Of a DNA stretch of 64,000 nucleotides, positions 1 through 64,000 are shown piece after piece. Positions within the stretch are counted from its first letter, which is position 1, and each line of letters opens with the position of its first letter. Both the position numbers and the translations under genes were made by a program. Location of the stretch: NCBI GenBank assembly GCA_044892525.1, contig CM097888.1, positions 71,362,001-71,426,000 on the forward strand, read 5' to 3'. The notes under the pieces were generated by a model. That model had not been told where the DNA came from. It worked only from the letters and a program-made list of their open reading frames with translations, and ran no database searches. The stretch is from Schmidtea polychroa (lineage: Eukaryota).

Positions 1-192
1 CTCTAGTATCTCTCTTGAACTCCTTTTGTCTATTTTTCCGCTACTACTCATGCTAATTTCATCACTACTAACTACATTTTCCATTTTTAATTCATTTCTA
101 CTTCTGGTATAAATCCACAATCTACCAAAAATTCGTCATTTTCTAACAATCTTTCATTAAATCTCAACTCTATCATGCATCCTTTTTTTCTT

Positions 193-504
193 TTAATCAT
201 TTACACAATCATTTGGCTCACAACGACAACACAATACACTTTTATCAATCTCGTTTACTACCTCCACAAAAATGAAATCTAACCCTGTTTTCTCTCTCAA
301 AGTTTTTCCCAATATTTTCATTAATTCTTTAATTTCGTCTTTATACTTTGGATTCATATTATAATAGTTAACGCACAAGCTAATTACACTTTTTATCTTT
401 CTCATACTCAAAGATATTTGACTTAATTCTCTTAACGATTTGATTATTTTAGCCGACTCTATTTCATTATTTCCAATTAATTTTTCAATTCTTGTCATTA
501 TCAT
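193..504 (-). CDS. Hypothetical 103-aa ORF, followed by further short minus-strand ORFs running off the window edge
   Basis: ORF track; A-rich coding strand; tightly packed downstream frames (MIELRFNERLLENDEF..., MENVVSSDEI...). No recognisable motif. Confidence 0.3.
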   Translation of the reverse strand: MIMTRIEKLIGNNEIESAKIIKSLRELSQISLSMRKIKSVISLCVNYYNMNPKYKDEIKELMKILGKTLREKTGLDFIFVEVVNEIDKSVLCCRCEPNDCVND

Positions 505-659
505 TGTTGCTTTTTCACTTTCTAAATCATCTTTTATAACTCTCCTTCAATATTATAATTGGGAATTAATCTACCGTTAGAAGTTGGGTTTTGTCATCCC
601 AGTTGGGAATTGATTTATTACCAGCTGGATAAATTTTAATTTGAAAATTGTTATATAAT

Positions 660-1070
660 TCAATGTTAGATTTTACTATTATCGTGAGATATTGAGTTAT
701 TATTAAATGATTAAGTTTTAATAGAAGATCTAGAGATTGCAACATGGTTAATGTTTAGATTTCATTATTAGAAATACGGATTAGTTCATTATCCAATTGT
801 TAAATTTTGACTGGAAAGTTGATAGGTAATTAAATGTTAGATTTTTTCTATAATGAGACATGGGTTATTATCAAACGATTAGGTTTTGATAGATGATCAA
901 GAAATTACGATATGGCTAAATGTTTAGATTTTATTATTAGAAATAAGAATCGGCTTATTGTCCAATAGTTGAATTTTACTGAAATACTTACAAATTTAGA
1001 TTTTTCCATTAGAAGTAGGAATTGGTTCAATGTCCAACAGTTGAATTTTACTAAAAATATTTAGAAATTG
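660..1070. repeat. Degenerate tandem repeat, ~171-bp unit, about 2.4 copies
   Basis: ATGTTAGATTTT recurs at ~663 and ~834; a TTTAGATT..ATTAGAA..TCCAA..GTT(A/G)AATTTT block recurs at ~754, ~923 and ~994. Confidence 0.5.
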
Positions 1071-4000
1071 CAGTTACACTTTTGGTCCGGTTATGAACTG
1101 GGAGTTGACTCGTATGTAAAAATTAAGTTTTTATAGAGCAAATATCCTAGATGGTAAATTTATTTAAGGCTAACGCTTAGGATTTCATATTAATGGCTTA
1201 ATGAAATTAGGCAATTCTTTATTATCTTCATTCTTTCGGACTAGAAATCAAGTTAGAAACCGTATTGAAGATAAACGAAATCATAATTAACAAATCAAAA
1301 AGTTAAGATTGTTATTTTTTAATTGTTTTACATTATATGCTACAGTGCGCTTTATAAAATATTTGTCAATATCCATTTTAAGAATATCAATATTTTAAAT
1401 TTAGTTTAAATATTTAATATATATATAGGACCCGACATCGACATGATAATAAAAATTGATTAATTAATTAATTTAACTAAAATTATTAGCATTACCTTAA
1501 TCGTGTAAAACATTTAAAGGCATTTTCAGATTCCTGTGAATACAAAGTTTCTGCATTATTTTCTAAATCTGTGTATAATCAATTTAATTATTTTATTTGC
1601 ATAACATTTCACCTAATTACACAAAATTGGCCCCGAAGCTCTTGATGATACCTAAAGCGGATGTTGACTTCTTTTTTAATTTTTAAGACATTTCTTTATA
1701 AATTAAAATTCTTCTCAAAATTCTTTATATTTATTAATTTCTTTTTCAAAAATTAGTGTTCAAATTTTGAAGGTCATTTTAATTATTAAACAAAGCTATG
1801 TGTTCAAACAATTATTGATTTAGTATTTATTATTTAACGTAAAATTTTATTATTTTCAATTTTCTTTGATTTTTTGAGCTATATATCACATTTTCTCTGA
1901 TCATCGGAATGTTGAAAATGTTGATGAAATATCATTGATGTATTATTTTACATAATTTTACATAATATACATTTGAGTAAATAAAAGTTTAGGCAATTGT
2001 CAATAATCGAAAGTTCTATATATGCCGAAAATAATTCTTGAAATAGTTTAAATCGGGATGGCAAATAAGATTGGATAGAAGTGCTAAAAAATTTAATGAT
2101 AAAAATTTTCCTGTATCAGTACAGTTTGTGTAGGATATAGCTAAGTATATTAATAATAATTGCTGAAAACACGAGCTTTGTGCATAAAATCTTGTATGGA
2201 AAACATTCTACCAACCCGGCCCTGACCAAAACCAACTTGGAAAAGAGTTGTACAAAATAATAAATTAAGGGAACTTCTCAATTTGTATACAGACCATGTG
2301 AAAAAACATTAATTTTTGTTAGCCATTCTGTATGTATTCTTTAAAATAAGTTTATTATATTCATGAAAAATAGACGTATTTCGTCCAAGCAATTTACAGA
2401 TTTTTTAACGATGTGGCTTGGCTCAGTCGATGTACGCTATTATACATCAATAGGAAATTATATTCACAATTGAGATCATTGTAAAACTTTTGAATTGTAT
2501 TTTATGCATGTCTCGTGCAATTATAAAATTTGTAATCTTATTAACTTTTTCCGATATTTTTTTTAAATTCTAGTCCCGATTTTAGCACACAGCCTTGCTG
2601 TTGAATGATGCAGTGAAATCCTATTGTCATATGTCCATCATGGTTCTGAAATAGATTAAAAAACCTATTGACGGACCAGTCATATTGGGCACTCTGTCCT
2701 TCGTAAAAGAAACAGTTTTGTTAATTGATGTTTAGATTTTTTAAATTCATTGATGGCGCCTTCTAAAACATCTATGTCTCTTGGTCTTTTTGATATACGT
2801 GTCAATTTAATATTACTAATCATAAAAATTATATAAATTTGGTAATTAAATAATGTTAATTATAAACATATATAGTAACTGACGTAAGTGTTGTGATAAA
2901 ACCGACAGATGACTGAGGACACTCAAATAGTTCAGTTGCTAGGTAAAAATCCTTTTAGCGAGTTTTTTTTAGAAATTTCAAAGAAATTTTAAAAAAATTA
3001 AAAATTAAAAATCTACTAGAATTTAATTGTAAAAATCGCTTTGGATTTAAAAATTGATAAAAAAAAGATAATCAAAATCAAAAGATGATAATGAGTTCGA
3101 ATTACATTCAACAGGTACTTAGTGATCATCAATAGTTATGCGGAATTGTGAAAGGTGAAAGGTAGAGGTGAAACAAATTACGACAACAAAAGGATACAGG
3201 GAAATAATGTAAAAATTAATTTTTCTCCTAATCGTAACCTATCATTGAGATAGATAGATAGATATGTAAATATATAGATAGATAAATATATTGTTTGTTT
3301 ATTTAATAATCAAACGCGCAGCACTTTTTGTATTTGATACGCTTTTGTAGTCCACTAGCTCACTATACGAACCTTAGTAATCAGTTTAATTCTGTTTTGC
3401 AGGAATTGTCGGGTATGCAAATTCTGCCCTCTATCCTTGCGCCTTTGATATGGTGCAATTTGTTAATAATTATAATATAATAATAATTATTGTTCTCTCC
3501 CACTAGACTACTAAAATGTTAATTATTTTCAGTTAGGTAGAAATTCTAATTTGAATGCAATTAAACTGAGAAATTATATGAAAATTGTTTAATAAAAATT
3601 ATTTCTTGTAAATTTATTAAATTTAAATTATAATAATTGACATTTATTTCTCTCTTGGGAGTTAAATTTTCTTTTAAATTTTTTTTGAAGTAAATTCGAT
3701 TATTTATTTTTCAACTAATGATAATTTTATCCTCAGTCAATCAATGACCAGTAGCTGAAAGTTCTTAAATTAGGAAAGTGCTCCCGAGGTATTTTGAAAT
3801 AATTTCCAGTAATGTGATATAAGTGGTAGTTAAGTTTTGTTTTGCTGATTTGTATTTCCTTTAAAAATTCAAACCATTATTAATTTATTAAGATAATATT
3901 AAAATAAATTAAATTATCCAAATAGTGTTATTATTTTAATTTATTTTAATTATTTAAATGTTGAATATATTTAATAAAAAATTGACTATAAATCAGTAAA

Positions 4001-7000
4001 GAAATCAATATCTTTACTTATTCATAGCAAATTTTAAATAAATAAATATAATATCAATTGAAAACGAAAAGAAATCAGAAGTGAAAATCAAAAGAAGTTC
4101 TTATAATAAATTAAAATAAATTAAATTATTTAAAGATTGATATAATTTTAATTGATTTTATTTATTTTAATAAATTATACTAAAATAAATTAAATTGTTC
4201 AATTATTGACATATTTTAAATAGATTTTATTTATTTCAAATTTAAATAAAGTTTATCTGAAAAAATCAAAGCTATTCATGTAGTTTTTGAATTATTTTGA
4301 AATTAGATATTTTCTACGCCGTAGCAGTCTATCAACAGCTATTCGTATTCAAATTTTGCATAAACATTTCCATGTGTTAAAACACAAATGAACAGGAAGT
4401 TTCTTTTTCCATGAACATTTGAATAACTCAGATTCAAGTTTTAAACTAAATCCTAGCGATAAACTCTAGATTCAGTAATTATACCCTAAAATACACAAAC
4501 TTATAAATAAGACGCCAAAATGACGGAAAGTATACAAAATTTTCTAAATAAATTTTCGATAAGTGATGAACTGATTTCTAAAACATGGCAATTAATCAAA
4601 GTATATCATCCATTTGTCGATGAGGTTTTGTTATTTTTCCTAGTGTAAGCGTAAATTCTGTGGATATGGTTATGAATATACCAATAAACGGAAAATTGCT
4701 CAATAGTTTTTGCATTTCAGGTGAAAATGAAAATGCAATTTTATTGTTTTTCAATATATTGTGAAAAATAAACCACTGTTAACCCTTTTCTCAATAGGTC
4801 GTTGTTTTATATTGAAGAAAATGCTAAATATGATTAAAATATTTCAGTCATTTATTTTGAAAATGTTTTTTTTGCGTTTCAATAAATTGAAAAGTATTGA
4901 TCAGCTCTAGCAACCAACTTTTTCGTGTAAATTTATTATGAAATAATGTCTATTAAGAATGTATAAAAGTAACACGGCTATAATGCATAATACAGCTCAT
5001 TTGAAGACACTCGATTTAATTAATTTTCAATATCTTGATAGGAATCAATCTGTGGTTATTAAAAATTTAACAAAAATTCATGTATTAATATTAATTAGAT
5101 ATATATTTGAACACATTCGTATGATTATTATTTTATAATTAAAAAAACAAAACACTTTTTGGGTAACTTATATTCGTTGCGTGCGTCAGTGTCTGAACCG
5201 TGGGTCATAGGTTCGCTGTTGCTGCACTAGGCATATGAGTAATTTATATTATTACTGCCATTATATGTGTAAACGTAATTAAAATTTGAAATGCAATCTG
5301 ATGGTAGTAAGTAATTAAACGAAATTAAATGTTTAAGTTTTCGAATGACTTACGAATTGAACCTATAAACTGTACGACAAGATTTTAGAATTTGATCATT
5401 ATGCTTCCAAGTTGTATTAACTATACGAAATTACTGGGTTTTATCTGTGGTTGTATGGAGTTTCTTGCATGACACCAGGGACAGCCAAATAAGCTCGAAA
5501 CTAGTTTTTCATTAGAAACCACATTGAATGTCACATTAAAACTTTATCTATACAAGATTTCCTGCACAAGTTGACATCTTTGTCAGGAAAAAATTAATCA
5601 CTGTGCAATGTTTAAACATGTTTTAATATGTGCAATGTAAATGATGCTCCCACTTCTCTTAAAATACACGATGCTCATCTCTTATTTTTCTCTTTAGTTT
5701 CACATCATTTTTTATATTCTTCATTTTGAGAGCTTCATTTGATATTTTTCAATTATTTTATGAATTATTATTCAAGTTAAATCAAATTGATTTCAGCATC
5801 CACTGAAAATAAAGAAATGACGCAAGTAGTACGATGAAGTCAGGTGATGATTAATAAATTAAACCTTTTGATGTTCTATCAATTTTAGTTACGTTAAACC
5901 CTGTGCAAAGAAATTTGCAGCTGATAGTGATAGTGTTAAACTGAAAAACGAAGTATATTTCACTAAAGCAACTAAGTGACGTTAGTATCTACTAGATGTC
6001 AATATGTGTGTCAACTCTTTCTTATAAATGCTCATATGATTGGGAAATCATGCTCGCTATTCGATCAGATTATTAGAGAAAAGTCACGAGAGGAACTTGA
6101 AATGCAACACAATTGATACCAAACATCTGTCTTATTAAAAATAAAAAATAGTATTGGAAACAAATCTTGAAACGGTTGATTACATTGGTATCTAGCCAAA
6201 TACATGCAAAATACGCTAATTTAACTCTTATCCATTGCAATCAAGCAAAATATTCTAGCACTTGCTCATGCTGCTTGGGACTTTTCAATCACTTTGCATT
6301 GCATACCAGGTTCTTGGTTATGCTGAATAAATGTCCATAACCATTTGCCTTGTGGATGTGATTTCAAATCCAGCAAGTGGGATTGTAACAACATCAATAA
6401 AAAACATTTCTTGGCTAAGATCTCTGTCAATCCTTTTCATATCGCAATGTATTTAATTTACATTGTAGTTAAATATTATTGGAAAACATTTTTTTACTAG
6501 CGAGTCAAGTTGAAGTTGTTTCACCGGTTCTTGATAGAATATTCCTGAATTTAGAATCTATCAAAAAAAATATGAATGATTATTAATGCTAACATTAAAA
6601 AGCTTGCGTGACCCCATAATATCTTTATTATATCAAGATACACTTTTTAAAATGTACAAAAAATGAATATAATGAATACGAAAATGAATACGAAAATGCG
6701 ATAAATCGAAAACTGGCAATTACTACTGAAAATTGTCTAAAAATGAATTATAAAATTTTATAGAATAAAAATATTTACAGATTTTAATTATTTCGATTAA
6801 TTATTTTTCTTAATTTAATAAAAAATATTTTTATTTTTTCCAATAAAGAATCATTTTTAGACAAAAAATATTACAAAATGACCATGAATAGTCGAATCAT
6901 TTTACATTTATTTACTGAAAATTTTAGTAAATTTTTCTACTAATTACTTATTGGTATTTACCCTGGGGTTTAAATCCTACATACACTCTGAGTCTGAATA

Positions 7001-7458
7001 AATTATATTATTGTCACTGAAATAAAAATAAATTCAATCATAAAATTTGTTTTCACTCATGGTAAAATAATTAGAGGTTTTTGTAGTACATATTTCAAAT
7101 ATTTGAATATAAAAATATACATTTAATGTTACCAAAGAGGCTGTGCGAGAAATTCATGTTCAATTTCGGTTGTCGCAATTGTGTGTGCAATAGTTATTTG
7201 GCTTTTACTGCTGGGTGCGCACACAGACGTTAGTAGTTGGATGTTTCTGGTTATTTTTTTAATGCTTCGTTTTTCTAGAATTCTATCGAACGTGTTTTTG
7301 AATTGCTTTAAGCTTGTTTTAAAAAGTTAATTTGGAGGTTTTTTCGAATAATAAACATTCAGATAGTTATGTTGGTGATGAGGCTCTGTCTTAGAGAGAT
7401 TGCGGTGATGATATAACGCACAGTGTTCCTATTTACAAAGGATATGTTCTACCTCATG

Positions 7459-7899
7459 CATGGACGTCCTCAAGGGGGAGTAAGTGGGGGCACTTGCTCC
7501 CCCCCTGAATTTCCAAAAAACAATTTTATTTTTCGATCAATTAAAACACATTTTAATAGATGCGCTCAAACAATGTTGGAAAAACCCAAGACAAAAAAAA
7601 ATTTAATTTAAAGAGGCTTCCTGTTTTTTTAATGTTATTAATTATATCTGGAAATCAATGGTTTCAAATCATCTTATTTGTATAAAACCTTTCTATATTA
7701 ACTGACGTTCTGGTTTTTAAAAAAGTGTTCTATTTAGTAAATTAATAAAAAAAAGTGTTCTATTTTGTATAATACCCCAAATATTTATTATACACATGCA
7801 TTTTTTTTTCAACTTTCTTCCACCCTAGAAAAATTGTGTTCTTGGTAAAATAAATTATTTTTGCCCCCACCCTTGGAAAATTTCCTGCGGACGCCCATG
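7459..7899. mobile_element. hAT-type MITE
   Basis: TIR CATGGACGTCC / GGACGCCCATG (1 mismatch); perfect 8-bp TSD ACCTCATG at 7451-7458 and 7900-7907. Confidence 0.85.
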
Positions 7900-8256
7900 A
7901 CCTCATGTTATTGGTAAAATTGATTTAGCCAAAATAGAAATTGTTCAAGATATTAAATAAAAATTGTGTTACATTGCTCTTGAATTTAAAACATGTTTTG
8001 TCAATGGATGCACATATCAGCAAAGCAACAGATGCATATAAAGATGATATATTTGTGAACATGAGTCTGGCCCCAGCAGGATTTGTGTTCAAACACATAC
8101 GAAAGTTTGGATTGGATGCGAAGGATCCAGAGTTTTTAAACGTTTTCCAAAGATTGTTCGTATGAATATATAGAACCAAGATTGGAAAGAACATTAAACG
8201 CGAGTTGTTTCAGCTTATATTTTTCTTAAATAAATAATAAATATAATAAATTAATA

Positions 8257-8810
8257 CAGTAAACCCTCCAACTGCGCTGTATTACGTTTTACAAAAACAA
8301 CGCGCAAACCGAAACCGCGCACTGTGAACCCAATTGTATATGTAATTATGGGGTTAGGTTCCAGATATTAGAAAAATTGCAACAAATATAATAAAAAGTC
8401 TATTCAACGACTAATATACATGTTTACATTAATATAAACATAAAAATTATAGCAAACATTCTCCATTCAACGACATACATAACGAATATAAACATAAAAA
8501 AAATTAAATATAAATCACTGCTACATTCCGAAGAGTTTGATTTTAATGACCGTGATCTATATGTTTTTGAAAAAAGCTTGATAACACTGATTGCTTACCA
8601 GCCTTTCGATTGTCTTTATAAATTTCAGCATATGGGGCTAAAGCTGCTGTCAGATTTCACCGAACTTTTAAGGCACACTCCATATCTGGATCCATATCAA
8701 GAGCTTCCTGTTCAAGTTGACTACCAAGTTTTAAAAAATTTGATAGTTTTTCACTAGTAAACCTTTTCTCTCCTTATAATCTCTACATCTTCTTCACTTT
8801 CATCATTTTT
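8257..8810 (-). mobile_element. pogo/Tigger-like DNA transposon end with a decayed transposase C-terminus
   Basis: TA|CAGTAAACCCTC terminus; minus-strand remnant FTSEKLSNFLKLGSQLEQEALDMDPDMECALKVR*NLTAALAPYAEIYKD...QSVLSSFF resembles Tigger C-termini; contains a stop and a frameshift. Confidence 0.6.
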
Positions 8811-8959
8811 ATAATTATTATTATCGCCGAAATAGTTTTTAAGTTTTTAAGCAATGAAAATAAAATTATGTTTTAAAATGTGTTTTCCAATTATTAAGAA
8901 CAGCATTGATAGTCAAAAAATATTATAAAAGCTTGGATAATCAAATTAAATTAGTTTTA

Positions 8960-9408
8960 TTTCCACGCAAATTCGCATGTTTCTAAACCAGCCACCACAA
9001 GAAACATTATTTCCCAAAATAATCAACCTTAAATTTTCTTTAATTTTCTTCGATTGGGTTCAGTTGTTGGGAATAAACAAGCAAGAATATAAATCGAATG
9101 TCAGGTTGGGAAATATACTCTTTTAATAAATTTTGAGTCATTTCAGCGATTTGGTTTAAAGCATCGCGAAGTTTAATTCAAAGTTCGGGATTTGATTTGA
9201 GCTTTCTTCCCTTTTTTTTGCCTATAATTTCATCATCAGACATTCTCTTTGTAATATTTTCAACCACGCTACGTGTACATGATAATGATATTTCCCCTTC
9301 TTTGGCCATTTCTTTTAAGGAAAGTGCTAAAGCCAATGATTTTCTAATGCCCTTAACAACCTTCTTGGTAACCGTTATTCGTCTTTTTCTTTCGGATAAT
9401 TTCGGCAT
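8960..9408 (-). pseudogene. Internally deleted Tc1/IS630-like transposase remnant
   Basis: N-terminal ORF ending in KKKGRK (GRP-like linker), joined to FIFLLVYSQQLNPIEEN*, which matches the PxYSPxLNPIE motif around the catalytic Glu. Confidence 0.55.
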
Positions 9409-9905
9409 GCCTACCTAAGATATTTGAATAAATAAACTTTCTATATGTCTATAAAAGTAAATCAACATTAATTTATGATTCAATAAACCATATTTAATTT
9501 TTGATCATTATGTTATATATGAGTTTTAAACTTCTTTTTATAATATTTACTTCTTTTTATGAATATTTAGAACAGTGTTTCCCAAAGTGTCGCTGAATTG
9601 TACGTTTTTGCTACTAAATTTCAAATTTAACCAATAAATATCTAGTAGGCCAAAATTTTGTAACGTTGGCGATCTTAATATTGTAACATAAAACTATATT
9701 GTAGGGTCAAATGAGATTTTCCCACCAATTCATTATTGTAATTTGTAAAGAATATTTATTGTTATAAGGCTACTTATTACCATTCGGAAAAAATATTGTT
9801 GTCTAAAATATTTTGTTTTCTATAAAAATATTAATCAATCCTATTGTTCAAAAGTTTTTCTTAATACATTACATTTCGTATCTCGTTTTATAATTGGGTG
9901 AGTAC

Positions 9906-10293
9906 CAACGTTCCCTCTAAGCCATAAGCAGCAGTGCGCGCAAAGTCAGCTGCGCTGAGCAGCCTTTAAATACAAATGAGCGTAAAAATGCTATAACGTG
10001 GTTGTAAGAGTTTTAAAACGACACTACAGAAATATATCGTTATTATGCATCTGGTTATTAATATTGAAAATTTTTAAATATTCAAAATGAACCACATTTC
10101 AAAAATTCGTAATGTTTTATAATAAATATGTTAATTGGAAGGTGAAAATAAAATAAAAAATAGCACATTTAATTTAATTTAATTAATTCAGCACATTTAG
10201 AAAAATGAAGATACTGCGCTGAAAATAATTTTGCTGCGCTGGGGAGTTGGAGGTGCTGCGCGCGTGCTCGCGCGCAACTTAGAGGGAACGTTG
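9906..10293. mobile_element. hAT-type MITE nested inside the 9573-11001 element
   Basis: 16-bp TIR CAACGTTCCCTCTAAG / CTTAGAGGGAACGTTG; 8-bp TSD GTGAGTAC at 9898-9905 and 10294-10301. Confidence 0.9.
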
Positions 10294-10510
10294 GTGAGTA
10301 CTATTGATTATTATAATTGATGTCCGTTATTTATAAATTCAATTACATAGCCGTAAGATTCGATGGATAAATTTATTATTCGAAAAAGATCAGCAAACAG
10401 AGAAGAAATCGTTATCAAAAATAGATTTTTATTTTCCATCAATCGACATTACCCGTTTTGAGTGGGTACGTAATCCATTTAGCAGCGACTTAGACACAAA
10501 ACAGCTAGAA

Positions 10511-10891
10511 TTGAAAGAGGAAGAAGAATTTTTGGAAATGCAAAATGATCGAACAATACGAATTAAATTTAATATCGACGAATTAAGTGCCTTTTGGATA
10601 AGTGTATCAAGAGAATATTCAGCTTTATCAAAAAAAGCTATAACGGTGTTATTACCCTTCTTCACTTCTTATTTGCGTGAATTAGCTTTTTTGGCACTCA
10701 ACGAAATAAAATGTAAAAAGCGAGAAAGACTGTTGTCTGTTGAAAAGGAATTAAGAATGGCTTTATCAAAATTTCTACCACGTATAAAAAAATTGTGTTC
10801 AGAACACCAGTCGCGCATACTTCACATTAATTTTTTACTTTTTATAAACTTTTATTCTGCAATTTTTATAAATAAAATGAAAGACTATTAA
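10511..10891 (+). pseudogene. hAT transposase C-terminal dimerisation-domain fragment (ZBED5/SCAND3/Buster-like)
   Basis: FWISVSREYSALSKKAITVLLPFFTSYLRELAFLAL..IKCKKRERL.VEKELRMALS..PRIKKLC matches the Buster-type C-terminus; the conserved CE.GFS motif is degenerate. Confidence 0.8.
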
Positions 10892-11573
10892 TTTTTATTG
10901 TAAATATTTTTTATGATATGTGGATATTATATTTAGTTGTGTCACATAATTTGAATACCTTAACTTATGTGTCGCTAGGTAAAAATGATTGGGAAACACT
11001 GATTTAGAATATTTATAACTTTAAATAAAACGTATTTATTAAAAAGTTTGACTATGAATCAGTAAATATATCGATGTTTTTGATATTCACGAATTTTCCG
11101 CGCTGCCTTTTTCAAGTGAATTTTAAAAACATCGATATATTTACTCTGGCTTTTTAATAAATGCAATGTCAATGGAAAATAAATCAGTGGTGAAATTTGA
11201 AAAAAGTTCTTATAATTAAATAAAACGTTTTATATTTTGAATAAAATGCTTTATATTTATACATAGCCCTGTAATATTAAATTATTATTATTTATTATTA
11301 AACAAATACATAAGGTTTAGTGTAAGCATATGAATGCCATGTCATGTAAAATCATGTTCCTTGAAATATTTAAGTCAGTTGTCTAGACAATTGAAAATTT
11401 ATTGACTTGAAAGTTATTTATTTTAAATTTTTGAATAATTTACAAAAGGATTTTCATTTTACACATAAAATTGGGGGTTTTTTTTATTAGTACAATCTTG
11501 GAATTTATTAGTGTTTTATTTTAATTTGATAGCTAATTCGATCTTTGTAATTAAATATTTAATGTAAAATTAA

Positions 11574-11637
11574 CACGTTGACTGTCAACTACGAGCTAAG
11601 TCGTAAATGTTTAAAATATATTGTGACAGCAAACGTG
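11574..11637. mobile_element. 64-bp piggyBac-like minimal element
   Basis: TTAA on both sides (11570-11573, 11638-11641); 14-bp TIR CACGTTGACTGTCA / TGACAGCAAACGTG (12/14 match). Confidence 0.55.
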
Positions 11638-14016
11638 TTAAGATAAAACCAGGGCTAAGAAGTCAGTAAAAACATTCGAGTCCCCGGCTTTTAAGATTTT
11701 TGGTAATTCGACTCTGACTTAACAACTTTAAATAGGCATTTCGATTTTAAGACTTGTTTATAAAAACGAAAAAATATAAATATTTTTTTAAAATGAATTC
11801 GTCACATTACAAAATTGTTCTAAGGAATAGAATGACTTCAATTAAATCCTTATTTATGGATGACCTTGAATTTATTTTAATTATTTTCAAGGTTGATAAT
11901 AATCGTTTCACGCTGACATGTTGGGAGCACAGCTATCACAGATCTAGTCGCGTTGAGAATAATTTCTAAGCACATTCAATTTTTTTTTCCACATTCAATT
12001 ATGAATGGCCGTAATTTTCAATTTCGATTAATGCATTTAAAAATTATTTGTCAAATGTTTTTATCGATTTTTGTTGGTTCCGTTTCTTCATTTAAACGTC
12101 TGTATCTCATCTTTGAAAGTTTCAAGTTATCCAAATATGTATTGAATTTTAAATCTTCATTCTGCGATGATTCCGACGTGACATCATAAAATTCAAATTT
12201 TCGATTCTTTGATTTATAAATTGCAGGTATTTTCAACCTTTTCAAGCGAATTGCTTTTTCATGACGCTTTTCTTTCCCTGGGGTAATTTGATGGTTATTG
12301 AGTAAAATACGATTCATTGGATCAAATTAAATGACTGCTAACAAAATTGTATTGTTGAATAATTGATTTTCTTTTTCCCTCATTGAAGATATGATCGCAA
12401 TAGCAATGAATTCTCCAGGTTTTTCTACCTAATACACCAAAGTTTTCAACTGTGAGAAAAAACTTTTAGATGTCAAATCTTCGACATGTAACTTTACAGC
12501 ATAAGGGTATGACATTTTCTAATTTTCTGTTTAATTTCCATTGGCTTTCATTTAATAAAACATTTAAATATCGAGATCTTCAATAAAAAATTTCAATACA
12601 ACTAATCGCTTAACCATTAAGTGTACCAGATGATGTACGTTTAGAAGTTGTAAGTAAACACAAGCCTTTGAAGGGTGACACATATAGAAGATGTTGACTC
12701 TGCGGTACAAAAAGTTAAGTGAAACGAACAAGGAGTAAAGGCTGTAATGAGCATTTCATCATGTTTTGATATATTTCATGAGAAATAATTTTTATTGTAT
12801 TTTTTTTATTCATTTCAATTGTAATTAAATGTAATAATTTCTATAAATTTATTTTTCATTTTATTAAATTAAGTCATGTGTCCCTGTAAGGACCAGTCAG
12901 AAGTATAGATCCCAGATTTTTTTAATTAAAAAAAATAAATTAAACAAAAAATATAAGAATTTAATAGAAAAATGTTAAAAATCCCAAAATAAATAATTTG
13001 AGCACGAAAGGGTTAAAAACAGCACCAAAGCATATCTTAATGAATTAAACCAAAATTTTAATAATGCAAGTTCTGATGAATAATTAATGTTTGATTTGTA
13101 TTTTAAATTCATATTATAAAACGAGTTATTGCTTGTAACAAGCCTAATAAACACATTTTCTGTGAATTTATCGACGCAACTGGTTCTTGAATGTCATTTC
13201 TAGAATTCCCATGCCTAAATGCTATTAAAAATATTTAATCACTTAACAAACTTAATATCAATTAGCATTATAAGTAAAAAATCAATTAACAAAATTTCAG
13301 GTTTTTGGCGATTAATTCAAAACATATATTTGCACATTTCAGAAAATTTAGTAGGAAATTTCTTAATCATTGAATATGATTTATTGAAATTCCATGATTG
13401 TAATCGTTTATCCATTTGATGTTGACTGGTCAACAATTAAATTCAATAAATTATTTCCAAAATTAATTTATCAAAATTTGAAAACTTCACGCACACAATA
13501 GTGGCTATCAAGGGTTCTCAAAAAAAGAAATTTTATTTTAATTTCAATCAAAATTCTCTATCACAGAATGGCACAACATAAATCTTGTGGTTAATGTTGT
13601 ATTCCATTATCGAATTGTAATACATGCATGGCTATTTCCCCACTAAGAATTGGTTGGAAAATTTGTTAAGCAAATCGATATTTAAATTTGATTTAATGTT
13701 GATTCAGTGAACTCGAGTAATAACACACCGGCACGTGTACACACAACTTAAACGCATCTGAAAATTGCGACCAATTTTGTGACCAAACTCCACTTTCTCT
13801 TCTGATAAAAATGATGCCATAATCAAGAAAAATTATGTGTGTGTATAGGAAATGTTCTGCCCACACGTGCTGATTTAAATCAAGAATTGCATTTGTGTGT
13901 ATTGATTATATCAACCCATTTGATTGATCATTTTTAGTAAAAAGCATGTGGATCGATATATTTCTGTGGTAACGTATTAATTATATTATTGTTTCGAAGG
14001 AATGAATCCCTAACCA

Positions 14017-14034
14017 ATGGTTCAAGAATCTCAG
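14017..14034 (+). CDS. Fos/ATF3-family bZIP gene, predicted coding exon 1 (MVQESQ)
   Basis: ATG GTT CAA GAA TCT CAG|GTGAGC gives a phase-0 donor compatible with the phase-0 acceptor at 14577. Confidence 0.55.
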
Positions 14035-14577
14035 GTGAGCACACATTATTGTTAATTCGTAAGTATTTAGATGTTGTATGTCAGTTTTGGTAATGTACTC
14101 TTTGTGCAGAAAATTATTAATGGTCACATGGTGCAGTTGTGTTCTCAGCACTCATTGGCATCTATGTACTGTTGTTTATGAATCATATGGCCTGGACAGG
14201 TAGACTTGCATGCTGTCTTAAATTTTTCTAAAATTGTACGTCATAAATTGTACACAATCACAACACTACGTGTCATGCGTGCGTACATCCTTCCGCATAC
14301 ATTAGTGTGCACACAGTGCCACGGTGTGCAATCATCAATAAACACTTCGATTATTGATTTTTGTCTGTGATAGTAGAGTTTTATTTTTGGTAGTCATTGT
14401 GGTCAATCGTGCTTCATTGTTGTGCTCGTTTTGGAATCAGCTTTGTTTCATTGATTTGTTCGATAGGCTGCACAAGTATGCATTTGTTACGTAATAATTT
14501 TGAATGATATTATATGCTATATTTTGTTTGTGAAACCTATATTGTGCTAAATTATTTTACTGTGCAATTCTCTTCAG

Positions 14578-15048
14578 TTTCATACAGCAAGTGATTATTG
14601 GAAATTGAATTCAACATCAAAATCTGACTGCATCAACAAACAGAATTGTGAATCATATTCAATGCAATCCCAAATCGGACATAATATCCCCGAACCGGGT
14701 TATGGAGGAAATTCTGGTTATTCTTATTCAATGCAAATGCCATCTATGTACAATCAAAATTCTTTTTCTTATCCTAATAATTCCACTTCAAATGCTCATG
14801 AAATGTCAAATATCACATCAGTCCCCCAGCAAGCTTATCCTGGCATTTCAATGCCTTCATATCAGCTTGAAAACAATCAATACCTCTCAAATGTTAACCA
14901 AAACAAGCTTCACACATCTGGATCAAGTACAGCCGATTCAAACGCTAGCAACATTTCAGAATTCGACATCAACCGAAATCCAGTGAAAAAGCGCCGGAAA
15001 CCCGCCCCGACAATAGCAACTGGAAGACGAAATCTCAAAAATGAAACT
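14578..15048 (+). CDS. Fos/ATF3-family bZIP gene, exon 2 (S/N/Q/Y-rich N-terminal region)
   Basis: Acceptor TTCTCTTCAG|; open frame of the 153-aa ORF ending KKRRKPAPTIATGRRNLKNET; donor |GTGAGT at 15049. Confidence 0.8.
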
Positions 15049-15099
15049 GTGAGTATTGGATTCTGAAATTGACTTTCAATTTTAATAAAGATGTTCCAG

Positions 15100-15669
15100 G
15101 TTGCTCCTGAAGAAGCAGAACGTCGCGATAAACGACGAGAAAGAAACCGAAAATCCGCTCAAAGATGTCGCGAAAGAAAAATCGAGAAAAAAGAAACTCT
15201 CCAGAAAGAAATCAACACTGTTAACCAAAAGAGTCGAAAATATTTGGAATTAGCTGAAGAAATATTAAAAGCCTGGAAAGAAAGATTGCGAACTCTCGAT
15301 GAAAAGCTACCCGGGCATAGTTTTAAACCTCAGTTTTCCGTAGCTGAATTTGAGCAGTTAATAGAAACGTGTAGTTTGCGAAATACTGAAAACTCTGAAG
15401 CTGGTGACACCGGTTCTCCGAGAAGTTCTGTAGTTGATCAGATCATAAATAATCCGATCAAACAAGAATATGTTCTTGGACAAAATATTGGTAATCAAAA
15501 TGCACAAAATAGCAACTTCATGACGTGTGCTAAAGTCGAGCAGTATTGTCAAAACTCTTTCACCAACGATCTCCTGCCACCAAATACCATAAACTCAAAT
15601 TACGATCCCTATCATCATCACCATCATCATCATCCTTTTACAAGTGATAACGGAATGGGATATATTTGA
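15100..15669 (+). CDS. Fos/ATF3-family bZIP gene, exon 3 (basic region, zipper, His7 tail); spliced protein ~352 aa
   Basis: 51-nt phase-0 GT-AG intron 15049-15099; VAPEEAERRDKRRERNRKSAQRCRERK...ETLQKE is a Fos/ATF3-type basic region followed by a heptad repeat; AATAAA near 16138. Confidence 0.88.
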   Translation, partial: VAPEEAERRDKRRERNRKSAQRCRERKIEKKETLQKEINTVNQKSRKYLELAEEILKAWKERLRTLDEKLPGHSFKPQFSVAEFEQLIETCSLRNTENSEAGDTGSPRSSVVDQIINNPIKQEYVLGQNIGNQNAQNSNFMTCAKVEQYCQNSFTNDLLPPNTINSNYDPYHHHHHHHPFTSDNGMGYI

Positions 15670-18600
15670 ATTTTATTCCTCCCTCAGGCAATCCGAATCA
15701 CAGTCTTCTAGAGCCAAACCGCGAAGTAATATTGCATTTTTGTTTTCATTATAGTTTCCGCGGACAAAACAAATGACAGTGATTTTTTAGGCTGAACCGG
15801 TTTTTATAAAGTTTTGTTTTTTTTTGAATAATATTTGCATTTGTTTATACTTTGGTTTTTGGTACGCTTTTTGTACAGGTCTTCCTTATCATGTCGTTTA
15901 CCGGTGCGATTGACGCAGTGGTAGCCGATCTTGTAAATCTCGCTCAGCACTCCCGGAACCGGGATGCAATAATATTGCTTGTTATTTGTTTGTTTTTTTT
16001 ATTTTTCAAAGTTTTTTTTTATTACGTAATTATTGTGGATAGAAAATTTTGTAATTTGCGAATTTTAATTTATATTTTGATGTTTTAAAAATGTAGATTA
16101 TATTGCAATGTTTTGGATACAATGTACGTTTTATGAAATAAATAATTTTACGATGCTGGTTTTTTTTTCCGATCGGTCAAGAATTTTTTGTTTAATTATT
16201 TCTAGTTAGTTTATTCATAAATAGACAACATACGAAATATCAGCATAAGATAGATGTTGTCATGGCAATTAAACAATCAATAATTCAGTACAACTGAATG
16301 AATACTCTTATTTACACTGGTTTTGGATGAATAAAACGACAGGTTTCTTTGTAATTGTATATTATAAGTTTATGTGATATTTGTTCAAGTCACATTTTAG
16401 GTATTAAATTTCAAATTTGATTTGGTTAAGAAATTATTACTGTTACCATTCATTCATTCTGTTGGAACTTTCAAAATTTCTAAATATGACACATAATTAT
16501 ATTGTAATTGTATCTCGTGAAAATAGTGAAAACGATTTTTATGTTTGTGTTCAATCAACTGTGATCGACAGAAAAATTCTAATTGAACTGGATGAAATAA
16601 TTGTAAATGAGTATGCGTGATCGCACTTGTCCAATGGCCACTGCAGTTTACAATCAATAGATTTATTTTTAATAAATGAAATATTCAGTTTTTACAAAAT
16701 TATTAACAAATTTCGACAAGAAAATTTTGTTTAATAGTACTTTAAAATAGATAATGATTGTCAGATGTGAATTATAAAATAACTTTATAATCTCAATTTA
16801 TTTATGACAGTTTATTTGATTAATTACATCTTAGGCTGTTAGATACTTTTTAAACAAAGTAGTATACAAGTAGGTGGGGTGTGGAGTATAAATAGTGAAC
16901 CGAAAGTTAACAATTGGCAACTCTAATTACATAAATGTTTCTAGAATTTCATTAGGAGACAAATAGAATTTGGTTTTAATCAAGATTAACTATTTATTTC
17001 TTGATTAGAGATGTAGATTATAAACTGTTACTAAGCAGTTCGGTACTAATTAGAATTCAGTTTTATTTTAAGACAAGCTTGTACAAAGTTATTTAGTGCA
17101 TCTAAAGTCTATCTAAAAAGGAAATATTAATAAAATTGTCTCATTGATTGAGTATTAATCTTTTATAACTATTTTTAATATTATTAAAGTGTAATTGTAA
17201 TAGTATTGTTTTGATAAATATATAAAGCAAAACAGTAACATTATTAATGTTACTATAAAATAAACACAATAACAATTGTTTTATGCTTTAAAAATGTTGA
17301 TTACAACAATAATATTAAATATTTAAAACAAAACTCTAATCCTATGAAATACGTATTATTAATACGTATTTCATTATAAAAACTAAAAAAGAATAAAAAG
17401 AAACTTTTAAATAAAAGTTATAACTGAAAATTACATTTTGAAATTACAAAATTGTATAAATTACCACATAAGTTAATGAAATACGGCTCGAATGATTAAG
17501 CACATCATTCCTTTTATCGTCCTTTTCATAAATCTATAGATCAGTAAATTCATTAATTATACACATTATTATTGATAAAGTCTCATGAAAATGGAGATGA
17601 AAAGAAATTGAAAATAATTTATCAACACTTGAAAAAGGTGTGTAAAATTTCGCGTTAAATAAAATAAAAATATTGAAAAAATAATATGAAATAAAAATAG
17701 TCAATTCTGATTGGCAAGAATGTGATGATGATTGTCTCGGATATATTCTATATTTTAAAATATATACACTAGCGATAATATTTACAAAATCGGCCCTGGG
17801 ATTTGTTTAAAGGCGTCTTATGACAGACTGATTTCAAATGTAAAATATCTTAAAATCTATATAATTAGAAGTTTGGAATAGAAAAAGAATTTGTGCATTT
17901 AAAAATGTTCAAAACCCCCAATAAAAAATGTGAATAAAGTGGAAAAAATAATCTCATATGATGGGAATTTTATTGTGGCTATCAAAATATCATAATTATA
18001 ATGAATCAAGAATTTCATAAGAGCTTTTGTTTCGCTACAATATATGAGAGATTTCTAATTTATTTGAAAATATTTAAAGCTATAAAGAACCATGTTGATT
18101 GGGTTAAGCCTAATTGGATTTTTCTGTCTGTTTCAATCTGAATGTAATTTATCAGTAGTATATATACATAATGAGATTGGAAAGTAAATGGCCGCAGAAG
18201 GAAATTTTAGATTTCAACAGCAAGATAATTAATAATTCGATGAATAAGAAATGGACTTTCTAAATCAACCATGAAACAGTGAAAAAAGTTATCCTTTTTG
18301 AACTATATATATATATATATATATAATAATCATTAGACTAATAATAAATGAAACAAATTTATTAATTTTCGATTTTATTTATTTGACACGAATTTCCGGC
18401 CCGAATATATAGACTGAAAACAAATGCAAATATATTAAATTGAAAATAAGAATCGACCAAAGGTGAAATGAGTATTATTGCTAATAATTTTAATGGTAGA
18501 AAAAAATGAAATAGAAAAAAACTTTTAAGCAAATATAAAATTTTTATAATTTCTATTGATGCTAAATATCAAAATAAAATTAGCATAACAAAATTATTTA

Positions 18601-19613
18601 AAATTGAACTGATATCTCATTTTATTTCATTTAACCCTTTGCAGTTCAGTGATTCCAAATGGAATCATTAATTCAAAATTCAATTTTTGTTTTTCGACGA
18701 TTAAAAATGTTGGCAGCAAACTAATGTGAATTGAAGCTAGGTGTATTTTTAACAGTTGGCAATGTTGAATACGCATAAAAGTTCTATTAGATGACAGAAA
18801 AACAATTGTATTTACTAGCGTACTGTCACATAACCTATACTTTGTACACCTACAAAAAATTTGGGCTGGAAAGGCTAAATATGATTTTTATTTAATATTT
18901 TATTAAATAACAATTTCAAAATTTTTTTTACTGCATAGATTTTTAACAACCTCTTTAATACTCTTCGCTATTTTCATTCATTTTTATTTCCAATTTTTTA
19001 TCTTCACTTATTTTTATACTGGATGAATATCATTTTTATATTTAAGACGAAAATCGTTTATTCTTTCATCCCTGAAATTATGATGGATTTTTAATTAAAA
19101 ATTAATTATTAAACCAAAATTTTTACTCATTTTGTCAACGATCAGATGGTTTTCATCTCTCATCAGATGTCTCTAATGGACTTAAATTTAAAAATGCAGA
19201 TTCCATGAAATTTTGCTCAGATTTTTAAAATAAAAATTTTCATTGTCAACAATATAAGTAATATGATATTAAATAAATATTTCTAGATATTTTGGGTTAA
19301 AAATTTTTAATAAAAATTTCACTTTGAAAATCACGATATTCAATAAACTATTGAAATTTGTCTATAACAATTTAAATAAATTTTTATTTTTAATGAAACA
19401 TATTACGTGATAAAATTGTATAAATCAAAAATTGTAAAAATTGTAAAATTTTTCTAAATGTATTTCAATTTCAACAAGGATATATGTAATAAGAAATGTT
19501 CAATTACGCAACTACTAAAAAGGCTGGACGCAATAAGAAAGAACAAAATCATGGTACAGTGGGTAAGGTAGGATACCTATCTGATATGTACTTAGTTATT
19601 AAAATTAAAAATC

Positions 19614-19966
19614 GGTACTTCCGTGTTATCTTACCCCCAAAAATTAAATTATAAAATACAATTAAAATAACAATATAAAAAATGAGAAAATACATTGATG
19701 ACGTTATTGAACATTATTGAACATGAATTTATTAAGGCTATCTGTGATTTATGTGAGTTTATGTGGCGCAAACGTCTTCTAAGTAACAGTGTCGATGTGT
19801 TCGACACTATTCTCAACAACATTGTGGTTTCCTGGTCACCTGGATGACCATTTAGAGACTCTTTACAATTTGCTGAGTTTGTAACTGTGATTTAGAAAAT
19901 AAATATAATAATTTTATGTGTTCTTTTTTAATTTAATTTTTGGGGGTAAGATAACATGGAAGTACC
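19614..19966. mobile_element. MITE with ~37-bp TIRs and 8-bp TSD (GG-terminal, possibly Merlin-like)
   Basis: TIR GGTACTTCCGTGTTATCTTACCCCCAAAAATTAAATT and its near-perfect inverse; TSD TAAAAATC at 19606-19613 and 19967-19974. The superfamily is inferred from the termini only. Confidence 0.8.
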
Positions 19967-22845
19967 TAAAAATCTTATAAAATTTTTCTAACTTATTTAA
20001 AAATTTGCGTGCTGTAAAAAAATTTCAAAATACATCTAAGTTGACCAAAAAAATTAAGAATTTTACTGGTATTTTTTAATTTTTAGTTGGTATTCAATAA
20101 GTGGAAGTTTGCATATCATATACAAAATTTCAATCATTGAATACCAATTAAAAATATACAAAAACATTAAAAAAATTCGAGGAAAATTCTTAATTTTATT
20201 TAATGTAAATGGTTTACATCTATAAACAGTACGGAGTTAGCACTAAACGGGCTGACATCTGCGTTTGATAAGTCTTGTACCATTATTGTTTTTTAGTTTA
20301 CATTTTAAGGAACATTAAAATATATTGTTAAGTGATGTTAAATTTAAATAAAAAATTGTCAAAAAATTTGTTTCGGTTATCTTTATTCTTTCACAATATT
20401 TGCCAAAATGAAACTGAAATTTTAATGAAAAAAATTTATTGAAATTGGAACTCTGGAAATCCAAATATTAAATATTTTACATTAAAATTAAAAATCTCTA
20501 CATCAAAAGAAAGACAGTGTTTAAATGTAATTTGTCGCTATTTAAAAAAAAAATATCACTATTAATATTCACTTTTAGATCGAATTTCCAACCAAATTCC
20601 ACAATTATGCTTGAAAATCAAATAATCTTTCTAATAATTTCTTCGATAATCGTGGTTAAATTTTAATAAAATCCGTCATTAAAAATATTTTCTAGTTAAT
20701 TTTAAAATTTTTTGAAATATTTTTGTTAACAAATAGAAACTGAGATTTTTAATTTGAATTTCAAAAATGAATTTTTTGTTTGAAAATTGTTATTTTAATT
20801 GAGTTAAAATAATTTATAAAATTTCGTGAAAATATTTACAATTTTTAACCCCATACATTTCCATTGAATATCCAATAATGACTGACAAAAAATGCGGTAC
20901 GTGGAGTAAATATTTACGGAAGCCCTGATATGCACCCGGTACCATCGACTAGTAATGGCTGACATGGTCATAGTACAAATATTTTGCCATTGACTGTTAT
21001 ATTTATTAAAATCATGCATTTTTCATTTGGATTAAAATTTATCAACAGAATTAATAGAATTAGAAAATAGAGGCTTTTTTTGGGTTAAACATCTATGATT
21101 TCAAGCTCATTCACAAATGAATAAGACGATGTTATAACTGCACCAAGGCTAAGATTTTCCGATCCCTCCACATATAAACTATTCTATACAGTTGTCGATT
21201 ATTTATAAAAGAGACTTTTGGTAATATATAATTTTGAAATAATCTTCAGGTTGTTAAAATCTACAAGTCACCCAACCTTTAATTAGAGTATTAAAATTAA
21301 TTTATCTCCTCAAGAACTTGAAATCCTAATAACAAAAACTAAATTTACTATCTTAATTGCAATCTTTTACGATATTTTCCCCCTTTTTCTTCATTTCCCG
21401 GGCTAATGCTAATCAAATTACCGCCAAGTCATCTTAAGTAGTCTCACGATTATCATAAAAATTAATTCTAATTTATTTCTCATTTAATTTTTGTCATTTT
21501 GAAGTTACTTACAAACCGACAAAAATGAATCATTTCACTCAAAGAAAGAACTTCGAATATTTTTTTACCAAAATTCTAATAATTGTTTTTGTAACATTTA
21601 CAAAGTAATTAAATTAAATCCAGAAATAATCAAAAAAGTAAGTAACAAAAGTAATTTTTATAAAACTGGATAAAGTTAAAATTTAACATGACCAGATTTT
21701 ACTATTATAAGATCAAGTAAACTTCATACGTAAATGACAACGTTAATTTGTACAAGAATTTCATTTAAATTGTATTTAAAAAAACTTACCCTTGCCAGTG
21801 GCGTAGTAAGCGGAAAATTTCCCAGAAAATTTCAATTTTTATTTTGGTCGATTTCTGGGAAATATATTTTAAATTATTAATTATTGTAATATAATTAATT
21901 TTTTCTTTTCTTGATTTTTCTGATAAAATATGTTATAAATAATGTTTGCAGTAAATTAATCAAACATCTCCATATACGTTCCTTTTTCTTTCTTTCGGAA
22001 CACTTTATTTTTCTGAGATAGAAATATTTTAATTTTTTTAAACGGAAAATGGCTATCTTATAGTCGACATTTTTTTCATTTGTATTAAATATATTATTCG
22101 CAGAAAAATGATTCAANNNNNNNNNNNNNNNNNNNNNNNNNNNNNNNNNNNNNNNNNNNNNNNNNNNNNNNNNNNNNNNNNNNNNNNNNNNNNNNNNNNN
22201 NNNNNNNNNNNNNNNNNNNNNNNNNNNNNNNNNNNNNNNNNNNNNNNNNNNNNNNNNNNNNNNNNNNNNNNNNNNNNNNNNTATTAGCCTTATTGTTTTT
22301 ATTATAATTATTATTATTAATTTTTTTATAATTATTAGGATTCGATTTAATTTTCGACATAAAAAAATTCAAAGACGTGAATAATTATATATTATTTAAA
22401 CAAAGTATTTTCTTAATTCATTTCTGGGGAATTAATTCAAATCCAATTAATATTTCGAACAATTTCAACATTCAATTTCAACATACCACAACATTCAAAT
22501 AATAAAATATCAATGATATAAATATGAATAGTTTATATAAATACATCTTACAATAATTATTATTGTTACTGTTCAGCCGTCGCGCGACTTTAGGAGGACC
22601 TATCGGTATTGTGGCCCCTAAATTCAAAATTTATATTGGTTTATAATCAATGTTTACTTAAAAGATAAAACATTTAAAAATGAAAGTTTCATTTTCCACG
22701 TTATTTAATTTTTCAATCAAAGAATACCCGGACGCACTTTGTGCGTGGCGAAAAATTCTATCAATTGAAAATAATCAAGCTCGGAACTTAGTTCATGTTC
22801 AATGGATATCATTGCTAATCCACCAAACCTGTCTTGTGCTATAGT

Positions 22846-24460
22846 TTAGCGAAGATACGACTTGATGAGCTTCAATTTAGAGAAACTGCAATCTCCGCTT
22901 GCGACGCTCACAGACATTGAAAATATTATTTGCAAAGCGACCACCACATTCGGGAATATCTCTGCGAGGCCGGATTTTAGAATATTATCCATCACATCAA
23001 GGACTCTCCTGCATTCGGATAACAGTAAATGCGAAAGAGGTCGAAGCTTTTCCGCTAGCTCCGTCTTCCTGATGTACATCATGACAACTTTAACTTCGAC
23101 TTCGAGTTCGGCATGAGCTGTTAGTGCAGTGGACACAACTGTACAATGTCCCAGTAGCTTTTGAACACCCAGTGTTTCGGTGGAGGAATCTTGTAATGGA
23201 ATTTTGTAAAGGAATGCGAAGATGTACATGATAAACATGTTAAACCGTTCATCAAGGGATACAAGAGCGAAGTCGATTGCGTGAAAGAAGAACTGCACTT
23301 TAAGTTTGCGCAAAGCATCGACGATAGGGTCGTCTCCGCCTTCATATCCAAACTGGCACGGCACACGTCGGCGCCTATCAGCTGGAATCTTGGTTTGTAT
23401 GTCCAGTTGTTTGCATAATTTTTCTGCCGCGTTGACTAATGATGAGAAGAAAGTGTCGCTTTTGCGACGTCAATTTGCATGTTTTCTTCCTGAAGTATCT
23501 TGCTGACCTTATTGATATCAACTAGCAGATCGTGACATATTATCAAACATGGTAAGAAGCGGAACTAAACAATTTCTTGTGCTAATGCGTTCGTCTTAGA
23601 ATATGTTTTGGAATCTTTACCTTTGTAACTATCGCGAATTTTTAACAACGCTGTTTGGATGTCTTTAGTTTGAAATCGAAGTGCTTTAATACTTGAGATT
23701 TTGCTTTCACAGCGAGACCTGATGAATATTTTACAGTAATGGAGCATAGCACTTTCAACGGGTTCCATCTAGAAGATGACACCGAAAAAAATAAATACAC
23801 TCGCTACAAGTAACTAAAGAAGGTGATAGCCGTTACCGAAGAACCTGCTGCATTGCAGACAACAATGTAGAGACTGTGCTTGCTGCAAGGCATATAGAAT
23901 GCTCGCGGGTTCATCTTTATAAGTCGTGTTTGAAACACCTGAATATTTTACCTCCATGTTGCTGCCATTATCATAAGATTGGCCTCTTCAATCCGTCAGA
24001 TCTAGTCCCAACTAAGCGAGCTTCTCTAAGAGTGACTCAAAAAGTCCAGTTCCACTTATGTCAGCTACTTTAAGAAACACCACAAAGTACTCTTTAATCG
24101 CAGCCTTGTCCTTTTGAAGTTCCACGAAACGAATGATCATGGTCATTTGCTCCTGATGGCTTATATCTGGCGTACAATCAAATATAAATACTAGAGTATT
24201 TTTCAGCCTTCGCTCGATTTGTTATCTCTTCCAACATGTGGTCAAAAATGAGATTGATCAATTCATTTTGACTTTCAGGTCCAAGATAATGGGGCACAGT
24301 ATCAGCATTCTGAATACGTCTTAAGCGTTCTGCTATTATGGGATCGAATTTTGCAAGTAATTGCACTTCGTCAATAAATTTTCCGTTACTTTGAACATAT
24401 GGCCTATCGGAATTCCCACGAAAGGCCGTATTCCTCTCTGCTAAAACGGTTCCCGGGCAA
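22846..24460 (-). pseudogene. Decayed hAT transposase (ZMYM1/DUF4371-type)
   Basis: AFRG..NG.FI..VQLLAKFDP..YLGPESQNELI..DCTPDISHQEQM (DUF4371/RNase-H-like start) and FPNVVVALQII.SMSVSVASGDCSFSKLKLIKSYLR (hAT dimerisation domain); several stops and frameshifts; probable terminus near 22574. Confidence 0.85.
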
Positions 24461-24510
24461 TTCGTCGCAGGAAAATTCGTCGCAGGAAAATTCGTCGCGG
24501 ACATTCGTCG
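24459..24510 (+). repeat. 15-bp tandem repeat (AATTCGTCGCAGGAA), ~3.5 copies, at the point where the hAT transposase is truncated
   Basis: Copies at 24459, 24474 and 24489, partial at 24502; probably the subterminal repeats of another transposon (inference). Confidence 0.6.
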
Positions 24511-26239
24511 TATAACATTTTTTAATTCGATACATAATATTGTGTTATGAATAATTCTATTGGTTGAATAATTTTCTAGGTATGACAATTATATTATAAA
24601 AAATACCCATACTATAAAATGCATAATGAATATTGTGTTATGGACAAACATAAGTAGAGAATTATTTAATTTTATAATATATATTATGACTAAAATGCGT
24701 TCTTCTTACAAAGAGACAAAGTTGTGTTAATTTAGAATTACATTGTCACCATGGTTGAAAATCAACTGTGGATCTTTTTAGGATCACATAATCCATGAAA
24801 GCGACAATTTATTTACTAATAAATTTAATCCTATATCTTATAAAATTCAAATGCATCCCTCTACAATTATCTTATGAATCTATCACAATTCATAACAGCT
24901 TTGAACTCCTTATCCCTTTCACACCAAAACGGAACAGTTATCATTCCAGTTTATAAATTCCGAATTCATTTAAACAAAAACTTATTAGATAAACTTATCC
25001 AAATATTTCTAAAGTAAATGTCACTTTGAAAAATTTTGATAAGAATTTCGATTTCAAATAAATTTAATTATTTTAAGTGGCATATTAAATGAATGCGTGG
25101 AAAACATGTTCAAACTAACAGGTAAATTATTTATTTATCAATTTTATTTACATATTACAAAAACGGTATTGACATTTAATATTTGACATTCGTAGAATGA
25201 CTAATACCATTTTAATTTTTTTAGAATATTGATTTTGGATTTGTGTTAGAAAAAGTGTAAAGCAATATTTAAAAAAAAATGTCAATGAAATGATGCGTGC
25301 ATTTTCTGAGAATATTGGTAGAGCTGATGTCAATAACAACCGATGGCAACTATGTGAAAAAATTGTGAATTGTCTATGAAATTCTTAAANNNNNNNNNNN
25401 NNNNNNNNNNNNNNNNNNNNNNNNNNNNNNNNNNNNNNNNNNNNNNNNNNNNNNNNNNNNNNNNNNNNNNNNNNNNNNNNNNNNNNNNNNNNNNNNNNNN
25501 NNNNNNNNNNNNNNNNNNNNNNNNNNNNNNNNNNNNNNNNNNNNNNNNNNNNNNNNNNNNNNNNNNNNNNNNNNNNNNNNNNNNNNNNNNNNTTTTATAT
25601 TAAACAAATAAATTCAATAATACTATTAAAAGTAAGAATGATGAGTATAATAAATAAATAACACAAAATTAATATTTTGTATTAAAAATATGAATACCAT
25701 TATAAGTAAAATATTATTAGTATACAATTTATTAATTAAAATAGTTTAAAATAAAAAACATTTAAATATAATATTCCAGAAAAGTTGTTTTAACGAATCA
25801 GTTTATAAACATTCTAAACTGATAAACAAGCAAAATTAAAAATGGGAAATCGATTTTCATAGTAAAATTTACATTTTTGATTATTGACTTAAAGGTGATT
25901 ACTTAAAATTAGTTTTTAAAATAATTATATTAAAATATATCATTTTTTAATGATATTATTATTTATTTTAAAATTGTACTAAATTTTTTATAATTGATTC
26001 TAATTTCCAGATATTTATATAAAAGGCTTATCGTAAATTTTATTGTAATTGAATTTTGGTTTCTGATTTAGGAAATTGCAGAATGACATTGTGAGTACCT
26101 AATCGTTTGGATATCATTGTTTAAAGAGGTCATTTAAAGATTGTATGATATTTTTGTGAGTTTTTAAAGAAATAAGGATCACATGAATCTAGGACAAATA
26201 GCAATTTAATTAACACAGTCAATTATAATAACAAAACTT

Positions 26240-26241
<2 letters not shown>

Positions 26242-26305
<64 letters not shown>
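26242..26305. repeat. (TA)n microsatellite
   Basis: Uninterrupted AT dinucleotide run of about 64 nt. Confidence 0.95.
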
Positions 26306-26313
<8 letters not shown>

Positions 26314-26911
26314 TTATACATTTAATTTAAGATATAATGTATTTCAATTTAAATAAGAAATACAATTTTTTTATCGAAATCAAATCATCCTAAATCTATT
26401 AATAATTATAGTTAAATTATATAATCAAAAATAAAAATTAAAAAAATAATTATTTCATTATAATTATATTTTTTAAAATTTCCTTTCGGAGCCGTTTCGG
26501 TATGCATTGCATAGGGGCACAAAAACACAAATGCGGCACTGATTTGCTCTTATTATTTGTTTAGATTGATGGAACATTTTTTCATAGGAGACAATTCAAA
26601 TATGTCGATGTTATCAAAACAAAATATAAAAAAATTTAAAGAAAAGTACCAACAAGAAATAAAAATGTTGACAGAATTCTGTTTCAAACCATAAAACATG
26701 TTGCGGTTTTACTTTTTAAAATTACTTTCTGTAAATTGTAATATATTCCCATTGGAAAATTTTGATGGTTACAAAATGTTAGATTATTTTGAGAAAGCAC
26801 GTTTAAAGTTAAATCCAAAATATTAATATTGTAAAATAGTATTAAATAATTATTTAATAATAATAAAAATTATGATATACAAAAAATATACAAATAATAA
26901 ATACGTAAATA

Positions 26912-27469
26912 TCAATTAATATTAAATTTTTTCATCAAACATCTGACTAAACCATAAGCTTTGCAAATTACTGGGATGTCATCATAATCTCGACGAATTT
27001 TATGGAGAATGCCTGTAAATTTAGCTTTCATTATATGTTGATGGTGATCTTTGCATGATTCAATGAGGCCAATTAATATTCTTATACACTCAAACAAAGT
27101 AATTGGACTGTTTCCAGGATTTGTTAATTCGTTATTAAGAATTATAACAATTCCACCTTTAATCATGACTGGATGCATTTCTTTCTTTAAATATGGAATT
27201 AGTTTTGCTATATTTTTAAGATCTTTCAACTTATTTAAAGAGGAGCCGCATTTAAGATTGGTCAGAGTTTTTCGGATGTTGTTTACAGAAGTTGAAAGTA
27301 GTGCTTTAGAAATGATGCCTTTCTTCGAATTAATTTCTGGATTTTCATGTTTCAATAATATAAGTAATTGTTGTTTCTTAATATCAGGATTTGGTTTAGA
27401 ATATTTATGGAATTTTTTGCAAGAATCTTTGACAGGGGTGACTTTGCCAATTTCAATTTCAGTAGACAT
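26912..27469 (-). CDS. Hypothetical 185-aa single-exon protein; C-terminal half armadillo-like
   Basis: Long ORF in very AT-rich DNA; MHPVMIKGGIVIILNNEL and HHQHIMKAKFTGILHKIRRDYDDIPVICKAYGLVRCL resemble ARM helices. Confidence 0.45.
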   Translation of the reverse strand: MSTEIEIGKVTPVKDSCKKFHKYSKPNPDIKKQQLLILLKHENPEINSKKGIISKALLSTSVNNIRKTLTNLKCGSSLNKLKDLKNIAKLIPYLKKEMHPVMIKGGIVIILNNELTNPGNSPITLFECIRILIGLIESCKDHHQHIMKAKFTGILHKIRRDYDDIPVICKAYGLVRCLMKKFNIN

Positions 27470-27702
27470 TAGAATTAGTTTATTTATTTGTATAAATCTT
27501 ATTTAAGCAATCATTTAAATTAGAAAATAAAATTTTAAATTTATATTCTATAATATACCATTGGATAATAAATAATAAAATATTAAATATTATCTGAAAA
27601 TAATATTAAATATGTTTTAATAGGGCGATAAAAATTAATCACGCACAAGTACTGAATTTGAATTAATACAAAATTAAACATTTAGAAAATAATATAGAAA
27701 TA

Positions 27703-28184
27703 CACTTAAACCTCAATTTGCGTCGTTTTAGAAGTTGCGTCGTTAATTAATTTTCGTTATTTCAAAGTTGCGTCGTTAAAATTTCAATTTGCATTGTTAA
27801 ATTTTAATAATTTTTTAAGATGTAAAATTTTCAGGGACCGCAAATAAAATTTATTTTGAAATAAATTTAAAAGTTTAAAATTAATTAAAAGATTTAAAAA
27901 ATTATCAAATGTAAAAATTATAATTTTTATGAATTTAGCGGACTTTTGCTTTAATTTAATAAATTTTTAAGTTTTTTTATTTAATTTATAATATTCATAC
28001 ACTTATGATGTAAAAAAATGTTTTTATTAATAAAATTTGTTTTTTTTTCATGAAATTTACTACAAGATACCAATTAATGAAAAACTGGTATAAACACACA
28101 CGATAAATGATGTCAATTTGCGTCGTTTTGATTTGTGTCGTCTTTCTACGGTCCCAATTAACGACGCAAATCGAGGTTTAGGTG
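27703..28184. mobile_element. Tc1/pogo-like MITE
   Basis: TIR CACTTAAACCTCAATTTGCGTCGTT / AACGACGCAAATCGAGGTTTAGGTG; internal TTGCGTCGTT repeats; left flank TA, right flank mutated. Confidence 0.65.
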
Positions 28185-29195
28185 CATTATAATAAGTTTG
28201 ATTAAATAATTATAAGAACAAGAATAAATTAACGACAAATAATTTAATTTCGTTGGGATTTCGTAAATTGTTGAGAAATAAAAGTTAAATGCAAGAAAAT
28301 TGTGTGAGAACAATTAAAAATTAAAATTCAACAAAATTCAAAAAATAAATTGAAGGACAAAAATAATTTAAAAATATAAAAAAGGAAACAGGTAGTGAAT
28401 GAAAATATAAACACAAATATATTAATTTTACATCGATGGGATCCTAGATAAAGTTATTCAAAAAATACAAACTATTTAATTAAGTAATTATTTAAGTAAT
28501 TGAAATTTTAATTGGCCCATAAATCAAATGTTCAAAAAACCAATTCCCGAAATTGACAAGCAGGATAGTAGCCTATCAAGCTAAAGTAAAATAATTTAAT
28601 TGTCTTATTTAGTTCTTGGTTTCTGGTGACTCAATAATAAAATTTGCTCCAAGAAAACGAAAAATATGGAATTTATTGATGAAGAGTGATATCTATATGA
28701 CTAACAAGGAATTTAGTAAAATTGCCATTACGGTCGAACAAATTTGTTCCCATATATCGTTAAATAATTTAGTGAAAAGTTTCGATATATTTTAAGAGAA
28801 GAGTCCTTTTTTATGAATTAATTATGTAAAATCAGATGCATAGTAGTTTGAGATGGCTTTCGATAGGGTCACCTACCTTTAGATCAAACCAAAAAAGGGT
28901 TTTTAGTACAATTGTGACTGTTGTAATTTGAAGATTAAACATTTGTTATTTCTGTGTTAACAGTAAATTTCAGTGTTGGGTCTTATTGTTATAATCAAAG
29001 ACACATAGAATCAGACATAATTGTTTTTCTATCGAGACTATTTAATAACCCAACAATTTAATTTATATCTAAAATAGTAGTTTTACAATAATAACCTTCC
29101 AAGTTGATCGCAATTCAGCAAGCAGAGTTTTGAATAATAAAATAAGATTTTTCGAATTATAAGATACATACAAATTTACATGTGTGCTGAAAATT

Positions 29196-29966
29196 CAATT
29201 TCTATAATAAATCAAATATACAAACAAGTGATAAAATACACCACCTGAAATATATATATTTATTTTTAAGAAAATGTTTGTTAAAATTATTGTTAAAAAA
29301 TCATTTAGATAATATTAAAAAATATTTTTTTAAATCTTTGATAAAATTGTAAATTATGGGTGATTTCGGTTTATAAATTTTTAAATTTTGATATTTATTT
29401 AATTATTTAATAAATTTAAAAATTAAATATAACTTAAAAATTTTTTTAATAAGTTTGTCGTTAAAATCCACATAAATAATTTAAAATGTAAAATTTCCAG
29501 AATTTCTTATAAAATCCTGACAATAATTTAAATTTGTATTTTTAAAATTTTGTATTTAAATTTTGTACTTGTCAATTTATTAAATGTATCCAAAAAGGGT
29601 AGAAAAAATAATTAAACATACAAACACAGTGAGTGCAATTTCTATAATAAATCAAATATACAAACAAGCGATAAAATACACCACCTGAAAACGATATTTT
29701 TAAAAAAATGTTTGTTAAAATTATTGTTAAAAAATCTTTTAGACGATATTAAAAAATATTTTTTCAAAATCTTTGATAAAATTGTAAATTATGGGTGATT
29801 TCGGTTTATAAATTTTTATATTTATTTAATTATTTAATAAATTTAAAACTTAAAAATAACTTAGATATTTTTGAAATAATTTTGTCGTTAAAATCCACTT
29901 AAATATTTTAAAATGTAAAATTTCCAGAATTTCTTATAAAATCCTGACAATAATTTAAATTTGTAT
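29196..29966 (+). repeat. Local direct duplication of ~340 bp (period ~440)
   Basis: CAATTTCTATAATAAATCAAATATACAAACAAG...AAATTTGTAT at 29196-29538 and 29636-29966. Confidence 0.85.
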
Positions 29967-30239
29967 GTAAAATCCTGCCAACAAACTCAATAAAGTTGTT
30001 ATCAAATGCGATGTAAACATTATTTCGTCTTCAATTTTCAAATAAAAAATATATTTTATAGAATGAGAGATCATTTCTCGATATTTTCATGCGACTTGTT
30101 TAAATATCATGAGAAAATTTCTTCATCAAGTCTAGATTTGAGTCCAATTATGAGTATATATACAGGGTTATGCATCTTTATATGCATCTTCATTCATCCT
30201 TATATGAACTTTTATTCATTTTTATATTGAAAATCCCAG

Positions 30240-30790
30240 TTTCATATTTAACGTTTATTGATGCAGAATAGTTACGATCACATAAACTTATTACTTCTTC
30301 CACATCCCATTTACTGAGGGCAACATCATCAATAACTACCCCGTCATATGCATGTTTCTCGAAGCCTATTTTATCGAAATCTTGACTTATCGTAACATGA
30401 AGAGGATCATCAAAGTGAGACAATGCAAAATCCATTTTGCCTTTCCCAGTTCCTCCCATCAGGATAATCATACGTTCATTGACATTTGATTTAGATAAAC
30501 GGAGTTCTGACACCAATTTTTCTTATGAGAGTTTGCTGTAGTTTATCGTGCATCTATAAAAATTGCAACGGTTTTTCCTCTTCAACGAGTTTTAGTCCTT
30601 CGCATACCGTTTTAGACATTAAGAATCGTACCCAAAATTCCTCATCTTGGGATGGTGGTACACCATGCGTGTATAACAGACCACTTAACACCGTAATTTC
30701 GGAATTGGTAACATATTGAAGATTTCTGGTCCACTCGAAGTTTAGGAACCCTTGCAGTAGAGTGTTCCTGCTAAGAATTTCAATTAAGTT
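30240..30790 (-). pseudogene. Endogenous CRESS-DNA (geminivirus-like) Rep remnant
   Basis: LLQGFLNF (motif II-like), KTVCEGLKLVEEEKPLQFL* (central domain), Walker A GGTGKGK, Walker B VVIDD, then W..EEVISLCD...INVKY; stop at 30554-30556 and frameshift in the A5 run near 30517. Confidence 0.6.
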
Positions 30791-33605
30791 TTATGTAGTT
30801 TGATCGAATTTACCCATTTCATATTGATTTCTTCTTTTAAAAATTACATTTTGTAATTGCGAAACATCTGGACAAGCTGCACAAGCTGTCTAACAACTTT
30901 TAGTTTCTCAGAGCTTGAATTTTTCTTGGTCATTATCAATTATGACCTACATAAGACGGTAACGAATTTTCATACCTTCAAAATTATTGATTATTCAATC
31001 AAATTTGAGTAATTTCTCCTTACTTAATTTGCGCTCGTGATGCATTCCTATTGTATTTATTAATCATTTCTATATCTATATGATTATTNNNNNNNNNNNN
31101 NNNNNNNNNNNNNNNNNNNNNNNNNNNNNNNNNNNNNNNNNNNNNNNNNNNNNNNNNNNNNNNNNNNNNNNNNNNNNNNNNNNNNNNNNNNNNNNNNNNN
31201 NNNNNNNNNNNNNNNNNNNNNNNNNNNNNNNNNNNNNNNNNNNNNNNNNNNNNNNNNNNNNNNNNNNNNNNNNNNNNNNNNNNNNNNNNNNNNNNNNNNN
31301 NNNNNNNNNNNNNNNNNNNNTTATTAAATTATATATTAAAACTATATTAAAACCTTATTGCACGACACAAAATGTTAATCGAAAACTTATTTTATTCCAG
31401 GATCAAAATATAATATTCAAATTCCTCTTGTTTGAATGATATGCTAGAGATGGCTCGGCTATATCAAATACTTAAGAAACAAATCTTACTATACTCAACT
31501 ATTTCAAAAATATCAAAATAATAAAATATGTTTATAAGAACTTTTTTTCAAATTTCACCACTGATTTCTTTTCAATTGACATTGTATTTATTATAAAGCT
31601 TGACTATGAATCAGTAAATATATCGATGTCTTTTAATATAAATATGTTTAGTATAAATTTTACAGTGACCCTTCTCAAAAACAAATTAATAATCCTGCAT
31701 TGAGAATTTTTTTTGTCCTATTTTTTTTGGAATTGAAGCGACCTCATTACTAATAAATGTCTAAGGTTTAAAAAATATAGAGATGGACAAAAGTTTTAAT
31801 TAAAATGAATTATATGAAAGAATTATAGTAATTATATGCAGTTAGTTCAAACTTCAAATGGATAACATTTTCAATATTTACATTTCGTTATTTATTCATT
31901 CAATGGACTCTGGACTCTTCAAATAAACAATGGAAATGTCAAATTAAACAATCGTTACATTAAATTTGTTTTTATAAAATTTGACTGCATTTAATTAGCA
32001 TTGGCCCATGTTAAATATATCAAGGTTTTATAGCAAATTTTATAGTAAATGCTTTAACTTAACATAGCAGATTTCGCAAACTCAAATGTCCCTAATCTGT
32101 TTTGTCCCGTGACCCCTTTAAAACGAATATTAATTCTTGAAAAATCAAAATGTAAGTGGAATGATTACTATTCATGTAGATAAACTGTAGTTTTAAAATT
32201 AAAATTAATAAAACACAATGCAAATATATGTAAAATCTCAAATTTCTCAAAACATACAAACAGAGGCAATGAAAATATTTCAATAATAACCCTTTATTTT
32301 TTAATATTTTAATTTCAACAATAACTAAAACAATATATCTAAATTTAAAACCTCTCCAAAAATATGGAGATTAGTTGATCAATTCCTTGAATTTATATAC
32401 TGATGAAATGAGTGAAGCAGTTCCATTTTTTATTATAAGAGATATTTAAAGATTTGCTTTTCAATAAATTAAAAAATTTAATAAGCTCTAGCAGCCAACC
32501 TTTGCGTGTTTTGTAGTTATATGTGAAAGTGTAACTATTATAATGCTAATTAATTTTAATAATTTAATTACTAATGCAAATTTCTCAAAAGAAAATTATT
32601 TAAATATCCTCAGATGAACAGGTTTTAAATTACAGTATTTTGATTTAAAATAAATATTTAAAACTAAATTAATGTTCTTACTCAATTTAATAATATATAA
32701 TGTAAATTTATTATTCAATATTGTTTATTAAAAATGTCTGAAGAAAATAAAATTTGGCCATTCGCAAAATAAAAATCTCAAAAAACAACTTTTGTCAATC
32801 TACCACTGTACTACATTTCAGTATTTATTGTTTCAACGACTTCAAATCATCTTTTACTTCAATAATTTCAACCTTTTAGGGATAAATTATAACATTCACA
32901 TATATTAGTAAGGATGTTAAAGTGATCTCGAAGGAAAGCGATGATCGTTCAAACAGGGCCGTAACAAGGGTGGTGCGAGCGGTGCAGTCGCACAGGACGC
33001 ACATCTAAAAGGGGCGCAAAATTGGAATGCAACATTTTTTTAATGTTACCAAAAAATAACAAAATATAAATAAAAGAAATTATCAAATGGCCTGCAAAAC
33101 GACGCCTTATCTAGCCTATCTTTAACATTGCTGATTGGACCGGTCCATTAGCGTGCATTCGTAGGTGTGTATTTTGTAAAATGTTAGTCCACAAAATGGG
33201 TTCCTGTCATTTTTTCAATTAGCAACAGAATTTTAAGAGTATTACTACCTGTTGGGCTGAATCGAAGGGTAGTTGAGAAATTAGGGCAAACTTAACTAAA
33301 ATAAAATAAAAAATAAAAACAAATAAATTGACAAACAAAATAGAATAAAACATAAGAAAAACAATAATTAGAAAATAGGAATTAAAACAAAAAATATAAA
33401 GATGAGAAAAAATTAAAATAGGACAATAGAATGGCGGAAAACAACGTAAAATATAGTAAATAATAAGAAAATTAAGGAAAATAAATAAAAACATAATTTT
33501 AATAAAGAAAGTAAGAAGAAATAACTCAAAAACAAGGAAAATAAATTAAATTAATAAAATTAAGCGGTACTCAATTCTAATTGGTCCGCGCAAACAAAAA
33601 ATTAA

Positions 33606-33711
33606 TATATAAGCAGGCATTAAAAACATAACAATTACTGTTAATCAACCACCTCAATAGGTAAGCGAAATTTAAACAAAAATACTGTTAATCAACCACC
33701 TCAATAGGTAA
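33606..33711 (+). promoter_or_regulatory. Putative TATA box plus a duplicated 29-bp motif, each copy ending in a splice donor
   Basis: TATATAA at 33606-33612; TACTGTTAATCAACCACCTCAATAGGTAA at 33636-33664 and 33683-33711; AG|GTAAG at 33661 and AG|GTAAA at 33708. Confidence 0.45.
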
Positions 33712-36082
33712 ATCTATTCTACGACAGAACAGAACTCCAGCAACTAACGCACGATAACTCACGAGGACAATCCCAAGATTCAAGAGATTTTTACAGAACT
33801 AGACGATATTCGAGCATTAACTGATTCGACATAGTACCCTTTTCGACTCAGCCCATACTTGTATCAATCATTCAGTAAGGATTTTTGATTGCTTATTTTG
33901 AATTTTTAAGTAATGCGTATAGTTTAATAATATTTTTAATTTAAAAAATGGTTTTTCTTTTCGTTTGATTTTCGAATGCTTTACTTAAATTAATAATTTG
34001 CTTAATAATAAATGATTTGCTCGTTAAGAATTATTGATCTTTTATGAATTAATTTGTATGAATTATTGGAGACTATTCAATTTTGCGAGAAACGTGGCGT
34101 TGAGATACTCTATGTCATGGTGTGAGGTGCCTTCGGGAGCTCCACCGGTGGACATAGGGTATTTCAATCACGCAGCTAGATTGGGCCGAAATGTGAGGGC
34201 TTCTTCACGGGTCCAATTGCTGAAGGTGCGACTAAAAGCTATAGGTAAATGGTGGCAGAAAATTGATAGTCATGTAGTGATTGAAAACAAAGATATATAA
34301 TAAAGGAATCGGAGAGTTTGGATGTATTCGCGCAGTGATTGAGGGTGTCGCACTATCGTCTTCAAATATCGTTTTTGCTAAACCTAAAAATCTCTCTATC
34401 ATCAATGTAGGTTGTGCGTCAAAAATTGTTCAAACCTTAATGAGGCTATCTGTGACATATCTTTGATGTTCATACCTTTCACTCAGAATCTGTTCCGACC
34501 AATTTTAGCCTATGACCTTTTGAACTATTATTCCGTTCACCTAAAAGTTCTCTTAAAGACATCGTTGCAAGGAAGCTCAAAGTAGATTGCTTCAGATAAT
34601 TATTGGAATTATTCCAAATGACTGTTTACGGATAAATTGTAGAACTACGTAAAATAATTTATTATAGATAATTGTTAGAACTTCATAAAACGAGTTTGTT
34701 CCAATTAAAATTTTGAATTACATAAAATAATTTACTTCAATTAATTTTTTTTTTTGAATTATATAAAAATATTTACCTATAATCAATTATCATAATTACA
34801 CGAACTATTGGCATCAAATAATTTAAAATGAAAAATGCAACCAATTCGAACCAAGAAAATATATTTCTTCAAGTTAGCCGATAATCTTGTTAAATACAAA
34901 ATTCCAGTATTACATGAGGTTGGCAATCCAGCAGAGATAGGAAAAAATCCTCCAGCACTTAGAGAGTAGATTGATAAACTAGGCTTGAGGAATTAGAGAC
35001 GAAAAATCCACCCTTGGAGCAAGCAGTATCCAACATTTGCAATATAGATAATTTTAATTTTTCCAATAATCCGGTGAGAATTAGTAAATCATCACCATAT
35101 GCCGTAGAATTGTGAGCGAATACGCGGTGGATAAAATTCTGAGAGAATGCCATCATGCAAACATTCAACGCCTGCATTGGTAGTATAATTAAGCGGGTGA
35201 AAGCGCACCTGGCATGCGTCACCAGTTGCAGACTTACCTAATAGCCAAGTACAGTAGACAAAGTCACACACGCATCTACTCATGAAAAATTAGATCGAAC
35301 ATGCCAATTAAACTACCGACAGCTATCAGATTTCACCGCTTCGGATTAAGAGTCAATCACTGGGCTGACATTACCTTATCTACCCAGCAGGTATGATCGA
35401 CTACTAGCTCACACTGATACCGTGCTCAGTTGTTATAAAGACACTAACATTTAATGATAAACTCGATCATAATTATGAGTATTCTCTCGTTATTATCTTA
35501 GCATGAATGGCACCGAAATTATTTCAATTTTTGACATAGTTATCATTAATATTAGTATCGAATATTGTTAAATAAATATTATGTAAACCAGGTAAAACAC
35601 ATACGTGAGTAATTAAAGAAAATGAATAAACAATTAAAAATTTAAATAACCTTCCGTTTGTCCTGTAGGAACTAATCAACAGGCATTATGGACCCCTTTT
35701 CCATAGATAGTCACTCGACCCCAATATATGATACACTCAGTAAAAGCACTCGTACGGGGGGAGAAGTCGACAATTTAAATCGATTCTCGGTAAACGTGAA
35801 ATAATGACTCCAAGCGGATTAAATAAATAATCAGTTTCATCGACATAGAATTTCTCTCACAAACAGTAATCTCTTCCTTTTCCTTGTGCGAAATCTGGGT
35901 TGATTGATTTATCTTCTTATAATTAAAGCCCCGAAAGGGTACGAGAATCCATCGCGTAGTAGAACTTGTCCTGACTGGTAAACCCTTATTTTTGTCTATG
36001 ATCAGTACAGTATGAATGTAGTCAGGTGGTGACGCTCCCGCTGATTTAATTATTTTCATTTTCTTTTTCACAGTCGCTCAAA

Positions 36083-36832
36083 ATGTTGCCAAATTCCAAG
36101 CCCGTTCTTCGACCTTGTTTTTCTTGCTCCGACAAGAATTCAATTATCAAAGAGCTCCAGGCCCAAATTGGCAAGCACAAAAGAAGGATAGATGAGTTAG
36201 AGGGGACATGGTTTAGTCCCACCCAGATGAAGGAGGCTCAGAAGAAGCTGCACCGAAGCGAGCACTGTAGAGACGCGTTGATTTCCGAGAGTCGGGCGCA
36301 GAGGAGCCTGATAAAAGAGCAGTCGGAGGCGCTGCACAAATTGTACGTCCAGGCCGCAACTACAAGGAAGATCGCGAAGATCCCGATTAACGAAGCCAGT
36401 AACCTTTTCCCAGCACATCATGATATCTCTGGCGGGTCTTCTCCTCCAGTCGGAAAGTCCTGCCATGGGTGCGTAGAGACCGAGCTCTCACCTAAAGGAC
36501 CAGAAATCATCTTTACCGGAACCAGTAAAGTGCTACCTGCGATAGCATCCACCTCAGCAGCACCCTCGACCAACCAAACAGCATCGAAGCCAAAGCGTCG
36601 ACAATTATCGAGAGCAGAACGAAAGAAAAAACAGCGGGAACGCATAACCGCCAAACAGAACCAGCAATCGTCGGATCATCCAATCAAAGTCATCAACCCC
36701 CCTGCAGCAATCGATTTAGCACCAGTGATCTCAGGGCGAATCATCTCCGCCGCTGGTGTTACCTGGGAGGAAAACGCCTCTGAGTTTTTCGATTTGGAAG
36801 ATCTATTGGCAGACTCGGAGTGGGAGAAATGA
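36083..36832 (+). CDS. LTR-encoded 249-aa protein (coiled coil, basic NLS-like stretch, acidic C-terminus), 5' LTR copy
   Basis: GC-elevated ORF; acceptor TTTTCTTTTTCACAG| 9 nt before the ATG; AATAAA at 36967-36972; identical copy in the 3' LTR. Confidence 0.75.
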   Translation: MLPNSKPVLRPCFSCSDKNSIIKELQAQIGKHKRRIDELEGTWFSPTQMKEAQKKLHRSEHCRDALISESRAQRSLIKEQSEALHKLYVQAATTRKIAKIPINEASNLFPAHHDISGGSSPPVGKSCHGCVETELSPKGPEIIFTGTSKVLPAIASTSAAPSTNQTASKPKRRQLSRAERKKKQRERITAKQNQQSSDHPIKVINPPAAIDLAPVISGRIISAAGVTWEENASEFFDLEDLLADSEWEK

Positions 36833-37049
36833 GAACTTCCCCGTAAAAAGTCTTCGTTCTCTGAATTGACCTGAACATTGTCTGATAACATTTTACCTTG
36901 TCTCTTTTCCCGTTGTCGTGAACTTTATTGTATAGGTGTTAGATATATTTGTGTGATAATCTTAATAATAAACCATTTTTGTCTGCATACGTTCTTTTTG
37001 TGTTCATCTTAAGACAGTTGAGTTGAAATTGGTAAATGGTATTGAGAGT

Positions 37050-37312
37050 CATAAAATTATGAGGAGCATTAGTCAGTTGGTAAACTCAGCTAGAAATATT
37101 GCGATGGGGCGACGGAATGAGTAGACGTAAGTCCTTCTATCGGCAGTCAGGGTTGGGAAGTCGAGGCCTCAGTAAGGAGTAGTCCGAAGGAGCTGGCTCA
37201 CCTGCTTACTGGCGTCTCGCCGGCATAGCACAGTTCCAACGTGAAGCAATTCACGGGTGCTATGTTGGAGTGTAAGTTATGTACGGGTCCCGCTCGGCGA
37301 TGACCAAATAAA
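37050..37312 (+). promoter_or_regulatory. Putative genomic-RNA promoter/R region with major splice donor and poly(A) signal
   Basis: CATAAAA at 37050; Inr-like TCAGTT at 37073-37078; ATG AGT AGA C|GTAAGT (ATG 37117, donor 37127); AATAAA at 37307-37312. Confidence 0.45.
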
Positions 37313-37403
37313 TGACGGGCGAAATCGAGGTGGGCATTCATCCTCTAGACTAAAGCTGCACTAGAAAGGGGTCATCCGAGTAGTGTACCCGCAACATAAT
37401 TTT

Positions 37404-37421
37404 TGGGGGCTCAGCCGGGAT
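37404..37421 (+). promoter_or_regulatory. Primer-binding site complementary to tRNA-Pro
   Basis: TGGGGGCTCAGCCGGGAT is a 16/18 match to the classical tRNA-Pro PBS TGGGGGCTCGTCCGGGAT; it lies 7 nt after the LTR end. Confidence 0.85.
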
Positions 37422-37721
37422 TTAGAGTGAAATTTCCATTGACTAGTGTAAACTGGATAAGGATGTTATTGAGTGAATTTCTGTCGAATAGAGTGAACTC
37501 ACCGGGGATCAGTGATTTCAATGGGTTAGCGAGTGCAAATTGACTAATGCTTATCGAATCTTATTATAAATCACGAATAGAAAATAATAAAATTAAAAAT
37601 ATAAATAAAGCAAATTTAATGATAGAGAAATAAGATAAAAGTAAAATAATGATAACGAGTTAGAAAAGAGAATGTTTGACGAAACGAAGTCATATATTAC
37701 TGAAACATTTTTTTTATAGAC

Positions 37722-38207
37722 ATGACGGAATTCGTAGACCAGATACAACAACTAATCAACTTCATAAACATCGAGAATGACTCCCTTAAAACGCTGACAC
37801 AAAAAAGAGAAAGAATTAACATCATACTACTTCAAGCAATCGGGCAAACACCAGTCGTCCCCAACCACATGTTATTAGCCACAGGACTAAGTCACCCAGA
37901 TGGGAAGGTAAACCCGGAAACCGTGTATCAATGGTATCAAGAGAGATTGAACCACCCAGCATTAAATCTTGATTATCAACGTATAAAAGATCCACTAAAT
38001 ACCATATCAGATACAATCGAGCGGAAAATACAAGAAAAACTGACTCTACTACGAACTTGTCGTGCTTGTAAACTTCGTCCTATTCGCGTACTGTTTTTGC
38101 CGTGTGGACACCTCAGTCACTGCGAAGAATGTGTGAACGATTTAAAACGATGTACGATATGTAGGCATGAAATAAAAGAAACTCATATGGTTTATTATGG
38201 TGAATAA
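37722..38207 (+). CDS. 161-aa protein with a C-terminal IAP/RNF34-type C3HC4 RING, no BIR
   Basis: CRACKLRPIRVLFLPCGHLSHCEECVNDLKRCTICRHEIKETHMVYY; acceptor TTTTTTTTATAG|acATG; AATAAA overlapping the stop. Confidence 0.85.
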   Translation: MTEFVDQIQQLINFINIENDSLKTLTQKRERINIILLQAIGQTPVVPNHMLLATGLSHPDGKVNPETVYQWYQERLNHPALNLDYQRIKDPLNTISDTIERKIQEKLTLLRTCRACKLRPIRVLFLPCGHLSHCEECVNDLKRCTICRHEIKETHMVYYGE

Positions 38208-38771
38208 AACTGTTACAGCTACAATGACATCTATGAACATCAAATTGATACTGACAATTGAATGAGAATGAATGTAATTGTTGTGTGAAATTTTATTAAA
38301 GTTTTAAATTTTATTTCTATGACGAATAAATTTTTGTTGTGAACTGAGTAATTTATGGCTTTTAATTTTATTTTATAACTTTGTTTTGGAATCAAACGAA
38401 AAGAAAACCGAAATAACGTGGAATTAGTCCCAATATAGGCTGTAAGGGTACAAACCGAGCCACCTTAGGGCGGTACGTTCTATCATACGATAAAACCGAT
38501 TGGGAGGAGATAACCGATCAACCTAAGTGAGGAGCGTAGGGCGGGGTACCATCGCAAATGATGAGAAGTTTCTGCGGCATGACTGATCACCATGCCAATG
38601 TAGAAATGGATCATCGCGATCGTCGTGCGTTTTGAGCAAGGGGGGAAAGGGGACACACTCCCGAGCGGTAAAGATTAAGTCAACAAATTAAAAATAGACA
38701 GAGAAAATGGTAATCTTGAGTAAAAGAAGAAAAGAGAGGTAGAAGCATGCAGAGTAAAGAATGTTAAAGCT

Positions 38772-39170
38772 GAGCTGTTGAATAGTGCCAGCCAGTCGTA
38801 AGATCGAGTTGTTGAATAGTCCAACCGATCAGAAGGAGGAAGATTGAGCTGTTGAATAGTGCCAGCCAGTCGTAAGATCGAGTTGTTGAATAGTCCAACC
38901 GATCAGAAGGAGGAAGATTGAGCTGTTGAATAGTGCCAGCCAGTCGTAAGATCGAGTTGTTGAATAGTCCAACCGATCAGAAGGAGGAAGATTGAGCTGT
39001 TGAATAGTGCCAGCCAGTCGTAAGATCGAGTTGTCGAATAGTCCAACCGATCAGAAGGAGGAAGATTGAGCTGTTGAATAGTGCCAGCCAGTCGTAAGAT
39101 CGAGTTGTCGAATAGTCCAACCGATCAGAAGGAGGAAGATTGAGCTGTTGAATAGTGCCAGCCAGTCGTA
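38772..39170 (+). repeat. 74-bp tandem repeat, 5.4 copies, in the element's leader
   Basis: Units start at 38772, 38846, 38920, 38994, 39068 and 39142 (partial); each unit has two related GAG(C/T)TGTTGAATAGT-led halves. Confidence 0.97.
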
Positions 39171-40535
39171 AAGGCCTAGAAAAGCGAGAGATAGCAGTTA
39201 AGCTACAATGAGCTAATATCTGAATTAATAGAGAAAGGGAATATTAAAGCTAGCTAGAAACAAATTGAATGTAATTACGGAAATTTGAGTTTAGAGAGGA
39301 AATAAACGAGCTCGTAGAAAAGATAATAAGATTATAATGAAAAAGGAAAGGGAAGAAGGAAACGAATTAAAGAGATAATGGAAAATAAAGAATAGGCGAA
39401 ACGATGATAATGAGTAAAGAGGAAAGTAACCAACTAATTAAAGGGATCCCAGTGAGGTAGAGAAACTCTACGGAATATTTTTTTTGGTTAAACCGGGAAA
39501 ATGCATTTTATTGGTTCCAGAGTAGAACCGAGCGTAATAATAGTAAATATGAAAAGTAAAATAGCGACAACAGCGCAAAAGGAATAGGAAAACGAAGGGG
39601 GGTAATAAGCAGAGACCGACAACGACCTATTTTTACTATAATTGATAACGAATAGATAATTATTACGACTTGATAGATAATTGTTACTACCCCATATAGA
39701 TAATTTAAAATCGACGAAAAATTCGGGCTGATGGGAGATTATAACCCGCGGAAGTAATTGCATAAAAAATAGGGGAAGCATAAACAGAACCTAAAAGGTG
39801 TCTGTGTTCGAACGTTGTTGAAAGAATGATGAAGTCGTGTAAGCAAATGCAACACGAGATCATTTTTTCATTTTAGATATCAAACCAATCCAGTCAACCA
39901 AGACAATCCAGAACCTGCACAAAAGGAATTCGAAGAAATCGACAATCGACCAAGAATAAATTCATTCAGAACCCGCACCGAGAGACACAACAACCGGAAG
40001 ACTCCAGAACGGAAGAAGATACAGATAGCGACATCTCCAACTTCGAACGAATCATCGATATATTCAACCTCATAATATTAGCAGCCATCTGTCAAGGACT
40101 AGTGAATCTCCTCAGAATCACAGTAGCAGATTCATACAGAATATTTATCGAAGGAAACACAATCAGAACCGAACTCGTCCAATTCAATAGCCGCTAATTA
40201 CCAAGAAGCGTAAGAAAGGAATCACGGATAAACCCAATCTTAGATCTTCAAGTAAGCCAGGAGACGTATTATTTTCAGGAGACGAATTACAACAACTCAA
40301 AAGAGGACGATCTATTAAACAGCAAAGAGGAATATCACAAGGATCAAGAAGAACCAATCAAGTACCTATATTTGATCAAGAAAATCTCGGATACACCCCT
40401 AGTCGATCTCGAAGCAGAGAAAGTCTGTCCGACATCACTAATAGTTTAGCAACGTCAACCGAGGAATTATCAGCCCAAAGTTTAGTCACATCGTTAGACA
40501 ATTTAAAAGAAACAGACGAATCTAGAACACCAATC

Positions 40536-41441
40536 ATGACGAATATCGTAAAAACCGACGAGTATAAAGAGAAGTTCAGAGGAGAACCGTTCAACGGAAA
40601 TGCAAACAAGTTAGCAACGTTCATAACTAATTTTGAAGTTTATATCACTGTATGTGGATGGACACCCGAAGCAATTAGTAAAAGGATGCCGTTGTTTTTG
40701 TGCGATAGCGCATTAGAAGTATATTTAGAAGCTAAAGAGAGAGATACGAAATTAGAAAAGTGGGAAGATATCAAAACATTCCTGAAGAAAACCTTCGGAG
40801 CCAGTAAGCCAATCAACCAGGCGTTGGGCGAACTAGCAAATAGGAAACAAAGAGCAAACGAATCGATAACATTATATGCCAGTGAATTGCGGAGATTAGC
40901 GAAGAAAGCAATGAATGGAAAATTACCCGAAGAAAATCTGATCGGTTATTTCATAGAGGGATTACGCCGAGAAGAAGTAAGGGCCTCAGTAGGTTGTCAA
41001 ATGTGCAAAACATTAGAGGAAGCCATAGATTGGGCTACAAGATGCGAGCTCCACCTTCCAGCTCAAATGAATATTATGCAAGAGGAGGGAAGGATAATGA
41101 CAGCAATAGCGAAAGCGGATAACGGAGATAACAACAATCAAGAACCGAAAATGAATCAATTTATACCAGGAGCGCACCAAATTTTCAAACCACCACAAGG
41201 ACGATCAAATGGGAATAATGGTAATCGTAACAACCCGAATAATGAGAACAATTTTAATAATCGACGAAATATGAACGATAACAAGCAGTGTCGAACATGC
41301 GGTAAACCAGGACACTGGGACAGAGATTGCTATAGAAATTCAAATTGTAATCGTTGCGGACGGCGTGGACATACCGAAAATGTATGCCAATTGAGAGGTT
41401 GTTTTAACTGTGGTCAGCCAGGTCACATCTCCAGAGATTGC
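40536..41441 (+). other. Polyprotein domain: Gag capsid plus three CCHC zinc knuckles (41289-41441)
   Basis: EPFNGNANKLATF..F..Y capsid start; CRTCGKPGHWDRDC, CNRCGRRGHTENVC, CFNCGQPGHISRDC. Confidence 0.9.
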
Positions 41442-44400
41442 CGAGAAAGGGGCCAACAACAACGAGCACCACAGCGAAATAATAATTATATGGCGAATCC
41501 GCAACGACAAAGTAACCCTAGCGAAGGAAAACAAATGAACGTTATGCAGGAAATCTCGCAGATGAAACAGATGATGCAACAAATGATGAGACCAAGACAA
41601 GAACCAGCACCACAACAAACCCAGAACATACGTATGATGAGGAGTACCGAAAATCTCAACAATTATGAAGTGCATCAACATGTACAAGAATGGCAAAGAC
41701 TACAGGCCGAGGAAGAGAGGATAAAACAAGAACGCAACCAACAACGACAAGAACAACCATTGCGAATTAATATGATGAAGTTAGTAAAAGACATGAAAAG
41801 CCAGTATTGCTACAATTACGGGAAAAACCCAAGGGTAGTACCCATGACTGAACCAGAAAAGGTAACAGAAACAACAACGGAAATGAAAACAGAGAATTCA
41901 ACCACGATTTTAAAAGGAAACCAGAGAATTCAGAAAATATTCTGGAAAAAGATAAAAGATAAAATCGAAAAAGAACATAATAAAGCGAAAGCCGAGACAG
42001 AAGATGAAAATAACAAGAGCAAGGAACAAACCAGTCAACTAAACCACCAAATGCTACAAGAATTAGAATCAGAAGAAACAACGATATTCGAAAGAAAGAA
42101 ACTAAAGAGAGTACCAAGGATGAGAAACTTGCAAATCAATATGATGAAAAGGACAAAAGATGTAGCATCGTCAGACGAAGAAGAAGACTATGTAAGTAGT
42201 TTGGGTGGAGAAATACTACAGCTGAATGAAATAAGCGAACCTCCAAAAGGGGAAATCAAAGAGGAAGAAGGCGAAAGCGAGATAACCAGCGAAAGTGAAG
42301 ACGAGGATATCGAAATGAAGTTGAGAAAAGGGAAGGAGGAAGCGATAAAACAAGTAGCGGAAATACTCCCAGTAGTAGTGAGGAACCAAGAGTTCATTGA
42401 CGTAATACCATTCAGGCGATTCGTGCAAAAAGTGATGAAATTGGAAAGAAACGAGAAAGATTTAATACCAAACGAGGAAAAATCAATTATAAAAAAGTAT
42501 ATGGAAAAAATGAAGCAGGCAGATACCACGCGGTATGTCATAAAAATCGGAACGAGCAGAGGACTTGAAAGAATGTGGATAAAAAATACAGTCACCGACG
42601 AACTTTTCGATTGGATACGAGAACATTTGGGAAGTTCGAGAAAGAAAGAATATCTGTATCAATACCAAGGAGAACAGATCAAACCAGATATGCACTTAGT
42701 AGATGCACTAATATGGCCAGGAGAAACGCAAATACTGAAGTTGCATAAAGAAAAACAACCAGCCAACCTGTACGATTGGGCTAAAGATGCCAAGGCAGAA
42801 TATGATTTTAACATCAAATTGAAATTAGAACAAATAAAACAATGTACTCTGAGACGAAACCTGGATAAGCTGATCAAACAAATTCAAGCACAAGTGGAAG
42901 ACAACTGGGATTTACTCATCACCAGACGAGCCCCAGCCATGTACGAACTAATGAGCCGATTGCGAGATACAGAAATGCTCCGGATGAGTGATTGGAGAAC
43001 CATAAATTTAATCCACAAATATGGAAGGTTAAAAGAAACCCAGCCACAGAGGTTGGAAATAACCATATGGTTACCGAACGAAGAAAAACGACGAATAAAA
43101 ATGAGCAATCAGAGTACAGTAGATGACTTGGTATCAAAAATAAACCAAGAGATAACGGAAAAGGTACGTAGCGAAAGTAGTGATGGTATGGTGGATGATG
43201 TAGTCATGATGTACGATAAAATAATATTACGAGCGGAGGACGACACCTCGTTAAGCGAAATGGGTATGTGGGACAATCATCAGATAATCAGGATAGTACC
43301 AATGGATGAATTTCGAACAAGAGATGTAACCTATCAAAAAGAAATACGAGACCGGATGAAAACGTTATATCAAAAATCTACGGAAATAATTAAAATCCAC
43401 CAACAATGGTTAAAAGAAAAGGAACTACAAGGAAAAATCACGAAACTAAGTACCAGATCCTGCAGACGAACCCCATGGGAAAGAGTGTGGAATGCAGAAA
43501 CTAAGGAATGGGAAATCCGGAAAGGAATCTTCGTAGAAACAGACATTGGTGAGACAGAAAGTGAATCGGAGGAAGAAGAAGAGGAACCTCCAGAATATGA
43601 AGAAGAAGTAAGGGAACAGACATCGGATGACGAAAGCGAGACAGATGTCACATCAGAAAGCGAAAATGAAGCGAGACATATTCATGCAATGAGGAAAAAG
43701 GAACGAGAATATGCTGATATGGACGGCGAGGAAGCAATAGAAGCAAGAGAACGAGAAGAGAAAGAAAGATATAAACAATTAGGCGATATCTTAGCAATGG
43801 GAGCGAAAAATCAAAAACGCCAAGTAGTAGCGTTGGCTAACATCATCTTAAAAACATCAGAAAACATCCACAATCTGAGAGGAATGGCAAAGGCAATAGA
43901 GGAATACCGGCAATATAATGAATGGTATCCAGAACAGCTAGAACAAATTATTCGAAAATGGAGAAATCAGGAATGGGCACAAGACACTCAGGAGAGGTAT
44001 CACATCCGAATCAAGTATCCGGACAAGAGCATCGAGGAACTAGAGGTGCATCCAACAACAAAGATTAGAGAATTAAAAAAGAAGTTAGCATATGAAACTC
44101 CATTCCATCTGCAACTGTTCGGAAAATCACTAGACGATAATGCAGACGTCGGAATAACACCCATGAGATTGGAAGAGACAAATGTATTAACAATGGCAGA
44201 AACGTTGGGGAAACCGTTAAAAAGGAAAAGTAAAATTACTAAACTAACAAAAGGCAGTTTGAGTACTCCAAGTCCGAACAAAGCACCAAGTAAATCTAAT
44301 GAAACTGAAGAAGTTGAAGAGATAATCCTGGAAGATAGTGACGATGAACCAGGAGAAAGATCACCGCTATTAGTGAGATGGCCGACAGGAGCCGAAATGT

Positions 44401-47400
44401 GGACTAATAACCAGCCATCAACGAGTTATCAACAACCAACGAAACTGAACATCAAAGAAATCATCGACAATACTACGGAAACCGAAACGGATGAACAATT
44501 CCAGAAGCAAAGAGAACCAACGAAAGTAACACCAGAAGGTCAAACCGATAAAATAATAGATGAATGGAATGAGTGGCTAAAAAATAACGATAGCTCATTA
44601 CCCAGAACGGATAACGAAAGAAATCCGAATTACGAAAATACCAGAGAAGCCGGAACGATGATGGAAAAACGGGCAAAAGGAAGACCTAAGAAACAAGGAG
44701 AAAAGTCTGAGTTTAAAACCAAAGAACAATTAAAGCAAGAACAAGGGCAAGTTCGATTAGAGAAATTGGATAAAATAGTATGGGATCTAAAGGAAGCCCA
44801 ACCAACGATCGAAAGAGGAGAAAAATGGATACGAGAATTGTTAAAAGATATGTTAATAATAACAAACCCACAACTTAGACGCTTGTGGCAACGGAAAGTA
44901 GCCAGTACGGAAGCTAGACAATTATGGCACATCGTTTCGGGGATAATCCCAAAGTTAATCAAAGAGAAAACGAAAACCACCAAAACGGATTGGGATGAAA
45001 CAAAGAGAGTGATTGAACAGCTCACGACGAATGCAAATGATGACGAACATCACCTAGTGGTAATCACGTATTTGATGTATAATTTGATGGGACTAGCTGC
45101 GAGGAAAATACCAAATAAACAATTTGCAAATCATGTGGAAATGACCGTTTCAATCATAGAGAATACTATTGAACCACATATTATCCGTGCCGGAGGATGG
45201 AAAAGACTTATACAAGCGCCACGAAAAAATGAGCAAGAAAGGTCGATGCAAGTTAGATTGAAGAAGTTGTTGAATGAACTAGAATGGGAACTACCCATGA
45301 AAGACCCAGCAAGCCGAAAAGCATCGATAAATTCGTTAATGATGACTATGATGATATGGATGTTGTGCACAAGTGGAGCAACAGGTTTTACCATCTACGA
45401 TTGTGATAATATGATAATGAGAGATAAATACTCGTTGAGAGACATAGAAGAATGCAGACAAGCATCACCCAACAAATTAGACATAGTAAGAACAAAAGTT
45501 ACTTACCATGTATATCAAGAATCAGATTTCATCAGAACGCAAGCAAGGGAATGCGTGGTATCAAAAAAGGTACTCGCATATTACTGTGGACAATATTCGT
45601 ATTCGACTCTTATACTACCTGGTCTGGATAAAGAAATCGTATCAATACAACGAGAGGACTGTAAAGAGCTATTTAGAACCGGAGCGCTAAAAATGCATAA
45701 CGGAGTGACGATTCACGGACAAACTGGAATGATTAAAACCGAAAGCGTTTACGTATCCGGAAAAGTAAAATCATCAGATGGGTCATGTAACGGAGGTACG
45801 TATACGATCCGAGGCGAGGTAATATCGGGAGTAGTAGTGATCGAGTCTTACACGGTCGAATTAAAAGAATACGAAGCGCAATTTGACGCAAATAATTACC
45901 AAATGAAGACCAACCCAGCGTGTAGAGCTACAGAAAACGTATGTAGGACAGGAGTATCAACTATAATCTATGAAGCTAATACCCAAATATGCCGACTCCA
46001 ACTGTTAAAAAGTGCTTTGTTCAATGAAGTAAAAGGAGAAATATATGAGAACGAGAACGACGAGGATGGAAACGACAGAGTGAGAATGCGAAATGGAAAA
46101 CCAATGCCACCATCTCCCAGAGAAAAGAGACTTTCAACGCAGAAGACACCAACAGCATTAATCACAGACGATCCAGATCTAGGTATGAGATTTATCAAAG
46201 AGAAAGAAACCACCAAATGTGACAGTATAGTATATAAAACCAATTACGCAGGCATCTATATGTCGAGACAAATAATCGATAGAGCAGTGGGAAAGATAGC
46301 AACGGAGGACGTAAAACTATACTTATATGCAAATAATAAAATGGATTTTCTATTTCATCGCGGACAAACGACCTTGCAAAAAGTATATTACGATCTGATA
46401 CAAAACGATTGTTCATTGAATAAAGAAATATTGAAAACAAAGCTAGCTATTGCGATAACGCACCCAGATAACACGATGCCATCACTCCCATTACCAGATG
46501 GACACTTTGGTAGAATGGTAGGAGAAGTGATGTACACATACCAGTGTACCAAGACGTATGCACGAATGCCAGAAAAATCCATACTACCCGAAAAGAGATG
46601 TGCAAATGAATTAGAAATCCGTTATAAAGGACAAAATCGATTCGTCCAACCAGTCACTAGAATTATGAATCCAGTGGGTTTCTACCCAAATCTCTTTAAC
46701 TGTTCTAATGCATACGGACCTTTATATGAAAGGCCCGATGGGAAATGGATGATGTTACCGGGAAAAACCATATCCGAGGAGCCCAAGAAATTTGGATTAA
46801 TAGAACTCGCCACAGAGCTGGATTTCAAACCTATAGACGTGTCAAACGGTGGTATGTATTCCCCAGAAGATCTAGAAACAGCACGACTTAACGTACTCTT
46901 CCCAGCCAGACGAGAATCCATTTTGTCAAATATGGTTACAATAACGGGGGGAACAAATTATCAATCAGGCCCGAATTACGAGCTGCTACTATCGCCAGAC
47001 CATTTTCAACAAGCCACATCAAACATGATGAAAGCCATGTGGGGAAGATTCTTAGTTTTTGGACAAATGATGGCCGGGATATTAGGGATCATACTCATAA
47101 TTCAGATAGTCAGAGTAATACTAACACAAATGTTAGCGTGTTTTGATATATACAAGCGAGAAAAGAAAGTAAATTGGAAAATGATAGTAGGCTTTCTACC
47201 ATTTTTAGCTAAAACCATGGTATTACATGGTCACTCAAAAGACATTCATCGGATAAAGCGATTGATTAAAATATTAACAAAGATTAAAGGAACCGACGAG
47301 GAAGTAGGCAGACGATTCCGGAAAGTAATGTACGATGAAGCAACAAGACGACAATTGAAAAAGAATAAGCCAAAATTCTTGGACCGATTTAGAAGCCAAT

Positions 47401-50400
47401 CATCTAACAGCGATAGTGACGACGATGATAACGGGAACGATAAATGTCTATATCCAAACAGAAACCCAAACGAAAAACCAATGGAAACGGCACCATATTG
47501 GGAGAAGGAAAAGACAAATACCTGGATCGCCAATGGAAGCTACATACCACCGGATATCGCGGGACCACAAGCAGCTTTGACCATGACACAAAATATGTAT
47601 CCGCAATTACCAAGTCAACCCGGTATGCATTATATGCCAACACGACGTACCAAAAGTGTAGATCAAGCAGATGACGTAAGAACAATAGCAGCGATGAGTT
47701 TACCTGGAGGTCCAGCAGTAACAGTTATGATTCAAATCAATGGTAAAGAAACCAATGCTATGATAGACACAGGAGCTAATGTATCAGCGATAGCGATTAA
47801 TCAAATTCCCAGTAAACACTGGAAAGATATCGAATCCACAACAATTCACATCATAGCATGTAGTAAAGAAACAGTGGACGTGGTCGGAAGATGGTGGACT
47901 ACATTGAGATACCAGGACAACGAAATTGAAACGTATTTGGCAGTAATACCAAAACTTAGCGTACCATGCATAATCGGAACGGATTTGATGCCAGAATTGT
48001 TAAAAGAAGTCGTAATTGACTTAACAACCATGTGTTTAAAAGACAAAACCGGTAGAATATGCAAAATGAATGTAGTCATCAGATGTCCAGAAAAAATAAT
48101 AGTACCAGCAAAATCGCAGATGATTTGTCAGATAAAAGTGGATACGGGTATGGAAGGAGAAGTTATCTTTGAACCAAGCAAGTCATTTGAAAAGCGACGA
48201 GAATTACCACTCGCAAGAGAAATAATCACAATAAACCAAGAAGGAGTGATACCGCTCAACATCACGAATTTCGAAGAGGAAGACAAAATCATTTATGAGA
48301 ACGAAAAATTAGGAAAATTGACCCCAATGATGGACATAGAATTACCGAAAGTGACCAACGAGATGATCAAAGATGATGAATTATGGACAATAGATAGTAT
48401 GTTGTTGACGAATGATGAAAAGAAAAAATTGCACCGATTGTTGGTAGAATATAAAGATATATTCGCCATCTCAGATTTAGACTTGGGTACATGTGATGTT
48501 ACCTTACATGCAATACCACTCATAGACGAAACCCCAATTGCATTGAGACCATACAAGTTAGCAGAAATGCAGAAAGAAATAGCCGAAACAGAAGTACAAA
48601 AGATGCTAGACGCAAAAGTAATCGAACCAAGTTGCTCACCCTGGCAATTCCCAGTGGTCATGGTAAAAAAGAAAGATGGCACCCAACGATTCTGTATCGA
48701 TTATCGGAAGTTAAACGCAGTAACCAAGAGAGATACCTATCCATTGCCGGACATCAATGAGATGTTATTGATGTTGCAAGGGGCAGCATATTTTACTTCT
48801 TTAGATCTAAAAAGTGGATACTGGCAGATTAAAGTCAAAGATGAGGACAAAGAGAAAACAGCTTTCACGTTGGGACGAGATCTATATCAATTCAGGAAAA
48901 TGCCATTTGGACTGACCAACGCACCAGCATCATTTCAACGGTGTATGAACTTTGTCACCCATGGAATCAAACAATGTATGGTATATATTGATGATTTACT
49001 AATCTATTCAGCGACATTTGAACAACATCTGGAAGATATCCGAAACGTATTTATTAGATTAAGACAGTGGAAACTCAAACTCAAACCATCAAAATGCGAT
49101 TGGGCAAAGGAAAAAGTCACGTTTTTAGGACACATAGTGTCAGCTAAAGGAAAGGAGCCAGATCCAAGAAACATTGAGAAAATAAAAACATGTCCAGCAC
49201 CGAAAACTGTCACCCAAGTTCAGGAATTTCTAGGATTATGCGGATACTATCGCAAATTTATCAAAAATTATGCAGGAATTGCAAAACCAATCCAGGAATT
49301 AGTAAAGAAGGACATTTCGTTCATTTGGGGGAAGGAACAACAAGAGGCGTTCGAAACGCTGAGAGATAAACTAATCGAAGCACCTATCCTCGTACACCCA
49401 GATTTTAAGAAGCCATTTCTATTGGCAACGGATGCAAGCGGGTACGCGGCAGGCGCGATTCTGGGACAATTAGATGATGAAGGAAAAGAGAGAGTAATCG
49501 GGTATTACAGTCGAACATTCAAAAAGCACGAAAAGAACTATTCGGTAACAGAACGGGAAGCATTGGCTATAATACAAGCTATCAAACACTTCCGATACTT
49601 ACTATGGGGACATGAGATATGTATAACCACAGATCATCAACCATTAGTGTGGTTAGGGCAACATAAAGAAGCGTCCAGTAGACTGATGAGATGGGCCATG
49701 CAATTGCAAGAATACTCCCCATTTATAAAATTCAAAGCGGGAAGAGCAAATGCCAACGCCGATTGTATGTCAAGATTTATTTTCCCAGATTTGGTGGATT
49801 CAGAAATGCAACGCATATGCTTAATAGTAGCGGAAGATTTGGATTTCTGTCAACTGCGAAAGGACCAACAAGAGGACGCGGAATTAAAACAAATTATCGA
49901 TTATGTAAAAACCGGAAAGACAGATGTATATGCGAAAGACCAAAAATTAAAAGAACATATGGATAAACACCGACACCGATATATTATAGAGAAAGATTGG
50001 TTGCTGATAATGGATGGGGAAAAACGATTAATGTGTATACCGGAAAACCGACGAAAAGAGTTACTAACGCAATATCACGATGGGAGATTGGGAGGACATA
50101 TGTCATCGAAAAAGACGTTAGCAAGAATGAAACAGAAATATTTTTGGCCTACGTTAACTGAAGATGTAACCGAATGGGTAAAAAATTGTCTAACTTGTGC
50201 AACCAGGAAGAATACTGGATCGAAATGGAAAGCACCTTTAACGCCAATGCCAGTACCAATAGAACCAATGACAATGATATCCATGGACGTAGTTGGTCCA
50301 CTACCAGAGTCAGATAAAGGAAACGTTTACATTCTAGTGATCACAGACTTTCTTACGAAATTCCCAGAAGCATTCGCGATGCCAGACCAAAAAGCTAAAA

Positions 50401-53400
50401 CAATCGCAAAAATTTTGGTAGAAGAGATATGTTGCCGATATGGAACACCAAAACAAATCTTAACCGATCAGGGAACTAATTTTATGAGTGAGATAATGAG
50501 CGAAGTAACAAATTACTTCAAAATAGCAAAACTAAGAACATCTCCATACCACCCTCAAACCAATGGGATGACGGAAAGATTTAATGGAACACTTATACAA
50601 ATGTTATCAAACTACGTCGACCGTCACCAACGAGATTGGGACGAATATATAAACCTATGTCTTATGGCATACAGAATGTCGATTCACGCATCAACGAAAA
50701 TGAGCCCATTCAAATTAATGTACGGAAGAGAGTGTAATATGCCAATGGACCTGGAATACCAACCACCGATATCGCAGTATATGGAGATCGATGATTATGT
50801 TACGAAATTCAAGGAAAGAATGCAAGAGATTTGGGAAACTGCGGGATTAAATATCAAGTTCTACCAGGAAAGTTATAAAGATTTACACGATCGAAAGAAA
50901 AACGTGAAGCAACATACGTTTCAAACAGGTGATTGGGTAATGATAGAAACCCCGGAATTAATTCCAGGAACCACAAAAAAGTTACAACGCAACGGAAAAG
51001 GACCATATGAGATCTTATTCGTAGGCGAAACTAATGTAAGAGTGAAATTGGTAAATAACCCCTTTACCAGGCCAATATACGTAAACGTGGCACGATGCAA
51101 ATCAATTCCAAAAACAGCCACTAGTCAACCAGAAGGCCGTACATTAACCACACGTTCGCAAACCTACAGAATGAACATGATGCAACAACTCGCAGAACCG
51201 ATCACTGGACGATTAGGTATCCAACCATCAGAAGCGGAAAAGATTGTAAAAGAGGTAAAAATTAAAATACCTGGATGGGCAAAAGATCGATTAGATTTCG
51301 AAATATTAGGAGGATTATTGACGATGATCGAGAACTATGCAAATAGAGAAAGGACACACCCATTATTGCGAGTAGTCAAAAGCCAATGGCCAATATTATT
51401 TACCATAACAGATCATTACGGAGACACACCATTACACAAACTCATGAAAGTAGGTAACAACGAGCAAATACTAGAAACAATAGAAGCATTTCACGACTGC
51501 AAGCGATCAACAGAACAAACAAACAACCAAGGTTACACACCATTAATGATAGCCGCAAACAGAGGCAAAACAAAAGACGTTATAACCGCATTACTCGATA
51601 CTGGATCGAAAATAACTACACAAGACCACGAGCGGAAAAACGCTCTATATCATGCTATCGAAGGGAGAAGTACCGAGGCGTTCACGTCATTGATGGAACT
51701 ACTATCATATGAGGACAATCGAGAAGTCGGAAACATGTATGATGGATTATTAACAGCGATCAAAGAGAAACTGACAACAATTACCGGAATATTAATTACA
51801 TGGAGAAATCCAATTCAAAACGATTATATGATCAACGTAAACGAAGCGTTCACGAGAGGAGAGAACACGCTGATGAGAGAAGCTATGAAAGGACATCATT
51901 TATTCGAAATCCCGAATCAATTACTAGAACGAGGGATAAAATTCACAAATCACAAAGATGAACAGTTAACAAAAAAGCGAATCGACACATTCGAAAAATC
52001 ACTATTCCAATTTACTAACCAAGTACGAAATAAATATTGGGAAACGGTAAGTGTGTTATATATGATGGACACAATGAATAACATCCGCGAGAATTACCTG
52101 GATATTATCCAAATACTTACAGCAGAGGAACGAATCAATAATCCAAACGGAAAGAAAACGAAAATAAGGTATGAGAAATCCAGGGAATCAAAGTCAACAA
52201 CGAACCAAACGGTCACAAACAACGTCATCGAAACCAAATCAATGAGTATAGATCAAGAGGCAATAATACGCAAAGCAAAAGAAGTGTTCTTTGAGGAAAT
52301 GCTAGAGCTGCCAGACGAAATAATATTGTCCAAAATAATAAAAGCCGTACACACATACGCAAGAGATCAAACCACGGGTTTAGATATCGGGAAAATCAAA
52401 ACCTTCTTGCCTCGAGCATTTACGATGGTAACAAAGGATTCCAGAACACCTCTACAACAAGCAATACTAGCTGCAAAAGAGAATAGAGCAATAACGATCA
52501 TGAGCATCCTTGGGGAGATGGGCGAGGAAACCAACACGAAAAATGAACAAGGTGAAACCGCCATGATGTATGCAGCTATAACGAAAATACACCCAAAAAC
52601 ACTCCACATCCTACATCAATCAGGATCGAAACTAGACGAAAGGTCCAATGAAGGAAATTCCACCTTGGACTGGGCAACCATACAGCCAAACTTAGAAATG
52701 ATCAGATTTATTTGCAAAAATGCGACAAAGGAAGAAGTTGAAAACATGTGCAAAGACACATCTCAGTTTCAATGGAATACGATACGGAAAAATCTAGAAG
52801 CAATGAAATTATTATTAACCTGGAGAGTACCACAAAATAATAAATATGCGATAAATGTAAACGAATTCTACGAAAACGGAGAAAATGCGATGGTAAAGAA
52901 CACCCTAACTAAGGGGGGGACGCCTAAAATTATTTTAATAGTATTAAATAGAGAAGACCTAAAATTCACGCAAAATCAGAACGAGCAACAACGAATTGGG
53001 AAACATCGTCGCATGCAATTGAGAGAGTTAGTTAAAGAATGGAATAGAAAGAGACATGCTGCAACGGGTAGAAAAGAGTTTGAATTCGAAGCAAAATTAG
53101 CAAGAAACAGAGTGCTAACAGCATATCGCAGATTATTGAACGATATAAATGTCGAGGACGACATTTTAAACGACAGCGGGGGAGATAAAAACGATGACAA
53201 TGACGGAAAAGGCCGAAAGGAGGATAAAGGGAAAAGAGAACCGGAAGAGGATAAACCGGAAAACAAGGATTTGGATACGAAAAGAGAGGGAAACAGGCCG
53301 GGAACCAAGACCAAAGAGGAGGAAAAATCGAATAATGGAAAACAGAGGGTATGCCTACCTTTCACTAACAAAGAAATAGAGACAAATATGATATTAATGA

Positions 53401-54389
53401 TAATTATGCTTACCATGATAGAGTTAGTAACAGCTCAGGGAGGGACGAGAACGATAAAAGAAACCAAAGAAGCGGAGAATCAAGATAGCAAAGAGGATGA
53501 ACTAAAGCAAGAAAAGAAAAAGCAAGCACAAGAGCAGCAGTGGGATTTAAAGGAAGAATGGGACTTAAAGGAAAGGTGCATACTAGGAAGATGCATGTCT
53601 AGAGCGTATCAGAAACTAGTACTGATAAATGAGGACACAGAACCAATAACAGAAGTAAGAATACAAGAAGCATACCGAAATCGAGACGGGAAGAGAATAA
53701 CGAACGTTAAAGGAAAAGAGGTACACCTAGGAAAAGGTGGTGAAGTAGTAATAACGCAGCTCCAACCTAGAAGAGAGCACAAAGTCTGTATTTCAAGATT
53801 AGGACCAGGTGAGAGATGCCATCAATATGTGACGCAGCAGCAGCCGCCGAAAGAATACACGGTTTGTATCTGGAGGAATGAATCAAAAAGAGAATGCCGA
53901 CGATACCCAGGGAAAAGAGGAAAGAAAAGAAAAAACCACGACGAAAAGAACGAAGGAGGAAAGCACAAGAAAACCGGCGAGGAAGCTCAGGACAACTATG
54001 TTTCGGAGGAAGAGATGGAAAAAATACAAAAGATGGCAAAGGAGGGTATGAACGAGGAAATAGCAAGAATACGGGAAATGATGAAAGGAAATGGCAAAAG
54101 AGGAAACGAGAAAGGTATAGAAGCGATATCAACATTAACGAACAAGGAGAAACCAGAGAATATAAGCGTGAAGCAGATGATGTGGATCAGTGGGATAATA
54201 ATAACAGGGGCCTTCCTAATCATAACGGGGGGAACAATAAAAATAATCAAAGATAAACGACATCGCGGAGAACTAGAGATGACCCGAATCAGAAATTTCC
54301 AACATCGAGTGAAACGACCAAGTGATATCAAACAAGAACAGTGGGTGGAGGCCTGGAACGCTCAGCGCCCTCCAAACTCACGTATATAG
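40536..54389 (+). CDS. gag-pol: Single 4617-aa Gag-Env-Pol-accessory polyprotein (frame open from 40191)
   Basis: No stop or frameshift over 13.85 kb; contains CCHC knuckles, DTG protease, YIDD RT, RNase H and HHCC/DDE integrase. Confidence 0.97.
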   Translation: MTNIVKTDEYKEKFRGEPFNGNANKLATFITNFEVYITVCGWTPEAISKRMPLFLCDSALEVYLEAKERDTKLEKWEDIKTFLKKTFGASKPINQALGELANRKQRANESITLYASELRRLAKKAMNGKLPEENLIGYFIEGLRREEVRASVGCQMCKTLEEAIDWATRCELHLPAQMNIMQEEGRIMTAIAKADNGDNNNQEPKMNQFIPGAHQIFKPPQGRSNGNNGNRNNPNNENNFNNRRNMNDNKQCRTCGKPGHWDRDCYRNSNCNRCGRRGHTENVCQLRGCFNCGQPGHISRDCRERGQQQRAPQRNNNYMANPQRQSNPSEGKQMNVMQEISQMKQMMQQMMRPRQEPAPQQTQNIRMMRSTENLNNYEVHQHVQEWQRLQAEEERIKQERNQQRQEQPLRINMMKLVKDMKSQYCYNYGKNPRVVPMTEPEKVTETTTEMKTENSTTILKGNQRIQKIFWKKIKDKIEKEHNKAKAETEDENNKSKEQTSQLNHQMLQELESEETTIFERKKLKRVPRMRNLQINMMKRTKDVASSDEEEDYVSSLGGEILQLNEISEPPKGEIKEEEGESEITSESEDEDIEMKLRKGKEEAIKQVAEILPVVVRNQEFIDVIPFRRFVQKVMKLERNEKDLIPNEEKSIIKKYMEKMKQADTTRYVIKIGTSRGLERMWIKNTVTDELFDWIREHLGSSRKKEYLYQYQGEQIKPDMHLVDALIWPGETQILKLHKEKQPANLYDWAKDAKAEYDFNIKLKLEQIKQCTLRRNLDKLIKQIQAQVEDNWDLLITRRAPAMYELMSRLRDTEMLRMSDWRTINLIHKYGRLKETQPQRLEITIWLPNEEKRRIKMSNQSTVDDLVSKINQEITEKVRSESSDGMVDDVVMMYDKIILRAEDDTSLSEMGMWDNHQIIRIVPMDEFRTRDVTYQKEIRDRMKTLYQKSTEIIKIHQQWLKEKELQGKITKLSTRSCRRTPWERVWNAETKEWEIRKGIFVETDIGETESESEEEEEEPPEYEEEVREQTSDDESETDVTSESENEARHIHAMRKKEREYADMDGEEAIEAREREEKERYKQLGDILAMGAKNQKRQVVALANIILKTSENIHNLRGMAKAIEEYRQYNEWYPEQLEQIIRKWRNQEWAQDTQERYHIRIKYPDKSIEELEVHPTTKIRELKKKLAYETPFHLQLFGKSLDDNADVGITPMRLEETNVLTMAETLGKPLKRKSKITKLTKGSLSTPSPNKAPSKSNETEEVEEIILEDSDDEPGERSPLLVRWPTGAEMWTNNQPSTSYQQPTKLNIKEIIDNTTETETDEQFQKQREPTKVTPEGQTDKIIDEWNEWLKNNDSSLPRTDNERNPNYENTREAGTMMEKRAKGRPKKQGEKSEFKTKEQLKQEQGQVRLEKLDKIVWDLKEAQPTIERGEKWIRELLKDMLIITNPQLRRLWQRKVASTEARQLWHIVSGIIPKLIKEKTKTTKTDWDETKRVIEQLTTNANDDEHHLVVITYLMYNLMGLAARKIPNKQFANHVEMTVSIIENTIEPHIIRAGGWKRLIQAPRKNEQERSMQVRLKKLLNELEWELPMKDPASRKASINSLMMTMMIWMLCTSGATGFTIYDCDNMIMRDKYSLRDIEECRQASPNKLDIVRTKVTYHVYQESDFIRTQARECVVSKKVLAYYCGQYSYSTLILPGLDKEIVSIQREDCKELFRTGALKMHNGVTIHGQTGMIKTESVYVSGKVKSSDGSCNGGTYTIRGEVISGVVVIESYTVELKEYEAQFDANNYQMKTNPACRATENVCRTGVSTIIYEANTQICRLQLLKSALFNEVKGEIYENENDEDGNDRVRMRNGKPMPPSPREKRLSTQKTPTALITDDPDLGMRFIKEKETTKCDSIVYKTNYAGIYMSRQIIDRAVGKIATEDVKLYLYANNKMDFLFHRGQTTLQKVYYDLIQNDCSLNKEILKTKLAIAITHPDNTMPSLPLPDGHFGRMVGEVMYTYQCTKTYARMPEKSILPEKRCANELEIRYKGQNRFVQPVTRIMNPVGFYPNLFNCSNAYGPLYERPDGKWMMLPGKTISEEPKKFGLIELATELDFKPIDVSNGGMYSPEDLETARLNVLFPARRESILSNMVTITGGTNYQSGPNYELLLSPDHFQQATSNMMKAMWGRFLVFGQMMAGILGIILIIQIVRVILTQMLACFDIYKREKKVNWKMIVGFLPFLAKTMVLHGHSKDIHRIKRLIKILTKIKGTDEEVGRRFRKVMYDEATRRQLKKNKPKFLDRFRSQSSNSDSDDDDNGNDKCLYPNRNPNEKPMETAPYWEKEKTNTWIANGSYIPPDIAGPQAALTMTQNMYPQLPSQPGMHYMPTRRTKSVDQADDVRTIAAMSLPGGPAVTVMIQINGKETNAMIDTGANVSAIAINQIPSKHWKDIESTTIHIIACSKETVDVVGRWWTTLRYQDNEIETYLAVIPKLSVPCIIGTDLMPELLKEVVIDLTTMCLKDKTGRICKMNVVIRCPEKIIVPAKSQMICQIKVDTGMEGEVIFEPSKSFEKRRELPLAREIITINQEGVIPLNITNFEEEDKIIYENEKLGKLTPMMDIELPKVTNEMIKDDELWTIDSMLLTNDEKKKLHRLLVEYKDIFAISDLDLGTCDVTLHAIPLIDETPIALRPYKLAEMQKEIAETEVQKMLDAKVIEPSCSPWQFPVVMVKKKDGTQRFCIDYRKLNAVTKRDTYPLPDINEMLLMLQGAAYFTSLDLKSGYWQIKVKDEDKEKTAFTLGRDLYQFRKMPFGLTNAPASFQRCMNFVTHGIKQCMVYIDDLLIYSATFEQHLEDIRNVFIRLRQWKLKLKPSKCDWAKEKVTFLGHIVSAKGKEPDPRNIEKIKTCPAPKTVTQVQEFLGLCGYYRKFIKNYAGIAKPIQELVKKDISFIWGKEQQEAFETLRDKLIEAPILVHPDFKKPFLLATDASGYAAGAILGQLDDEGKERVIGYYSRTFKKHEKNYSVTEREALAIIQAIKHFRYLLWGHEICITTDHQPLVWLGQHKEASSRLMRWAMQLQEYSPFIKFKAGRANANADCMSRFIFPDLVDSEMQRICLIVAEDLDFCQLRKDQQEDAELKQIIDYVKTGKTDVYAKDQKLKEHMDKHRHRYIIEKDWLLIMDGEKRLMCIPENRRKELLTQYHDGRLGGHMSSKKTLARMKQKYFWPTLTEDVTEWVKNCLTCATRKNTGSKWKAPLTPMPVPIEPMTMISMDVVGPLPESDKGNVYILVITDFLTKFPEAFAMPDQKAKTIAKILVEEICCRYGTPKQILTDQGTNFMSEIMSEVTNYFKIAKLRTSPYHPQTNGMTERFNGTLIQMLSNYVDRHQRDWDEYINLCLMAYRMSIHASTKMSPFKLMYGRECNMPMDLEYQPPISQYMEIDDYVTKFKERMQEIWETAGLNIKFYQESYKDLHDRKKNVKQHTFQTGDWVMIETPELIPGTTKKLQRNGKGPYEILFVGETNVRVKLVNNPFTRPIYVNVARCKSIPKTATSQPEGRTLTTRSQTYRMNMMQQLAEPITGRLGIQPSEAEKIVKEVKIKIPGWAKDRLDFEILGGLLTMIENYANRERTHPLLRVVKSQWPILFTITDHYGDTPLHKLMKVGNNEQILETIEAFHDCKRSTEQTNNQGYTPLMIAANRGKTKDVITALLDTGSKITTQDHERKNALYHAIEGRSTEAFTSLMELLSYEDNREVGNMYDGLLTAIKEKLTTITGILITWRNPIQNDYMINVNEAFTRGENTLMREAMKGHHLFEIPNQLLERGIKFTNHKDEQLTKKRIDTFEKSLFQFTNQVRNKYWETVSVLYMMDTMNNIRENYLDIIQILTAEERINNPNGKKTKIRYEKSRESKSTTNQTVTNNVIETKSMSIDQEAIIRKAKEVFFEEMLELPDEIILSKIIKAVHTYARDQTTGLDIGKIKTFLPRAFTMVTKDSRTPLQQAILAAKENRAITIMSILGEMGEETNTKNEQGETAMMYAAITKIHPKTLHILHQSGSKLDERSNEGNSTLDWATIQPNLEMIRFICKNATKEEVENMCKDTSQFQWNTIRKNLEAMKLLLTWRVPQNNKYAINVNEFYENGENAMVKNTLTKGGTPKIILIVLNREDLKFTQNQNEQQRIGKHRRMQLRELVKEWNRKRHAATGRKEFEFEAKLARNRVLTAYRRLLNDINVEDDILNDSGGDKNDDNDGKGRKEDKGKREPEEDKPENKDLDTKREGNRPGTKTKEEEKSNNGKQRVCLPFTNKEIETNMILMIIMLTMIELVTAQGGTRTIKETKEAENQDSKEDELKQEKKKQAQEQQWDLKEEWDLKERCILGRCMSRAYQKLVLINEDTEPITEVRIQEAYRNRDGKRITNVKGKEVHLGKGGEVVITQLQPRREHKVCISRLGPGERCHQYVTQQQPPKEYTVCIWRNESKRECRRYPGKRGKKRKNHDEKNEGGKHKKTGEEAQDNYVSEEEMEKIQKMAKEGMNEEIARIREMMKGNGKRGNEKGIEAISTLTNKEKPENISVKQMMWISGIIITGAFLIITGGTIKIIKDKRHRGELEMTRIRNFQHRVKRPSDIKQEQWVEAWNAQRPPNSRI
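42534..44194 (+). other. Polyprotein domains: three ubiquitin-like domains (~42534-42745, ~43053-43299, ~43998-44194)
   Basis: Patterns parallel ubiquitin's beta-grasp, e.g. IRIKYPDKSIEELEVHPTTKIRELKKKL...LQLFGKSLDD and ITIWLPNEEKRRIKMSNQSTVDDLVSKI...DTSLSEMGM. Confidence 0.65.
44757..45215 (+). other. Polyprotein domain: Bcl-2-like helical bundle
   Basis: IENTIEPHIIRAGGWKRLIQ aligns to Bcl-xL BH2 (LNDHLEPWIQENGGWDTFVE); a degenerate BH1 sits at the expected upstream spacing. Confidence 0.6.
45327..47135 (+). other. Polyprotein domain: envelope glycoprotein (signal peptide, Cys-rich ectodomain, REKR furin site at 46119-46130, TM), chuvirus-like
   Basis: Signal INSLMMTMMIWMLCTSGATG|FTIYDC; motifs YDC..YSLRDIEEC, YCGQYSY, DGSCNGG, C.L.KEILKTKLAIA, GEVMY..QC, GMYS.EDL..LFP; TM at 47049-47135. 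Confidence 0.8.
47718..47990 (+). other. Polyprotein domain: aspartic protease
   Basis: AMIDTGANVSAI (Asp codon at 47766) and IIGTDLM. Confidence 0.92.
48540..49785 (+). other. Polyprotein domains: reverse transcriptase and RNase H
   Basis: SPW.FPVVMVKKKDG..RFCIDYRKLN, LDLKSGYWQI, MPFGLTNAPASFQ, YIDD (48984); TDASG, E.EALA, TDH, NANADCMSR. Confidence 0.97.
50070..51110 (+). other. Polyprotein domain: integrase with GPY/F motif
   Basis: H..RLGGH...CLTC; MDVVGP, TDQG, TERFN (D,D35E); GKGPYEI. Confidence 0.95.
51411..52920 (+). other. Polyprotein domains: two duplicated ankyrin-repeat modules after integrase
   Basis: GDTPLH, GYTPLMIAA, KNALYHAI; RTPLQQAI, GETAMMYAA, GNSTLDWA; both modules end in TWR..N.Y.INVNE....GEN. 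Confidence 0.85.
53388..54249 (+). other. Polyprotein C-terminal module: second signal peptide, FN3-like ectodomain, TM helix
   Basis: MILMIIMLTMIELVTAQ (53388-53438); VVITQLQPRREHKVCIS resembles the FN3 L.P.T.Y motif; TM MMWISGIIITGAFLIITGGTIKII (54177-54249). Confidence 0.55.
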
Positions 54390-54549
54390 AAAGGAATATG
54401 ACTGTATATAATTGTAAAAAGTAAGTATATCTTATGTATATAACAGTACTATATCTTTATATAAGCGCGGTATCAATATTATACAATAACGGGAATCATA
54501 AAATAAAATTAAAGTTAAATAAGAGTTGAAAAGTGTATATAAATTAAGA

Positions 54550-54909
54550 ATGGATCAAGGAAATAACGAAATGAACCACAATACAGTAACTGAAGAATTA
54601 TGGAAGCAACAATGTGCCGTATTAGCACAATTAGTGTCCAATTTGCAAGAACAAGGATTGACGATGCACAGAAACCTAATCGAGAGTATGAATAGAGGAT
54701 TTAGTTATTTGAAGATAATTGAAGACCAGAGGTTGAAAATCGAACAAATGCAAAGAGAGATAGAGAGGATAACCCAATATAGCCGTAGACAGGAAATTGA
54801 ACTAAACAGAATGATGGAGGAAGCAGAACAGACAGAAATAGAAGACTGGTCGGAATGGTTAATGAATAGAGAGGAGAGCGGACACGAAGCCGACTCTTCC
54901 GAACCCTAA
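54550..54909 (+). CDS. 119-aa coiled-coil/acidic accessory protein
   Basis: First ATG at 54550 (the track starts at TTG 54526); helical E/Q/R-rich sequence; AATAAA at 54942. Confidence 0.65.
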   Translation: MDQGNNEMNHNTVTEELWKQQCAVLAQLVSNLQEQGLTMHRNLIESMNRGFSYLKIIEDQRLKIEQMQREIERITQYSRRQEIELNRMMEEAEQTEIEDWSEWLMNREESGHEADSSEP

Positions 54910-54994
54910 ACCAAACCTAGCTTAAAATGTAAATAATTGTAAATAAAATATCGAACCTGTATCGATAAGAACTATTTGTACATATAATTATAGA

Positions 54995-56383
54995 ATGGAT
55001 AAACGACAAAGAGAAGAGTTCAGAGAGATTGTCGAGCAAGTCCGAAAATCTACAACGATCAGAATACACAAACATGTTATGTGCGGAATATGTGAAAAGT
55101 TGTTAAAGGAACCTCACCAAACGCAATGTGGATGCAGAGTATGTAAAGAATGTATCAGTGAAGCAATAAAGAATAGACCACAGAGGTGCCCGGTGTGTAA
55201 AGAGACACTAATATCGAGTTTAGAAGACACTAACGAGGATAAAGCCGCAGTGAAAGACATGTTAAACACCAACCTGGGATGCAAAAATGCCCCATGCGAA
55301 TGGAAAGGAGTAATATGGAAGGTAGTACAACATATGGGAGAATGTATGTACAGAATTGGCCAGTGTGAAAGGTGCCATAAAACCATTCGAGCAAGCGAAG
55401 AAAAAGAGCATCAAAGGCAGTGTGAGGAGAGATTAGAAAGATGTGAACACTGTGGAGAAATAGATACGTGGAAAAATCTCACCCTCAAACATCACAATGT
55501 CCAAGAGGAGAGAGTATGTGCAGAGTTCAGTGGGGAATGCCCAAACGGATGTAACCAAGGGGAAATAATGAAGGTGGCACAGCATCTAAGGGAATGTGAA
55601 AAGAAAAGAATGACATGCGTACTAGGCAAATGGGGTTGTCAGAAACTACTACACCGAGGGGAGTTACCACATCATTTAGTAGAAAATGCTTCAACCCACG
55701 CAGAAATGTGGTCGACTGCGTTACAAGAAAGCGAGGAGAAAGTAAAACAAATGGAGATAGAGATAGCATCGTTGAAAGTATTAGTCAAAGAACTACTAGA
55801 AGAAAGGGAAGCGTTCGAAGAAGCCCGAGCAAACATAAAGATGCAAATAAACCGAATAGAAATCAGTAATAATCAGGCCAAGGAGCTACATCAGAAAATA
55901 CGGGAAATAAATCTAAATGAGATAACCCCAACAGCACCCTACATATGGAAGATTACGGGAGTAAAGGAAAGAATACGAAAAGCAAAAACCGGAGAAGAGA
56001 CAAGAATAACAAGTCCTGCATTCCATTCTTGGAAAAATGGGTACAAAATGAAAATGAAGATATATCCCAACGGGGACGGAACCGGATTAGACACACACTT
56101 TTCGATTTTCTTTCTGTTATGTAAAGGAGAATACGACGAAATAATAGAGTGGCCGTTCCAGGCGAAAATCGATATTGCACTAATGAATGACCGAAACATC
56201 CACGAACAAAGCTTCAAGACAACTGGAAACCAAATGTGTTACCAGAGACCTACGGAAGAAGAAGGATCAGCAACAGGAGCACCTACGTTCATCCTACAAC
56301 AAAAAGTAGAAGATATGGCAAGAAAGGGCACGGTGTATATCAAGATGACCGTAAGGAAAGAGGAGAAGGGCAGAACGGAGTAA
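54995..56383 (+). CDS. Intronless full-length TRAF-family protein (RING, TRAF zinc fingers, coiled coil, MATH domain), 462 aa
   Basis: CGIC..LLKEP.QT.CGCRVC..C..CPVC; GC.W.G....H...C; YIWKI...SPAF..GYKM..KIYPNGDG.G..TH.S.FF.L.KGEYD..I.WPF. Confidence 0.93.
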   Translation: MDKRQREEFREIVEQVRKSTTIRIHKHVMCGICEKLLKEPHQTQCGCRVCKECISEAIKNRPQRCPVCKETLISSLEDTNEDKAAVKDMLNTNLGCKNAPCEWKGVIWKVVQHMGECMYRIGQCERCHKTIRASEEKEHQRQCEERLERCEHCGEIDTWKNLTLKHHNVQEERVCAEFSGECPNGCNQGEIMKVAQHLRECEKKRMTCVLGKWGCQKLLHRGELPHHLVENASTHAEMWSTALQESEEKVKQMEIEIASLKVLVKELLEEREAFEEARANIKMQINRIEISNNQAKELHQKIREINLNEITPTAPYIWKITGVKERIRKAKTGEETRITSPAFHSWKNGYKMKMKIYPNGDGTGLDTHFSIFFLLCKGEYDEIIEWPFQAKIDIALMNDRNIHEQSFKTTGNQMCYQRPTEEEGSATGAPTFILQQKVEDMARKGTVYIKMTVRKEEKGRTE

Positions 56384-56577
56384 ACGATCGAATAATGTTG
56401 TATATAATAATCTGTATATATCGGTGTATATAACCAATAAAATATTATATAATAATAGTATGAAAAACCCTAAATACGTAAACCCAAAAATGATGCGAAA
56501 ATTTCCAAAGAAACAGCAAATAATGAATAAATTCCTTTTTCATAATAAAAAGCTTAATCGATGTCTATGATTTAGAG

Positions 56578-57633
56578 ATGACACAAGAGAAACTAACCGA
56601 AACTGCGATAGTCCCAACCAATGTCAACAAGACACAAATTCCCCGAGAACATAACAAAAAATGGAACAAAGTAATGTTCCAACTAACTAATCTCACCCGA
56701 AATCACATCGAAGAAGCTAGAGAGGATGAGAATAGTCAATACCAATGGTTAATACACAACTTAAGAGCGGAAGCAGAAGCATGCAAAAGAGCATCAAAAT
56801 GGGCGTCACTAGAAAATACCCGCCAAGAAGCGCACAGCCACTACTTAAAGCAGCTAGTGCAGGAAGCGAGAAAGAGACTTACCGATGAGAACACCAAGCG
56901 CGAAGCGGAAAAGCAAATAGAAGGAAGGAAAATGATGCACTTAGTGGCAGAAGCGAGAAAATGGAAAAGACAAAGCAATGAAATGAAAAAAGAGATGAAA
57001 GAATTGCCCATGAGACTCGGATATGAGAGCGAACAGGGTAAATGGGAGGAAAATTTAATAATAAAGGAAGAACTGAAACGGTTGAAAAAGGTCGCCGCCC
57101 GAAGCCAAACATGGCAGATGAAGGCTATGGAGTTTGAACGACATTTGGCAATAAAATGCGACATAAGAGAGCACGAGAATGCCGCAATGGAAGAGATGAT
57201 AACCCAGCAAGCAGGACGGGTTGTGGAATTAGTAAATCAGGTCGAAGAGATGAAAAGAGACCTTAATGGATTACAAGGATCGTTAGAACAAAGAAACATG
57301 GTCCTGGCGGGAAAAAACAGAAAATTAGAAAACGAGAGGAAAATGTATACCGAAAATATCAAAAACTTGGAAATAGAAATTGAAAAATGGAAGGGCGACG
57401 AGAAAATCAAGGCCTTAGATAGACAAGTAGAGGCGAAAGACGAAGAGACAAGGTATCTCACTTATCTGCTCGACGAAGAGCTGAATATCACTCGAGCTCT
57501 AAGAGACGAAGTTAATGAATTGAGAGCTCAAATCCCCCAATATTACCTACCCTATGACCCTATTGCGATACAGTTGCATCCAGCGGTCGATAGTGATGAA
57601 GGTTATGTGGGACAGGAGGAAACCTTCGTATAA
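56578..57633 (+). CDS. 351-aa coiled-coil accessory protein ending in ETFV
   Basis: Long heptad-rich ORF with the element's codon style; TAG 2 nt before the ATG; AATAAA 6 nt after the stop. Confidence 0.75.
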   Translation: MTQEKLTETAIVPTNVNKTQIPREHNKKWNKVMFQLTNLTRNHIEEAREDENSQYQWLIHNLRAEAEACKRASKWASLENTRQEAHSHYLKQLVQEARKRLTDENTKREAEKQIEGRKMMHLVAEARKWKRQSNEMKKEMKELPMRLGYESEQGKWEENLIIKEELKRLKKVAARSQTWQMKAMEFERHLAIKCDIREHENAAMEEMITQQAGRVVELVNQVEEMKRDLNGLQGSLEQRNMVLAGKNRKLENERKMYTENIKNLEIEIEKWKGDEKIKALDRQVEAKDEETRYLTYLLDEELNITRALRDEVNELRAQIPQYYLPYDPIAIQLHPAVDSDEGYVGQEETFV

Positions 57634-57800
57634 GGGTGAATAAAAGGATAAAAACAAAAATCGGGACGTATATCCCAAACAAAAAAATTAAAGTATTGTA
57701 AAAGTATTCAAGGGACTGTAACCCGAACTATTAAAATTTTATATAAATGCATAAGTATAAGTCGCACTATAGCGCACCATTAACTGTACATATTACAGAT

Positions 57801-58508
57801 ATGAAAATCGAGGAAATAATAGAAATTACGAGCGACGTGGAAGAGGGAGAGATTGAGGCAGAAACAACAGAAACACAAACGTTAAAGGCCAAGTTACGGG
57901 AAGAGAGGGACGAAAACGAGAGACTAATAAACAAATATATAGAAGACCGAAAAATGATTAAAATACTAAAGAAGGAGTGCGAAGCGTTAGGAGAAATAAA
58001 GAGAGAAGCTGAAGAGAAGAATGAATGGTTGCAAGAACAACGAACACGAGGAAGAAACTGGGAAAAGATTGCAGAGGAACTATGGCAAGAGAGGGCAAGC
58101 TTCAAGGCAGAAGAAGTAATCCAAGATTATTGGAAAACAGAGGCGAAAGAACACCAAATAACTATAAATAAATTAAATCGACAATTGGAGGAAAAACAAC
58201 GAGAAAGTGAGGAAATGAAGAAATGGATTCGCAAGTACCAAGAGATCGAGAGAAAACAACAACAACAACAACAACGAAACCTTTCGCAGGAAAACGAACA
58301 AGATTTCCTACAAATCGAACTAAAAAGGAATCTCGACAAGAAACGGGAAGAAATTAAGAGACTGAAAAAGGAGATAAGGCACATGAAAAGGGAGGCCCGT
58401 GAAAAGAACAGACAGTTGGAAATGCTGCCCGAGTTAAGACACAGAGTCATTAAAGCGGAATCCACCCTGATGAGAATCGCCGAAAATAACCCAAACCAGA
58501 ATCATTAA
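57801..58508 (+). CDS. ~235-aa coiled-coil accessory protein (253 aa from the upstream ATG at 57747)
   Basis: TTAAC..TATTACAG|atATG at 57801; E/K/R/Q-rich helix; AATAAA at 58535. Confidence 0.72.
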   Translation: MKIEEIIEITSDVEEGEIEAETTETQTLKAKLREERDENERLINKYIEDRKMIKILKKECEALGEIKREAEEKNEWLQEQRTRGRNWEKIAEELWQERASFKAEEVIQDYWKTEAKEHQITINKLNRQLEEKQRESEEMKKWIRKYQEIERKQQQQQQRNLSQENEQDFLQIELKRNLDKKREEIKRLKKEIRHMKREAREKNRQLEMLPELRHRVIKAESTLMRIAENNPNQNH

Positions 58509-58549
58509 ATTAAGGGTCACTAAAACCAATTGTAAATAAACCATAATGA

Positions 58550-59209
58550 ATGTATAATAGTATCATGCGAGGCGAGATGATGATAACAATGACGGTATTG
58601 ATGATTCTGACGGAGAACAAACAAGTAAACGCCCAACCGAAAATCGTGCGAGATTACCGAAATCAAAATCAAGAACCTAAACGAGAATCCGGCCAATGCA
58701 CATACCCTATGACAGTAAAAATCCATATCATCCAAACCCTTCAATCAACCCGTTCACACATCAACAACATCCAAACAATGTGTAAAAAGAATCCCATTTG
58801 TAAAATGATAAACAAACAAATCCTCGAACAAATCCAACAATTCGACCAGCTAGAACAACAAATGCAACAAGAGAATTTTGAAAATCTTGTAGAAAAGCCA
58901 AAAACACCTCCCGAAATCAATGACACCCATTATCTCATATATGTGGTGATCGCAGAAACCCTCCTCCTATGTCTACCAATACTCATGAAGATTTACGAAG
59001 TTAGAAATAAATGTAGAACCCCGACAGCAATAAGAGTAACCTCGAACAGAAATCCTCAAGAAGTGCCACTGACAAATCTTAACCCAACCCCATTCCGACC
59101 TCGAATCCCGAGTAACCAACCAATCCAGCCGAATTCTTACAGTCAGACCTATCTCAACATCAATACCCAAACCAACCAACAACCGCCGGCAGAAGCATCA
59201 AATGGTTAA
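58550..59209 (+). CDS. 219-aa type-I membrane protein (signal peptide, helical ectodomain, TM, P/Q/N-rich tail)
   Basis: MMITMTVLMILTENKQVNAQ; three ectodomain Cys; TM YLIYVVIAETLLLCLPILM; tail contains YLNI. Confidence 0.72.
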   Translation: MYNSIMRGEMMITMTVLMILTENKQVNAQPKIVRDYRNQNQEPKRESGQCTYPMTVKIHIIQTLQSTRSHINNIQTMCKKNPICKMINKQILEQIQQFDQLEQQMQQENFENLVEKPKTPPEINDTHYLIYVVIAETLLLCLPILMKIYEVRNKCRTPTAIRVTSNRNPQEVPLTNLNPTPFRPRIPSNQPIQPNSYSQTYLNINTQTNQQPPAEASNG

Positions 59210-59441
59210 CAGTTCATAAACTCTAACTCAAACATTGGTGATATCATATGTAGAAACTTTTATTGTATATACAAACTATCACCTTAAGTGATACTTGCTT
59301 GGTCTTGATTTGACCTATATCTTAGAATAAAATTGTTTTATTATTGTAATATAATTGTTTCGATATATCCTTTTTATGAATGCATGAAGTAAGATAACTA
59401 TGCAATTGCGGGACGCAATTTTGATGGGTCCCCGAGTGATT

Positions 59442-62400
59442 TGTTGGGCTGAATCGAAGGGTAGTTGAGAAATTAGGGCAAACTTAACTAAAATAAAATA
59501 AAAAATAAAAACAAATAAATTGACAAACAAAATAGAATAAAACATAAGAAAAACAATAATTAGAAAATAGGAATTAAAACAAAAAATATAAAGATGAGAA
59601 AAAATTAAAATAGGACAATAGAATGGCGGAAAACAACGTAAAATATAGTAAATAATAAGAAAATTAAGGAAAATAAATAAAAACATAATTTTAATAAAGA
59701 AAGTAAGAAGAAATAACTCAAAAACAAGGAAAATAAATTAAATTAATAAAATTAAGCGGTACTCAATTCTAATTGGTCCGCGCAAACAAAAAATTAATAT
59801 ATAAGCAGGCATTAAAAACATAACAATTACTGTTAATCAACCACCTCAATAGGTAAGCGAAATTTAAACAAAAATACTGTTAATCAACCACCTCAATAGG
59901 TAAATCTATTCTACGACAGAACAGAACTCCAGCAACTAACGCACGATAACTCACGAGGACAATCCCAAGATTCAAGAGATTTTTACAGAACTAGACGATA
60001 TTCGAGCATTAACTGATTCGACATAGTACCCTTTTCGACTCAGCCCATACTTGTATCAATCATTCAGTAAGGATTTTTGATTGCTTATTTTGAATTTTTA
60101 AGTAATGCGTATAGTTTAATAATATTTTTAATTTAAAAAATGGTTTTTCTTTTCGTTTGATTTTCGAATGCTTTACTTAAATTAATAATTTGCTTAATAA
60201 TAAATGATTTGCTCGTTAAGAATTATTGATCTTTTATGAATTAATTTGTATGAATTATTGGAGACTATTCAATTTTGCGAGAAACGTGGCGTTGAGATAC
60301 TCTATGTCATGGTGTGAGGTGCCTTCGGGAGCTCCACCGGTGGACATAGGGTATTTCAATCACGCAGCTAGATTGGGCCGAAATGTGAGGGCTTCTTCAC
60401 GGGTCCAATTGCTGAAGGTGCGACTAAAAGCTATAGGTAAATGGTGGCAGAAAATTGATAGTCATGTAGTGATTGAAAACAAAGATATATAATAAAGGAA
60501 TCGGAGAGTTTGGATGTATTCGCGCAGTGATTGAGGGTGTCGCACTATCGTCTTCAAATATCGTTTTTGCTAAACCTAAAAATCTCTCTATCATCAATGT
60601 AGGTTGTGCGTCAAAAATTGTTCAAACCTTAATGAGGCTATCTGTGACATATCTTTGATGTTCATACCTTTCACTCAGAATCTGTTCCGACCAATTTTAG
60701 CCTATGACCTTTTGAACTATTATTCCGTTCACCTAAAAGTTCTCTTAAAGACATCGTTGCAAGGAAGCTCAAAGTAGATTGCTTCAGATAATTATTGGAA
60801 TTATTCCAAATGACTGTTTACGGATAAATTGTAGAACTACGTAAAATAATTTATTATAGATAATTGTTAGAACTTCATAAAACGAGTTTGTTCCAATTAA
60901 AATTTTGAATTACATAAAATAATTTACTTCAATTAATTTTTTTTTTGAATTATATAAAAATATTTACCTATAATCAATTATCATAATTACACGAACTATT
61001 GGCATCAAATAATTTAAAATGAAAAATGCAACCAATTCGAACCAAGAAAATATATTTCTTCAAGTTAGCCGATAATCTTGTTAAATACAAAATTCCAGTA
61101 TTACATGAGGTTGGCAATCCAGCAGAGATAGGAAAAAATCCTCCAGCACTTAGAGAGTAGATTGATAAACTAGGCTTGAGGAATTAGAGACGAAAAATCC
61201 ACCCTTGGAGCAAGCAGTATCCAACATTTGCAATATAGATAATTTTAATTTTTCCAATAATCCGGTGAGAATTAGTAAATCATCACCATATGCCGTAGAA
61301 TTGTGAGCGAATACGCGGTGGATAAAATTCTGAGAGAATGCCATCATGCAAACATTCAACGCCTGCATTGGTAGTATAATTAAGCGGGTGAAAGCGCACC
61401 TGGCATGCGTCACCAGTTGCAGACTTACCTAATAGCCAAGTACAGTAGACAAAGTCACACACGCATCTACTCATGAAAAATTAGATCGAACATGCCAATT
61501 AAACTACCGACAGCTATCAGATTTCACCGCTTCGGATTAAGAGTCAATCACTGGGCTGACATTACCTTATCTACCCAGCAGGTATGATCGACTACTAGCT
61601 CACACTGATACCGTGCTCAGTTGTTATAAAGACACTAACATTTAATGATAAACTCGATCATAATTATGAGTATTCTCTCGTTATTATCTTAGCATGAATG
61701 GCACCGAAATTATTTCAATTTTTGACATAGTTATCATTAATATTAGTATCGAATATTGTTAAATAAATATTATGTAAACCAGGTAAAACACATACGTGAG
61801 TAATTAAAGAAAATGAATAAACAATTAAAAATTTAAATAACCTTCCGTTTGTCCTGTAGGAACTAATCAACAGGCATTATGGACCCCTTTTCCATAGATA
61901 GTCACTCGACCCCAATATATGATACACTCAGTAAAAGCACTCGTACGGGGGGAGAAGTCGACAATTTAAATCGATTCTCGGTAAACGTGAAATAATGACT
62001 CCAAGCGGATTAAATAAATAATCAGTTTCATCGACATAGAATTTCTCTCACAAACAGTAATCTCTTCCTTTTCCTTGTGCGAAATCTGGGTTGATTGATT
62101 TATCTTCTTATAATTAAAGCCCCGAAAGGGTACGAGAATCCATCGCGTAGTAGAACTTGTCCTGACTGGTAAACCCTTATTTTTGTCTATGATCAGTACA
62201 GTATGAATGTAGTCAGGTGGTGACGCTCCCGCTGATTTAATTATTTTCATTTTCTTTTTCACAGTCGCTCAAAATGTTGCCAAATTCCAAGCCCGTTCTT
62301 CGACCTTGTTTTTCTTGCTCCGACAAGAATTCAATTATCAAAGAGCTCCAGGCCCAAATTGGCAAGCACAAAAGAAGGATAGATGAGTTAGAGGGGACAT

Positions 62401-63587
62401 GGTTTAGTCCCACCCAGATGAAGGAGGCTCAGAAGAAGCTGCACCGAAGCGAGCACTGTAGAGACGCGTTGATTTCCGAGAGTCGGGCGCAGAGGAGCCT
62501 GATAAAAGAGCAGTCGGAGGCGCTGCACAAATTGTACGTCCAGGCCGCAACTACAAGGAAGATCGCGAAGATCCCGATTAACGAAGCCAGTAACCTTTTC
62601 CCAGCACATCATGATATCTCTGGCGGGTCTTCTCCTCCAGTCGGAAAGTCCTGCCATGGGTGCGTAGAGACCGAGCTCTCACCTAAAGGACCAGAAATCA
62701 TCTTTACCGGAACCAGTAAAGTGCTACCTGCGATAGCATCCACCTCAGCAGCACCCTCGACCAACCAAACAGCATCGAAGCCAAAGCGTCGACAATTATC
62801 GAGAGCAGAACGAAAGAAAAAACAGCGGGAACGCATAACCGCCAAACAGAACCAGCAATCGTCGGATCATCCAATCAAAGTCATCAACCCCCCTGCAGCA
62901 ATCGATTTAGCACCAGTGATCTCAGGGCGAATCATCTCCGCCGCTGGTGTTACCTGGGAGGAAAACGCCTCTGAGTTTTTCGATTTGGAAGATCTATTGG
63001 CAGACTCGGAGTGGGAGAAATGAGAACTTCCCCGTAAAAAGTCTTCGTTCTCTGAATTGACCTGAACATTGTCTGATAACATTTTACCTTGTCTCTTTTC
63101 CCGTTGTCGTGAACTTTATTGTATAGGTGTTAGATATATTTGTGTGATAATCTTAATAATAAACCATTTTTGTCTGCATACGTTCTTTTTGTGTTCATCT
63201 TAAGACAGTTGAGTTGAAATTGGTAAATGGTATTGAGAGTCATAAAATTATGAGGAGCATTAGTCAGTTGGTAAACTCAGCTAGAAATATTGCGATGGGG
63301 CGACGGAATGAGTAGACGTAAGTCCTTCTATCGGCAGTCAGGGTTGGGAAGTCGAGGCCTCAGTAAGGAGTAGTCCGAAGGAGCTGGCTCACCTGCTTAC
63401 TGGCGTCTCGCCGGCATAGCACAGTTCCAACGTGAAGCAATTCACGGGTGCTATGTTGGAGTGTAAGTTATGTACGGGTCCCGCTCGGCGATGACCAAAT
63501 AAATGACGGGCGAAATCGAGGTGGGCATTCATCCTCTAGACTAAAGCTGCACTAGAAAGGGGTCATCCGAGTAGTGTACCCGCAACA
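59442..63587 (+). repeat. 3' LTR (4146 bp)
   Basis: Same sequence as the 5' LTR; the only difference noticed is T11 versus T10 near 34745/60937. Confidence 0.97.
62274..63023 (+). CDS. LTR-encoded 249-aa protein, 3' LTR copy
   Basis: Translation identical to 36083-36832. Confidence 0.75.
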   Translation: MLPNSKPVLRPCFSCSDKNSIIKELQAQIGKHKRRIDELEGTWFSPTQMKEAQKKLHRSEHCRDALISESRAQRSLIKEQSEALHKLYVQAATTRKIAKIPINEASNLFPAHHDISGGSSPPVGKSCHGCVETELSPKGPEIIFTGTSKVLPAIASTSAAPSTNQTASKPKRRQLSRAERKKKQRERITAKQNQQSSDHPIKVINPPAAIDLAPVISGRIISAAGVTWEENASEFFDLEDLLADSEWEK

Positions 63588-64000
63588 TACCTATTATAAT
63601 AGCTGGAGATGAATACATAGTTAACAATCTTAACATGAATATTATAATTATTATAGTAAGCTGTTTTGAATTCGGGTTTTAGGGGTACCAGATATATGAA
63701 CCGCACAGAGCGCAATAATGCCTTGTTACGGCCCTGCGTTCAAATAATATTTTAATGACTAATTCGTAAAAGCATCAGTAACTAATTAAAAAAATCCACA
63801 TAAAAATAATTTAAATAAATATTGGCTTTTACTTTTTTTATAACAAACATAAAGATTTGTTAATAGTGCTCTTTGTTCTATTATTTTTAGACTAAACTGA
63901 CAAGCTGAATTGCAGATGTTTATATTTACAAATCTTTAAAATTTATCAATAGCGGAATTATATACCAACTTTACCGTCATGAGACAGGTAAGTTTTACAC

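What the first reader, a model, noticed from the sequence alone, without database searches (positions are those of the whole stretch)
33250..63587. 30.3-kb Gypsy element built like an enveloped virus with a host-manipulation gene set
Seen: one bounded insertion (TSD, paired LTRs, PBS) with an unbroken 4617-aa polyprotein and seven other ORFs. Known: ordinary Ty3/Gypsy elements are far smaller; the giants are plant Ogre and planarian Burro elements. Inference: envelope plus Bcl-2-like, IAP-type RING, TRAF, ankyrin and ubiquitin-like modules is a gene complement typical of poxviruses or herpesviruses rather than retrotransposons. This could be an infectious invertebrate retrovirus-like lineage that rewires death and innate-immune signalling.
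Basis: partly seen in the sequence, partly recalled or inferred. Interest (0 to 1): 0.96.

Follow-up and report, generated by a model that had tools for sequence, protein, structure and literature searches.

The report
Intact Burro-type giant enveloped retroelement
This is a complete, very recently inserted 30-kb Gypsy-type retrovirus-like element that carries a viral envelope gene and several host-like cell-death and ubiquitin-signalling genes, but this kind of element (planarian "Burro") and this reading of it are already in the literature.

Summary
It is a 30,338-bp LTR element (33250-63587) with two 4.15-kb LTRs that have no mismatches and one 1-bp indel. It has TG..CA ends, a 4-bp TSD (TACC), a tRNA-type PBS and an unbroken 4617-aa polyprotein. 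Seven further ORFs of at least 150 aa lie on the same strand.

The polyprotein reads gag, three CCHC knuckles, an orphan stretch, env, PR, RT, RNase H, IN and two ankyrin modules. Pol is Ty3/Gypsy: the best solved structure is Ty3 Gag-Pol at E=1e-120.

Env is a class III fusogen. Pfam Monjiviricetes_fusion scores 1e-69, and fold matches go to chuvirus glycoproteins and herpesvirus gB.

The TRAF-like ORF, the IAP-type RING ORF and the ankyrin repeats are solid. The ubiquitin-like module is weak but supported through a relative. The Bcl-2-like module rests on one sub-threshold Pfam match.

Novelty fails. Jurka 2007 (GYPSM1), Grohme 2018 (Burro-1 to -4) and Arkhipova & Yushenova 2019 already describe this architecture in planarians. 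They also put forward the provirus and host-tinkering idea. An eLife 2026 paper describes GAG-ENV-POL gypsy elements with gB-type env in flatworms.

I could not test DNA identity to a named Burro family or identify the host.

The parts
33246..33249 (.). target-site duplication, 5' copy (TACC)
33250..37396 (+). 5' LTR, 4147 bp, TG...CA
   Evidence: no mismatch and one 1-bp indel against the 3' LTR
36083..36832 (+). 249-aa ORF inside the 5' LTR (coiled-coil plus a basic stretch; no family match)
37404..37421 (+). primer-binding site, 18 nt complementary to a tRNA 3' end with CCA
   Evidence: read from the sequence
37722..38207 (+). 161-aa accessory ORF with a C-terminal IAP-type RING (E3 ligase type); no BIR domain
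   Evidence: Pfam zf-C3HC4_3 E=8e-12; PDB best cIAP2/cIAP1/XIAP RING
38697..39245 (.). 74-bp tandem repeat array in the long untranslated leader
40536..54389 (+). unbroken 4617-aa polyprotein (gag, orphan stretch, env, pol, ankyrin modules, C-terminal membrane module)
40689..41441 (+). Gag core (Retrotrans_gag, aa 52-145) and three CCHC zinc knuckles (aa 252-302)
43980..44219 (+). ubiquitin-like module (aa about 1149-1228), weak
   Evidence: Pfam ubiquitin E=0.006; aligns to the ubiquitin-like stretch of P0031
44988..45200 (+). possible Bcl-2-like helical module (aa 1485-1555), sub-threshold
   Evidence: Pfam PF00452 E=0.071; no other support
45330..47255 (+). env: internal signal-like stretch (aa 1599-1616), Cys-rich ectodomain, TM anchor (aa 2178-2196), tail; class III fusion glycoprotein
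   Evidence: Pfam PF24664 E=1e-69; AF2 model pLDDT 66.7; Foldseek gB E about 1e-10 and chuvirus glycoproteins E=1.6e-31; 14 invariant Cys
47724..47999 (+). aspartic protease (DTGA)
   Evidence: Pfam RVP E=2e-8
48663..49139 (+). reverse transcriptase (YIDD)
   Evidence: Pfam RVT_1 E=1e-35; PDB Ty3
49326..49715 (+). RNase H
   Evidence: Pfam RT_RNaseH E=7e-39
50037..50555 (+). integrase (H2C2 zinc domain plus catalytic core)
   Evidence: Pfam Integrase_H2C2 E=4e-20, rve E=2e-12
51375..52988 (+). two paralogous ankyrin-repeat modules (aa 3614-3810 and 3954-4151)
   Evidence: the two modules align at E=1.6e-12
53376..54248 (+). C-terminal membrane-protein-like module: signal-like stretch, about 245 aa with Cys, TM anchor; orphan
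   Evidence: hydropathy, sequence, no family match
54995..56383 (+). 462-aa TRAF-like accessory ORF: RING, TRAF zinc fingers, coiled coil, MATH/TRAF-C
   Evidence: Pfam TRAF-mep_MATH E=3e-25; PDB TRAF1/2/3 and TRAF6
56578..57633 (+). 351-aa coiled-coil-type accessory ORF, orphan
57747..58508 (+). 253-aa coiled-coil-type accessory ORF, orphan
58550..59209 (+). 219-aa accessory ORF with a signal-like N-terminus and one TM segment (small membrane protein), orphan
59442..63587 (+). 3' LTR, 4146 bp, with its own copy of the 249-aa ORF (62274-63023)
63588..63591 (.). target-site duplication, 3' copy (TACC)

Best explanation
This is one full-length, structurally intact and very young copy of a Burro-type giant Ty3/Gypsy (Metaviridae-like) envelope-bearing LTR retroelement. 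It sits in AT-rich (about 25% GC) host DNA of the kind seen in dugesiid planarians.

Shown here:
- LTR, PBS and TSD anatomy.
- A single 4617-aa reading frame ordered gag, three CCHC knuckles, orphan region, env, PR, RT, RNase H, IN, two ankyrin modules.
- A class III (gB / rhabdovirus-G / chuvirus-G type) fusion glycoprotein lies in frame between gag and pol. It has its own signal-like stretch and a TM anchor.
- Separate accessory genes encode an IAP-type RING protein and a complete TRAF-like protein.

Inferred mechanism:
- The 5' LTR drives a genomic RNA whose translation gives the polyprotein.
- The internal signal-like stretch puts the env ectodomain into the ER lumen and the TM anchor returns the chain to the cytosol. 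This is the topology used by flavivirus and alphavirus polyproteins. The element's protease and host signal peptidase then release the parts.
- The same topology applies to the C-terminal membrane module.
- Accessory ORFs are probably read from spliced or spliced-leader trans-spliced subgenomic RNAs, because several start just after a T-rich tract plus AG.
- Env would let particles pass from expressing somatic cells into heritable (stem or germ) cells, as Drosophila gypsy does.
- The RING, TRAF-like, ankyrin, ubiquitin-like and possible Bcl-2-like modules would bias ubiquitin, TNF-receptor/TRAF and apoptosis signalling so that producer cells survive.
For: Anatomy.

Ty3/Gypsy pol: the Pfam set, the best PDB hit Ty3 Gag-Pol at E=1.3e-120 against retroviral RTs at about 1e-33, and the best database relatives, which are Gypsy-type polyproteins.

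Env: PF24664 E=1e-69. A model built from 14 sequences reached pLDDT 66.7. It matches herpesvirus gB (E=2e-10, prob 1.0) and chuvirus-type glycoproteins (E=1.6e-31). Across 14 relatives there are 14 invariant cysteines, and all 14 keep the signal-like and TM stretches.

Gag-env-pol in one ORF is shared by 13 metagenome relatives, at 41-46% identity in pol and 32-39% in env.

Accessory genes.

Burro match, feature by feature against PMC6431247 section 7: size over 30 kb, giant ORF1, three CCHC knuckles as reported for S. mediterranea, env in frame between gag and pol, TRAF/MATH, RING, ubiquitin-like, BCL2-like, ankyrin, tandem repeats and accessory ORFs.

Expression and PIWI control of BURRO1 in planarian somatic tissue are reported in PMC8532177.

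Acceptor-like contexts in front of the ORFs.
Against: - No Burro or GYPSM1 sequence, and no planarian genome, was within reach of the tools. Family identity therefore rests on architecture and the literature, not on an alignment.
- This copy differs from published Burro1. ORF1 is 4617 aa, not 4873 aa. TRAF/MATH is a separate downstream ORF rather than part of ORF1.
- No BIR and no dUTPase-like match was found.
- The Bcl-2-like call is sub-threshold.
- No purine-rich tract lies directly upstream of the 3' LTR.
- Nothing here shows RNA, protein, particles or any effect on the host. The whole functional half of the statement is inference.
Confidence: 0.82

Rival explanations
1. A Burro-like but undescribed family or host: a distinct lineage of giant gag-env-pol Gypsy elements, from another flatworm or another invertebrate, that assembled a similar cargo independently.
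For: No close protein exists in 5.8 billion clusters. The best pol identity is 46%, from anonymous metagenome contigs. The TRAF ORF has a single 37% hit. The stretch aa 1100-1620 has no homolog among 1.84 billion representatives. The gene layout differs from Burro1 and from the D. tigrina element as described. Relative P0031 also carries ubiquitin-like and ankyrin modules, but its ankyrin repeats sit between env and PR, which shows the cargo is shuffled within the lineage.
Against: Planarian genomes appear to be absent from the protein collections searched, so the lack of close hits is expected. Three CCHC knuckles, AT-rich flanks, tandem repeats and the whole module list match S. mediterranea Burro as published. 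Burro-2, -3 and -4 are reported to differ in layout.
Confidence: 0.13
2. The element is real, but the host-like modules are passenger captures with no role in host manipulation. They would be carried along in a young copy that has not yet had time to decay.
For: The LTRs differ by a single 1-bp indel, so intact ORFs in this one copy say nothing about selection. Most of the cargo is orphan sequence. The cargo differs between relatives.
Against: TRAF/MATH, RING, ankyrin and ubiquitin-like modules recur in several Burro families and in two planarian genera according to PMC6431247. A ubiquitin-like module and ankyrin repeats recur in relative P0031 at about 45% pol identity. The TRAF ORF keeps the complete four-part TRAF architecture. 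Such retention is hard to explain without selection.
Confidence: 0.25
3. An assembly chimera or nested composite: an ordinary Gypsy element joined to an endogenous chuvirus-like glycoprotein gene and host gene fragments.
For: The size is unusual. Three N runs lie elsewhere in the window.
Against: No N lies inside the element. One uninterrupted 4617-aa frame runs through gag, env and pol. The same gag-env-pol single-ORF layout occurs in 13 independent contigs. The near-identical LTRs are flanked by a matching 4-bp TSD. Sense-strand A-richness is uniform across the whole internal region.
Confidence: 0.03

Closest known systems
[quoted passage not shown] 2018; reviewed in PMC6431247)
   Same: Giant Gypsy-type element over 30 kb. 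Multi-thousand-aa ORF1 starting with gag and three CCHC knuckles. Env in frame between gag and pol with mononegavirus-type glycoprotein hits. PR-RT-RH-IN. Ankyrin, RING, MATH/TRAF, ubiquitin-like and BCL2-like motifs. Tandem repeats. Accessory ORFs. AT-rich host.
   Different: ORF1 is 4617 aa, against 4873 aa in Burro1. TRAF/MATH is a separate downstream gene, not part of ORF1. No BIR or dUTPase-like match was found here. Nucleotide identity could not be measured.
Burro-like element of Dugesia (Girardia) tigrina (PMC6431247)
   Same: The same giant architecture, with TRAF/MATH encoded by an accessory ORF rather than inside ORF1.
   Different: There the accessory ORF is upstream, ORF1 is 5140 aa with two CCHC knuckles, and a midasin-like stretch is present. 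Here TRAF is downstream, there are three knuckles, and no midasin match was seen.
GAG-ENV-POL Ty3/gypsy 'errantivirus-like' elements with HSV/gB-type env in Platyhelminthes, Nematoda and Bryozoa (PMC13524379, eLife 2026)
   Same: Gag-env-pol order, a class III (gB-type) fusogen and a conserved cysteine framework.
   Different: As far as I read the paper, it does not describe giant size or a signalling-gene cargo. In the present lineage gag, env and pol are fused in one frame.
Mosquito BEL/Pao elements that captured a chuvirus glycoprotein (PMC7642597)
   Same: An LTR retroelement carrying a Jingchuvirales-type glycoprotein as env.
   Different: A different retroelement superfamily (BEL/Pao), normal size, no signalling cargo.
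Drosophila gypsy and other insect errantiviruses
   Same: Ty3/Gypsy pol with an env that allows soma-to-germline transfer.
   Different: The insect env is class I (baculovirus F type), sits downstream of pol and is read from a spliced mRNA. The elements are 7-8 kb with no accessory genes.
Complex retroviruses and fish foamy-like ERVs with accessory ORFs; large DNA viruses with vIAP, vBcl-2 and ankyrin genes
   Same: Accessory genes aimed at cell death and ubiquitin or NF-kB type signalling (working analogy only).
   Different: No shared ancestry of the replication core. Here pol is Ty3/Gypsy and the function of the accessory genes is untested.

Membership tests
Ty3/Gypsy (Metaviridae) LTR retroelement | Paired LTRs with TG...CA ends, a short TSD and a tRNA-type PBS | tested here: met
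Ty3/Gypsy (Metaviridae) LTR retroelement | pol order PR-RT-RNase H-IN | tested here: met
   Pfam coordinates 2397 / 2710 / 2931 / 3168
Ty3/Gypsy (Metaviridae) LTR retroelement | RT/IN closer to Ty3/Gypsy than to Retroviridae, Caulimoviridae or BEL/Copia | tested here: met
   PDB: Ty3 Gag-Pol E=1.3e-120, caulimovirus 1.5e-61, retroviral RTs about 1e-33. No phylogenetic tree was built.
Ty3/Gypsy (Metaviridae) LTR retroelement | Polypurine tract next to the 3' LTR | tested here: inconclusive
   No clear purine run in the 40 nt upstream of 59442
Burro giant retroelements of dugesiid planarians | Total length over 30 kb with an internal region above 20 kb | tested here: met
   30,338 bp in total, 22,045 bp internal
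Burro giant retroelements of dugesiid planarians | Giant ORF1 starting with gag plus CCHC knuckles (three in S. mediterranea) | tested here: met
   4617 aa; knuckles at aa 252-302; criterion from PMC6431247
Burro giant retroelements of dugesiid planarians | env in frame between gag and pol, related to mononegavirus-type fusion glycoproteins | tested here: met
Burro giant retroelements of dugesiid planarians | Cargo of MATH/TRAF, RING, ankyrin, ubiquitin-like, BCL2-like, BIR and dUTPase-like motifs | tested here: inconclusive
   TRAF, RING and ankyrin are met. Ubiquitin-like is weak. BCL2-like is sub-threshold. BIR and dUTPase-like were not found.
Burro giant retroelements of dugesiid planarians | Nucleotide or protein identity to the GYPSM1 / Burro-1 to -4 consensus | not testable with these tools
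   No Repbase or PlanMine sequence is available. Grohme 2018 is not held. No close protein exists in the collections.
Burro giant retroelements of dugesiid planarians | Host is a dugesiid planarian | not testable with these tools
   The flanks are 22-30% GC, which fits the over-70% A/T content reported for S. mediterranea. No marker gene identified the host.
Envelope-carrying GAG-ENV-POL gypsy elements with gB-type env (PMC13524379) | Class III fusogen fold | tested here: met
   Foldseek: gB E=2e-10, chuvirus G E=1.6e-31. TM-scores are low (0.2-0.4) because the model's domain packing is uncertain.
Envelope-carrying GAG-ENV-POL gypsy elements with gB-type env (PMC13524379) | Gene order gag-env-pol and a conserved cysteine framework | tested here: met
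Retroviridae (true retrovirus) | Retroviral-type pol and a class I TM/SU env downstream of pol | tested here: not met
   pol is closest to Ty3. env is class III and lies upstream of pol.
Bcl-2 family (for the module at aa 1485-1555) | A significant match to the Bcl-2 family profile or fold | tested here: inconclusive
   PF00452 scores 14.1 bits against a cut-off of 31.4, E=0.071. No PDB hit. The model was unusable.

The most novel reading that the evidence does not exclude
This copy may belong to a Burro family or sub-lineage whose layout has not been described. It would have TRAF as a free-standing downstream gene, a second membrane-protein module at the end of the polyprotein, a small membrane protein, two coiled-coil proteins and a protein-coding ORF inside each 4-kb LTR. 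It would also be a currently active member, because it is intact and its LTRs differ by only one 1-bp indel. The gag-env-pol fusion with an internal signal sequence would then be a conserved expression strategy of a wider aquatic-invertebrate lineage, seen in all 13 metagenome relatives.
Probability: 0.2. Interest if true: 0.5.

Novelty: already known. Interest (0 to 1): 0.3.

Why it matters
Burro-type elements are the largest known LTR retroelements. They are the clearest case of a Gypsy element that combines a captured RNA-virus fusogen with host-like death and ubiquitin-signalling genes. An intact, near-zero-age copy is a good reference for descriptive work on how such a polyprotein is laid out. 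It also bears on how retroelements reach heritable cells in animals that propagate through somatic stem cells. As a discovery it adds little, because both the architecture and the hypothesis have been published since 2007-2019. What this analysis adds:
- The env is class III, not F-type.
- The internal signal and TM topology is conserved in all 14 proteins compared.
- The Bcl-2-like call is weak in this copy.
- There are orphan membrane modules and an LTR-borne ORF.

Tried and rejected
**Finding the host or other copies**
- Exact-protein look-ups of the TRAF, RING and 219-aa ORFs found nothing on record.
- A homolog search with the TRAF ORF gave one 37% hit.
- A search with the stand-alone env gave none.
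- A metagenome scan with RT-IN gave three distant loci at 41-45% identity. A viral-contig scan gave none.
- One of those loci (L004) comes from a contig labelled human-skin metagenome. It is a Gypsy-type pol that I do not take for human sequence, and I did not use it further.
- Rfam and tRNA scans of the window were empty.
- Grohme 2018 is not held. No supplements with Burro probe sequences are held.

**Testing the Bcl-2-like and ubiquitin-like modules**
- A full HMMER scan of 1.84 billion representatives with aa 1100-1620 gave no hits.
- The single-sequence AlphaFold model had pLDDT 41, so I did not run a fold search on it.
- PDB sequence searches were empty.

**Other checks that came back empty or negative**
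- aa 300-1000 has no Pfam or PDB match.
- No paralogy between accessory ORFs and no fragment of the element in the flanks.
- A furin-like site in the env loop occurs only in this copy, not in the 13 relatives, so I did not use it.
- Chimeric assembly was rejected (see rival explanations).

**Consensus line**
The alignment tool printed a consensus line by itself.


Full report

Yes.
- Direct repeats of 4147 and 4146 bp lie at 33250-37396 and 59442-63587. They differ by no mismatch and one 1-bp indel.
- They begin with TG and end with CA. TACC lies immediately before the first and immediately after the second, which is a 4-bp target-site duplication.
- Seven nucleotides after the 5' LTR, at 37404-37421, there are 18 nt that read as the complement of a tRNA 3' end including CCA.
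- The three N runs of the window lie outside the element.
- The element is 30,338 bp long with 22,045 bp between the LTRs.
- On the + strand there is one 4617-aa ORF without a stop (40536-54389). There are seven more ORFs of at least 150 aa: 249 aa in each LTR, then 161, 462, 351, 253 and 219 aa.
- The longest stop-free run on the opposite strand of the internal region is 156 codons, against 4732 on the + strand. ORFs cover 83% of the internal region.
- GC rises from about 25% in the flanks to about 39% inside. The sense strand is strongly A-rich throughout, as expected for one transcription unit.

**2. What is in it?**

Pfam on the polyprotein and direct reading give this order:

| Residues (aa) | Content |
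|---|---|
| 52-145 | Gag core |
| 252-302 | Three CCHC knuckles |
| about 320-1100 | Acidic/basic stretch with no match anywhere |
| about 1149-1228 | Ubiquitin-like stretch |
| 1485-1555 | Helical stretch with a sub-threshold Bcl-2 match |
| 1599-2240 | env |
| 2397-2488 | Protease (DTGA) |
| 2710-2868 | RT (YIDD) |
| 2931-3060 | RNase H |
| 3168-3340 | Integrase |
| 3614-3810 and 3954-4151 | Two paralogous ankyrin modules (E=1.6e-12 between them) |
| 4281-4571 | Signal-like stretch, about 245 residues with cysteines, and a TM anchor: a second membrane-protein-like module, orphan |

Upstream of gag lie a 161-aa ORF and a 74-bp tandem array. The C-terminal RING of that ORF matches cIAP1, cIAP2 and XIAP RINGs best (E=1.6e-11). 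No BIR was found.

Downstream of the polyprotein:
- A 462-aa ORF has the complete TRAF layout. The RING and TRAF fingers match TRAF6 at E=1.8e-14. The coiled coil and MATH/TRAF-C match TRAF1/2/3 at about 1e-27.
- Two coiled-coil-type ORFs follow.
- A 219-aa ORF has a signal-like start and one TM segment.

**3. Pol and env**

The pol region matches the solved Ty3 Gag-Pol at E=1.3e-120. A caulimovirus polyprotein scores 1.5e-61, and retroviral and foamy RTs score about 1e-33. This places the element in Ty3/Gypsy, not Retroviridae.

Env matches Pfam Monjiviricetes_fusion over nearly the whole profile (E=1e-69 to 2e-71). I aligned it with the env parts of 13 relatives. Fourteen cysteines are invariant.

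I then modelled it. Mean pLDDT was 66.7, and the beta-rich core reached 75-93.
- Foldseek against the PDB returns only herpesvirus gB at the top (E=2e-10, probability 1.0).
- Against predicted viral structures the best matches are glycoproteins of chuviruses and chu-, qin- and xinmo-like viruses (E=1.6e-31 to 1.4e-23). Rhabdo-like viruses and gB follow.
- TM-scores are low (0.2-0.4) because the relative placement of domains in the model is uncertain, so the fold-class call rests on E-values plus the Pfam match.

The env is therefore a class III fusogen of the Jingchuvirales/Mononegavirales type. I did not see the gypsy/baculovirus F-type (class I) likeness that PMC6431247 also mentions.

**4. 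Relatives**

In 5.8 billion protein clusters, the closest pol relatives by identity (41-46%) are 13 long proteins from ENA, JGI and NCBI metagenome contigs. They carry gag, PF24664 env, PR, RT, RNase H and IN in one reading frame. All 14 proteins, counting this one, keep a hydrophobic signal-like stretch at the start of env and a TM anchor at its end.

One relative, P0031, also has a ubiquitin-like domain in front of env (Pfam E=4e-5). Our stretch aligns to it at E=7e-4. P0031 also has ankyrin repeats, but they lie between env and PR. The conserved core is thus gag-env-pol in one frame, and the cargo is variable.

One relative's contig shows LTR-like repeats about 16 kb apart. No near-identical protein or contig was found anywhere. 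I read this as planarian genomes being absent from these collections.

**5. How it most likely works**

Shown: the parts listed above. The rest of this section is inferred.

The topology of the polyprotein is self-consistent. Gag and the orphan/ubiquitin-like/helical region would be cytosolic. The internal signal-like stretch would take the env ectodomain into the ER lumen. The anchor at aa 2178-2196 would return the chain to the cytosol for PR, RT, IN and the ankyrin modules. The second signal-like and TM pair near the C-terminus would repeat the trick. This is the strategy of flavivirus and alphavirus structural polyproteins, and its conservation in all 14 proteins argues that it is used.

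Several accessory ORFs (RING, TRAF, the 351-aa ORF and the LTR ORF) begin a few nucleotides after a T-rich tract plus AG. That suggests spliced subgenomic RNAs or, in a flatworm, spliced-leader trans-spliced RNAs. This is untested.

An env would allow transfer from expressing somatic cells into heritable cells. BURRO1 RNA is reported in differentiated intestinal cells and is held down by the PIWI protein SMEDWI-2 (PMC8532177).

A RING E3 of IAP type, a TRAF-like adaptor/E3, ankyrin modules, a ubiquitin-like domain and perhaps a Bcl-2-like domain point to interference with ubiquitin-dependent TNF-receptor/TRAF and apoptosis signalling. That is analogy with large DNA viruses, not evidence.

**6. 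Comparison with what is known**

Arkhipova & Yushenova 2019 (PMC6431247 section 7) summarise Jurka 2007 (GYPSM1) and Grohme et al. 2018 (Burro-1 to -4).
- These are giant Gypsy-like elements over 30 kb, present in thousands of copies in Schmidtea mediterranea.
- ORF1 is 4873 aa and carries gag plus three CCHC knuckles, MATH_TRAF_C, Ubi2/SUMO-like, BCL2-like, env in frame between gag and PR (with hits to arthropod and fish mononegavirus fusion glycoproteins), dUTPase-like, RT, RH, IN and ankyrin.
- They also have BIR/RING motifs, tandem repeats and accessory ORFs.
- In the D. tigrina relative, TRAF/MATH is a separate accessory ORF.
- The authors already state that Burro-like elements may be integrated proviruses and 'tinkerers' with apoptosis and ubiquitination.

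The eLife 2026 survey (PMC13524379) describes GAG-ENV-POL Ty3/gypsy elements with HSV/gB-type env in Platyhelminthes, Nematoda and Bryozoa. Capture of a chuvirus glycoprotein by mosquito BEL/Pao elements is also published (PMC7642597).

The present copy fits Burro feature by feature, including the three knuckles reported for S. mediterranea and AT-rich flanks (one search gives over 70% A/T for that genome). The differences from Burro1 are:
- A shorter ORF1.
- TRAF as a free downstream gene.
- No BIR or dUTPase-like match.

These are of the kind already reported between Burro families and species.

**7. Limits**

I could not align the element to any Burro consensus or name the host. Membership in a named family is therefore inferred, at about 0.8. 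The Bcl-2-like module in this copy rests on one Pfam match at E=0.071. A 1.84-billion-protein scan, PDB searches and a single-sequence model added nothing.

Unexplained items:
- The 249-aa ORF carried inside each LTR.
- The orphan aa 320-1100 stretch.
- The C-terminal membrane module.
- The lack of an obvious polypurine tract.

**8. Rules and slips**
The element has no broken gene to describe.
- Locus L004 carries a human-skin-metagenome label. It is a Gypsy-type pol that I do not take for human, and I did not use it.

**9. Verdict**

The kind is already known. The element is biologically remarkable, but as a finding it is a rediscovery. Interest is 0.3.

Noticed in passing
window 36083-36832 and 62274-63023: Each 4.15-kb LTR carries an intact 249-aa ORF (coiled-coil plus a basic stretch, no family match). 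It is preceded by a pyrimidine tract plus AG. An LTR-borne coding ORF is unusual for Gypsy elements.
   Followed up: partly
window 53376-54248 (polyprotein aa 4281-4571) and 58550-59209: Besides env there are two more membrane-protein-like units. One is a signal-like stretch, Cys-bearing domain and TM anchor at the very end of the polyprotein. The other is a 219-aa ORF with a signal-like start and one TM segment. Neither has a detectable homolog.
   Followed up: partly
window 37700-37721, 54975-54994, 56560-56577, 36060-36082: Several accessory ORFs start a few nucleotides after a T-rich tract followed by AG. This hints at spliced or trans-spliced subgenomic mRNAs.
   Followed up: no
window 14605-15669 (+): A host gene lies in the flank. 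A 192-aa ORF has a bZIP basic region and leucine zipper (Pfam bZIP_1 E=7.5e-5). A Ser/Asn/Gln-rich 153-aa ORF just upstream is probably an exon of the same gene. Local GC rises to 37%.
   Followed up: partly
window 22846-23364 and 24178-24588 (-): Two ORFs (172 and 136 aa) next to masked N runs read like remnants of another mobile element. They had no Pfam match.
   Followed up: partly
L002 (ENA ERZ25039515 contig_27322) and L003: Metagenome relatives with the same gag-env-pol single ORF. L002 has LTR-like repeats about 16 kb apart, a 499-aa downstream ORF and a neighbouring DNA_pol_B_2 gene (Polinton/Maverick-like). L003 is flanked by bacterial-type ABC/MacB genes, so the host may have horizontally acquired genes or the contig may be chimeric.
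   Followed up: partly
P0031 (L001 281-12454): This relative carries ankyrin repeats between env and PR and a ubiquitin-like domain before env. The same kinds of cargo sit at different positions in the polyprotein across the lineage.
   Followed up: partly
window 46119-46130 (polyprotein aa 1862-1865): A furin-type basic motif lies in a low-confidence loop of the env model. It is absent from the 13 relatives at that loop.
   Followed up: yes

Follow-up and report, generated by a model that had tools for sequence, protein, structure and literature searches.

A conserved gene within the LTRs of a giant Burro-type gypsy retrotransposon of Schmidtea polychroa may encode a regulator of the element's own RNA

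Rev-type regulators are known from retroviruses, and two retroviral proteins, MMTV Sag (a membrane glycoprotein) and lentiviral Nef, are encoded by ORFs lying in or overlapping U3. Our literature searches found nothing on an ORF within the LTR of a retrotransposon. The closest described elements are Burro/GYPSM1, giant gypsy-like LTR retrotransposons of planarians that exceed 30 kb, and the Burro section of the review describing them names no ORF inside the LTR, although Grohme 2018 and Lee 2026 may show one (PMC6431247, consulted in part). In this work, we analyzed a window of 64,000 nucleotides of S. polychroa DNA that holds an element of this type, together with a 249-aa ORF located in each of its LTRs. 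The LTR features, polyprotein, RING ORF and primer-binding-site-like sequence described below all lie on the forward strand.

The element spans positions 33250-63587 (30,338 bp, above 30 kb as in Burro/GYPSM1). The 5' LTR of 4147 bp (33250..37396, termini TGTTG...CAACA) and the 3' LTR of 4146 bp (59442..63587), which carries a second copy of all 5' LTR features (TATA at 59798, AATAAA at 63158), differ solely by a single base within a stretch of T near 34755, and a 4-bp target-site duplication, TACC, flanks the element (33246-33249 and 63588-63591). It is an intact, very young, Burro-type gypsy element of 30.3 kb. A primer-binding-site-like sequence (37404..37421), which we take to resemble tRNA-Pro primers, begins 7 nt past the LTR end; immediately before the 3' LTR there is no purine tract, 7 of the 15 preceding nt being purines, so that an unusual replication is possible. 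A polyprotein of 4617 aa (40536..54389) contains, according to Pfam, Gag, zinc knuckles, a Bcl-2-like domain (a weak match, E 0.068), a fusion glycoprotein, protease, RT, RNase H, integrase and ankyrin. Both this domain order (Gag - Bcl-2-like - Env - PR - RT - RH - IN - ankyrin), with the glycoprotein in frame between Gag and protease in one huge polyprotein, and the presence of accessory RING and TRAF ORFs and of tandem repeats agree with Burro/GYPSM1 as far as the Burro section of PMC6431247 describes them. The polyproteins given there measure 4873 and 5140 aa, and TRAF is here, unlike there, a separate ORF downstream of the polyprotein (54995-56383, Pfam). The RING-finger ORF (161 aa, 37722..38207), served by an acceptor (37719) and a poly(A) signal (38325) of its own, forms a second cassette after the LTR gene. 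Pfam reported no BIR domain, the IAP-type cargo, in this element, which carries the TRAF and RING ORFs. A loose end at 33250, which could suggest an empty site, is not counted as a polymorphism, since the flank itself is deeply covered.

The original prediction described a self-contained gene inside U3, and all of its parts were recovered at the positions proposed: the TATA box TATATAAG (33606..33613), an ATG-free leader ending at donor 33661, an acceptor at 36073, the 249-aa ORF (36083..36832) and AATAAA at 36967. That the gene lies within U3 is a reading, not an observation, and its self-contained nature is likewise a proposal. The ORF copy in the 3' LTR (62274..63023) is letter-for-letter identical, which bears out its duplication with each LTR; no paralogue occurs elsewhere in the 64-kb window. 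Block shuffling of the LTR (2000 shuffles) never gave an ATG-initiated ORF of at least 249 aa, the longest reaching 216 aa. For the ORF itself, its A content of 0.30, compared with 0.37-0.46 in the internal ORFs, shows that their A-bias is missing. The further proposal that the gene explains the LTR size holds only in part, as coding DNA makes up 18% of the LTR and the predicted intron of 2.4 kb contains no ORF of 100 aa.

The TATA box, one of three consensus matches within the LTR (the remaining two overlap each other in a 14%-GC stretch at 34760), is preceded by an A-rich stretch (33290..33600, 56-58% A) with a putative role. The predicted leader exon, its start placed from the TATA spacing, ends at 33660 (33637..33662 including the donor GT at 33661) and is followed by a tandem second copy (33684..33709, donor GT at 33708); one of the two copies is missing in one DNA contig (joint 33647-33694). 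The donor at 33661 matches 7 of 9 consensus positions, a score equalled by 12 other GT sites of the LTR, including 33708, so that the pairing 33660^36074 is a predicted one; this joint was absent from the 15 joints listed out of 80, all four runs consisting of contigs. On the acceptor side, a branch-point-like CTGAT at 36041 and a pyrimidine tract lead to the AG ending at 36073 (36041..36073), which ranks first by pyrimidine content among 2130 AG sites. In the contigs of run X6, whose origin from RNA is a guess and which we do not count as evidence, the ORF is covered and 34602-35669 is not.

The encoded protein comprises a coiled coil (residues ~14-98), a disordered linker, a basic helix (169-197) and an acidic-aromatic tail (226-249). 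The two CxxC pairs (residues 12-15 and 127-130), the basic stretch and the acidic end noted in the original prediction are present. AlphaFold places helices at 14-39, 46-98, 177-197 and 238-248. The two-copy model scored 0.52 against 0.01 for the best control, with in-register contacts, a pLDDT of 80 and at least 90% of contacts agreeing between runs, and the protein is predicted on this basis to dimerise via a parallel coiled coil. In the benchmark, 17 of 29 eukaryotic homodimers and none of 30 single chains attained this mark, but just 1 of the 7 lacking an older solved relative did, and coiled coils may pass generically. The basic Arg/Lys motif (residues 169-187, 36587..36643) has 9 K+R in its best 16 residues, and no transmembrane stretch is present (maximum 19-residue hydropathy 1.43). 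After the core of the window's protein, none of six strict patterns of a leucine-rich nuclear export signal matched. Searches with the same protein gave nothing in Pfam (best E 0.6, no REV match), in a word-indexed homolog search (0 of 1031 candidates), in metagenome contigs (0 of 109 stretches) or in viral contigs (none of 6 and none of 46 stretches). The best ESM Atlas values, 0.83 for this protein and 0.81 for a relative, were below the useful range; no entry of a viral fold library matched at E 0.001 or better, and a PDB fold search returned generic helical hairpins only (top Z 9.9) and no DNA-binding fold. Against PDB sequences, the family profile found no Rev-like chain at E up to 10 and a single unrelated match at E 1.3.

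Fifteen distant relatives were found, 10 at E 4e-8 to 6e-4 with 29-42% identity and 5 more by profile. The coiled-coil core is kept across all of them, and of the 19 positions that are invariant or nearly so, 8 belong to its heptad core (a/d), counted from residue 49. A stretch of 16 residues with at least 7 K+R follows the core in 9 of the 15, three of which have 10-11 Arg; in the polyprotein taken for comparison, 1 of 4602 16-mers has 10 or more. The models of the six others lack the motif, four because they end or leave the element before completing it and two because they skip it. Retention of the basic motif by 9 of the 15 relatives and the lack of a transmembrane stretch give the protein a nuclear look. 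Neither CxxC pair is found in any of the 15, so that these pairs find no support as a functional feature, and we rejected a zinc-finger reading. Fourteen relatives are fused to unrelated host domains, every match falling in a segment apart from the host domain, and no ordinary host gene is among them; as they come without genomic context, their location in LTRs is a presumed one. Within the contigs, 5 of 8 ORF variants are silent against 2.7 expected (P 0.10, not significant), and none of the 9 listed LTR indels falls in the ORF (P 0.17). We regard the ORF as an old, real and conserved gene, duplicated with each LTR.

Whether transcription of the genome starts upstream or downstream of this gene bears on its assignment to U3. 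The candidate second promoter and R region, P2 (37050..37330), comprises a TATA-like sequence at 37050, an Inr-like sequence at 37074, a donor at 37127, hairpins at 37160-37264 and a weak AATAAA at 37307, and its region is the deepest-covered LTR bin in contig runs X2 and X6. The poly(A) signal at 37307, the only one downstream of the genomic promoter presumed in the original prediction, has no T-rich flanks, and the folding of 37076-37330 does not exceed that of shuffled sequences (z -1.1). With the planarian Initiator matrix (8 of 12 rows), both candidate starts, at P2 and downstream of the TATA box at 33606 (P1), scored below zero (-4.4 and -6.0 at best). The AATAAA of the ORF (36967..36972) is among 4 of 53 poly(A) signals that are T-rich on both flanks; a further one in the predicted intron (34007..34012) has T-rich flanks and an 11-nt context shared with it, and is a candidate end of R. 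Altogether, four strong poly(A) signals stand in the path of full-length RNA. An unspliced RNA from P2 would hold 51 upstream ATGs before Gag. The 659 nt from acceptor 39876 to the Gag start codon (39877..40535, forward strand) are free of ATG, as was the case in 1 of 5000 mononucleotide and 224 of 5000 dinucleotide shuffles, and the ATG-free leader is compatible with the RING (37719) and Gag-Pol (39876) acceptors as well. Since the same leader fits these acceptors, TATA 33606 may be the main promoter, and we consider it about an even matter that it is and that the gene lies in R or U5 rather than U3; the whole gene would then fall within an R or U5 region of ~3.4 kb.

The predicted intron contains two adjacent RNA hairpins (34099-34168 and 34173-34222, together 34099..34222), a candidate response or packaging element. 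Its folding z is -6.1 (0 of 200 shuffles), for a window picked after a scan, and the region also has the lowest z (-3.5) among 73 unselected windows. It is one of the two LTR stretches most deeply covered by related copies, with a contig depth, which is no copy number, 22-30x that of the rest of the intron. In the commonest variant, a U-A pair becomes U-G, and both of the hairpin changes seen with the two partners in one contig preserve pairing; a variant at 34238 disrupts a G-U pair in a small helix just past the two hairpins. No Rfam family matched the element, a sub-threshold Xist match being rejected, and Pol III patterns were limited to one distant B-box-like word at 34428, with no A box. 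The hairpins could also serve Gag or form a microRNA precursor. By the predicted joints, every RNA spliced from the leader 33637-33660 would lack the two hairpins.

The protein probably controls the element's own RNA. In the reading that we place slightly ahead of a transactivator, and to which we give somewhat less than an even chance, a dimeric RNA-binding regulator would shift the element's output away from short spliced RNAs and towards genomic RNA made by read-through, by analogy with Rev/Rex or adenovirus L4-22K/33K. The gene, its conserved core, the basic motif, the signals and the hairpins are observed and the dimer is modelled; we infer the splice joints, the RNA binding, its target and its effect. 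The ORF would be the first cassette of a transcription unit run from TATA 33606, in which the single short ATG-free leader would be spliced to alternative acceptors, those of the LTR gene (36073), RING and Gag-Pol, the first two cassettes each having their own poly(A) signal. The default output would be a short spliced RNA for the 249-aa protein, which would dimerise through its coiled coil and enter the nucleus. There its basic helix may bind the unspliced RNA of the element, most likely at the two hairpins, and the bound protein would promote read-through of the internal poly(A) sites and help the long genomic RNA to survive or to be exported.

As described in the consulted part of PMC2661877, Rev (HIV), Rex (HTLV), Rec (HERV-K) and Rem (MMTV) resemble this arrangement in being small basic proteins from spliced RNAs (predicted here) with an arginine-rich motif (here by composition), in self-associating (modelled here) and in having a structured response element, here a candidate, off the spliced RNAs; unlike them, the window's protein showed neither a leucine-rich export signal nor sequence homology, its whole gene lies inside the LTR, and its host element is a Ty3/gypsy element and not a retrovirus. 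Showing no nuclear export signal by the strict patterns and no homology in the Pfam and PDB searches, it does not look like a Rev-family member. Among titles and abstract openings, our searches found no Rev-like nuclear-export protein for gypsy retrotransposons. In the adenovirus major late unit, too, one promoter and leader serve several cassettes, each having a separate acceptor and poly(A) site (predicted here), and its L4-22K/33K is a virus-encoded nuclear protein that regulates splicing and transcription via RNA binding; adenovirus is an unrelated DNA virus, and the likeness is one of logic alone (PMC4346872 and PMC5389519, both consulted in part). Sag and Nef share with the 249-aa protein the position of a coding ORF within an LTR; unlike in these, a promoter, intron and poly(A) signal are all predicted inside one LTR here, and the protein has none of the transmembrane character of Sag.

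The original prediction of a nuclear transactivator or regulator stands as to a nuclear look and a likely regulatory role; between transactivation and RNA-level action, we put the latter slightly ahead. A transcriptional transactivator resembling Tas or Tat, made early from P1, would bind LTR DNA or a nascent hairpin as a dimer and activate the promoter near 37050-37076, or P1, through its acidic tail; we see this main rival as possible but doubtful. The order of dimer domain, basic stretch and acidic end is common in activators, Tas, whose gene lies between env and the 3' LTR, has a similar size (about 250-300 aa), and Tat has a conserved cysteine-rich region, which has no conserved counterpart here, CxxC being absent from all 15 relatives. 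The tail has a net charge of -8 across residues 226-249 and an LxxLL motif at 238, an acidic-aromatic patch follows the basic motif in 6 of 15 relatives (a count made with no background control, a seventh match lying in a host-derived part), and the bin 37005-37271 is deeply covered, as expected of an R region. Foamy-virus Tas/Bel1 also has a C-terminal acidic activation region and an early promoter whose product regulates the element; unlike the present protein, in which no DNA-binding domain was identified and no homology to Tas was found, it has a defined DNA-binding domain (PMC13220597, consulted in part). Furthermore, the tail has no 9aaTAD pattern and is unalignable across subfamilies, the fold search gave just the generic helical hairpins, and 3 contigs of run X5, from a related subfamily, have another sequence in place of the TATA-like word at 37050. 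Runs of 10-11 Arg, as in three relatives, suggest RNA binding and thus count against a transactivator. On the other side, the basic motif, with its one-third of Lys, might act simply as a nuclear localisation signal or bind DNA, the acidic-aromatic tail suits an activation domain better than an export factor, an export-signal pattern was found in the element-derived part of just 1 of 15 relatives and not in the window's protein, and the latter has no Pfam REV match. In favour of RNA-level regulation, Pfam REV matched the basic motif of one relative, below the cutoff of 22 bits (E 0.0013, 19.1 bits).

The LTR placement would also let solo LTRs keep producing a host-directed accessory protein, acting like the RING, Bcl-2-like and TRAF cargo on host chromatin, piRNA silencing or cell survival. 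The several host-manipulating domains found by Pfam in the element and the fusion of 14 of 15 relatives to unrelated host domains, which one would expect if copies are many and dispersed, fit such a role, as does the stem-cell protection attributed second-hand to the IAP cargo of Burro1 (PMC13465017, consulted in part); we nevertheless hold it unlikely, since the other cargo has clear host-family domains and the 249-aa protein has none, and since its position as the first cassette, next to a structured element in the intron, suits self-regulation. RNA-virus capsids commonly have Arg-rich arms, and a basic dimeric RNA chaperone or particle protein could aid packaging or reverse transcription of the very long RNA, with the hairpins as packaging signal. 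The first DNA copy would measure 3.76 kb (33637-37396) if P1 starts the genome, and the missing purine tract could mean unusual replication; however, Gag already has zinc knuckles, and the separate spliced early-type layout and the non-A-biased composition are unlike structural ORFs, so that we regard this helper role as improbable. That the ORF is a non-functional or captured host fragment, passively carried by a young element, would accord with the non-significant excess of silent changes and with an indel count that could arise by chance, and since the LTRs are nearly identical its intactness says little. That the protein is conserved at 29-42% identity, in part at core residues of the heptad, that no ordinary host gene is among the matches, and that the ORF has the element's best acceptor together with a strong poly(A) signal makes this reading very improbable.

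Returning to RNA-level regulation, it is tempting to speculate that a Ty3/gypsy element independently evolved the circuit of complex retroviruses, with an LTR-borne arginine-rich dimer that would bind a two-hairpin response element of the same LTR and thereby move an adenovirus-like multi-cassette unit beyond its short early RNAs towards a genomic RNA of 26-30 kb; the main promoter would lie at the LTR 5' end, with solo LTRs as a possible source of the regulator in trans. We rate this full scenario as rather unlikely.

Transcript length is named among the limits on the size of giant elements in the consulted part of PMC6431247, and it is a standing problem for giant retroelements how an element of 30 kb makes and exports a full-length RNA despite several strong poly(A) and splice signals inside it. 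The LTR gene and its adjacent hairpins provide a specific protein and a specific RNA for this question. Besides, since Burro1 is reported, second-hand, to support planarian stem cells (PMC13465017, consulted in part), a regulator present in every LTR could matter for the host.

The element at 33250-63587 is intact and 30,338 bp long, with LTRs of 4147 and 4146 bp (termini TGTTG/CAACA), the 5' one containing the LTR gene. Its insertion is very young, since the LTRs differ by a single base, in a T run, and a 4-bp target-site duplication flanks the element. The 4617-aa polyprotein comprises Gag, zinc knuckles, a fusion glycoprotein, protease, RT, RNase H, integrase and ankyrin repeats, with a weak Bcl-2-like match, and RING and TRAF ORFs adjoin it. 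The C-terminal RING of the RING ORF (37722-38207) is presumably IAP-like; Pfam detected no BIR domain in this ORF, unlike the B-IAP reported for Burro1. The gap between the LTR end and a primer-binding-site-like sequence (37397-37421 region) is 7 nt, which is more than usual. No polypurine tract was found before the 3' LTR (59400-59441; 7 purines in the last 15 nt, 11 in the best nearby 15-mer); around 59405-59419 there is a short inverted repeat. Plus-strand priming may be unusual. The overall layout is that described for planarian Burro/GYPSM1 elements (PMC6431247), which makes a planarian host probable. DNA runs cover the left flank (33000-33249) to great depth, and contigs connect it directly with the right flank; the insertion site appears to lie within another repeat. 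About 17.6 kb upstream of the element is a host bZIP gene (14662-15669) whose two ORFs probably represent two exons.

The LTR gene was originally predicted to be self-contained, and the features listed for it are all present: TATA (33606), ATG-free leader (33637-33660), donor (GT 33661), acceptor (36073), 249-aa ORF (36083-36832) and AATAAA (36967). No ORF of at least 249 aa arose in 2000 shuffles of the LTR, the acceptor ranks first among 2130 AG sites, and only 4 of 53 poly(A) signals, this one included, are flanked on both sides by T-rich sequence. As a donor, GT 33661 is ordinary (it is one of 13 GT sites in the LTR with the same score, another lying inside a tandem leader copy), and the splice is thus a prediction. 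At 51% GC, against 39-42% in the internal ORFs, and free of the A-bias of all of these, the ORF suggests a separate origin or separate constraints. Among the variants listed between copies in the host, 5 of 8 in the ORF are silent against an expected 2.7 (P 0.10), and the 9 LTR indels all lie outside it (P 0.17); the direction is right, but not significant.

The LTR gene is probably not self-contained, judging from the layout of leader and acceptors. Two further acceptors, at 37719 and 39876, are both among the top 15 of the 2130 AG sites, and the first ATG after each opens the RING ORF and Gag, respectively. The element's longest ATG-free stretch runs from 29 nt upstream of the Gag acceptor to the Gag start codon, and was matched in 1 of 5000 mononucleotide and 224 of 5000 dinucleotide shuffles. 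Upstream ATGs would number 51 in unspliced RNA from the presumptive genomic promoter (near 37050-37076) and two in its first exon, to donor 37127. The simplest reading would be one promoter and one leader with alternative acceptors, an arrangement also found in the adenovirus major late unit. PMC4346872 and PMC5389519 concern this adenovirus system. Within 39877-40535, the first ATG of Gag is preceded by 115 open codons in its frame, a second ATG-less frame (106 codons, with a hydrophobic stretch) begins at acceptor 39876, and a donor-like site occurs at 40252. The 5' untranslated region also holds a tandem array (38771-39171; about five near-identical copies of a 74-bp unit), which shows mild structure (z about -2) and high depth in related copies. 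Further downstream, 54390-59441 contains five ORFs (119, 462, 351, 253 and 219 aa), with short AT-rich, AATAAA-bearing spacers between them. A strong donor (54421) and a second TATATAAG (54458) also lie there, and the region could be a second promoter or operon-like block.

Placement of the LTR gene in U3 and placement in R/U5 are about equally probable. A genomic RNA start near 37076 would put it in U3; a conventional short R/U5 would result and 37005-37271 is deeply covered, but in a related subfamily (3 contigs) other sequence stands in place of the TATA-like word at 37050, and the sole AATAAA downstream (37307) is followed by 22% T. A start at 33637 would put the gene in U5 if the RNA ended at the 3' copy of 34007, or in R if it ended at that of 36967. 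In favor of this start, its TATA box is canonical and both poly(A) signals are strong; against it, the first DNA copy would have to be 3.76 kb long, to our knowledge far longer than any known. The planarian Initiator matrix, taken from 8 of the 12 rows of table S3 of PMC10558129, fits neither candidate start.

An exhaustive search gave ten relatives of the protein at 29-42% identity, each looked up as a single database record, and profile searches added five. In 14 of the 15 the segment is fused to unrelated host domains, never the same one twice, which suggests a dispersed exon stitched into neighbouring genes by gene predictors. These 14 fusion models, whose host genes include MCM6, a neurotransmitter transporter and actin, are probably annotation artefacts, and we infer that the relatives sit in LTRs. 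Conservation spans residues 25-113, where heptad core positions take 8 of the 19 invariant or nearly invariant positions; neither of the two CxxC pairs singled out in the original prediction occurs in any relative. In the AlphaFold model, disordered stretches separate two long helices, a basic helix (177-197) and a short acidic one. The two-copy model, with at least 90% of contacts shared between runs and a pLDDT of 80, scored 0.52, against 0.01 for the best control, which supports a parallel dimer. Scores at that mark were obtained for 17 of 29 eukaryotic homodimers and for none of 30 single chains, but for only 1 of 7 without an older relative. A basic motif follows the conserved core in 9 of the 15 relatives (10-11 Arg in three), and an acidic-aromatic patch follows that motif in 6, a count without background control. 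Pfam REV matches the motif below cutoff in one relative and does not match the window's protein.

In every model, full-length RNA must pass the strong poly(A) signals at 38325 and 59326, plus at least two LTR ones, and escape three acceptors. We tentatively favor, at somewhat below an even chance, a dimeric RNA-level regulator acting on the element's unspliced RNA: a basic dimer, translated from the shortest, default spliced RNA, would bind a candidate element carried by unspliced RNA, and the long RNA would then pass these signals and acceptors. Such action can be likened to that of Rem, Rev, Rex and Rec (PMC2661877). Unlike these, the window's protein lacks a strict export signal (present in 1 of 15 relatives), so it falls outside that family, and its action may lie in splicing or the choice of 3' ends instead of export. 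The nuclear transactivator first proposed, comparable to foamy-virus Tas (PMC13220597), is the main rival because of the acidic tail of the protein, though we regard it as less likely. A host-directed role is less probable still, a structural helper role quite improbable, and an ORF without function the least credible of all. Burro elements are already known, and retroviral LTRs are known to contain ORFs. The literature searched, which included passages of PMC13524379, PMC11410931, PMC8532177 and PMC13465017, yielded neither a Burro LTR with a gene inside it nor a gypsy element with a Rev-like protein; the LTR gene may already be drawn on a published Burro map.

The candidate RNA element consists of two adjacent hairpins on the plus strand (34099-34222), inside the predicted intron. 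Compared with shuffles, the chosen window gave z -6.1, and the region was the lowest of 73 unselected windows (z -3.5); folding is better on the sense strand (-67.5 vs -40.9 kcal/mol). Contig depth, which is not copy number, is 22-30 times that of the rest of the intron in the hairpin bin and about 4.6 times in the ORF, and the former suggests a widely shared cis element. The commonest hairpin variant preserves its pair, as do two changes visible in one contig, and a variant just outside disrupts a weak pair. Rfam contains no family for the hairpin element. RNA spliced from the leader loses the 5' hairpin copy; the hairpins would therefore distinguish unspliced RNA, as a response element or a packaging signal must.

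Follow-up and report, generated by a model that had tools for sequence, protein, structure and literature searches.

A recently inserted Burro-type gypsy retrotransposon of Schmidtea polychroa carries Bcl-2-like, ubiquitin-like, ankyrin, RING and TRAF modules under purifying selection, with a possible role in host cell survival

The window, a stretch of 64,000 nt of Schmidtea polychroa DNA (assembly GCA_044892525.1, contig CM097888.1, positions 71,362,001 to 71,426,000, forward strand), contains one intact env-bearing gypsy LTR element (Table 1). Its 5′ and 3′ LTRs, each ~4.1 kb long, are 99.976% identical, and the element is a recently inserted, intact Burro-type gypsy retrotransposon. The primer-binding-site-like sequence is presumably tRNA-Pro-like. 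The polyprotein has the order gag, three CCHC knuckles, Ubl1, Ubl2, a helical region, Ubl3, Bcl-2, env, protease (PR), reverse transcriptase (RT), RNase H (RH), integrase (IN), Ank1, Ank2 and a membrane tail. The five kinds of cargo listed in a first-pass annotation, i.e., an IAP-type RING, three ubiquitin-like (Ubl) domains, a Bcl-2-like domain, ankyrin modules and a TRAF, indeed all lie between the two LTRs of this single element. No Pfam family was found above the cut-off for the three accessory ORFs downstream of TRAF, and no Pfam match at E 0.01 for a dUTPase-like domain between PR and RT, the published Burro call for which came from HHpred. Two helical domains (residues 741 to 838 and 1076 to 1150) look CARD/DED-like by eye; no match was found for them, and both are poorly modelled.

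Table 1. Features of the Burro-type element, in positions of the window
Feature	Position	Strand	Details
Complete element	33250-63587	+	30,338 bp; TSD TACC on either side
5′ LTR	33250-37396	+	4147 bp; TG...CA
ORF within 5′ LTR	36083-36832	+	249 aa; splice-acceptor-like site in front
Primer-binding-site-like sequence	37403-37425	+	sequence
RING ORF	37722-38207	+	161 aa; helical N-part and IAP-type RING; Pfam zf-C3HC4_3, E 8e-12
Tandem repeat in leader	38771-39171	+	74-bp unit, 5.4 copies
Polyprotein	40536-54389	+	4617 aa; ORF and Pfam
Ubl domain 1, putative	42534-42755	+	fitting strand/helix order; pLDDT only 30-47; hhalign 0.5-20%
Ubl domain 2	43041-43307	+	ubiquitin fold; VIA Z 9.7, rmsd 2.5, 76 aligned
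Ubl domain 3	43989-44213	+	ubiquitin fold; VIA Z 10.4, rmsd 1.4, 67 aligned
Bcl-2-fold domain	about 44808-45227	+	model pLDDT 63
Signal-peptide-like segment, then Env with membrane segment	45324-47120	+	Monjiviricetes-type fusion protein; PF24664, E 1.1e-69
Protease, RT, RNase H, integrase	47724-50795	+	Pfam
Two ankyrin modules	51393-52745	+	Ank_2, E 1.6e-15 and 1.2e-8
Polyprotein C-terminal tail	53376-54389	+	signal-like and membrane-like segments; no Pfam family
Accessory ORF	54550-54909	+	119 aa; no family; 31% to sister-family counterpart
TRAF ORF	54995-56383	+	intronless, full-length; RING, Zn fingers, coiled coil, MATH; Pfam, profile comparison
Three further accessory ORFs	56578-59209	+	351 and 253 aa, coiled-coil-like; 219 aa with membrane segment
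3′ LTR	59442-63587	+	4146 bp

The cargo list of Burro elements and the idea that it serves apoptosis and ubiquitin functions are already in print (PMC6431247, section 7). Like the Schmidtea mediterranea elements Burro1/GYPSM1 and Burro-2 to -4 (Jurka 2007, Grohme 2018; both after PMC6431247), the window element is longer than 30 kb, gypsy-like and endowed with one huge gag-env-pol ORF containing three CCHC knuckles and an env in frame between Bcl-2 and the protease, and it shares with them Ubl/SUMO-like, Bcl-2-like, ankyrin and TRAF/MATH modules. It differs from Burro1 in the length of ORF1 (4617 versus 4873 aa), in the lack of a MATH domain in ORF1 and of any BIR, and in that its TRAF is a separate downstream ORF. 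In a Burro-like element of Dugesia tigrina TRAF/MATH is likewise an accessory ORF, but it is located upstream, and ORF1 comprises 5140 aa (PMC6431247).

The element has many copies in the genome, where a TRAF search gave 1910 candidates (92 scored) and a Bcl-2 search 866 candidates (150 scored); searches of protein databases gave four relatives (P0001 to P0004). The family of the window element (the element itself and loci L001-L030 and L061-L160) has no in-frame MATH in ORF1. A sister family has an ORF of about 4790 aa with an in-frame MATH and a full BIR-RING IAP behind TRAF, which brings it closer to the description of Burro1 than the window family is, the comparison with the named Burro families being one by description. 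Reading frames have been kept between the window and sister families at 28 to 52% identity, and the sister family has a further RING ORF, of 160 aa, which is the orthologue (28%) of the RING ORF of the window. Smaller relatives, of which four stretches were examined as part of those found, carry only Bcl-2 and env, without Ubl, ankyrin, TRAF or RING, and are kept as near-identical copies. The existence of these relatives indicates that the cargo came in at least two steps. As judged from these sequences, the modules are one inherited set common to the sister family and not five replicate captures, which does not support the earlier proposal of independent captures.

By structure comparison, Ubl domains 2 and 3 have ubiquitin folds; the Pfam ubiquitin match of domain 3 (E 0.0039) is below the cut-off. 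Domain 1 is plausibly ubiquitin-like according to its model and is kept in the sister family (41%), so that two of the three proposed Ubl domains are confirmed and one is not. None of the element's Ubl domains has the C-terminal diglycine of conjugatable modifiers. For the Bcl-2 domain, the best structural match among 48,161 chains had a Z score of 13.2 (VIA, rmsd 2.9, 137 aligned), and the best 36 rows were all Bcl-2-fold proteins, the first other row having a Z score of 6.2. Foldseek gave a best E of 9e-3, with Bcl-2 in all rows listed. In a profile search Bcl-xL came up at no better than E 0.016, and a single-sequence PDB search and the protein atlas did not pick up the domain. It keeps a BH2-like PxIxxxGGW motif; NWGR of BH1 is absent, and the aligned residues there are non-conserved. 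Viral Bcl-2 proteins (BHRF1, A179L, and poxviral N1, A52 and M11L) have the fold in common with the domain at 5 to 17% identity. The structure search also showed that poxviral A52, B14 and A46 share this fold, and these three are not known to bind BH3. Viral Bcl-2 and IAP mimics, which include the baculovirus IAPs, resemble the window cargo in that a mobile element carries survival genes taken from its host, but the Bcl-2 domain studied here is part of a retroelement polyprotein and precedes an Env signal segment. A Bcl-2-like gene is present in a Polinton-like element of this genome as well.

The best PDB matches of the RING ORF were the RINGs of cIAP2, cIAP1, Livin and XIAP (E 1.6e-11); at an E2-contact position that is Val in cIAP, the ORF has Ala/Ser. 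A BIR, the domain through which cIAP binds TRAF2, was absent from the RING ORF and the whole window element as well as from the loci of its family. The MATH domain of TRAF is nearest to those of TRAF1/2/3 (E 3.6e-27). Prediction of a complex of the TRAF trimer (coiled coil and MATH) with the RING protein, run with alignments unused, had a score of 0.00 and speaks neither for nor against such a complex. As to expression, the accessory ORFs begin at sites resembling splice acceptors. AG stands immediately before the ATG in four of the six internal accessory ORFs, and in five of those of the sister family; the TAG pattern precedes 18 of 550 ATGs. Contigs of three putative-RNA runs, which may be DNA, cover 25, 30 and 3 of 30 bins of a stretch that left out the LTR. 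Spliced-leader trans-splicing is the less favoured route to the accessory ORFs, because the flatworm leader ends in AUG and the acceptor-to-ATG distances differ in frame.

It had been suggested that the cargo converges on TNFR/NF-κB signalling. In an IκB protein, six to seven ankyrin repeats form a single uninterrupted stack, and a DSGxxS degron is present. The two ankyrin modules of the element, in contrast, are short, about 230 aa apart and duplicates of each other (hhalign 98%); they match generic ankyrins and DARPins, BCL3 appearing far down among the 60 matches listed, a membrane segment follows them, and no ORF of the element contains DSGxxS. The ankyrin region also holds the single match to the TRAF-binding motif PxQx[TSD]. 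The notion that the five modules jointly silence TNFR/TLR-to-NF-κB immunity, with the ankyrins as IκB mimics and the RING as cIAP partner of the element TRAF, could draw on the types of TRAF and RING present, on the adjacency of TRAF and BIR-IAP in the sister family and on the induction of host TRAFs via TBK1 (PMC13563047). In view of the generic ankyrins and the BIR-less RING we regard it as highly improbable. According to PMC13563047, moreover, the RHD genes of planarians are all divergent, none being a clear NF-κB homologue, and RNAi of the closest Relish-like gene left a TBK1-linked read-out unaffected. Our own host searches gave 0 candidates for RHD and 0 of 9 scored for TNFR_c6, both without a working control, and seven RHD genes have been reported in a related planarian.

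If the modules were neutral passengers of random capture, for which their being partly common domains (RING, Ubl, ankyrin) might speak, ω should not be far below 1. We determined ω from shared variants (kappa 3) in 48 copies and the window; because an intact TRAF match was the criterion for choosing the copies, counts of breaks are biased. Values were 0.14 for the RING domain, 0.12, 0.12 and 0.11 for Ubl1 to Ubl3, 0.09 for Bcl-2, 0.18 and 0.13 for the ankyrin modules, 0.13 for RING/Zn of TRAF and 0.22 for MATH; that of the TRAF coiled coil, 0.38, was not significant. The controls gave 1.45 to 2.78 off frame and 0.69 to 1.3 in the non-coding leader. Cargo breaks were no commoner than breaks in env or pol. 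The RING ORF was unbroken in all 44 copies covering it, some of which are just 80 to 82% identical in DNA; the RING cysteines of TRAF were invariant in 50 of 50 copies, and TRAF was broken in one of 50 (copies chosen by the TRAF ORF itself). The cargo modules are thus under purifying selection and not neutral freight, as the first-pass annotation had held in arguing against random transduction and proposing a dN/dS comparison across copies. Together with the frames kept between families, these data rule out neutral passage, to which we assign practically no probability. Linkers (0.10 to 0.26) and unrelated ORFs (0.19 to 0.25) are as constrained as the cargo, which indicates that selection does not single out one pathway. 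Private variants were less constrained than shared ones in most regions.

We slightly favor the explanation that the host-derived Bcl-2, RING, TRAF, Ubl and ankyrin modules are accessory proteins through which the element keeps its host cell alive during replication. The protease would probably cut the polyprotein near residue 1049 and signal peptidase would free Env, leaving a product of the helical region, Ubl3 and Bcl-2 that the Env signal segment would keep in the ER, in the manner of a tail-anchored Bcl-2. The arrangement makes it likely that this segment serves as membrane anchor, since both the window family and two smaller relatives have Bcl-2 in front of a hydrophobic segment and env. 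RING, TRAF and the other small ORFs would presumably be made from spliced subgenomic RNAs. The element TRAF may join or compete with host TRAF complexes needed for planarian cell survival; RNAi of host TRAF raises cell death in planarians (PMC7586133). With its Ala/Ser position, the BIR-less RING might be a dimer partner or decoy instead of a caspase-binding IAP, and NF-κB would be unnecessary. The reported protection of stem cells from apoptosis by the BIR-RING protein B-IAP of Burro1 (Lee 2026, cited after PMC13465017) agrees with this explanation and comes from the same element group. The earlier suggestion of selection for keeping host cells alive thus has precedent in the published role proposals, but the equally constrained linkers and unrelated ORFs do not speak for it specifically. 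We count these against the survival explanation, as we do the loss of BH1 NWGR, the fold shared with poxviral A52, B14 and A46, and the absence from the window family of a BIR-IAP, the sole module reported to block apoptosis. Another point against it is that BURRO1 RNAi in a related species failed to relieve the smedwi-2 phenotype (PMC8532177).

It is also conceivable, though unlikely, that the modules serve the life cycle of the element in polyprotein folding, trafficking or turnover, Env maturation at the ER or budding by the ubiquitin system, survival signalling being incidental. The location of Ubl, Bcl-2 and ankyrin in frame with gag, env and IN beside membrane segments, the link of Bcl-2 to env in every relative examined and scored for it, and the lost BH1 would fit such a role. 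However, a cleavable spacer would need the C-terminal GG that the Ubl domains lack, and a role in assembly would hardly account for a complete TRAF and a BIR-IAP. In addition, the persistence of near-identical smaller relatives implies that Ubl, ankyrin, TRAF and RING are not required for replication. Rather improbable in our opinion is a mutualism in which stem cells obtain survival proteins from the many copies and host benefit keeps the cargo. Mutualism has been reported for Burro1 (Lee 2026, as cited in PMC13465017), and a full-length polyprotein frame is kept at at least 55 of the 150 scored loci. The reported protective gene is absent from the window element, however, selection acting while the element replicates would also give low ω in shared variants, and constraint on private variants is weaker in most regions.

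Extending the survival explanation, we offer as a speculation, unlikely to be right, that the Burro families, as complex retrovirus-like agents, assembled a survival toolkit stepwise, with an env-linked, ER-anchored Bcl-2 mimic first and Ubl, ankyrin, TRAF and IAP later. The window family would use the Bcl-2 route and a ligase-weak RING decoy without a BIR-IAP and may lean on the IAP of the sister family. If true, planarian stem cells would have a second route to survival by way of a transposon, one independent of a caspase inhibitor. As the survival idea is already published, the surprise is small and the value is that of a test case: one genome holds three grades, namely, elements with Bcl-2 and env only, the window family, which has no BIR-IAP, and a Burro1-like family that has one. 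With these it can be tested directly which module is protective, and the ω values per module answer the main check proposed at the outset. Owing to the many copies of intronless TRAF in these elements, counts of planarian TRAFs may also be too high and TRAF RNAi less straightforward.

The window contains a single element, and its insertion is recent: the two LTRs measure 4147 and 4146 bp and share 99.976% identity, both open with TG and close with CA, and TACC flanks the element on each side. All ORFs lie on the plus strand: a 161-aa RING ORF, a 4617-aa polyprotein and, further 3′, five more. Pfam assigned gag, zinc knuckles, a fusion protein, protease, RT, RNase H, integrase and ankyrins to the polyprotein, Env being a Monjiviricetes-type fusion protein (E = 1.1e-69), and RING plus MATH to the 462-aa ORF. 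In the window family the gap between TRAF and the following ORF is just 194 bp. The 249-aa ORF of each LTR matched no Pfam family; it has a weak homologue in the LTR of the sister family (a Burro1-like family of the same genome) and one at 37% at locus L196.

Features of the window element with omega (dN/dS-type selection ratio) and broken copies per copies scored
Feature	Position	Omega	Broken copies	Remark
Element	33250-63587
249-aa ORF in each LTR	36083-36832 and 62274-63023			strong acceptor-like site in front
A over T skew, coding strand	40000-59500			strong, up to 0.44, stops at LTRs
161-aa RING ORF	37722-38207		0/44
RING domain		0.14
RING N-part		0.35
Polyprotein	40536-54389
Ubl1-3		0.12/0.12/0.11	4/42
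Bcl-2		0.09	3/43
Env		0.02	8/43
RT		0.02	6/42 (pol)
Integrase		0.01
Ankyrins		0.18/0.13	3/48
Linkers		0.10-0.26
Polyprotein tail		0.25
TRAF ORF	54995-56383		1/50
TRAF RING/Zn		0.13
TRAF coiled coil		0.38		p 0.07
MATH		0.22
119-aa ORF		0.25
351-aa ORF		0.19

With the TRAF ORF as query, 92 scored matches were obtained out of 1910 candidates, 91 of the 92 without a stop codon. Fifty of the 91 other loci were retrieved and each was aligned to the window; two tandem twins were left out, and omega was calculated from 48 copies plus the window with kappa 3 and variants present in at least two copies. Neutral or often broken cargo, which would have spoken against the first-pass annotation, was not observed (omega 0.09-0.38; 0-4 broken copies per module), these values referring to copies sampled through an intact TRAF and, for omega, including variants common to several copies, which are non-independent events. 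Shifted frames gave omega values of 1.45-2.78 and the non-coding leader 0.69-1.3. This selection shows that the cargo is functional and marks no particular pathway, because the linkers, the polyprotein tail and the 119-aa and 351-aa ORFs are equally constrained. Copies L061-L160 are mosaic, with a RING ORF down to 80-82% DNA identity versus 98% for the polyprotein of the same copies, which suggests frequent recombination among subfamilies. Same-strand copy pairs with a spacing of about 26.2 kb (C4:69865757/69892041, C4:46256274/46282455 and C2:177699304/177725516) seem to be tandem elements sharing an LTR, or may be assembly duplicates.

The annotated RING, Bcl-2, ankyrin and TRAF modules were borne out, as were ubiquitin-like domains 2 and 3, whose fold was confirmed (Z 9.7 and 10.4, in agreement with Foldseek); domain 1 is only suggested. 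None of the three ubiquitin-like domains has a C-terminal GG. The Bcl-2 domain is weak by sequence (Pfam E = 0.044; profile against Bcl-xL E = 0.016), and its assignment rests firmly on the modelled fold: with a structure model from a Burro-only alignment (pLDDT 63), the 36 top rows of the search were all Bcl-2-fold chains (best Z 13.2, rmsd 2.9, 137 residues), and the first row of another fold appeared at Z 6.2 only. The BH1 motif NWGR was not present in alignment and profile comparisons, and the BH2-like PxIxxxGGW is retained. The TRAF is complete and nearest to TRAF1/2/3.

The window RING is IAP-type (E = 1.6e-11 to the cIAP2 RING), and its zinc ligands are each kept in 43-44 of 44 copies. 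The position held by Val in cIAP2, an E2 contact, is Ala or Ser in all 44 window-family copies, so the window RING could be a weak ligase or a decoy. The 160-aa RING of the sister family (L214:6516-6995) carries Asp after the last cysteine, the "linchpin" position, where the window RING has Arg/Lys; the catalytic position at which the short RING deviates from cIAP thus differs between the two families.

Of the two ankyrin modules, one is a duplicate of the other (hhalign 98%). The first-pass annotation had read the five modules as converging on TNFR/NF-kB signalling. This reading is unsupported and we regard it as very improbable, because the ankyrins match generic ankyrins, no degron is present, and BIR is absent from the window element and from family loci L001-L030 and L061-L160. 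In a model planarian, according to excerpts of PMC13563047, the seven RHD genes are divergent, a clear NF-kB is lacking, and TRAFs are induced via TBK1; an excerpt of PMC7586133 reports that host TRAFs are required for cell survival and lists more than 121 MATH transcripts.

Downstream of Bcl-2, the window element and two small families have a hydrophobic segment and the beginning of env. Release of Env would leave a helical-Ubl3-Bcl-2 protein in the ER membrane as the likely product. An I-x-[AM]-M motif recurs in the polyprotein at aa 411, 534, 1049 and 2384, the last just upstream of the protease. A signal-like and a membrane segment also come after the ankyrins, an arrangement that speaks against a free IkB mimic. 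An AG lies 1-2 bases 5′ of the ATG of the RING, 119-aa, TRAF and 351-aa ORFs (invariant in aligned copies for RING, TRAF and 351-aa) and 0-3 bases 5′ of five sister-family ORFs; the TAG pattern is found ahead of 18 of the 550 ATGs in the element. No AG precedes the first ATG of the 253- and 219-aa ORFs. Expression from spliced subgenomic RNAs is therefore predicted as likely.

The window element has the same architecture as planarian Burro, for which PMC6431247 (section 7) lists an in-frame env together with MATH_TRAF, BIR, ankyrin, BCL2-like and Ubi/SUMO-like motifs, and proposes interference with host apoptosis and ubiquitination; this match points to a planarian host. According to an excerpt of PMC13465017, citing Lee et al. 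2026 (Dev Cell), the Burro1 BIR-RING protein shields stem cells from caspase-mediated apoptosis; excerpts of PMC8532177 and PMC11410931 report BURRO1 transcripts upon SMEDWI-2 loss and a mere mention of Burro, respectively. An anti-death reading of the cargo was thus largely anticipated. No selection values for single modules and no family lacking BIR were found in the literature covered, two primary papers lying outside this scope.

Sister and window families are 87-89% identical in RT and 28-52% in cargo. They share the upstream 160-aa RING ORF, Ubl1-3, Bcl-2, env, ankyrin, a 119-aa-like ORF and TRAF; the sister family additionally has an in-frame MATH and, immediately 3′ of TRAF, a 393-aa BIR-RING IAP, matching the description of Burro1. 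Two families of smaller env-bearing gypsy elements (L189-L196, L263-L270; about 13.5-17 kb for elements with both LTRs visible), with numerous near-identical RT copies, encode gag-Bcl-2-env-pol in a single frame, a reduced version of the Burro plan, and no Ubl, ankyrin, TRAF or RING was detectable in them. The Bcl-2 profile matched three of the four small-element loci examined (E = 5e-9 to 3e-7); in the other small family Bcl-2 was found by Pfam. A quick RT tree joined window, sister and smaller families (SH-aLRT 96) without ordering their branches, and a midpoint-rooted, long-branched MATH tree with 33 domains placed the four from Burro in a single clade (96/85) separate from 29 host loci. 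From these small Bcl-2-only relatives and trees, Bcl-2 was acquired separately from the remaining cargo, TRAF likely by one capture followed by duplication, and the ankyrins underwent internal duplication. The BIR-RING IAP may have been lost from the window family or gained by the sister family.

Multi-copy elements judged Polinton/Maverick-like by eye from integrase-, ATPase- and capsid-like ORFs (L197-L200, L230-L232; L046-L060) bear their own Bcl-2-like gene and represent a second mobile-element class with such cargo in this genome. Several host TRAF genes (L233-L238) are intronless, each reading as one open frame of 454-473 aa with about 26-31% identity to the element TRAF, and a large MATH-gene cluster lies on C2.

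Follow-up and report, generated by a model that had tools for sequence, protein, structure and literature searches.

A predicted gB-like fusion glycoprotein within the single giant reading frame of a Burro-type Ty3/gypsy element of Schmidtea polychroa

Organization of the element

The window analysed here, a 64,000-nt stretch of Schmidtea polychroa DNA (assembly GCA_044892525.1, contig CM097888.1, positions 71,362,001 to 71,426,000, forward strand), holds a Ty3/gypsy LTR element of 30,338 nt with TG...CA LTRs and a 4-bp target-site duplication. The Ty3/gypsy assignment is made from the Pfam domain order protease, reverse transcriptase, RNase H, integrase (PR-RT-RH-IN). In window coordinates, the element comprises the following features.

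33250..37396, + strand: 5' LTR, TG...CA, 4,147 nt, 99.98% identical to the 3' LTR; 4-bp target-site duplication directly 5'
37704..38207, + strand: accessory ORF ending in a RING finger at the C-terminus (PF13920, E 8.5e-12); BIR domain undetected
40191..54389, + strand: giant stop-free frame of 4,732 codons; the first Met, codon 116 (nt 40536), gives 4,617 aa
40689..41444, + strand: Gag capsid domain and three CCHC zinc knuckles (PF03732, E 6.7e-10; PF00098, E 8.6e-10)
44985..45200, + strand: weak Bcl-2-like domain (PF00452, below cut-off at E 0.059); about 45 residues separate its end from the Env signal
45327..47684, + strand: Env region, codons 1713-2498 of the giant frame (parts given below)
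47724..50555, + strand: protease, reverse transcriptase, RNase H and integrase, Ty3/gypsy-type, in that order (PF00077, PF00078, PF17917, PF17921, PF00665)
51459..52709, + strand: ankyrin repeats (PF12796, E 1.3e-15)
53376..54248, + strand: second predicted type I membrane unit, with a signal-like stretch at aa 4396-4416 (KD19 1.78) and a transmembrane helix at aa 4660-4686 (KD19 1.94)
54947..56383, + strand: accessory TRAF-like ORF with RING and MATH domains (PF21355, E 3e-25)
59442..63587, + strand: 3' LTR; 4-bp target-site duplication directly 3'

The giant frame thus reads Gag, linker, Env, PR, RT, RH, IN, ankyrin repeats and second membrane unit. Amino-acid positions are codons of the 4,732-codon frame; the initial annotation counted from Met116, and its aa 1618-2170 are aa 1733-2285 here. 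The Gag capsid domain covers aa 167-260, the zinc knuckles (three, seen in the translation) extend to aa 418, and the Pfam RVP (protease) match lies at aa 2512-2603. An Env between Gag and protease, as the initial annotation had it, is right as to order, but the zinc knuckles and the Env signal lie about 1,300 residues apart, with other domains in between. The Bcl-2-like match just upstream of that signal scores E 0.0023 when a second family of the same genome is searched and 0.055 for P0016, and a Trp motif in it, which we take to be BH2-like, is invariant in four of four rows; a search of solved structures with this part found no PDB match, and in several relatives no such domain can be made out ahead of Env. 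A ubiquitin-like match (E 0.006) also falls below the Pfam cut-off, and the 150-aa spacer between PR and RT, considered for a dUTPase-like domain, gave no Pfam match.

The window's family is young and multi-copy, with many near-identical copies. By hand count, the stop-free 4,732-codon frame is present in about 59 of the 150 genomic matches listed; an assembly artefact is ruled out by the many frames of identical length in the genome. The second family (L009) has the same single-frame order, with an Env 35% identical to that of the window, and in metagenomic relatives the frame is likewise open across the Env signal. The frame is under purifying selection: in one pair, the window against one sister-subfamily copy, whose synonymous sites approach saturation (pS 0.54-1.0) and in which three regions were not computable, dN/dS is 0.03 for Gag, 0.054 for the linker upstream of Env, about 0.04-0.06 for the Env ectodomain, 0.009 for the transmembrane helix and second hydrophobic segment, about 0.03 for the Env tail and about 0.09 for the second membrane unit after the ankyrin repeats.

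Family and fold of Env

The Env region divides into the following parts.

45327..45389, + strand: predicted internal signal sequence, aa 1713-1733, KD19 1.27 (weak)
45390..47036, + strand: ectodomain of the predicted class III (gB-like) fusion glycoprotein, aa 1734-2282
46119..46130, + strand: furin-type tetrapeptide, aa 1977-1980, in a variable loop
47067..47123, + strand: transmembrane helix, aa 2293-2311, KD19 2.53
47169..47225, + strand: second hydrophobic segment, aa 2327-2345, KD19 1.31, predicted to rest against the membrane on its cytosolic side without crossing
47226..47684, + strand: predicted cytosolic tail with no Pfam match; candidate protease cut site, aa 2499-2502, at its end

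Env matches Pfam family PF24664 (Monjiviricetes_fusion) at E 1e-69, with 235 bits against a cut-off of 27. Its ectodomain is Cys-rich, as the initial annotation observed, and for each of its 14 cysteines conservation across 114 aligned rows is 90% or higher. The ectodomain model (pLDDT 88.8) has long strands and a 48-residue central helix, and all 38 matches listed by Foldseek against the PDB are herpesvirus gB (best E 2.9e-13), albeit with modest TM-scores of 0.17-0.41. Among the 50 BFVD rows listed, the best viral match is a chu-related glycoprotein (E 3.4e-40, TM 0.63), and xinmovirus and qin-related glycoproteins also appear. A profile match to gB has E 0.002; a single-sequence search of solved structures with the ectodomain returned no match. 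A word-indexed homologue search, limited by length, passed none of 6,421 candidates and speaks neither for nor against. Env is predicted from these models to be a class III fusogen, with chuvirus glycoproteins nearest overall and herpes gB nearest among solved structures. The chuvirus-type identity first proposed for it is thus borne out by both family and structure matches, and a lack of structural similarity to viral glycoproteins, which would have spoken against it, is not what we found. An F-type Env (gypsy / baculovirus F, class I) was rejected: there is no such Pfam match, and none is named among the 38 PDB and 50 BFVD rows listed, eight of the latter being unnamed. In an unrooted FastTree phylogeny of 104 of the 114 rows (10 partial rows left out; rows unnamed), the polyprotein-type Envs form one group of 12 rows with support 98.

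The furin site reported in the initial annotation is present as a tetrapeptide, but it is not conserved. R-x-K/R-R occurs in the corresponding loop in 2 of 107 rows, the loop is of low confidence in the model (pLDDT 55-67), and the first Arg, kept in all eight closer copies, has become Lys in 10 of 11 copies of a sister subfamily about 90% identical. We have dropped furin cleavage as a defining step, and Env probably does not need it. The ectodomain has a single N-glycosylation sequon, at aa 2170; the mean number of sequons is 1.9 for 10 polyprotein rows and 3.6 for the 93 other rows.

Membrane topology

Topology was judged by hydropathy (KD19), charge and conservation, and the counts for polyprotein Envs cover 10 of the 12 rows so flagged, the other two being too short in the second segment. 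The internal signal peptide proposed earlier has a counterpart at the same position in all 10 (KD19 1.03-2.19, with small residues before the mature end) and falls, in the alignment, on the signal region at the N-terminus of stand-alone homologues; the window's own copy is weak, with a hydropathy about equal to that of the second hydrophobic segment. The transmembrane helix, by comparison, is the one strong hydrophobic helix, exceeding KD19 1.6 in 10 of 10 polyprotein rows.

Whether Pol stays in the cytosol turns on the second segment. It exceeds KD19 1.6 in none of the 10 polyprotein rows, against 6 of 93 other rows, and in every one of the 10 it has a central Pro and two charges; Pro is found there in only 6 of the 93 others. 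Basic residues flank the segment on both sides. The 20 residues that follow hold a mean of 4.9 K/R in the polyprotein rows, and the Env model shows a helix break within the segment. Rough insertion sums, for which scale values were assumed, are -0.8 to +2.4 for the transmembrane helix; the second segment gives +4.7 to +7.2. The segment is thus likely non-spanning, so far as hydropathy, charge and conservation tell, and Pol would remain cytosolic after a single membrane pass, as first suggested; the spanning segment that would have contradicted this did not emerge.

The tail, about 180 residues long, does continue straight into protease. A candidate cut motif recurs at domain borders, and the tail copy ends 24 residues before the catalytic Asp; eight instances were found against 2.3 expected, for a pattern picked after viewing the sequence, and in relatives some proteases have no evident copy of the motif ahead of them.

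Relation to known elements

The initial annotation implied that this layout was new. It is not: planarian Burro elements with env in frame between gag and pol were published in 2019 (PMC6431247), and the available part of a 2026 study (PMC13524379) describes gB-type env in GAG-ENV-POL order in flatworms, nematodes and bryozoans, with six elements from Schmidtea. The layout is real, already described for such elements, and opens no new class. Burro / GYPSM1 of dugesiid planarians (PMC6431247) shares with the window a length above 30 kb, LTRs, one giant frame, a Gag with three CCHC knuckles, an env in frame between a Bcl-2-like domain (weak in the window) and protease, ankyrin repeats, and MATH/TRAF and RING cargo. 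Burro-type elements are further marked by ubiquitin-like, Bcl-2-like and dUTPase-like domains, of which the first two give matches below the Pfam cut-off in the window. Burro1 has a 4,873-aa ORF1 with MATH inside it, in contrast to 4,617 aa and MATH in a separate downstream ORF here, and a BIR domain, of which there is none in the seven window ORFs scanned (a set that leaves aside ORFs within the LTRs, 5' of 36000 or 3' of 58508); Burro1 proper is ruled out on these three points. In PMC6431247 the Burro env was compared to gypsy Env and to F-type fusion proteins and had mononegavirus glycoprotein matches, whereas the fold predicted for the window's Env is gB-like.

The HSV/gB-type errantiviruses of Platyhelminthes, Nematoda and Bryozoa, as presented in the available part of PMC13524379, resemble the window in their GAG-ENV-POL order, gB-type fold and multi-copy state, and their Env likewise has signal and TM flanks and does not always keep a furin site. 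Judged by eye against that same part, the window's Env equals none of Smed_errantivirus_1-6, the nearest being Smed_errantivirus_5 at about half identity, and L009 is nearly identical to Smed_errantivirus_2. The main text of PMC13524379, in its available part, does not mention polyprotein, in-frame, Bcl, ankyrin or fibronectin. What the window adds is a young, multi-copy family of Burro-type elements, an Env that for this family is gB-like and not F-like, and a specific topology model absent from PMC6431247 and from the available part of PMC13524379, although other work may contain one. A Burro element affects stem-cell survival in a tractable animal, according to a second-hand report in the available part of PMC13465017.

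Capture of chuvirus glycoproteins by BEL/Pao elements has been described (Dezordi et al., 2020; PMC7642597, available part). In the window, by contrast, the Gag and Pol domains of the carrier are of Ty3/gypsy type and not of BEL/Pao type. A BEL/Pao carrier was rejected, since no Pao-type Pfam family, which we take to mark such elements, is among 16 matches. Chuvirus / Monjiviricetes glycoproteins share with the window's Env the PF24664 family, the best structural matches, and a TM with a second hydrophobic segment, but they are stand-alone proteins of 620-720 aa with an N-terminal signal, whereas the window's Env is internal to a polyprotein. Flavivirus and hepacivirus polyproteins also place capsid, internal signal, lumenal glycoprotein and cytosolic enzymes in one chain, and their fusogens are class II. 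The likeness in topology order drawn in the initial annotation is an analogy only, given the predicted class III fusogen here, and homology is not implied.

A model for the polyprotein, and its alternatives

We propose, with a probability of roughly 0.72, that this is the Env gene of a Burro-type giant Ty3/gypsy element in which a gB-like class III fusogen lies in frame within Gag-Pol and likely enters the ER through an internal signal. Gag and the cargo domains would be made in the cytosol; the internal signal would then enter the membrane and be cut at its end by signal peptidase, so that the signal remnant would hold the Gag-side precursor in the membrane and may also serve as tail anchor for the neighbouring upstream Bcl-2-like domain. 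The ectodomain would fold in the lumen, one helix would stop transfer, and the kinked second segment would rest on the cytosolic face, so that tail and Pol stay cytosolic and tethered until the element's protease cleaves where the tail meets the protease and thereby releases Pol. A further small membrane protein would be inserted by a second signal, which follows integrase. With both halves tethered at the Env-bearing membrane, capsid assembly, Pol packaging and envelopment could be coupled.

The equimolar synthesis claimed in the initial annotation follows only if the whole frame is read from unspliced RNA. The same proteins and topology could instead arise without equimolar expression, if spliced or internally started RNAs supplied extra Gag, or an Env-Pol with its own Met and an ordinary N-terminal signal. 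Capsids require Gag in excess of Pol, and single-frame LTR elements achieve this by splicing (copia) or by Pol degradation (Tf1), both of which count for this variant; so do six in-frame Met codons in or shortly before the Env signal (aa 1703, 1717, 1718, 1720, 1721 and 1724), which could start a separate Env-Pol product. We nonetheless consider it improbable, the frame being open across the signal in two families with Envs only 35% identical and in metagenomic relatives, and the linker upstream of Env being under purifying selection (0.054). The contigs of four of the 12 runs listed, three of them only guessed to be RNA and with strand and level not shown, contain no usable splice joint, which speaks neither for nor against.

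Somewhat less probable still, in our estimation, is that no free infectious particles are made and Env is retained to let the element pass from cell to cell, to fuse cells, or to anchor assembly at the membrane. The available part of the literature on these elements reports no particles, the furin site is not conserved and sequons are few; yet gB-type envs do not always retain that site (PMC13524379, available part), and selection keeps the entire ectodomain of 550 residues, including its 14 Cys, constrained near the level of Gag (0.04-0.06 vs 0.03). Purifying selection across the ectodomain exceeds what an anchor needs and disfavours a role as anchor only. We regard as very unlikely that the second hydrophobic segment spans the membrane, with tail and Pol lumenal in the full polyprotein and working Pol supplied by another product: the segment is conserved across the family, is as hydrophobic in the window as the signal and passes 1.6 in the few other rows noted above, but the polyprotein rows uniformly show the low hydropathy, Pro and charges described, the segment has basic flanks on both sides, and no later helix precedes protease to bring Pol back to the cytosol.

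A second predicted membrane unit after integrase

The C-terminal unit, overlooked in the initial annotation, would add two membrane crossings. Its lumenal part may contain a fibronectin-III-like domain; Pfam fn3 has no match in the window, the second family, P0001, P0006 or P0015, an ESM Atlas search with the window's unit gave no usable match, a single-sequence search of solved structures with the second family's unit gave none, and an alignment-free fold of the window's lumenal part reached pLDDT 38. Neither PMC6431247 nor the available part of PMC13524379 describes a signal-plus-transmembrane unit after integrase, and it seems to be the sole unreported part of the element, although other work or supplements may hold a description.

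As a tentative extension of the in-frame fusogen model, one we would sooner doubt than endorse, Burro-type elements might be enveloped retroviruses with a two-glycoprotein entry system cut out of a single polyprotein with four membrane crossings. A gB-like fusogen would lie mid-frame and a fibronectin-III-like protein, for attachment or triggering, at the C-terminus, with the fusogen signal doubling as tail anchor of a viral Bcl-2-like protein. If the C-terminal unit were a virion protein, an LTR retrotransposon would be building a two-part entry machine in the manner of herpesviruses out of a single frame. The pair of signal and transmembrane helix after integrase is common to the window, the second family of the genome, P0001 and P0006.

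An envelope glycoprotein inside a giant polyprotein frame

The initial annotation placed a chuvirus-like envelope glycoprotein (Env) between Gag and protease in a single reading frame. The features it described, namely a signal-like stretch, 14 cysteines, a transmembrane (TM) helix, a second hydrophobic segment and a tail of about 180 residues, are all at the positions it gave.

Features of the element (window positions; codons and aa numbers are those of the 4,732-codon frame)
33250-63587, + strand: LTR element (30,338 nt) bounded by LTRs of 4.1 kb; the ends are TG...CA, and 4 bp of target are duplicated
45327-47684, + strand: Env, codons 1713-2498, inside the 4,732-codon frame (40191-54389), which has no stop
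53376-54248, + strand: C-terminal unit, with a second signal-like stretch followed, about 245 residues further on, by a TM helix and then a basic tail; ends the frame
36050-36832, 54523-54909, 56527-57633 and 57747-58508, + strand: extra ORFs without a Pfam match

The two LTRs are 99.98% identical, and Pfam orders the frame as Gag, zinc knuckles, Monjiviricetes_fusion (the Env match, E 1.1e-69), protease, RT, RNase H, integrase and ankyrin repeats. Searched against its own genome, the N-terminal part of Env returned at least 150 matches at 89-100% identity; by hand count, about 59 of the 150 listed sit in an open frame of identical length (4,732 codons). This rules out an assembly artefact as the source of the layout and marks the family as young. 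The genome also holds a second family (L009, L051-L053; G000:C4:73216601-73226602) with the same order in a single, shorter frame of 3,334 codons and an Env 35% identical to that of the window. Comparison of the window with one sister-subfamily copy (4,733-codon frame) gave these approximate dN/dS values: ectodomain, 0.04-0.06; TM helix plus second segment, 0.009; Env tail, 0.03; Gag, 0.03; RT, 0.008; C-terminal unit, 0.09. Because synonymous sites are near saturation and this is a single pair, these values show purifying selection rather than exact rates.

Family and fold of the glycoprotein

An HMMER search with Env across 1.84 billion proteins yielded 1,005 relatives. Those embedded in long proteins rank highest (27-41% identity), and stand-alone glycoproteins of 620-720 aa come next (about 21-28%); a protease match follows the glycoprotein in 9 of 12 long relatives scanned. 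Each of the 14 ectodomain cysteines is conserved in 90% or more of 114 aligned rows. The AlphaFold2 model built from this alignment (pLDDT 88.8) has long strands in its N-terminal half and a 48-residue central helix. Structural likeness to viral fusion proteins was borne out: all 38 PDB matches listed are herpesvirus gB (best E 2.9e-13, TM 0.17-0.41), and the alignment profile also matches gB weakly by sequence (E 0.002). Among viral models, chu-related glycoproteins rank first (E 3.4e-40, TM 0.63) and xinmovirus, qin-related and rhabdo-like proteins after them, which agrees with the Pfam assignment and with the chuvirus type first proposed. As modelled, Env is a class III fusogen of chuvirus type rather than an F-type Env. 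A FastTree tree of 104 rows puts the 12 labelled polyprotein-type together (support 98); being unrooted, with unnamed rows, it points to no particular donor of Env. One relative, P0146, has immunoglobulin domains ahead of a chuvirus-type glycoprotein in a single 1,000-aa protein.

Topology and processing

Topology was judged from hydropathy (KD19), charge and conservation. In all ten polyprotein rows a signal-like stretch lies upstream of the first conserved Cys, at a place that corresponds to the N-terminal 20-35 residues of most stand-alone relatives. The initial annotation had Pol tethered to the membrane by the Env tail, outside the lumen, an arrangement that would be upset if the second segment also spanned the membrane. 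This did not occur, since the segment exceeds KD19 1.6 in 0 of 10 polyprotein rows (the main TM helix does so in 10 of 10), has a central Pro in 10/10 of them versus 6/93 other rows, contains two charged residues in every one, and has basic residues to either side (in the window, 6 of the 20 residues that follow are K/R); rough insertion sums from approximate scale values agree with one spanning helix and a non-spanning second segment, and the helix of the Env model is broken there. Against this, the window signal (KD19 1.27) does not exceed the second segment (1.31) in hydrophobicity. Hydropathy along the frame detected no further strongly hydrophobic helix before aa 4396. The signal remnant could be the tail anchor of a weak Bcl-2-like domain, because that domain ends 20-45 residues before the Env signal in the window and in the second family; none is apparent upstream of Env in several relatives. 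The equimolar synthesis proposed in the initial annotation is only a possibility, as a separate product could start at any of six Met codons (aa 1703-1724).

A recurring border motif (8 occurrences versus 2.3 expected, the pattern having been chosen after looking) has one copy ending 24 residues before the catalytic Asp of the protease and another following integrase. It fits, without proving, self-release of the protease. The annotated furin tetrapeptide is present in the window, in a variable, low-confidence loop of the model, but it is not conserved: of 107 rows, 2 have the consensus at that place, and across 19 natural copies it is retained by 8/8 close ones and 1/11 of the sister subfamily, whose other 10 have a dibasic pair only. 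Cleavage of the window Env by furin is possible, and from these comparisons appears not to be essential to the family. PMC13524379 likewise describes the site as not always conserved in gB-type Envs.

A predicted second membrane unit and relation to known elements

A predicted signal and TM pair follows integrase in four elements: the window, the second family (L051:8602-9801) and the relatives P0001 and P0006; in the relative P0015 the pair is less distinct. For the second family's unit, all ten best ESM Atlas matches are fibronectin III (0.90), which is a lead only; the window's unit had no ESM Atlas match, and Pfam fn3 matched none of the C-terminal units. An FN3-like motif, its pattern chosen after looking, is present in 4/4 units and in 1-7% of shuffles. 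Our literature search turned up no description of the unit; points treated here as unreported may be covered in Sacco 2022, Lee 2026 or Grohme 2018. We tentatively raise the rather unlikely possibility of a two-glycoprotein entry system from one polyprotein, a gB-like fusogen plus a fibronectin-III-like C-terminal protein.

The Gag-Env-Pol layout, with HSV/gB-type Env related to chuvirus glycoproteins, is reported from Nematoda, Bryozoa and Platyhelminthes in PMC13524379, including six elements from Schmidtea mediterranea. The window Env equals none of Smed_errantivirus_1-6 (nearest by eye, number 5). By eye, the Env of the second family matches the Smed_errantivirus_2 row almost exactly, which suggests a Schmidtea planarian as host. 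The window element differs from Burro1 in length and in MATH position, and no BIR was detected in it. The window Env is real, functional-looking and correctly identified, in a kind of element already known. We posit, with a probability of about 0.72, that it is the Env of a Burro-type giant Ty3/gypsy element, predicted to be gB-like, carried in frame within Gag-Pol and likely directed to the ER by an internal signal.

Additional observations

Directly 3' of the 5' LTR, 37397-37420 looks like a primer-binding site and resembles that for tRNA-Pro. A tandem repeat at 38771-39171, between a RING ORF and gag, has 5.4 copies of a 74-nt unit (99% matches). The Gag-Env linker (42468-44240) holds up to three ubiquitin-like stretches by eye, with a weak Pfam match for the third only. 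The ORF at 36050-36832 sits within the LTR, and those at 56527-57633 and 57747-58508 appear coiled-coil rich by eye. Pairs of copies about 26.2 kb apart (G000:C4:46246682 and 46272863; G000:C2:177689699 and 177715911), a distance that equals the element without one of its LTRs, are either elements in tandem with an LTR in common or duplications introduced in assembly. Five relatives (P0001, P0002, P0003, P0004 and P0008) carry 2-4 tandem aspartic-protease-like motifs after the Env tail, where the window has one.

Follow-up and report, generated by a model that had tools for sequence, protein, structure and literature searches.

A divergent Bcl-2 homologue placed directly before a predicted internal Env signal peptide in a Burro-type retroelement of Schmidtea polychroa

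The window, a stretch of 64,000 nucleotides from Schmidtea polychroa (assembly GCA_044892525.1, contig CM097888.1, positions 71,362,001 to 71,426,000 of the forward strand), contains a Burro-type Gypsy element of about 30 kb that spans positions 33250 to 63587 (Table 1). Its LTRs are 4.1 kb each and both are flanked on their outer side by a 4-bp target duplication, TACC. The Pfam and profile searches identify in ORF1, in this order, Gag, zinc knuckles, a ubiquitin-like stretch, a Bcl-2-like domain, Env, protease, RT, RNase H, integrase and ankyrin repeats. The envelope glycoprotein is assigned by Pfam to the Monjiviricetes-type fusion glycoproteins (E 1e-69). Out of 1807 candidates in a genome search with the Bcl-2/Env junction, 139 gave scored matches, with identities of 94-100%, and the same full-length frame is present in 20 of the best 30 junction matches. 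These 139 matches, together with the near-identical LTRs, indicate a young and abundant family. The contigs of presumed RNA runs over the stretch represent divergent copies, with no joint in them, and bear on expression in neither direction.

Some further features of the element are less easily assigned. Five accessory ORFs lie 3' of ORF1 (window 54550-59209), of which one is TRAF-like and the others are without a Pfam family above the cut-off; the last one has hydrophobic stretches near its start and in its C-terminal half. Each LTR harbors an ORF of 249 aa (36083-36832 and 62274-63023) for which Pfam gives no family. Directly 3' of the 5' LTR (37397-37420) there is a primer-binding-site-like stretch, which we take to be tRNA-Pro-like, and the leader holds a tandem array with a 74-bp unit (38697-39245).

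Table 1. Features of the retroelement, with positions in the window and the basis of each assignment
Feature	Position	Strand	Basis
5' LTR (TG...CA)	33250..37396	+	self-BLAST against the 3' LTR: 99.98% over 4149 bp
Accessory ORF, RING finger at C-terminus	37722..38207	+	PF13920, E 8e-12
ORF1, 4617-aa polyprotein	40536..54389	+	ATG at 40536; single open frame, 4617 codons
Ubiquitin-like stretch, weak, 5' of the Bcl-2 module	44004..44108	+	PF00240, E 0.0045, 17.2 bits; cut-off 25.4
KGRPKK motif, just 5' of the Bcl-2 domain	44676..44693	+	G-R-P motif at the equivalent place in relatives
Bcl-2-like domain, aa 1427-1559	44814..45212	+	C-terminal half well supported, N-terminal half weakly
BH1-equivalent segment without NWGR, EQLTTNANDDEHHLVV, aa 1494-1509	45015..45062	+	aligned to BH1 of relatives and Bcl-xL
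BH2-like motif, IEPHIIRAGGWKRLI, aa 1545-1559	45168..45212	+	nearly all aligned rows have GGW
Variable linker, BH2 to signal helix	45213..45311	+	20-56 residues across 9 lineages
Predicted internal Env signal peptide, aa 1593-1617	45312..45386	+	n-region basic, h-region short, A-T-G at the end of the c-region
Env: fusion glycoprotein ectodomain and transmembrane segment (47037-47150)	45387..47150	+	PF24664, E 1e-69; hydropathy
Second predicted internal signal peptide, after integrase and ankyrin repeats	53376..53438	+	hydropathy; cassette recurs in relatives
C-terminal transmembrane helix of the second cassette	54171..54233	+	hydropathy
Accessory ORF, TRAF-like (RING and MATH)	54995..56383	+	PF21355, E 3e-25
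3' LTR	59442..63587	+	self-BLAST against the 5' LTR

Burro elements are giant Gypsy-like LTR retrotransposons of planarians, about 30 kb long and with a polyprotein of more than 4500 aa; they are described as having a CCHC-knuckle Gag, a ubiquitin-like motif, a BCL2-like motif, an in-frame Env and a protease, as well as ankyrin repeats and a MATH/TRAF gene, and their Env, located between BCL2 and protease, is related to mononegavirus fusion proteins (PMC6431247). The window element is alike in size, single polyprotein, domain order, ankyrin repeats and TRAF gene, and is matched by this published description. With more than 25 kb, long LTRs, the Gag-to-ankyrin order and a MATH/TRAF ORF, it is a Burro-type element. 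The place of the TRAF gene differs, being a downstream accessory ORF in the window element, inside ORF1 in Burro1 and upstream in a Dugesia element, and no BIR domain was found by Pfam in the window element, as a further difference from Burro. The element type and the order of Bcl-2 before Env are thus already published, and the domain itself is no discovery. The primary Burro report is that of Grohme et al. 2018, as cited in PMC6431247, and an anti-apoptotic protein of Burro1 is said to be the subject of a 2025 preprint. In planarians with piwi knocked down, the level of BURRO1 RNA goes up (PMC8532177).

The sequence-only reading of this DNA had proposed a Bcl-2-like domain in window 44757-45386, corresponding to ORF1 aa 1408-1617. 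Taken alone, the window sequence reaches 14.2 bits with the Pfam Bcl-2 family (E 0.068; cut-off 31.4), a single-sequence search of the PDB with the domain gives nothing at E<=10, an ESM Atlas search gives no usable match, and word-indexed protein searches gave one match and two known ones, with none of 4500 candidates at near length. The assignment is settled by the relatives. A 10-row profile of element-borne domains matches Bcl-xL (E 3e-6) and BAX (E 3e-4) over a region spanning BH1-a5-a6-BH2, a profile of eight relatives from which the window and P0002 had been left out recovers the window domain at iE 9e-12, and hhalign of the element profile against six Bcl-2 genes of the same genome gives a probability of 95.7% (E 1e-8, 70 columns). 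The proposed domain is borne out by these comparisons and is, by profile homology, a real but divergent Bcl-2 homologue. Homology covers the C-terminal half, and a full helical bundle is only likely. The start of the domain, which had been put at aa ~1405, has to be moved: the fold probably begins at ~1424-1427, as whole-domain alignments to Bcl-2 chains open at model residue 19-23.

The domain evolves in a constrained manner. Between two subfamilies of the sister family B, dN/dS on the domain is ~0.10-0.14 (dS near saturation), which shows purifying selection in that family, and identity is 74-79% in the domain and 50% in the linker from BH2 to the helix. Between the window element and P0002, 57 of 100 residues are identical at aa 1401-1500 and 91 of 150 in Gag (aa 1-150), and identity over aa 451-1000 is 28-50%, below the 57% of the Bcl-2 domain.

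Structure models give a less clear picture. Two AlphaFold models of the domain have mean pLDDT values of 54.8 and 59.9, with ~62-82 in the C-terminal half and less than 50 in much of the N-terminal half. For the first (234 aa, from element rows only), Foldseek mixes 14-3-3 proteins with Bcl-xL at E>0.5, and VIA gives 12 Bcl-2-family chains in 50 listed rows at Z 6.6-7.7, level with unrelated bundles. The input alignment of the second, domain-only model took in the six Bcl-2 genes of the genome, so that this model leans toward Bcl-2. Its VIA matches that align over 120-125 residues are only Bcl-2 chains (Z 6.8-7.3, rmsd 4.3-4.7), with unrelated rows above them at Z 8.0-8.4. The AlphaFold and Foldseek comparison that the sequence-only reading had suggested returns the Bcl-2 family in 34 of the 36 rows listed for the domain-only model, but at low pLDDT and with each row at E>0.3. 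No poxvirus NF-kB-type Bcl-2 fold is present among the listed matches by sequence or structure, which excludes nothing.

The BH2-like motif had been correctly recognized, its register at aa 1545-1559 being confirmed in the alignment of relatives, and the same holds for a BH1 position lacking NWGR, confirmed at aa 1494-1509 by alignment to relatives and Bcl-xL. In the window's family the core W of BH2 is replaced by H. All eight lineages that span BH1 lack the W and G of NWGR, and its basic residue is kept as R or K in six of these eight and is H in the window family. The canonical BH3 contact is made by a conserved Arg of Bcl-2 proteins (PMC7022251). The absence of W and G in 8/8 lineages makes classical BH3 binding doubtful. 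With Bcl-2 proteins, Bcl-xL included, the domain has in common the BH1-a5-a6-BH2 core and a hydrophobic helix after BH2, whereas it lacks NWGR and a clear BH3, is embedded in a polyprotein, and has as its tail a predicted cleavable ER signal shared with Env. Moreover, the helix lies ~20 residues further out in the window's family than in Bcl-xL or family C.

The distribution of the domain was followed in other elements. A genome search with Pfam Bcl-2 led to a second element family, B, of 13.4 kb with a frame of 3053 aa and an Env ~34% identical, and a third one, family C, was reached by a search with P0007. The representative library gave 23 matches, six with the Bcl-2 core and five with long upstream sequence and no core, the remaining 12 being too short or chimeric to judge. 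The helix is kept without any Bcl-2 core in P0004, P0005, P0008, P0021 and P0025, and of the 14 lineages having informative upstream sequence, 9 show Bcl-2 directly 5' of the helix. On the unrooted Env tree (18 of 21 rows, three short Bcl-2-bearing rows having been dropped) the Bcl-2 label needs six changes, at least three of them forced by well-supported branches. From the shared position and the shared motif loss we infer repeated loss of the domain from one ancestor. Finally, the KGRPKK motif just 5' of the domain is presumably AT-hook-like, and a G-R-P motif is found at the equivalent place in family B, P0002 and P0009 as well as in the Bcl-2-less P0004, P0005 and P0008.

Other Bcl-2 loci are present in the genome. 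L072 (with L084 and L085) is a 7.3-kb deletion copy of family B that has lost Env and pol and has LTRs 97.6% identical; its Gag-Bcl-2 frame runs into the C-terminal anchor, and it was set aside as anchor evidence as a one-off internal deletion. Multi-copy elements unrelated to the window element (L046-L060) bear free-standing Bcl-2 genes; some of these were read as two-exon genes having a basic-ended tail of their own, one lies near an ORF that is TBP-like by eye, and none gave a match to the window element. In addition, seven near-identical Bcl-2 gene copies with intact NWGR are clustered on C4 (L031-L037, G000:C4:89.9-90.8 Mb).

The core of the helix that follows the domain begins at aa 1601, 41 residues past BH2, and the putative cut ATG|F falls at 1617/1618. 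In 20 of 24 relatives the residues at -3 and -1 are both small (A at -3 and G at -1 in the window), and 19 of the 24 have A, G or S at -1, against a background of 15%, a test that overstates independence because the 24 rows are related. The register was set by the Env start motif, and P0002, P0012 and P0022, which do not span the junction, were left out. In relatives the Env profile PF24664 starts at its positions 4-8 inside the helix. From residue pattern and hydropathy, the helix is predicted to be a cleavable Env signal peptide; the basic stretch, the short core and the (-3,-1) pattern agree with the Env signal sequence and cut after ATG that the sequence-only reading had put forward. It had also called this the only nearby hydrophobic helix, ~40 aa downstream; the distance is right but "only" is not, as helix a5 of the core (aa 1507-1518) scores alike in Kyte-Doolittle hydropathy over 12 residues (1.78 versus 1.82 for the signal helix). 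Helix a5 is, however, expected to be buried in the Bcl-2 fold.

A predicted two-signal topology is shared by four complete relatives; a second signal-like helix and a final membrane helix come after integrase in the window element, family B, P0008 and P0025. By this pattern the polyprotein relies on internal signals at two points, and only the first of them is preceded by Bcl-2. Between the second signal and the final helix (window 53376-54389) there is a predicted luminal piece of ~245 aa for which Pfam gives no family, and the region looks like an unrecognised second membrane protein.

Candidate protease sites were sought along ORF1. A five-residue motif ending in Met occurs at aa 177, 333, 364, 410, 533, 1048, 2383 and 3545, coincides with a number of domain borders and is also present in P0002; its eight occurrences compare with 0.5 expected, a circular figure since the motif was picked by eye. 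When the motif is trained on the Gag-side sites only, the post-integrase site ranks 1 of 4069, and the pre-protease and RT/IN sites rank 194 and 261. The recurring motif thus probably marks some protease sites and is partly validated, and the ranks of 194 and 261 make it unable to place cuts around the Bcl-2 module. A match at aa 1598, just 5' of the helix, ranks 9 of 4069, which is at noise level, and neither family B nor P0009 shows such a match there.

Position is one argument for a possible second role of the Env signal, as a tail anchor of the Bcl-2 module. The spacing from BH2 to the helix is 45 residues in the window, 20-56 residues in all nine lineages in which the domain is present and the sequence reaches Env, and 25-29 residues in the free-standing genes of the genome. 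Family C, with a linker of 20 residues, aligns to full-length Bcl-xL without a shift from BH2 as far as the beginning of the tail (E 0.58, informative for position only). These alignments support a shared and conserved tail-anchor-like position in nine lineages. Over a span of 19 residues the hydropathy of the window helix is 1.27, marginal as a membrane span, and that of the Env anchor 2.53; the free-standing Bcl-2 tails of the genome, at 1.0-1.5, are no more hydrophobic than the window helix. In contrast to these free-standing tails, the window helix has no basic residues past the predicted cut. Helix length, hydrophobicity and flanking charge show no difference between nine Bcl-2-bearing and five Bcl-2-less rows (p 0.18-0.52; small n). 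The segment preceding a cleaved internal signal stays attached to that signal at first. It is likely that the Bcl-2 module is tethered right after cleavage, at least briefly. The helix would be its lasting C-terminus only with the predicted cut made and no second cut following.

The HCV core/E1 junction, which the sequence-only reading had invoked, is a useful comparison. In both systems the envelope's signal peptide forms the end of a cytosolic protein and signal peptidase leaves an ER anchor, in the window by prediction. The E1 signal anchors HCV core in the ER and a second cut, by SPP, then frees core (PMC5402940), so that the analogy stands for an anchored intermediate but not for a lasting anchor. 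The upstream protein is the capsid in HCV, whereas here it is a Bcl-2 homologue located 1400 residues into a retroelement polyprotein.

We lean, a little beyond even confidence, toward a reading in which the helix is the signal of Env and would also hold the Bcl-2 module, for a time, at the ER membrane on its cytosolic side, with the module acting outside the BH3 groove. The part of the polyprotein from Gag to Bcl-2 would be translated in the cytosol, helix 1593-1617 would thread Env into the ER, signal peptidase would cut behind G1617, and through the Env transmembrane segment the chain would come back to the cytosol, where protease, RT and integrase would lie; the C-terminal signal and anchor would then repeat the Env pattern. 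The helix would be primarily the signal of Env, the Bcl-2 domain being placed to borrow it as a tail. The lack of basic residues past the cut suggests the ER rather than mitochondria. Since the W and G of NWGR are gone, a groove-free action is likelier than a Bcl-xL-style sequestration of Bax/Bak, and the module may dampen death or stress signalling alongside the TRAF-like and RING genes. The poxvirus proteins A46, A49, A52, B14 and K7 may be compared as mobile-element Bcl-2 folds with lost motifs and perhaps groove-free action, a likeness that is functional only and speculative.

The helix may alternatively serve Env only, the Bcl-2 module being soon freed by SPP or the element protease and becoming soluble, perhaps nuclear, which we regard as unlikely. 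The nuclear idea has its basis in the AT-hook-like G-R-P motif found 5' of the domain in most lineages. A short h-region, and a helix that is unadapted where Bcl-2 is present, would fit such a release, and the tether would then end as in HCV, where core is freed by SPP (PMC5402940); soluble function has a model in the vaccinia Bcl-2-fold proteins A46, A49, A52, B14 and K7, which act on NF-kB signalling (PMC7022251). However, the free-standing Bcl-2 tails of the genome are equally weakly hydrophobic (1.0-1.5), and in 9/9 lineages having both the domain and sequence as far as Env, the domain is found at one place. The weak match to the junction motif at 1598 would agree with a cut in front of the helix, but it is at noise level and absent at that place in family B and P0009.

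It is quite improbable, in our estimation, that the main role of the helix is to hold the Gag-side precursor at the ER for particle assembly, in the style of a flaviviral capsid, with the Bcl-2 fold as a losable scaffold or accessory. The helix does end the Gag-side product in the five Bcl-2-less relatives, rows with and without Bcl-2 are intermingled on the Env tree, where well-supported branches force no fewer than three changes, and NWGR is degenerate. Against this, the probable protease sites at aa 178-534 and 1049 lie between Gag and the Bcl-2 module and would part the two, and the Bcl-2 domain is conserved to the same degree as Gag. A classical pro-survival viral Bcl-2, mitochondrial through the helix and binding the BH3 of Bax/Bak in its groove, is very improbable: the nearest profile matches are indeed Bcl-xL, R/K of NWGR is kept in 6/8 lineages and BH motifs can be missing from viral Bcl-2 proteins (PMC7022251), but W and G are absent in 8/8 lineages with H at the R position in the window family, and the helix must enter the ER for Env and has no basic residues past the predicted cut.

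The preferred reading, a module held for a time at the ER by the Env signal, can be extended to the whole clade of env-bearing giant retroelements. A captured Bcl-2 may be tail-anchored by the Env signal in all of these elements, giving one ER module per Env and a groove-free guard against ER-stress death; we propose this tentatively, with less than even confidence. In the literature searched, mostly outside subscription papers and the primary Burro paper, we found no text on a shared helix, signal peptides or topology, and the Burro section of the review by Arkhipova and Yushenova (2019; PMC6431247) makes no mention of a signal peptide, a topology or a tail anchor. That review suggests that Burro elements meddle with host apoptosis (PMC6431247). 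What is new here is the processing map, that is, an Env signal conserved in 24 relatives and a second cassette in four complete relatives, which also places the Bcl-2 domain at a tail-anchor position in nine lineages. It turns the open apoptosis suggestion for Burro into a small and direct cell test. If the anchor lasts, a reverse-transcribing element would couple the synthesis of its envelope to a death regulator through one helix.

Follow-up and report, generated by a model that had tools for sequence, protein, structure and literature searches.

In a 64,000-nt stretch of Schmidtea polychroa DNA (contig CM097888.1; hereafter, the window), we identified a giant LTR retrotransposon that carries a complete TRAF gene, and we conclude, with a probability of roughly 0.93, that this TRAF is kept by selection as an accessory gene of an env-bearing Gypsy element of the Burro type. 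Coordinates are positions in the window, and all element features lie on the plus strand.

The element spans positions 33250-63587 (30,338 bp, or 30.3 kb) and is bounded by a 4147-nt 5' LTR (33250..37396) and a 4146-nt 3' LTR (59442..63587), which begin with TG, end with CA, are 99.98% identical and differ by one indel and zero substitutions. A 4-bp target duplication, TACC, flanks both ends of the element. Thus, the insertion is very young. Each LTR also contains a 249-aa ORF (36083-36832 and 62274-63023) without a Pfam match, for which frames with 65-77% identity exist in diverged LTRs. Downstream of the 5' LTR, we found a probable primer-binding site that starts with TGG (37404..37421) and presumably resembles the end of a tRNA-Pro, an ORF for an IAP-type RING protein without a BIR domain (37722..38207; 161 aa) and, in the leader, 5.4 copies of a 74-bp tandem repeat (38771..39171). 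The 4617-aa polyprotein (40536..54389) comprises Gag, CCHC knuckles, a Monjiviricetes-type fusion glycoprotein (env), protease, RT, RNase H, integrase and ankyrin repeats. Its last 300 aa (53300-54389) contain signal-peptide-like and membrane-span-like stretches after the ankyrin repeats, giving this end the appearance of an additional membrane protein.

The IAP-type RING ORF lies upstream of the polyprotein, and the accessory ORFs on its 3' side follow in the order orfA, TRAF, orf3, orf4 and orf5. orfA (54550..54909; 119 aa; dN/dS 0.06-0.30) is located directly upstream of the TRAF in both Burro families that we identified in this genome (see below), and orf3 (56578..57633; 351 aa), which, like orf4 (57747..58508; 253 aa), is coiled-coil-like, has a homolog in the second of them, family B. 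orf5 (58550..59209; 219 aa; dN/dS 0.15-0.48) is the least constrained and fastest-evolving accessory ORF and resembles a type I membrane protein, with a hydrophobic N-terminus, one membrane span and a short tail, in which the words N-(P/S)-x-E and Y-x-N-I are kept in diverged copies. Atlas searches with orfA and orf5 yielded weak leads only.

Burro, or GYPSM1, elements are giant Gypsy-like LTR retrotransposons of planarians, reportedly described by Jurka in 2007 and by Grohme et al. in 2018. The window element matches this kind in its length of more than 30 kb, its 4.1-kb LTRs and target duplication, its giant ORF1 with Gag, env between Gag and the protease, the PR-RT-RH-IN order and ankyrin repeats, and a MATH_TRAF_C domain in an accessory ORF (54995-56383); the assignment is made by comparison with the published description. 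That description, by Arkhipova & Yushenova 2019, lists an in-frame env, accessory ORFs and MATH_TRAF_C, BIR, ankyrin and BCL2-like motifs as Burro cargo, and places MATH_TRAF_C on a separate upstream accessory ORF in a D. tigrina element (PMC6431247). The Burro kind of element, the MATH/TRAF domain as a Burro accessory ORF and viral TRAFs are already known. That text names a MATH_TRAF_C domain alone, in ORF1 or an upstream ORF (PMC6431247), whereas the window element carries a complete TRAF downstream of the polyprotein. We found no MATH domain in the window polyprotein, no Pfam match to a BCL-2 domain there (the BCL2-like motif being known from the literature only) and, by Pfam, no BIR domain in the window, where the IAP-type RING stands alone; a BIR is present in family B. 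Among the texts covered, our literature search, in which PMC6431247 was the only hit on Burro cargo, turned up no description of a retrotransposon with a complete RING-bearing TRAF, nor of the selection, origin or share in the planarian TRAF count of an element TRAF, although figures of the Burro paper and Grohme et al. 2018 may show the ORF.

The TRAF ORF (54995..56383; 462 aa, ATG to TAA, without an intron) encodes an N-terminal C4C4-type RING (residues 30-68), five TRAF-type zinc fingers (96-227), a coiled coil (232-306) and a C-terminal TRAF-C/MATH domain (316-455). The RING was matched by Pfam at residues 29-68 (PF00097, E 1.3e-4, just over its cut-off) and the MATH domain at residues 316-449 (PF21355, E 3e-25; PF22486, E 4e-24). 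No zf-TRAF match was obtained in this ORF at E<=0.01; four complete C-C-H-C fingers are apparent in the sequence (96-117, 124-143, 150-175 and 182-201), followed by a fifth of the C-C-H form (208-227). An alignment to the RING and zinc-finger region of TRAF5/TRAF6 covers residues 22-154 (E down to 2.5e-15), and the C-terminal half aligns with TRAF1/2/3/5. An AlphaFold2 model based on a 99-sequence alignment (mean pLDDT 93.6, against only 44.9 for a single-sequence fold) predicts an unbroken helix over residues 232-306 together with a MATH sandwich that matches TRAF1/2/3/5 (Foldseek E 3e-19). Thus, the ORF, Pfam matches, alignments and model all bear out the sequence-only reading, in which the RING, zinc fingers, coiled coil and MATH domain were described as intact and intronless. 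The eight RING ligands (C30, C33, C45, C47, C50, C53, C65 and C68) are invariant in 50/50 copies, and the CGC noted by that reading is correct as seen, C45-G46-C47 standing where TRAF5/6 have C-G-H. The element protein resembles vertebrate TRAF1/2/3/5 in domain order and fold, but differs from them in the replacement of the fourth RING ligand, His, by Cys. The position of the linker-helix Arg is occupied by Lys87, as in several host TRAFs, and that of Arg147 in zinc finger 1 of TRAF6 by Trp108 in the family of the window (family A).

A DNA search with the TRAF yielded 360 candidates, 40 of which were scored, all at least 95% identical. Element flanks were present at 30/30 fetched loci, and of the 29 loci without gaps, 28 had no stop; among the 150 best TRAF protein matches, 134 by hand tally lie in open frames of 462 codons or more and are free of stops over the matched part. 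We then anchored a copy census on the 150 best-scoring integrase matches. The TRAF is located downstream in 142/150 of these copies: at the expected offset in 123, at a shifted offset in 5, and whole or in part in 14 of the 22 others, all of which were fetched. One further copy, with an insertion, has its TRAF match 36 kb further on. The seven copies without a TRAF within 8 kb are broken, likeness to the element ending before the TRAF (six in the polyprotein, one in the next spacer), with orfA gone too, so that no clean TRAF-less variant was present among the 150 integrase-anchored copies; older copies are under-sampled, given that the census took the best-scoring ones. Likewise, the TRAF is present in 30/30 copies chosen by the polyprotein end. 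The sequence-only reading would have been undone if other copies of the element lacked the gene, which is not the case.

The TRAF is under purifying selection on all four domains while moving with the element. Comparison of the window TRAF with other copies gave dN/dS of 0.09-0.17 in 10/10 pairs (upper 95% bounds 0.14-0.26), and each domain is constrained (0.03-0.47, the highest value coming from very few changes). This constraint is similar to that on the C-terminal part of the polyprotein and weaker than that on the integrase (dN/dS 0.00-0.02). Furthermore, the TRAF has adopted the element codon bias: third-position A/T frequencies are 0.45/0.15 in the TRAF and 0.45/0.18 in the polyprotein, compared to 0.30-0.38/0.30-0.38 in six host TRAFs. 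A neutral passenger, that is, a host retrocopy of recent origin undergoing decay within the element, is therefore virtually untenable: the absence of introns, and nothing else, speaks for it, whereas it is refuted by dN/dS of about 0.1 and is further at odds with the element-type codon bias, the retention of the gene in two deeply split families and an identity of only ~31% to the nearest host TRAF (host range about 27-31%). The sequence-only reading had named near-identity to a host gene and neutral decay as grounds for rejection, and neither is observed. In some copies (L069, L081-L100), adjacent regions of a single copy differ by as much as about tenfold in their dS from the window, a sign of recombination between subfamilies; these are probably mosaic subfamilies produced by template switching.

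In family B, the polyprotein pol region is ~55% identical to that of the window element, and a 474-aa TRAF, ~30% identical to the window TRAF, occupies the same position, after the polyprotein and orfA, and is followed by an IAP with BIR and RING, the RING being 38% identical to that of the IAP-type ORF in the window. One family-B copy (L151:1543-4286; L075 = G000:C1:21536973-21554785) carries a MATH domain within its 4791-codon polyprotein frame in addition to the downstream TRAF and the BIR+RING IAP. We considered a third Burro family with a polyprotein MATH only and rejected it, because this same copy has the family-B TRAF and IAP downstream. A subfamily 70% identical to the window family was also found. 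Compared to the published description (PMC6431247), the window family has neither a polyprotein MATH nor a BIR, and family B combines a polyprotein MATH with a downstream TRAF and an IAP.

To place the gene, we took TRAF relatives from a full HMMER search, a word-index protein search having returned a single relative. The RING pattern matched 94 of the 151 database relatives, with His at the fourth ligand in 70 and Cys in 24. Cys occupies this position in 10/10 aligned host-type RING-bearing TRAFs, and TRAF-2, -4 and -5 of Dendrocoelum lacteum also have a CGC RING. Moreover, eight host-type TRAFs run from RING to MATH in one open frame (330-487 codons); the best of these, L061, is single-copy, with the next match at 51%. 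Thus, CGC and the absence of introns say nothing about the element, given that host planarian TRAFs have both. The variant RING is not specific to the element, nor a mark of a dead or decoy RING, since host genes share it. Similarly, intron absence as proof of mRNA capture was rejected as uninformative; from the proposal of a retro-captured host mRNA, what stands is a host-derived TRAF in an LTR element. The element TRAF shares with planarian host TRAFs, such as D. lacteum TRAF-2/-4/-5, the CGC RING, the arrangement of the zinc fingers, including an insertion in the third, and a common clade. Unlike these host genes, which are single-copy and have host codon use, it is multi-copy, only ~27-31% identical to them and, in family A, has Trp108 and an altered MATH groove. 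Smed-TRAF-2A/B are other planarian host TRAFs (PMC7586133). Near one host TRAF (L061:485-1345), proteasome-subunit and SelR matches are fused in one frame, perhaps a mosaic of captured gene pieces.

The tree was constructed with IQ-TREE from 44 of 121 rows, namely, 15 outside rows plus every planarian-type row that had no long branch. As the sequence-only reading had suggested, the element genes were placed in a phylogeny with the host paralogs: the element TRAFs form a single clade (100/100) that joins 20 planarian CGC TRAFs (99/98), and the MATH domain of the polyprotein is placed together with the element TRAFs (92/95). Monophyly of the host TRAFs is weak (81/53), and nesting of the element clade in either host subclade was not rejected (p-AU 0.20 and 0.41), so that the tree is compatible with an element clade that is either sister to the host CGC clade or nested in it. 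Direct kinship with the vertebrate-type TRAF2 group was rejected (p-AU 0.0009), as was a two-capture tree with family A alone placed with one host subclade (p-AU 4e-5). It thus appears highly probable from the tree that the TRAF was captured once, long ago, from a planarian-specific clade of CGC-RING TRAFs, before the two Burro families split, and we infer that the direction was from host to element. The opposite flow, with the host single-exon CGC TRAFs being domesticated element-borne TRAFs, would agree with clades that are sisters or nested and with the lack of introns between RING and MATH in either; however, it is very improbable, considering that the host genes have D. lacteum orthologs and host codon use, and that orfA, orf3 or close Burro polyprotein remains were found within 10 kb of 0/12 host-type MATH loci.

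These 12 loci are part of a survey of MATH domains in the genome. A Pfam MATH search returned 1551 candidates, of which 150 were scored and classed by profile span and frame length as element-type (94), host-type (55) or ambiguous (1), and 20 classed loci were verified by a 10-kb fetch. Burro neighbors were found at 8/8 element-type loci, in contrast to the host-type ones. Searches for the three element MATH types gave 261, 293 and 297 candidates, a sum of 851 versus 1551; thus, the two Burro families supply roughly half of the MATH matches in the S. polychroa genome, a crude figure, since the candidates stem from separate searches and do not count copies, and one in which the 70%-identical subfamily is probably uncounted. 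The expectation that mobile copies account for a large share of MATH genes therefore holds in this genome. A genuine host expansion exists beside the Burro copies, in the form of tandem arrays of intron-containing TRAF/MATH genes on contig C2 at ~1-5, 26-32 and 105-124 Mb (L037-L060, L076, L079 and L080). The array TRAF L079 has an intron, and the array genes form a clade of their own (100/99); the idea that they are element offspring is unsupported. Published planarian counts stand at 121 MATH domains (PMC6109357), 282 contigs (PMC7586133) and, in a supplementary table of RING genes, 100 TRAF hits (PMC8807557). Inflation of such counts may be far smaller than in the genome, because they were taken from transcriptomes, in which near-identical copies would be collapsed. 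Nevertheless, five nameless database proteins (P0001, P0005, P0018, P0023 and P0151) sit in the element TRAF clade, so element TRAFs do enter protein sets.

The spacers around the accessory ORFs point to a possible expression route. The spacer 5' of the TRAF (54910..54994) contains a twin TGTAAATA motif, the second copy of which runs into AATAAA, and a third copy of the motif; the twin motif is kept in family B. The spacer 3' of the TRAF (56384..56577) contains three TGTATATA motifs and AATAAA. On the plus strand, 11 of the 12 TGTA[ACT]ATA motifs of the element fall in the 3' spacers (825 nt; mean 0.54 and maximum 4 in 1000 shuffles), namely, 54390-54549, 54910-54994, 56384-56577, 58509-58549 and 59210-59441. 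The enrichment recurs in family B (7 vs 0.69) and in the 70% subfamily (9 vs 0.65). Beside AATAAA, this motif resembles a Pumilio element or a cleavage-factor site, and we regard these motifs as candidate Pumilio or 3'-end-processing sites. Additionally, a TAG one base before the TRAF ATG is a candidate splice acceptor. A pyrimidine-AG occurs 0-3 nt before the ATG of the TRAF, orf3 and the RING ORF (3/7 first ATGs vs 27/237 internal ATGs) and, by eye, at four family-B ORFs. Spliced or trans-spliced subgenomic RNAs are thus a likely expression route of the accessory ORFs. Contigs of two presumed-RNA runs overlap the TRAF, although these may be DNA.

As for function, we lean slightly toward a working adaptor that favors survival of the element-expressing host cell, rather than a pure decoy. 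The TRAF would be made from a subgenomic RNA whose splice acceptor is the AG immediately preceding the TRAF ATG, and would trimerize via the coiled coil and MATH domain; its somewhat altered MATH groove would bind receptor tails or adaptors, and its RING would form pairs either with RINGs of its own kind or with those of host TRAFs. Jointly with the element IAP or IAP-type RING and the ankyrin cargo, it could tilt TNF-receptor and innate-immune signaling toward survival of the replicating cell. TRAF2 and cIAP are established partners. A pro-survival adaptor is suggested by the conservation of all domains, the IAP in the sister family, the increase in cell death upon planarian TRAF knock-down (PMC7586133) and the activity of TRAF RING heterodimers (PMC5702613). 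Conversely, Trp108 may weaken ubiquitin transfer in the window's family, which lacks a BIR domain, purifying selection is equally compatible with a decoy, and the single tested viral TRAF promotes apoptosis (PMC3352826).

A dominant-negative decoy, which would bind receptor tails or join host TRAF oligomers, transfer ubiquitin poorly and so dampen TBK1/TAK1-type immune signaling against the element, is possible but doubtful. Trp108 at the zinc-finger-1 Arg position is found in two family-A subfamilies 70% apart, the MATH groove residues (those we take to line the groove) are changed relative to host L061 and TRAF2, and planarian TRAFs participate in a TBK1-dependent nucleic-acid response (PMC13563047). 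However, constraint on the RING and zinc fingers is as strong as that on MATH, with all RING ligands kept, family B has Lys at the zinc-finger-1 Arg position, and the CGC change is ancestral, a C4C4 RING being known in the ligase NOT4 (PMC4890865). Moreover, family B keeps the full TRAF despite a MATH-only module in its polyprotein, which argues that the RING half adds something. We consider it improbable that the TRAF acts within the element cycle, as a signaling or trafficking module working with element proteins, such as the orf5 tail or Gag, instead of host receptors. The orf5 membrane span and tail, with Asn168 and Glu171 of N-(P/S)-x-E invariant in six copies 41-89% identical, and the conserved orfA-TRAF order would be in line with such a role, whereas none of the scanned TRAF-binding consensus patterns fits the tail word in full and the family-B ORF at the place of orf5 has no significant similarity to it.

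The earlier premise that viruses typically recruit TRAFs rather than encode them is not supported, because ORF111L of ISKNV and related iridovirus proteins are virus-encoded TRAFs. ORF111L (296 aa; RING, coiled coil and MATH) is described as pro-apoptotic via TRADD and caspase 8 (PMC3352826), and iridovirus TRAFs rank second and third among the structural neighbors of the element TRAF model. The element TRAF and the megalocytivirus TRAFs have RING, coiled coil and MATH in common and are each related to the TRAFs of their host group; ORF111L belongs to a large DNA virus (PMC3352826), whereas the element protein has retained five zinc fingers and sits in a retroelement.

With the adaptor reading in mind, we tentatively suggest that Burro carries a self-encoded TRAF-IAP survival module, expressed from separate RNAs under the TGTA[ACT]ATA motifs, that might rewire planarian death and immune signaling. 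This suggestion has corollaries for piRNAs and for TRAF expansion. SMEDWI-3 degrades traf, ankyrin-repeat and E3-ligase mRNAs (PMC6824462); because element TRAF copies outnumber host TRAF genes, piRNAs against these copies could explain the SMEDWI-3 targets. If the suggestion is true, elements would be the source of some of the TRAF expansion reported for planarians and of some of the signals seen in traf RNAi or expression work. The findings bear on the planarian TRAF expansion, to which Burro copies and real host arrays would contribute together, and planarian annotation, RNAi design and piRNA-target lists should keep element and host TRAFs apart. Furthermore, the published remark that Burro may interfere with apoptosis and ubiquitination in its host (PMC6431247) can now be tested on a specific gene, a TRAF that is complete, is under purifying selection and has an IAP beside it in the sister family. 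Outside the element, the window also contains a bZIP-like host ORF of 192 aa (15091-15669), with a Pfam match below the cut-off (E 7.5e-5).
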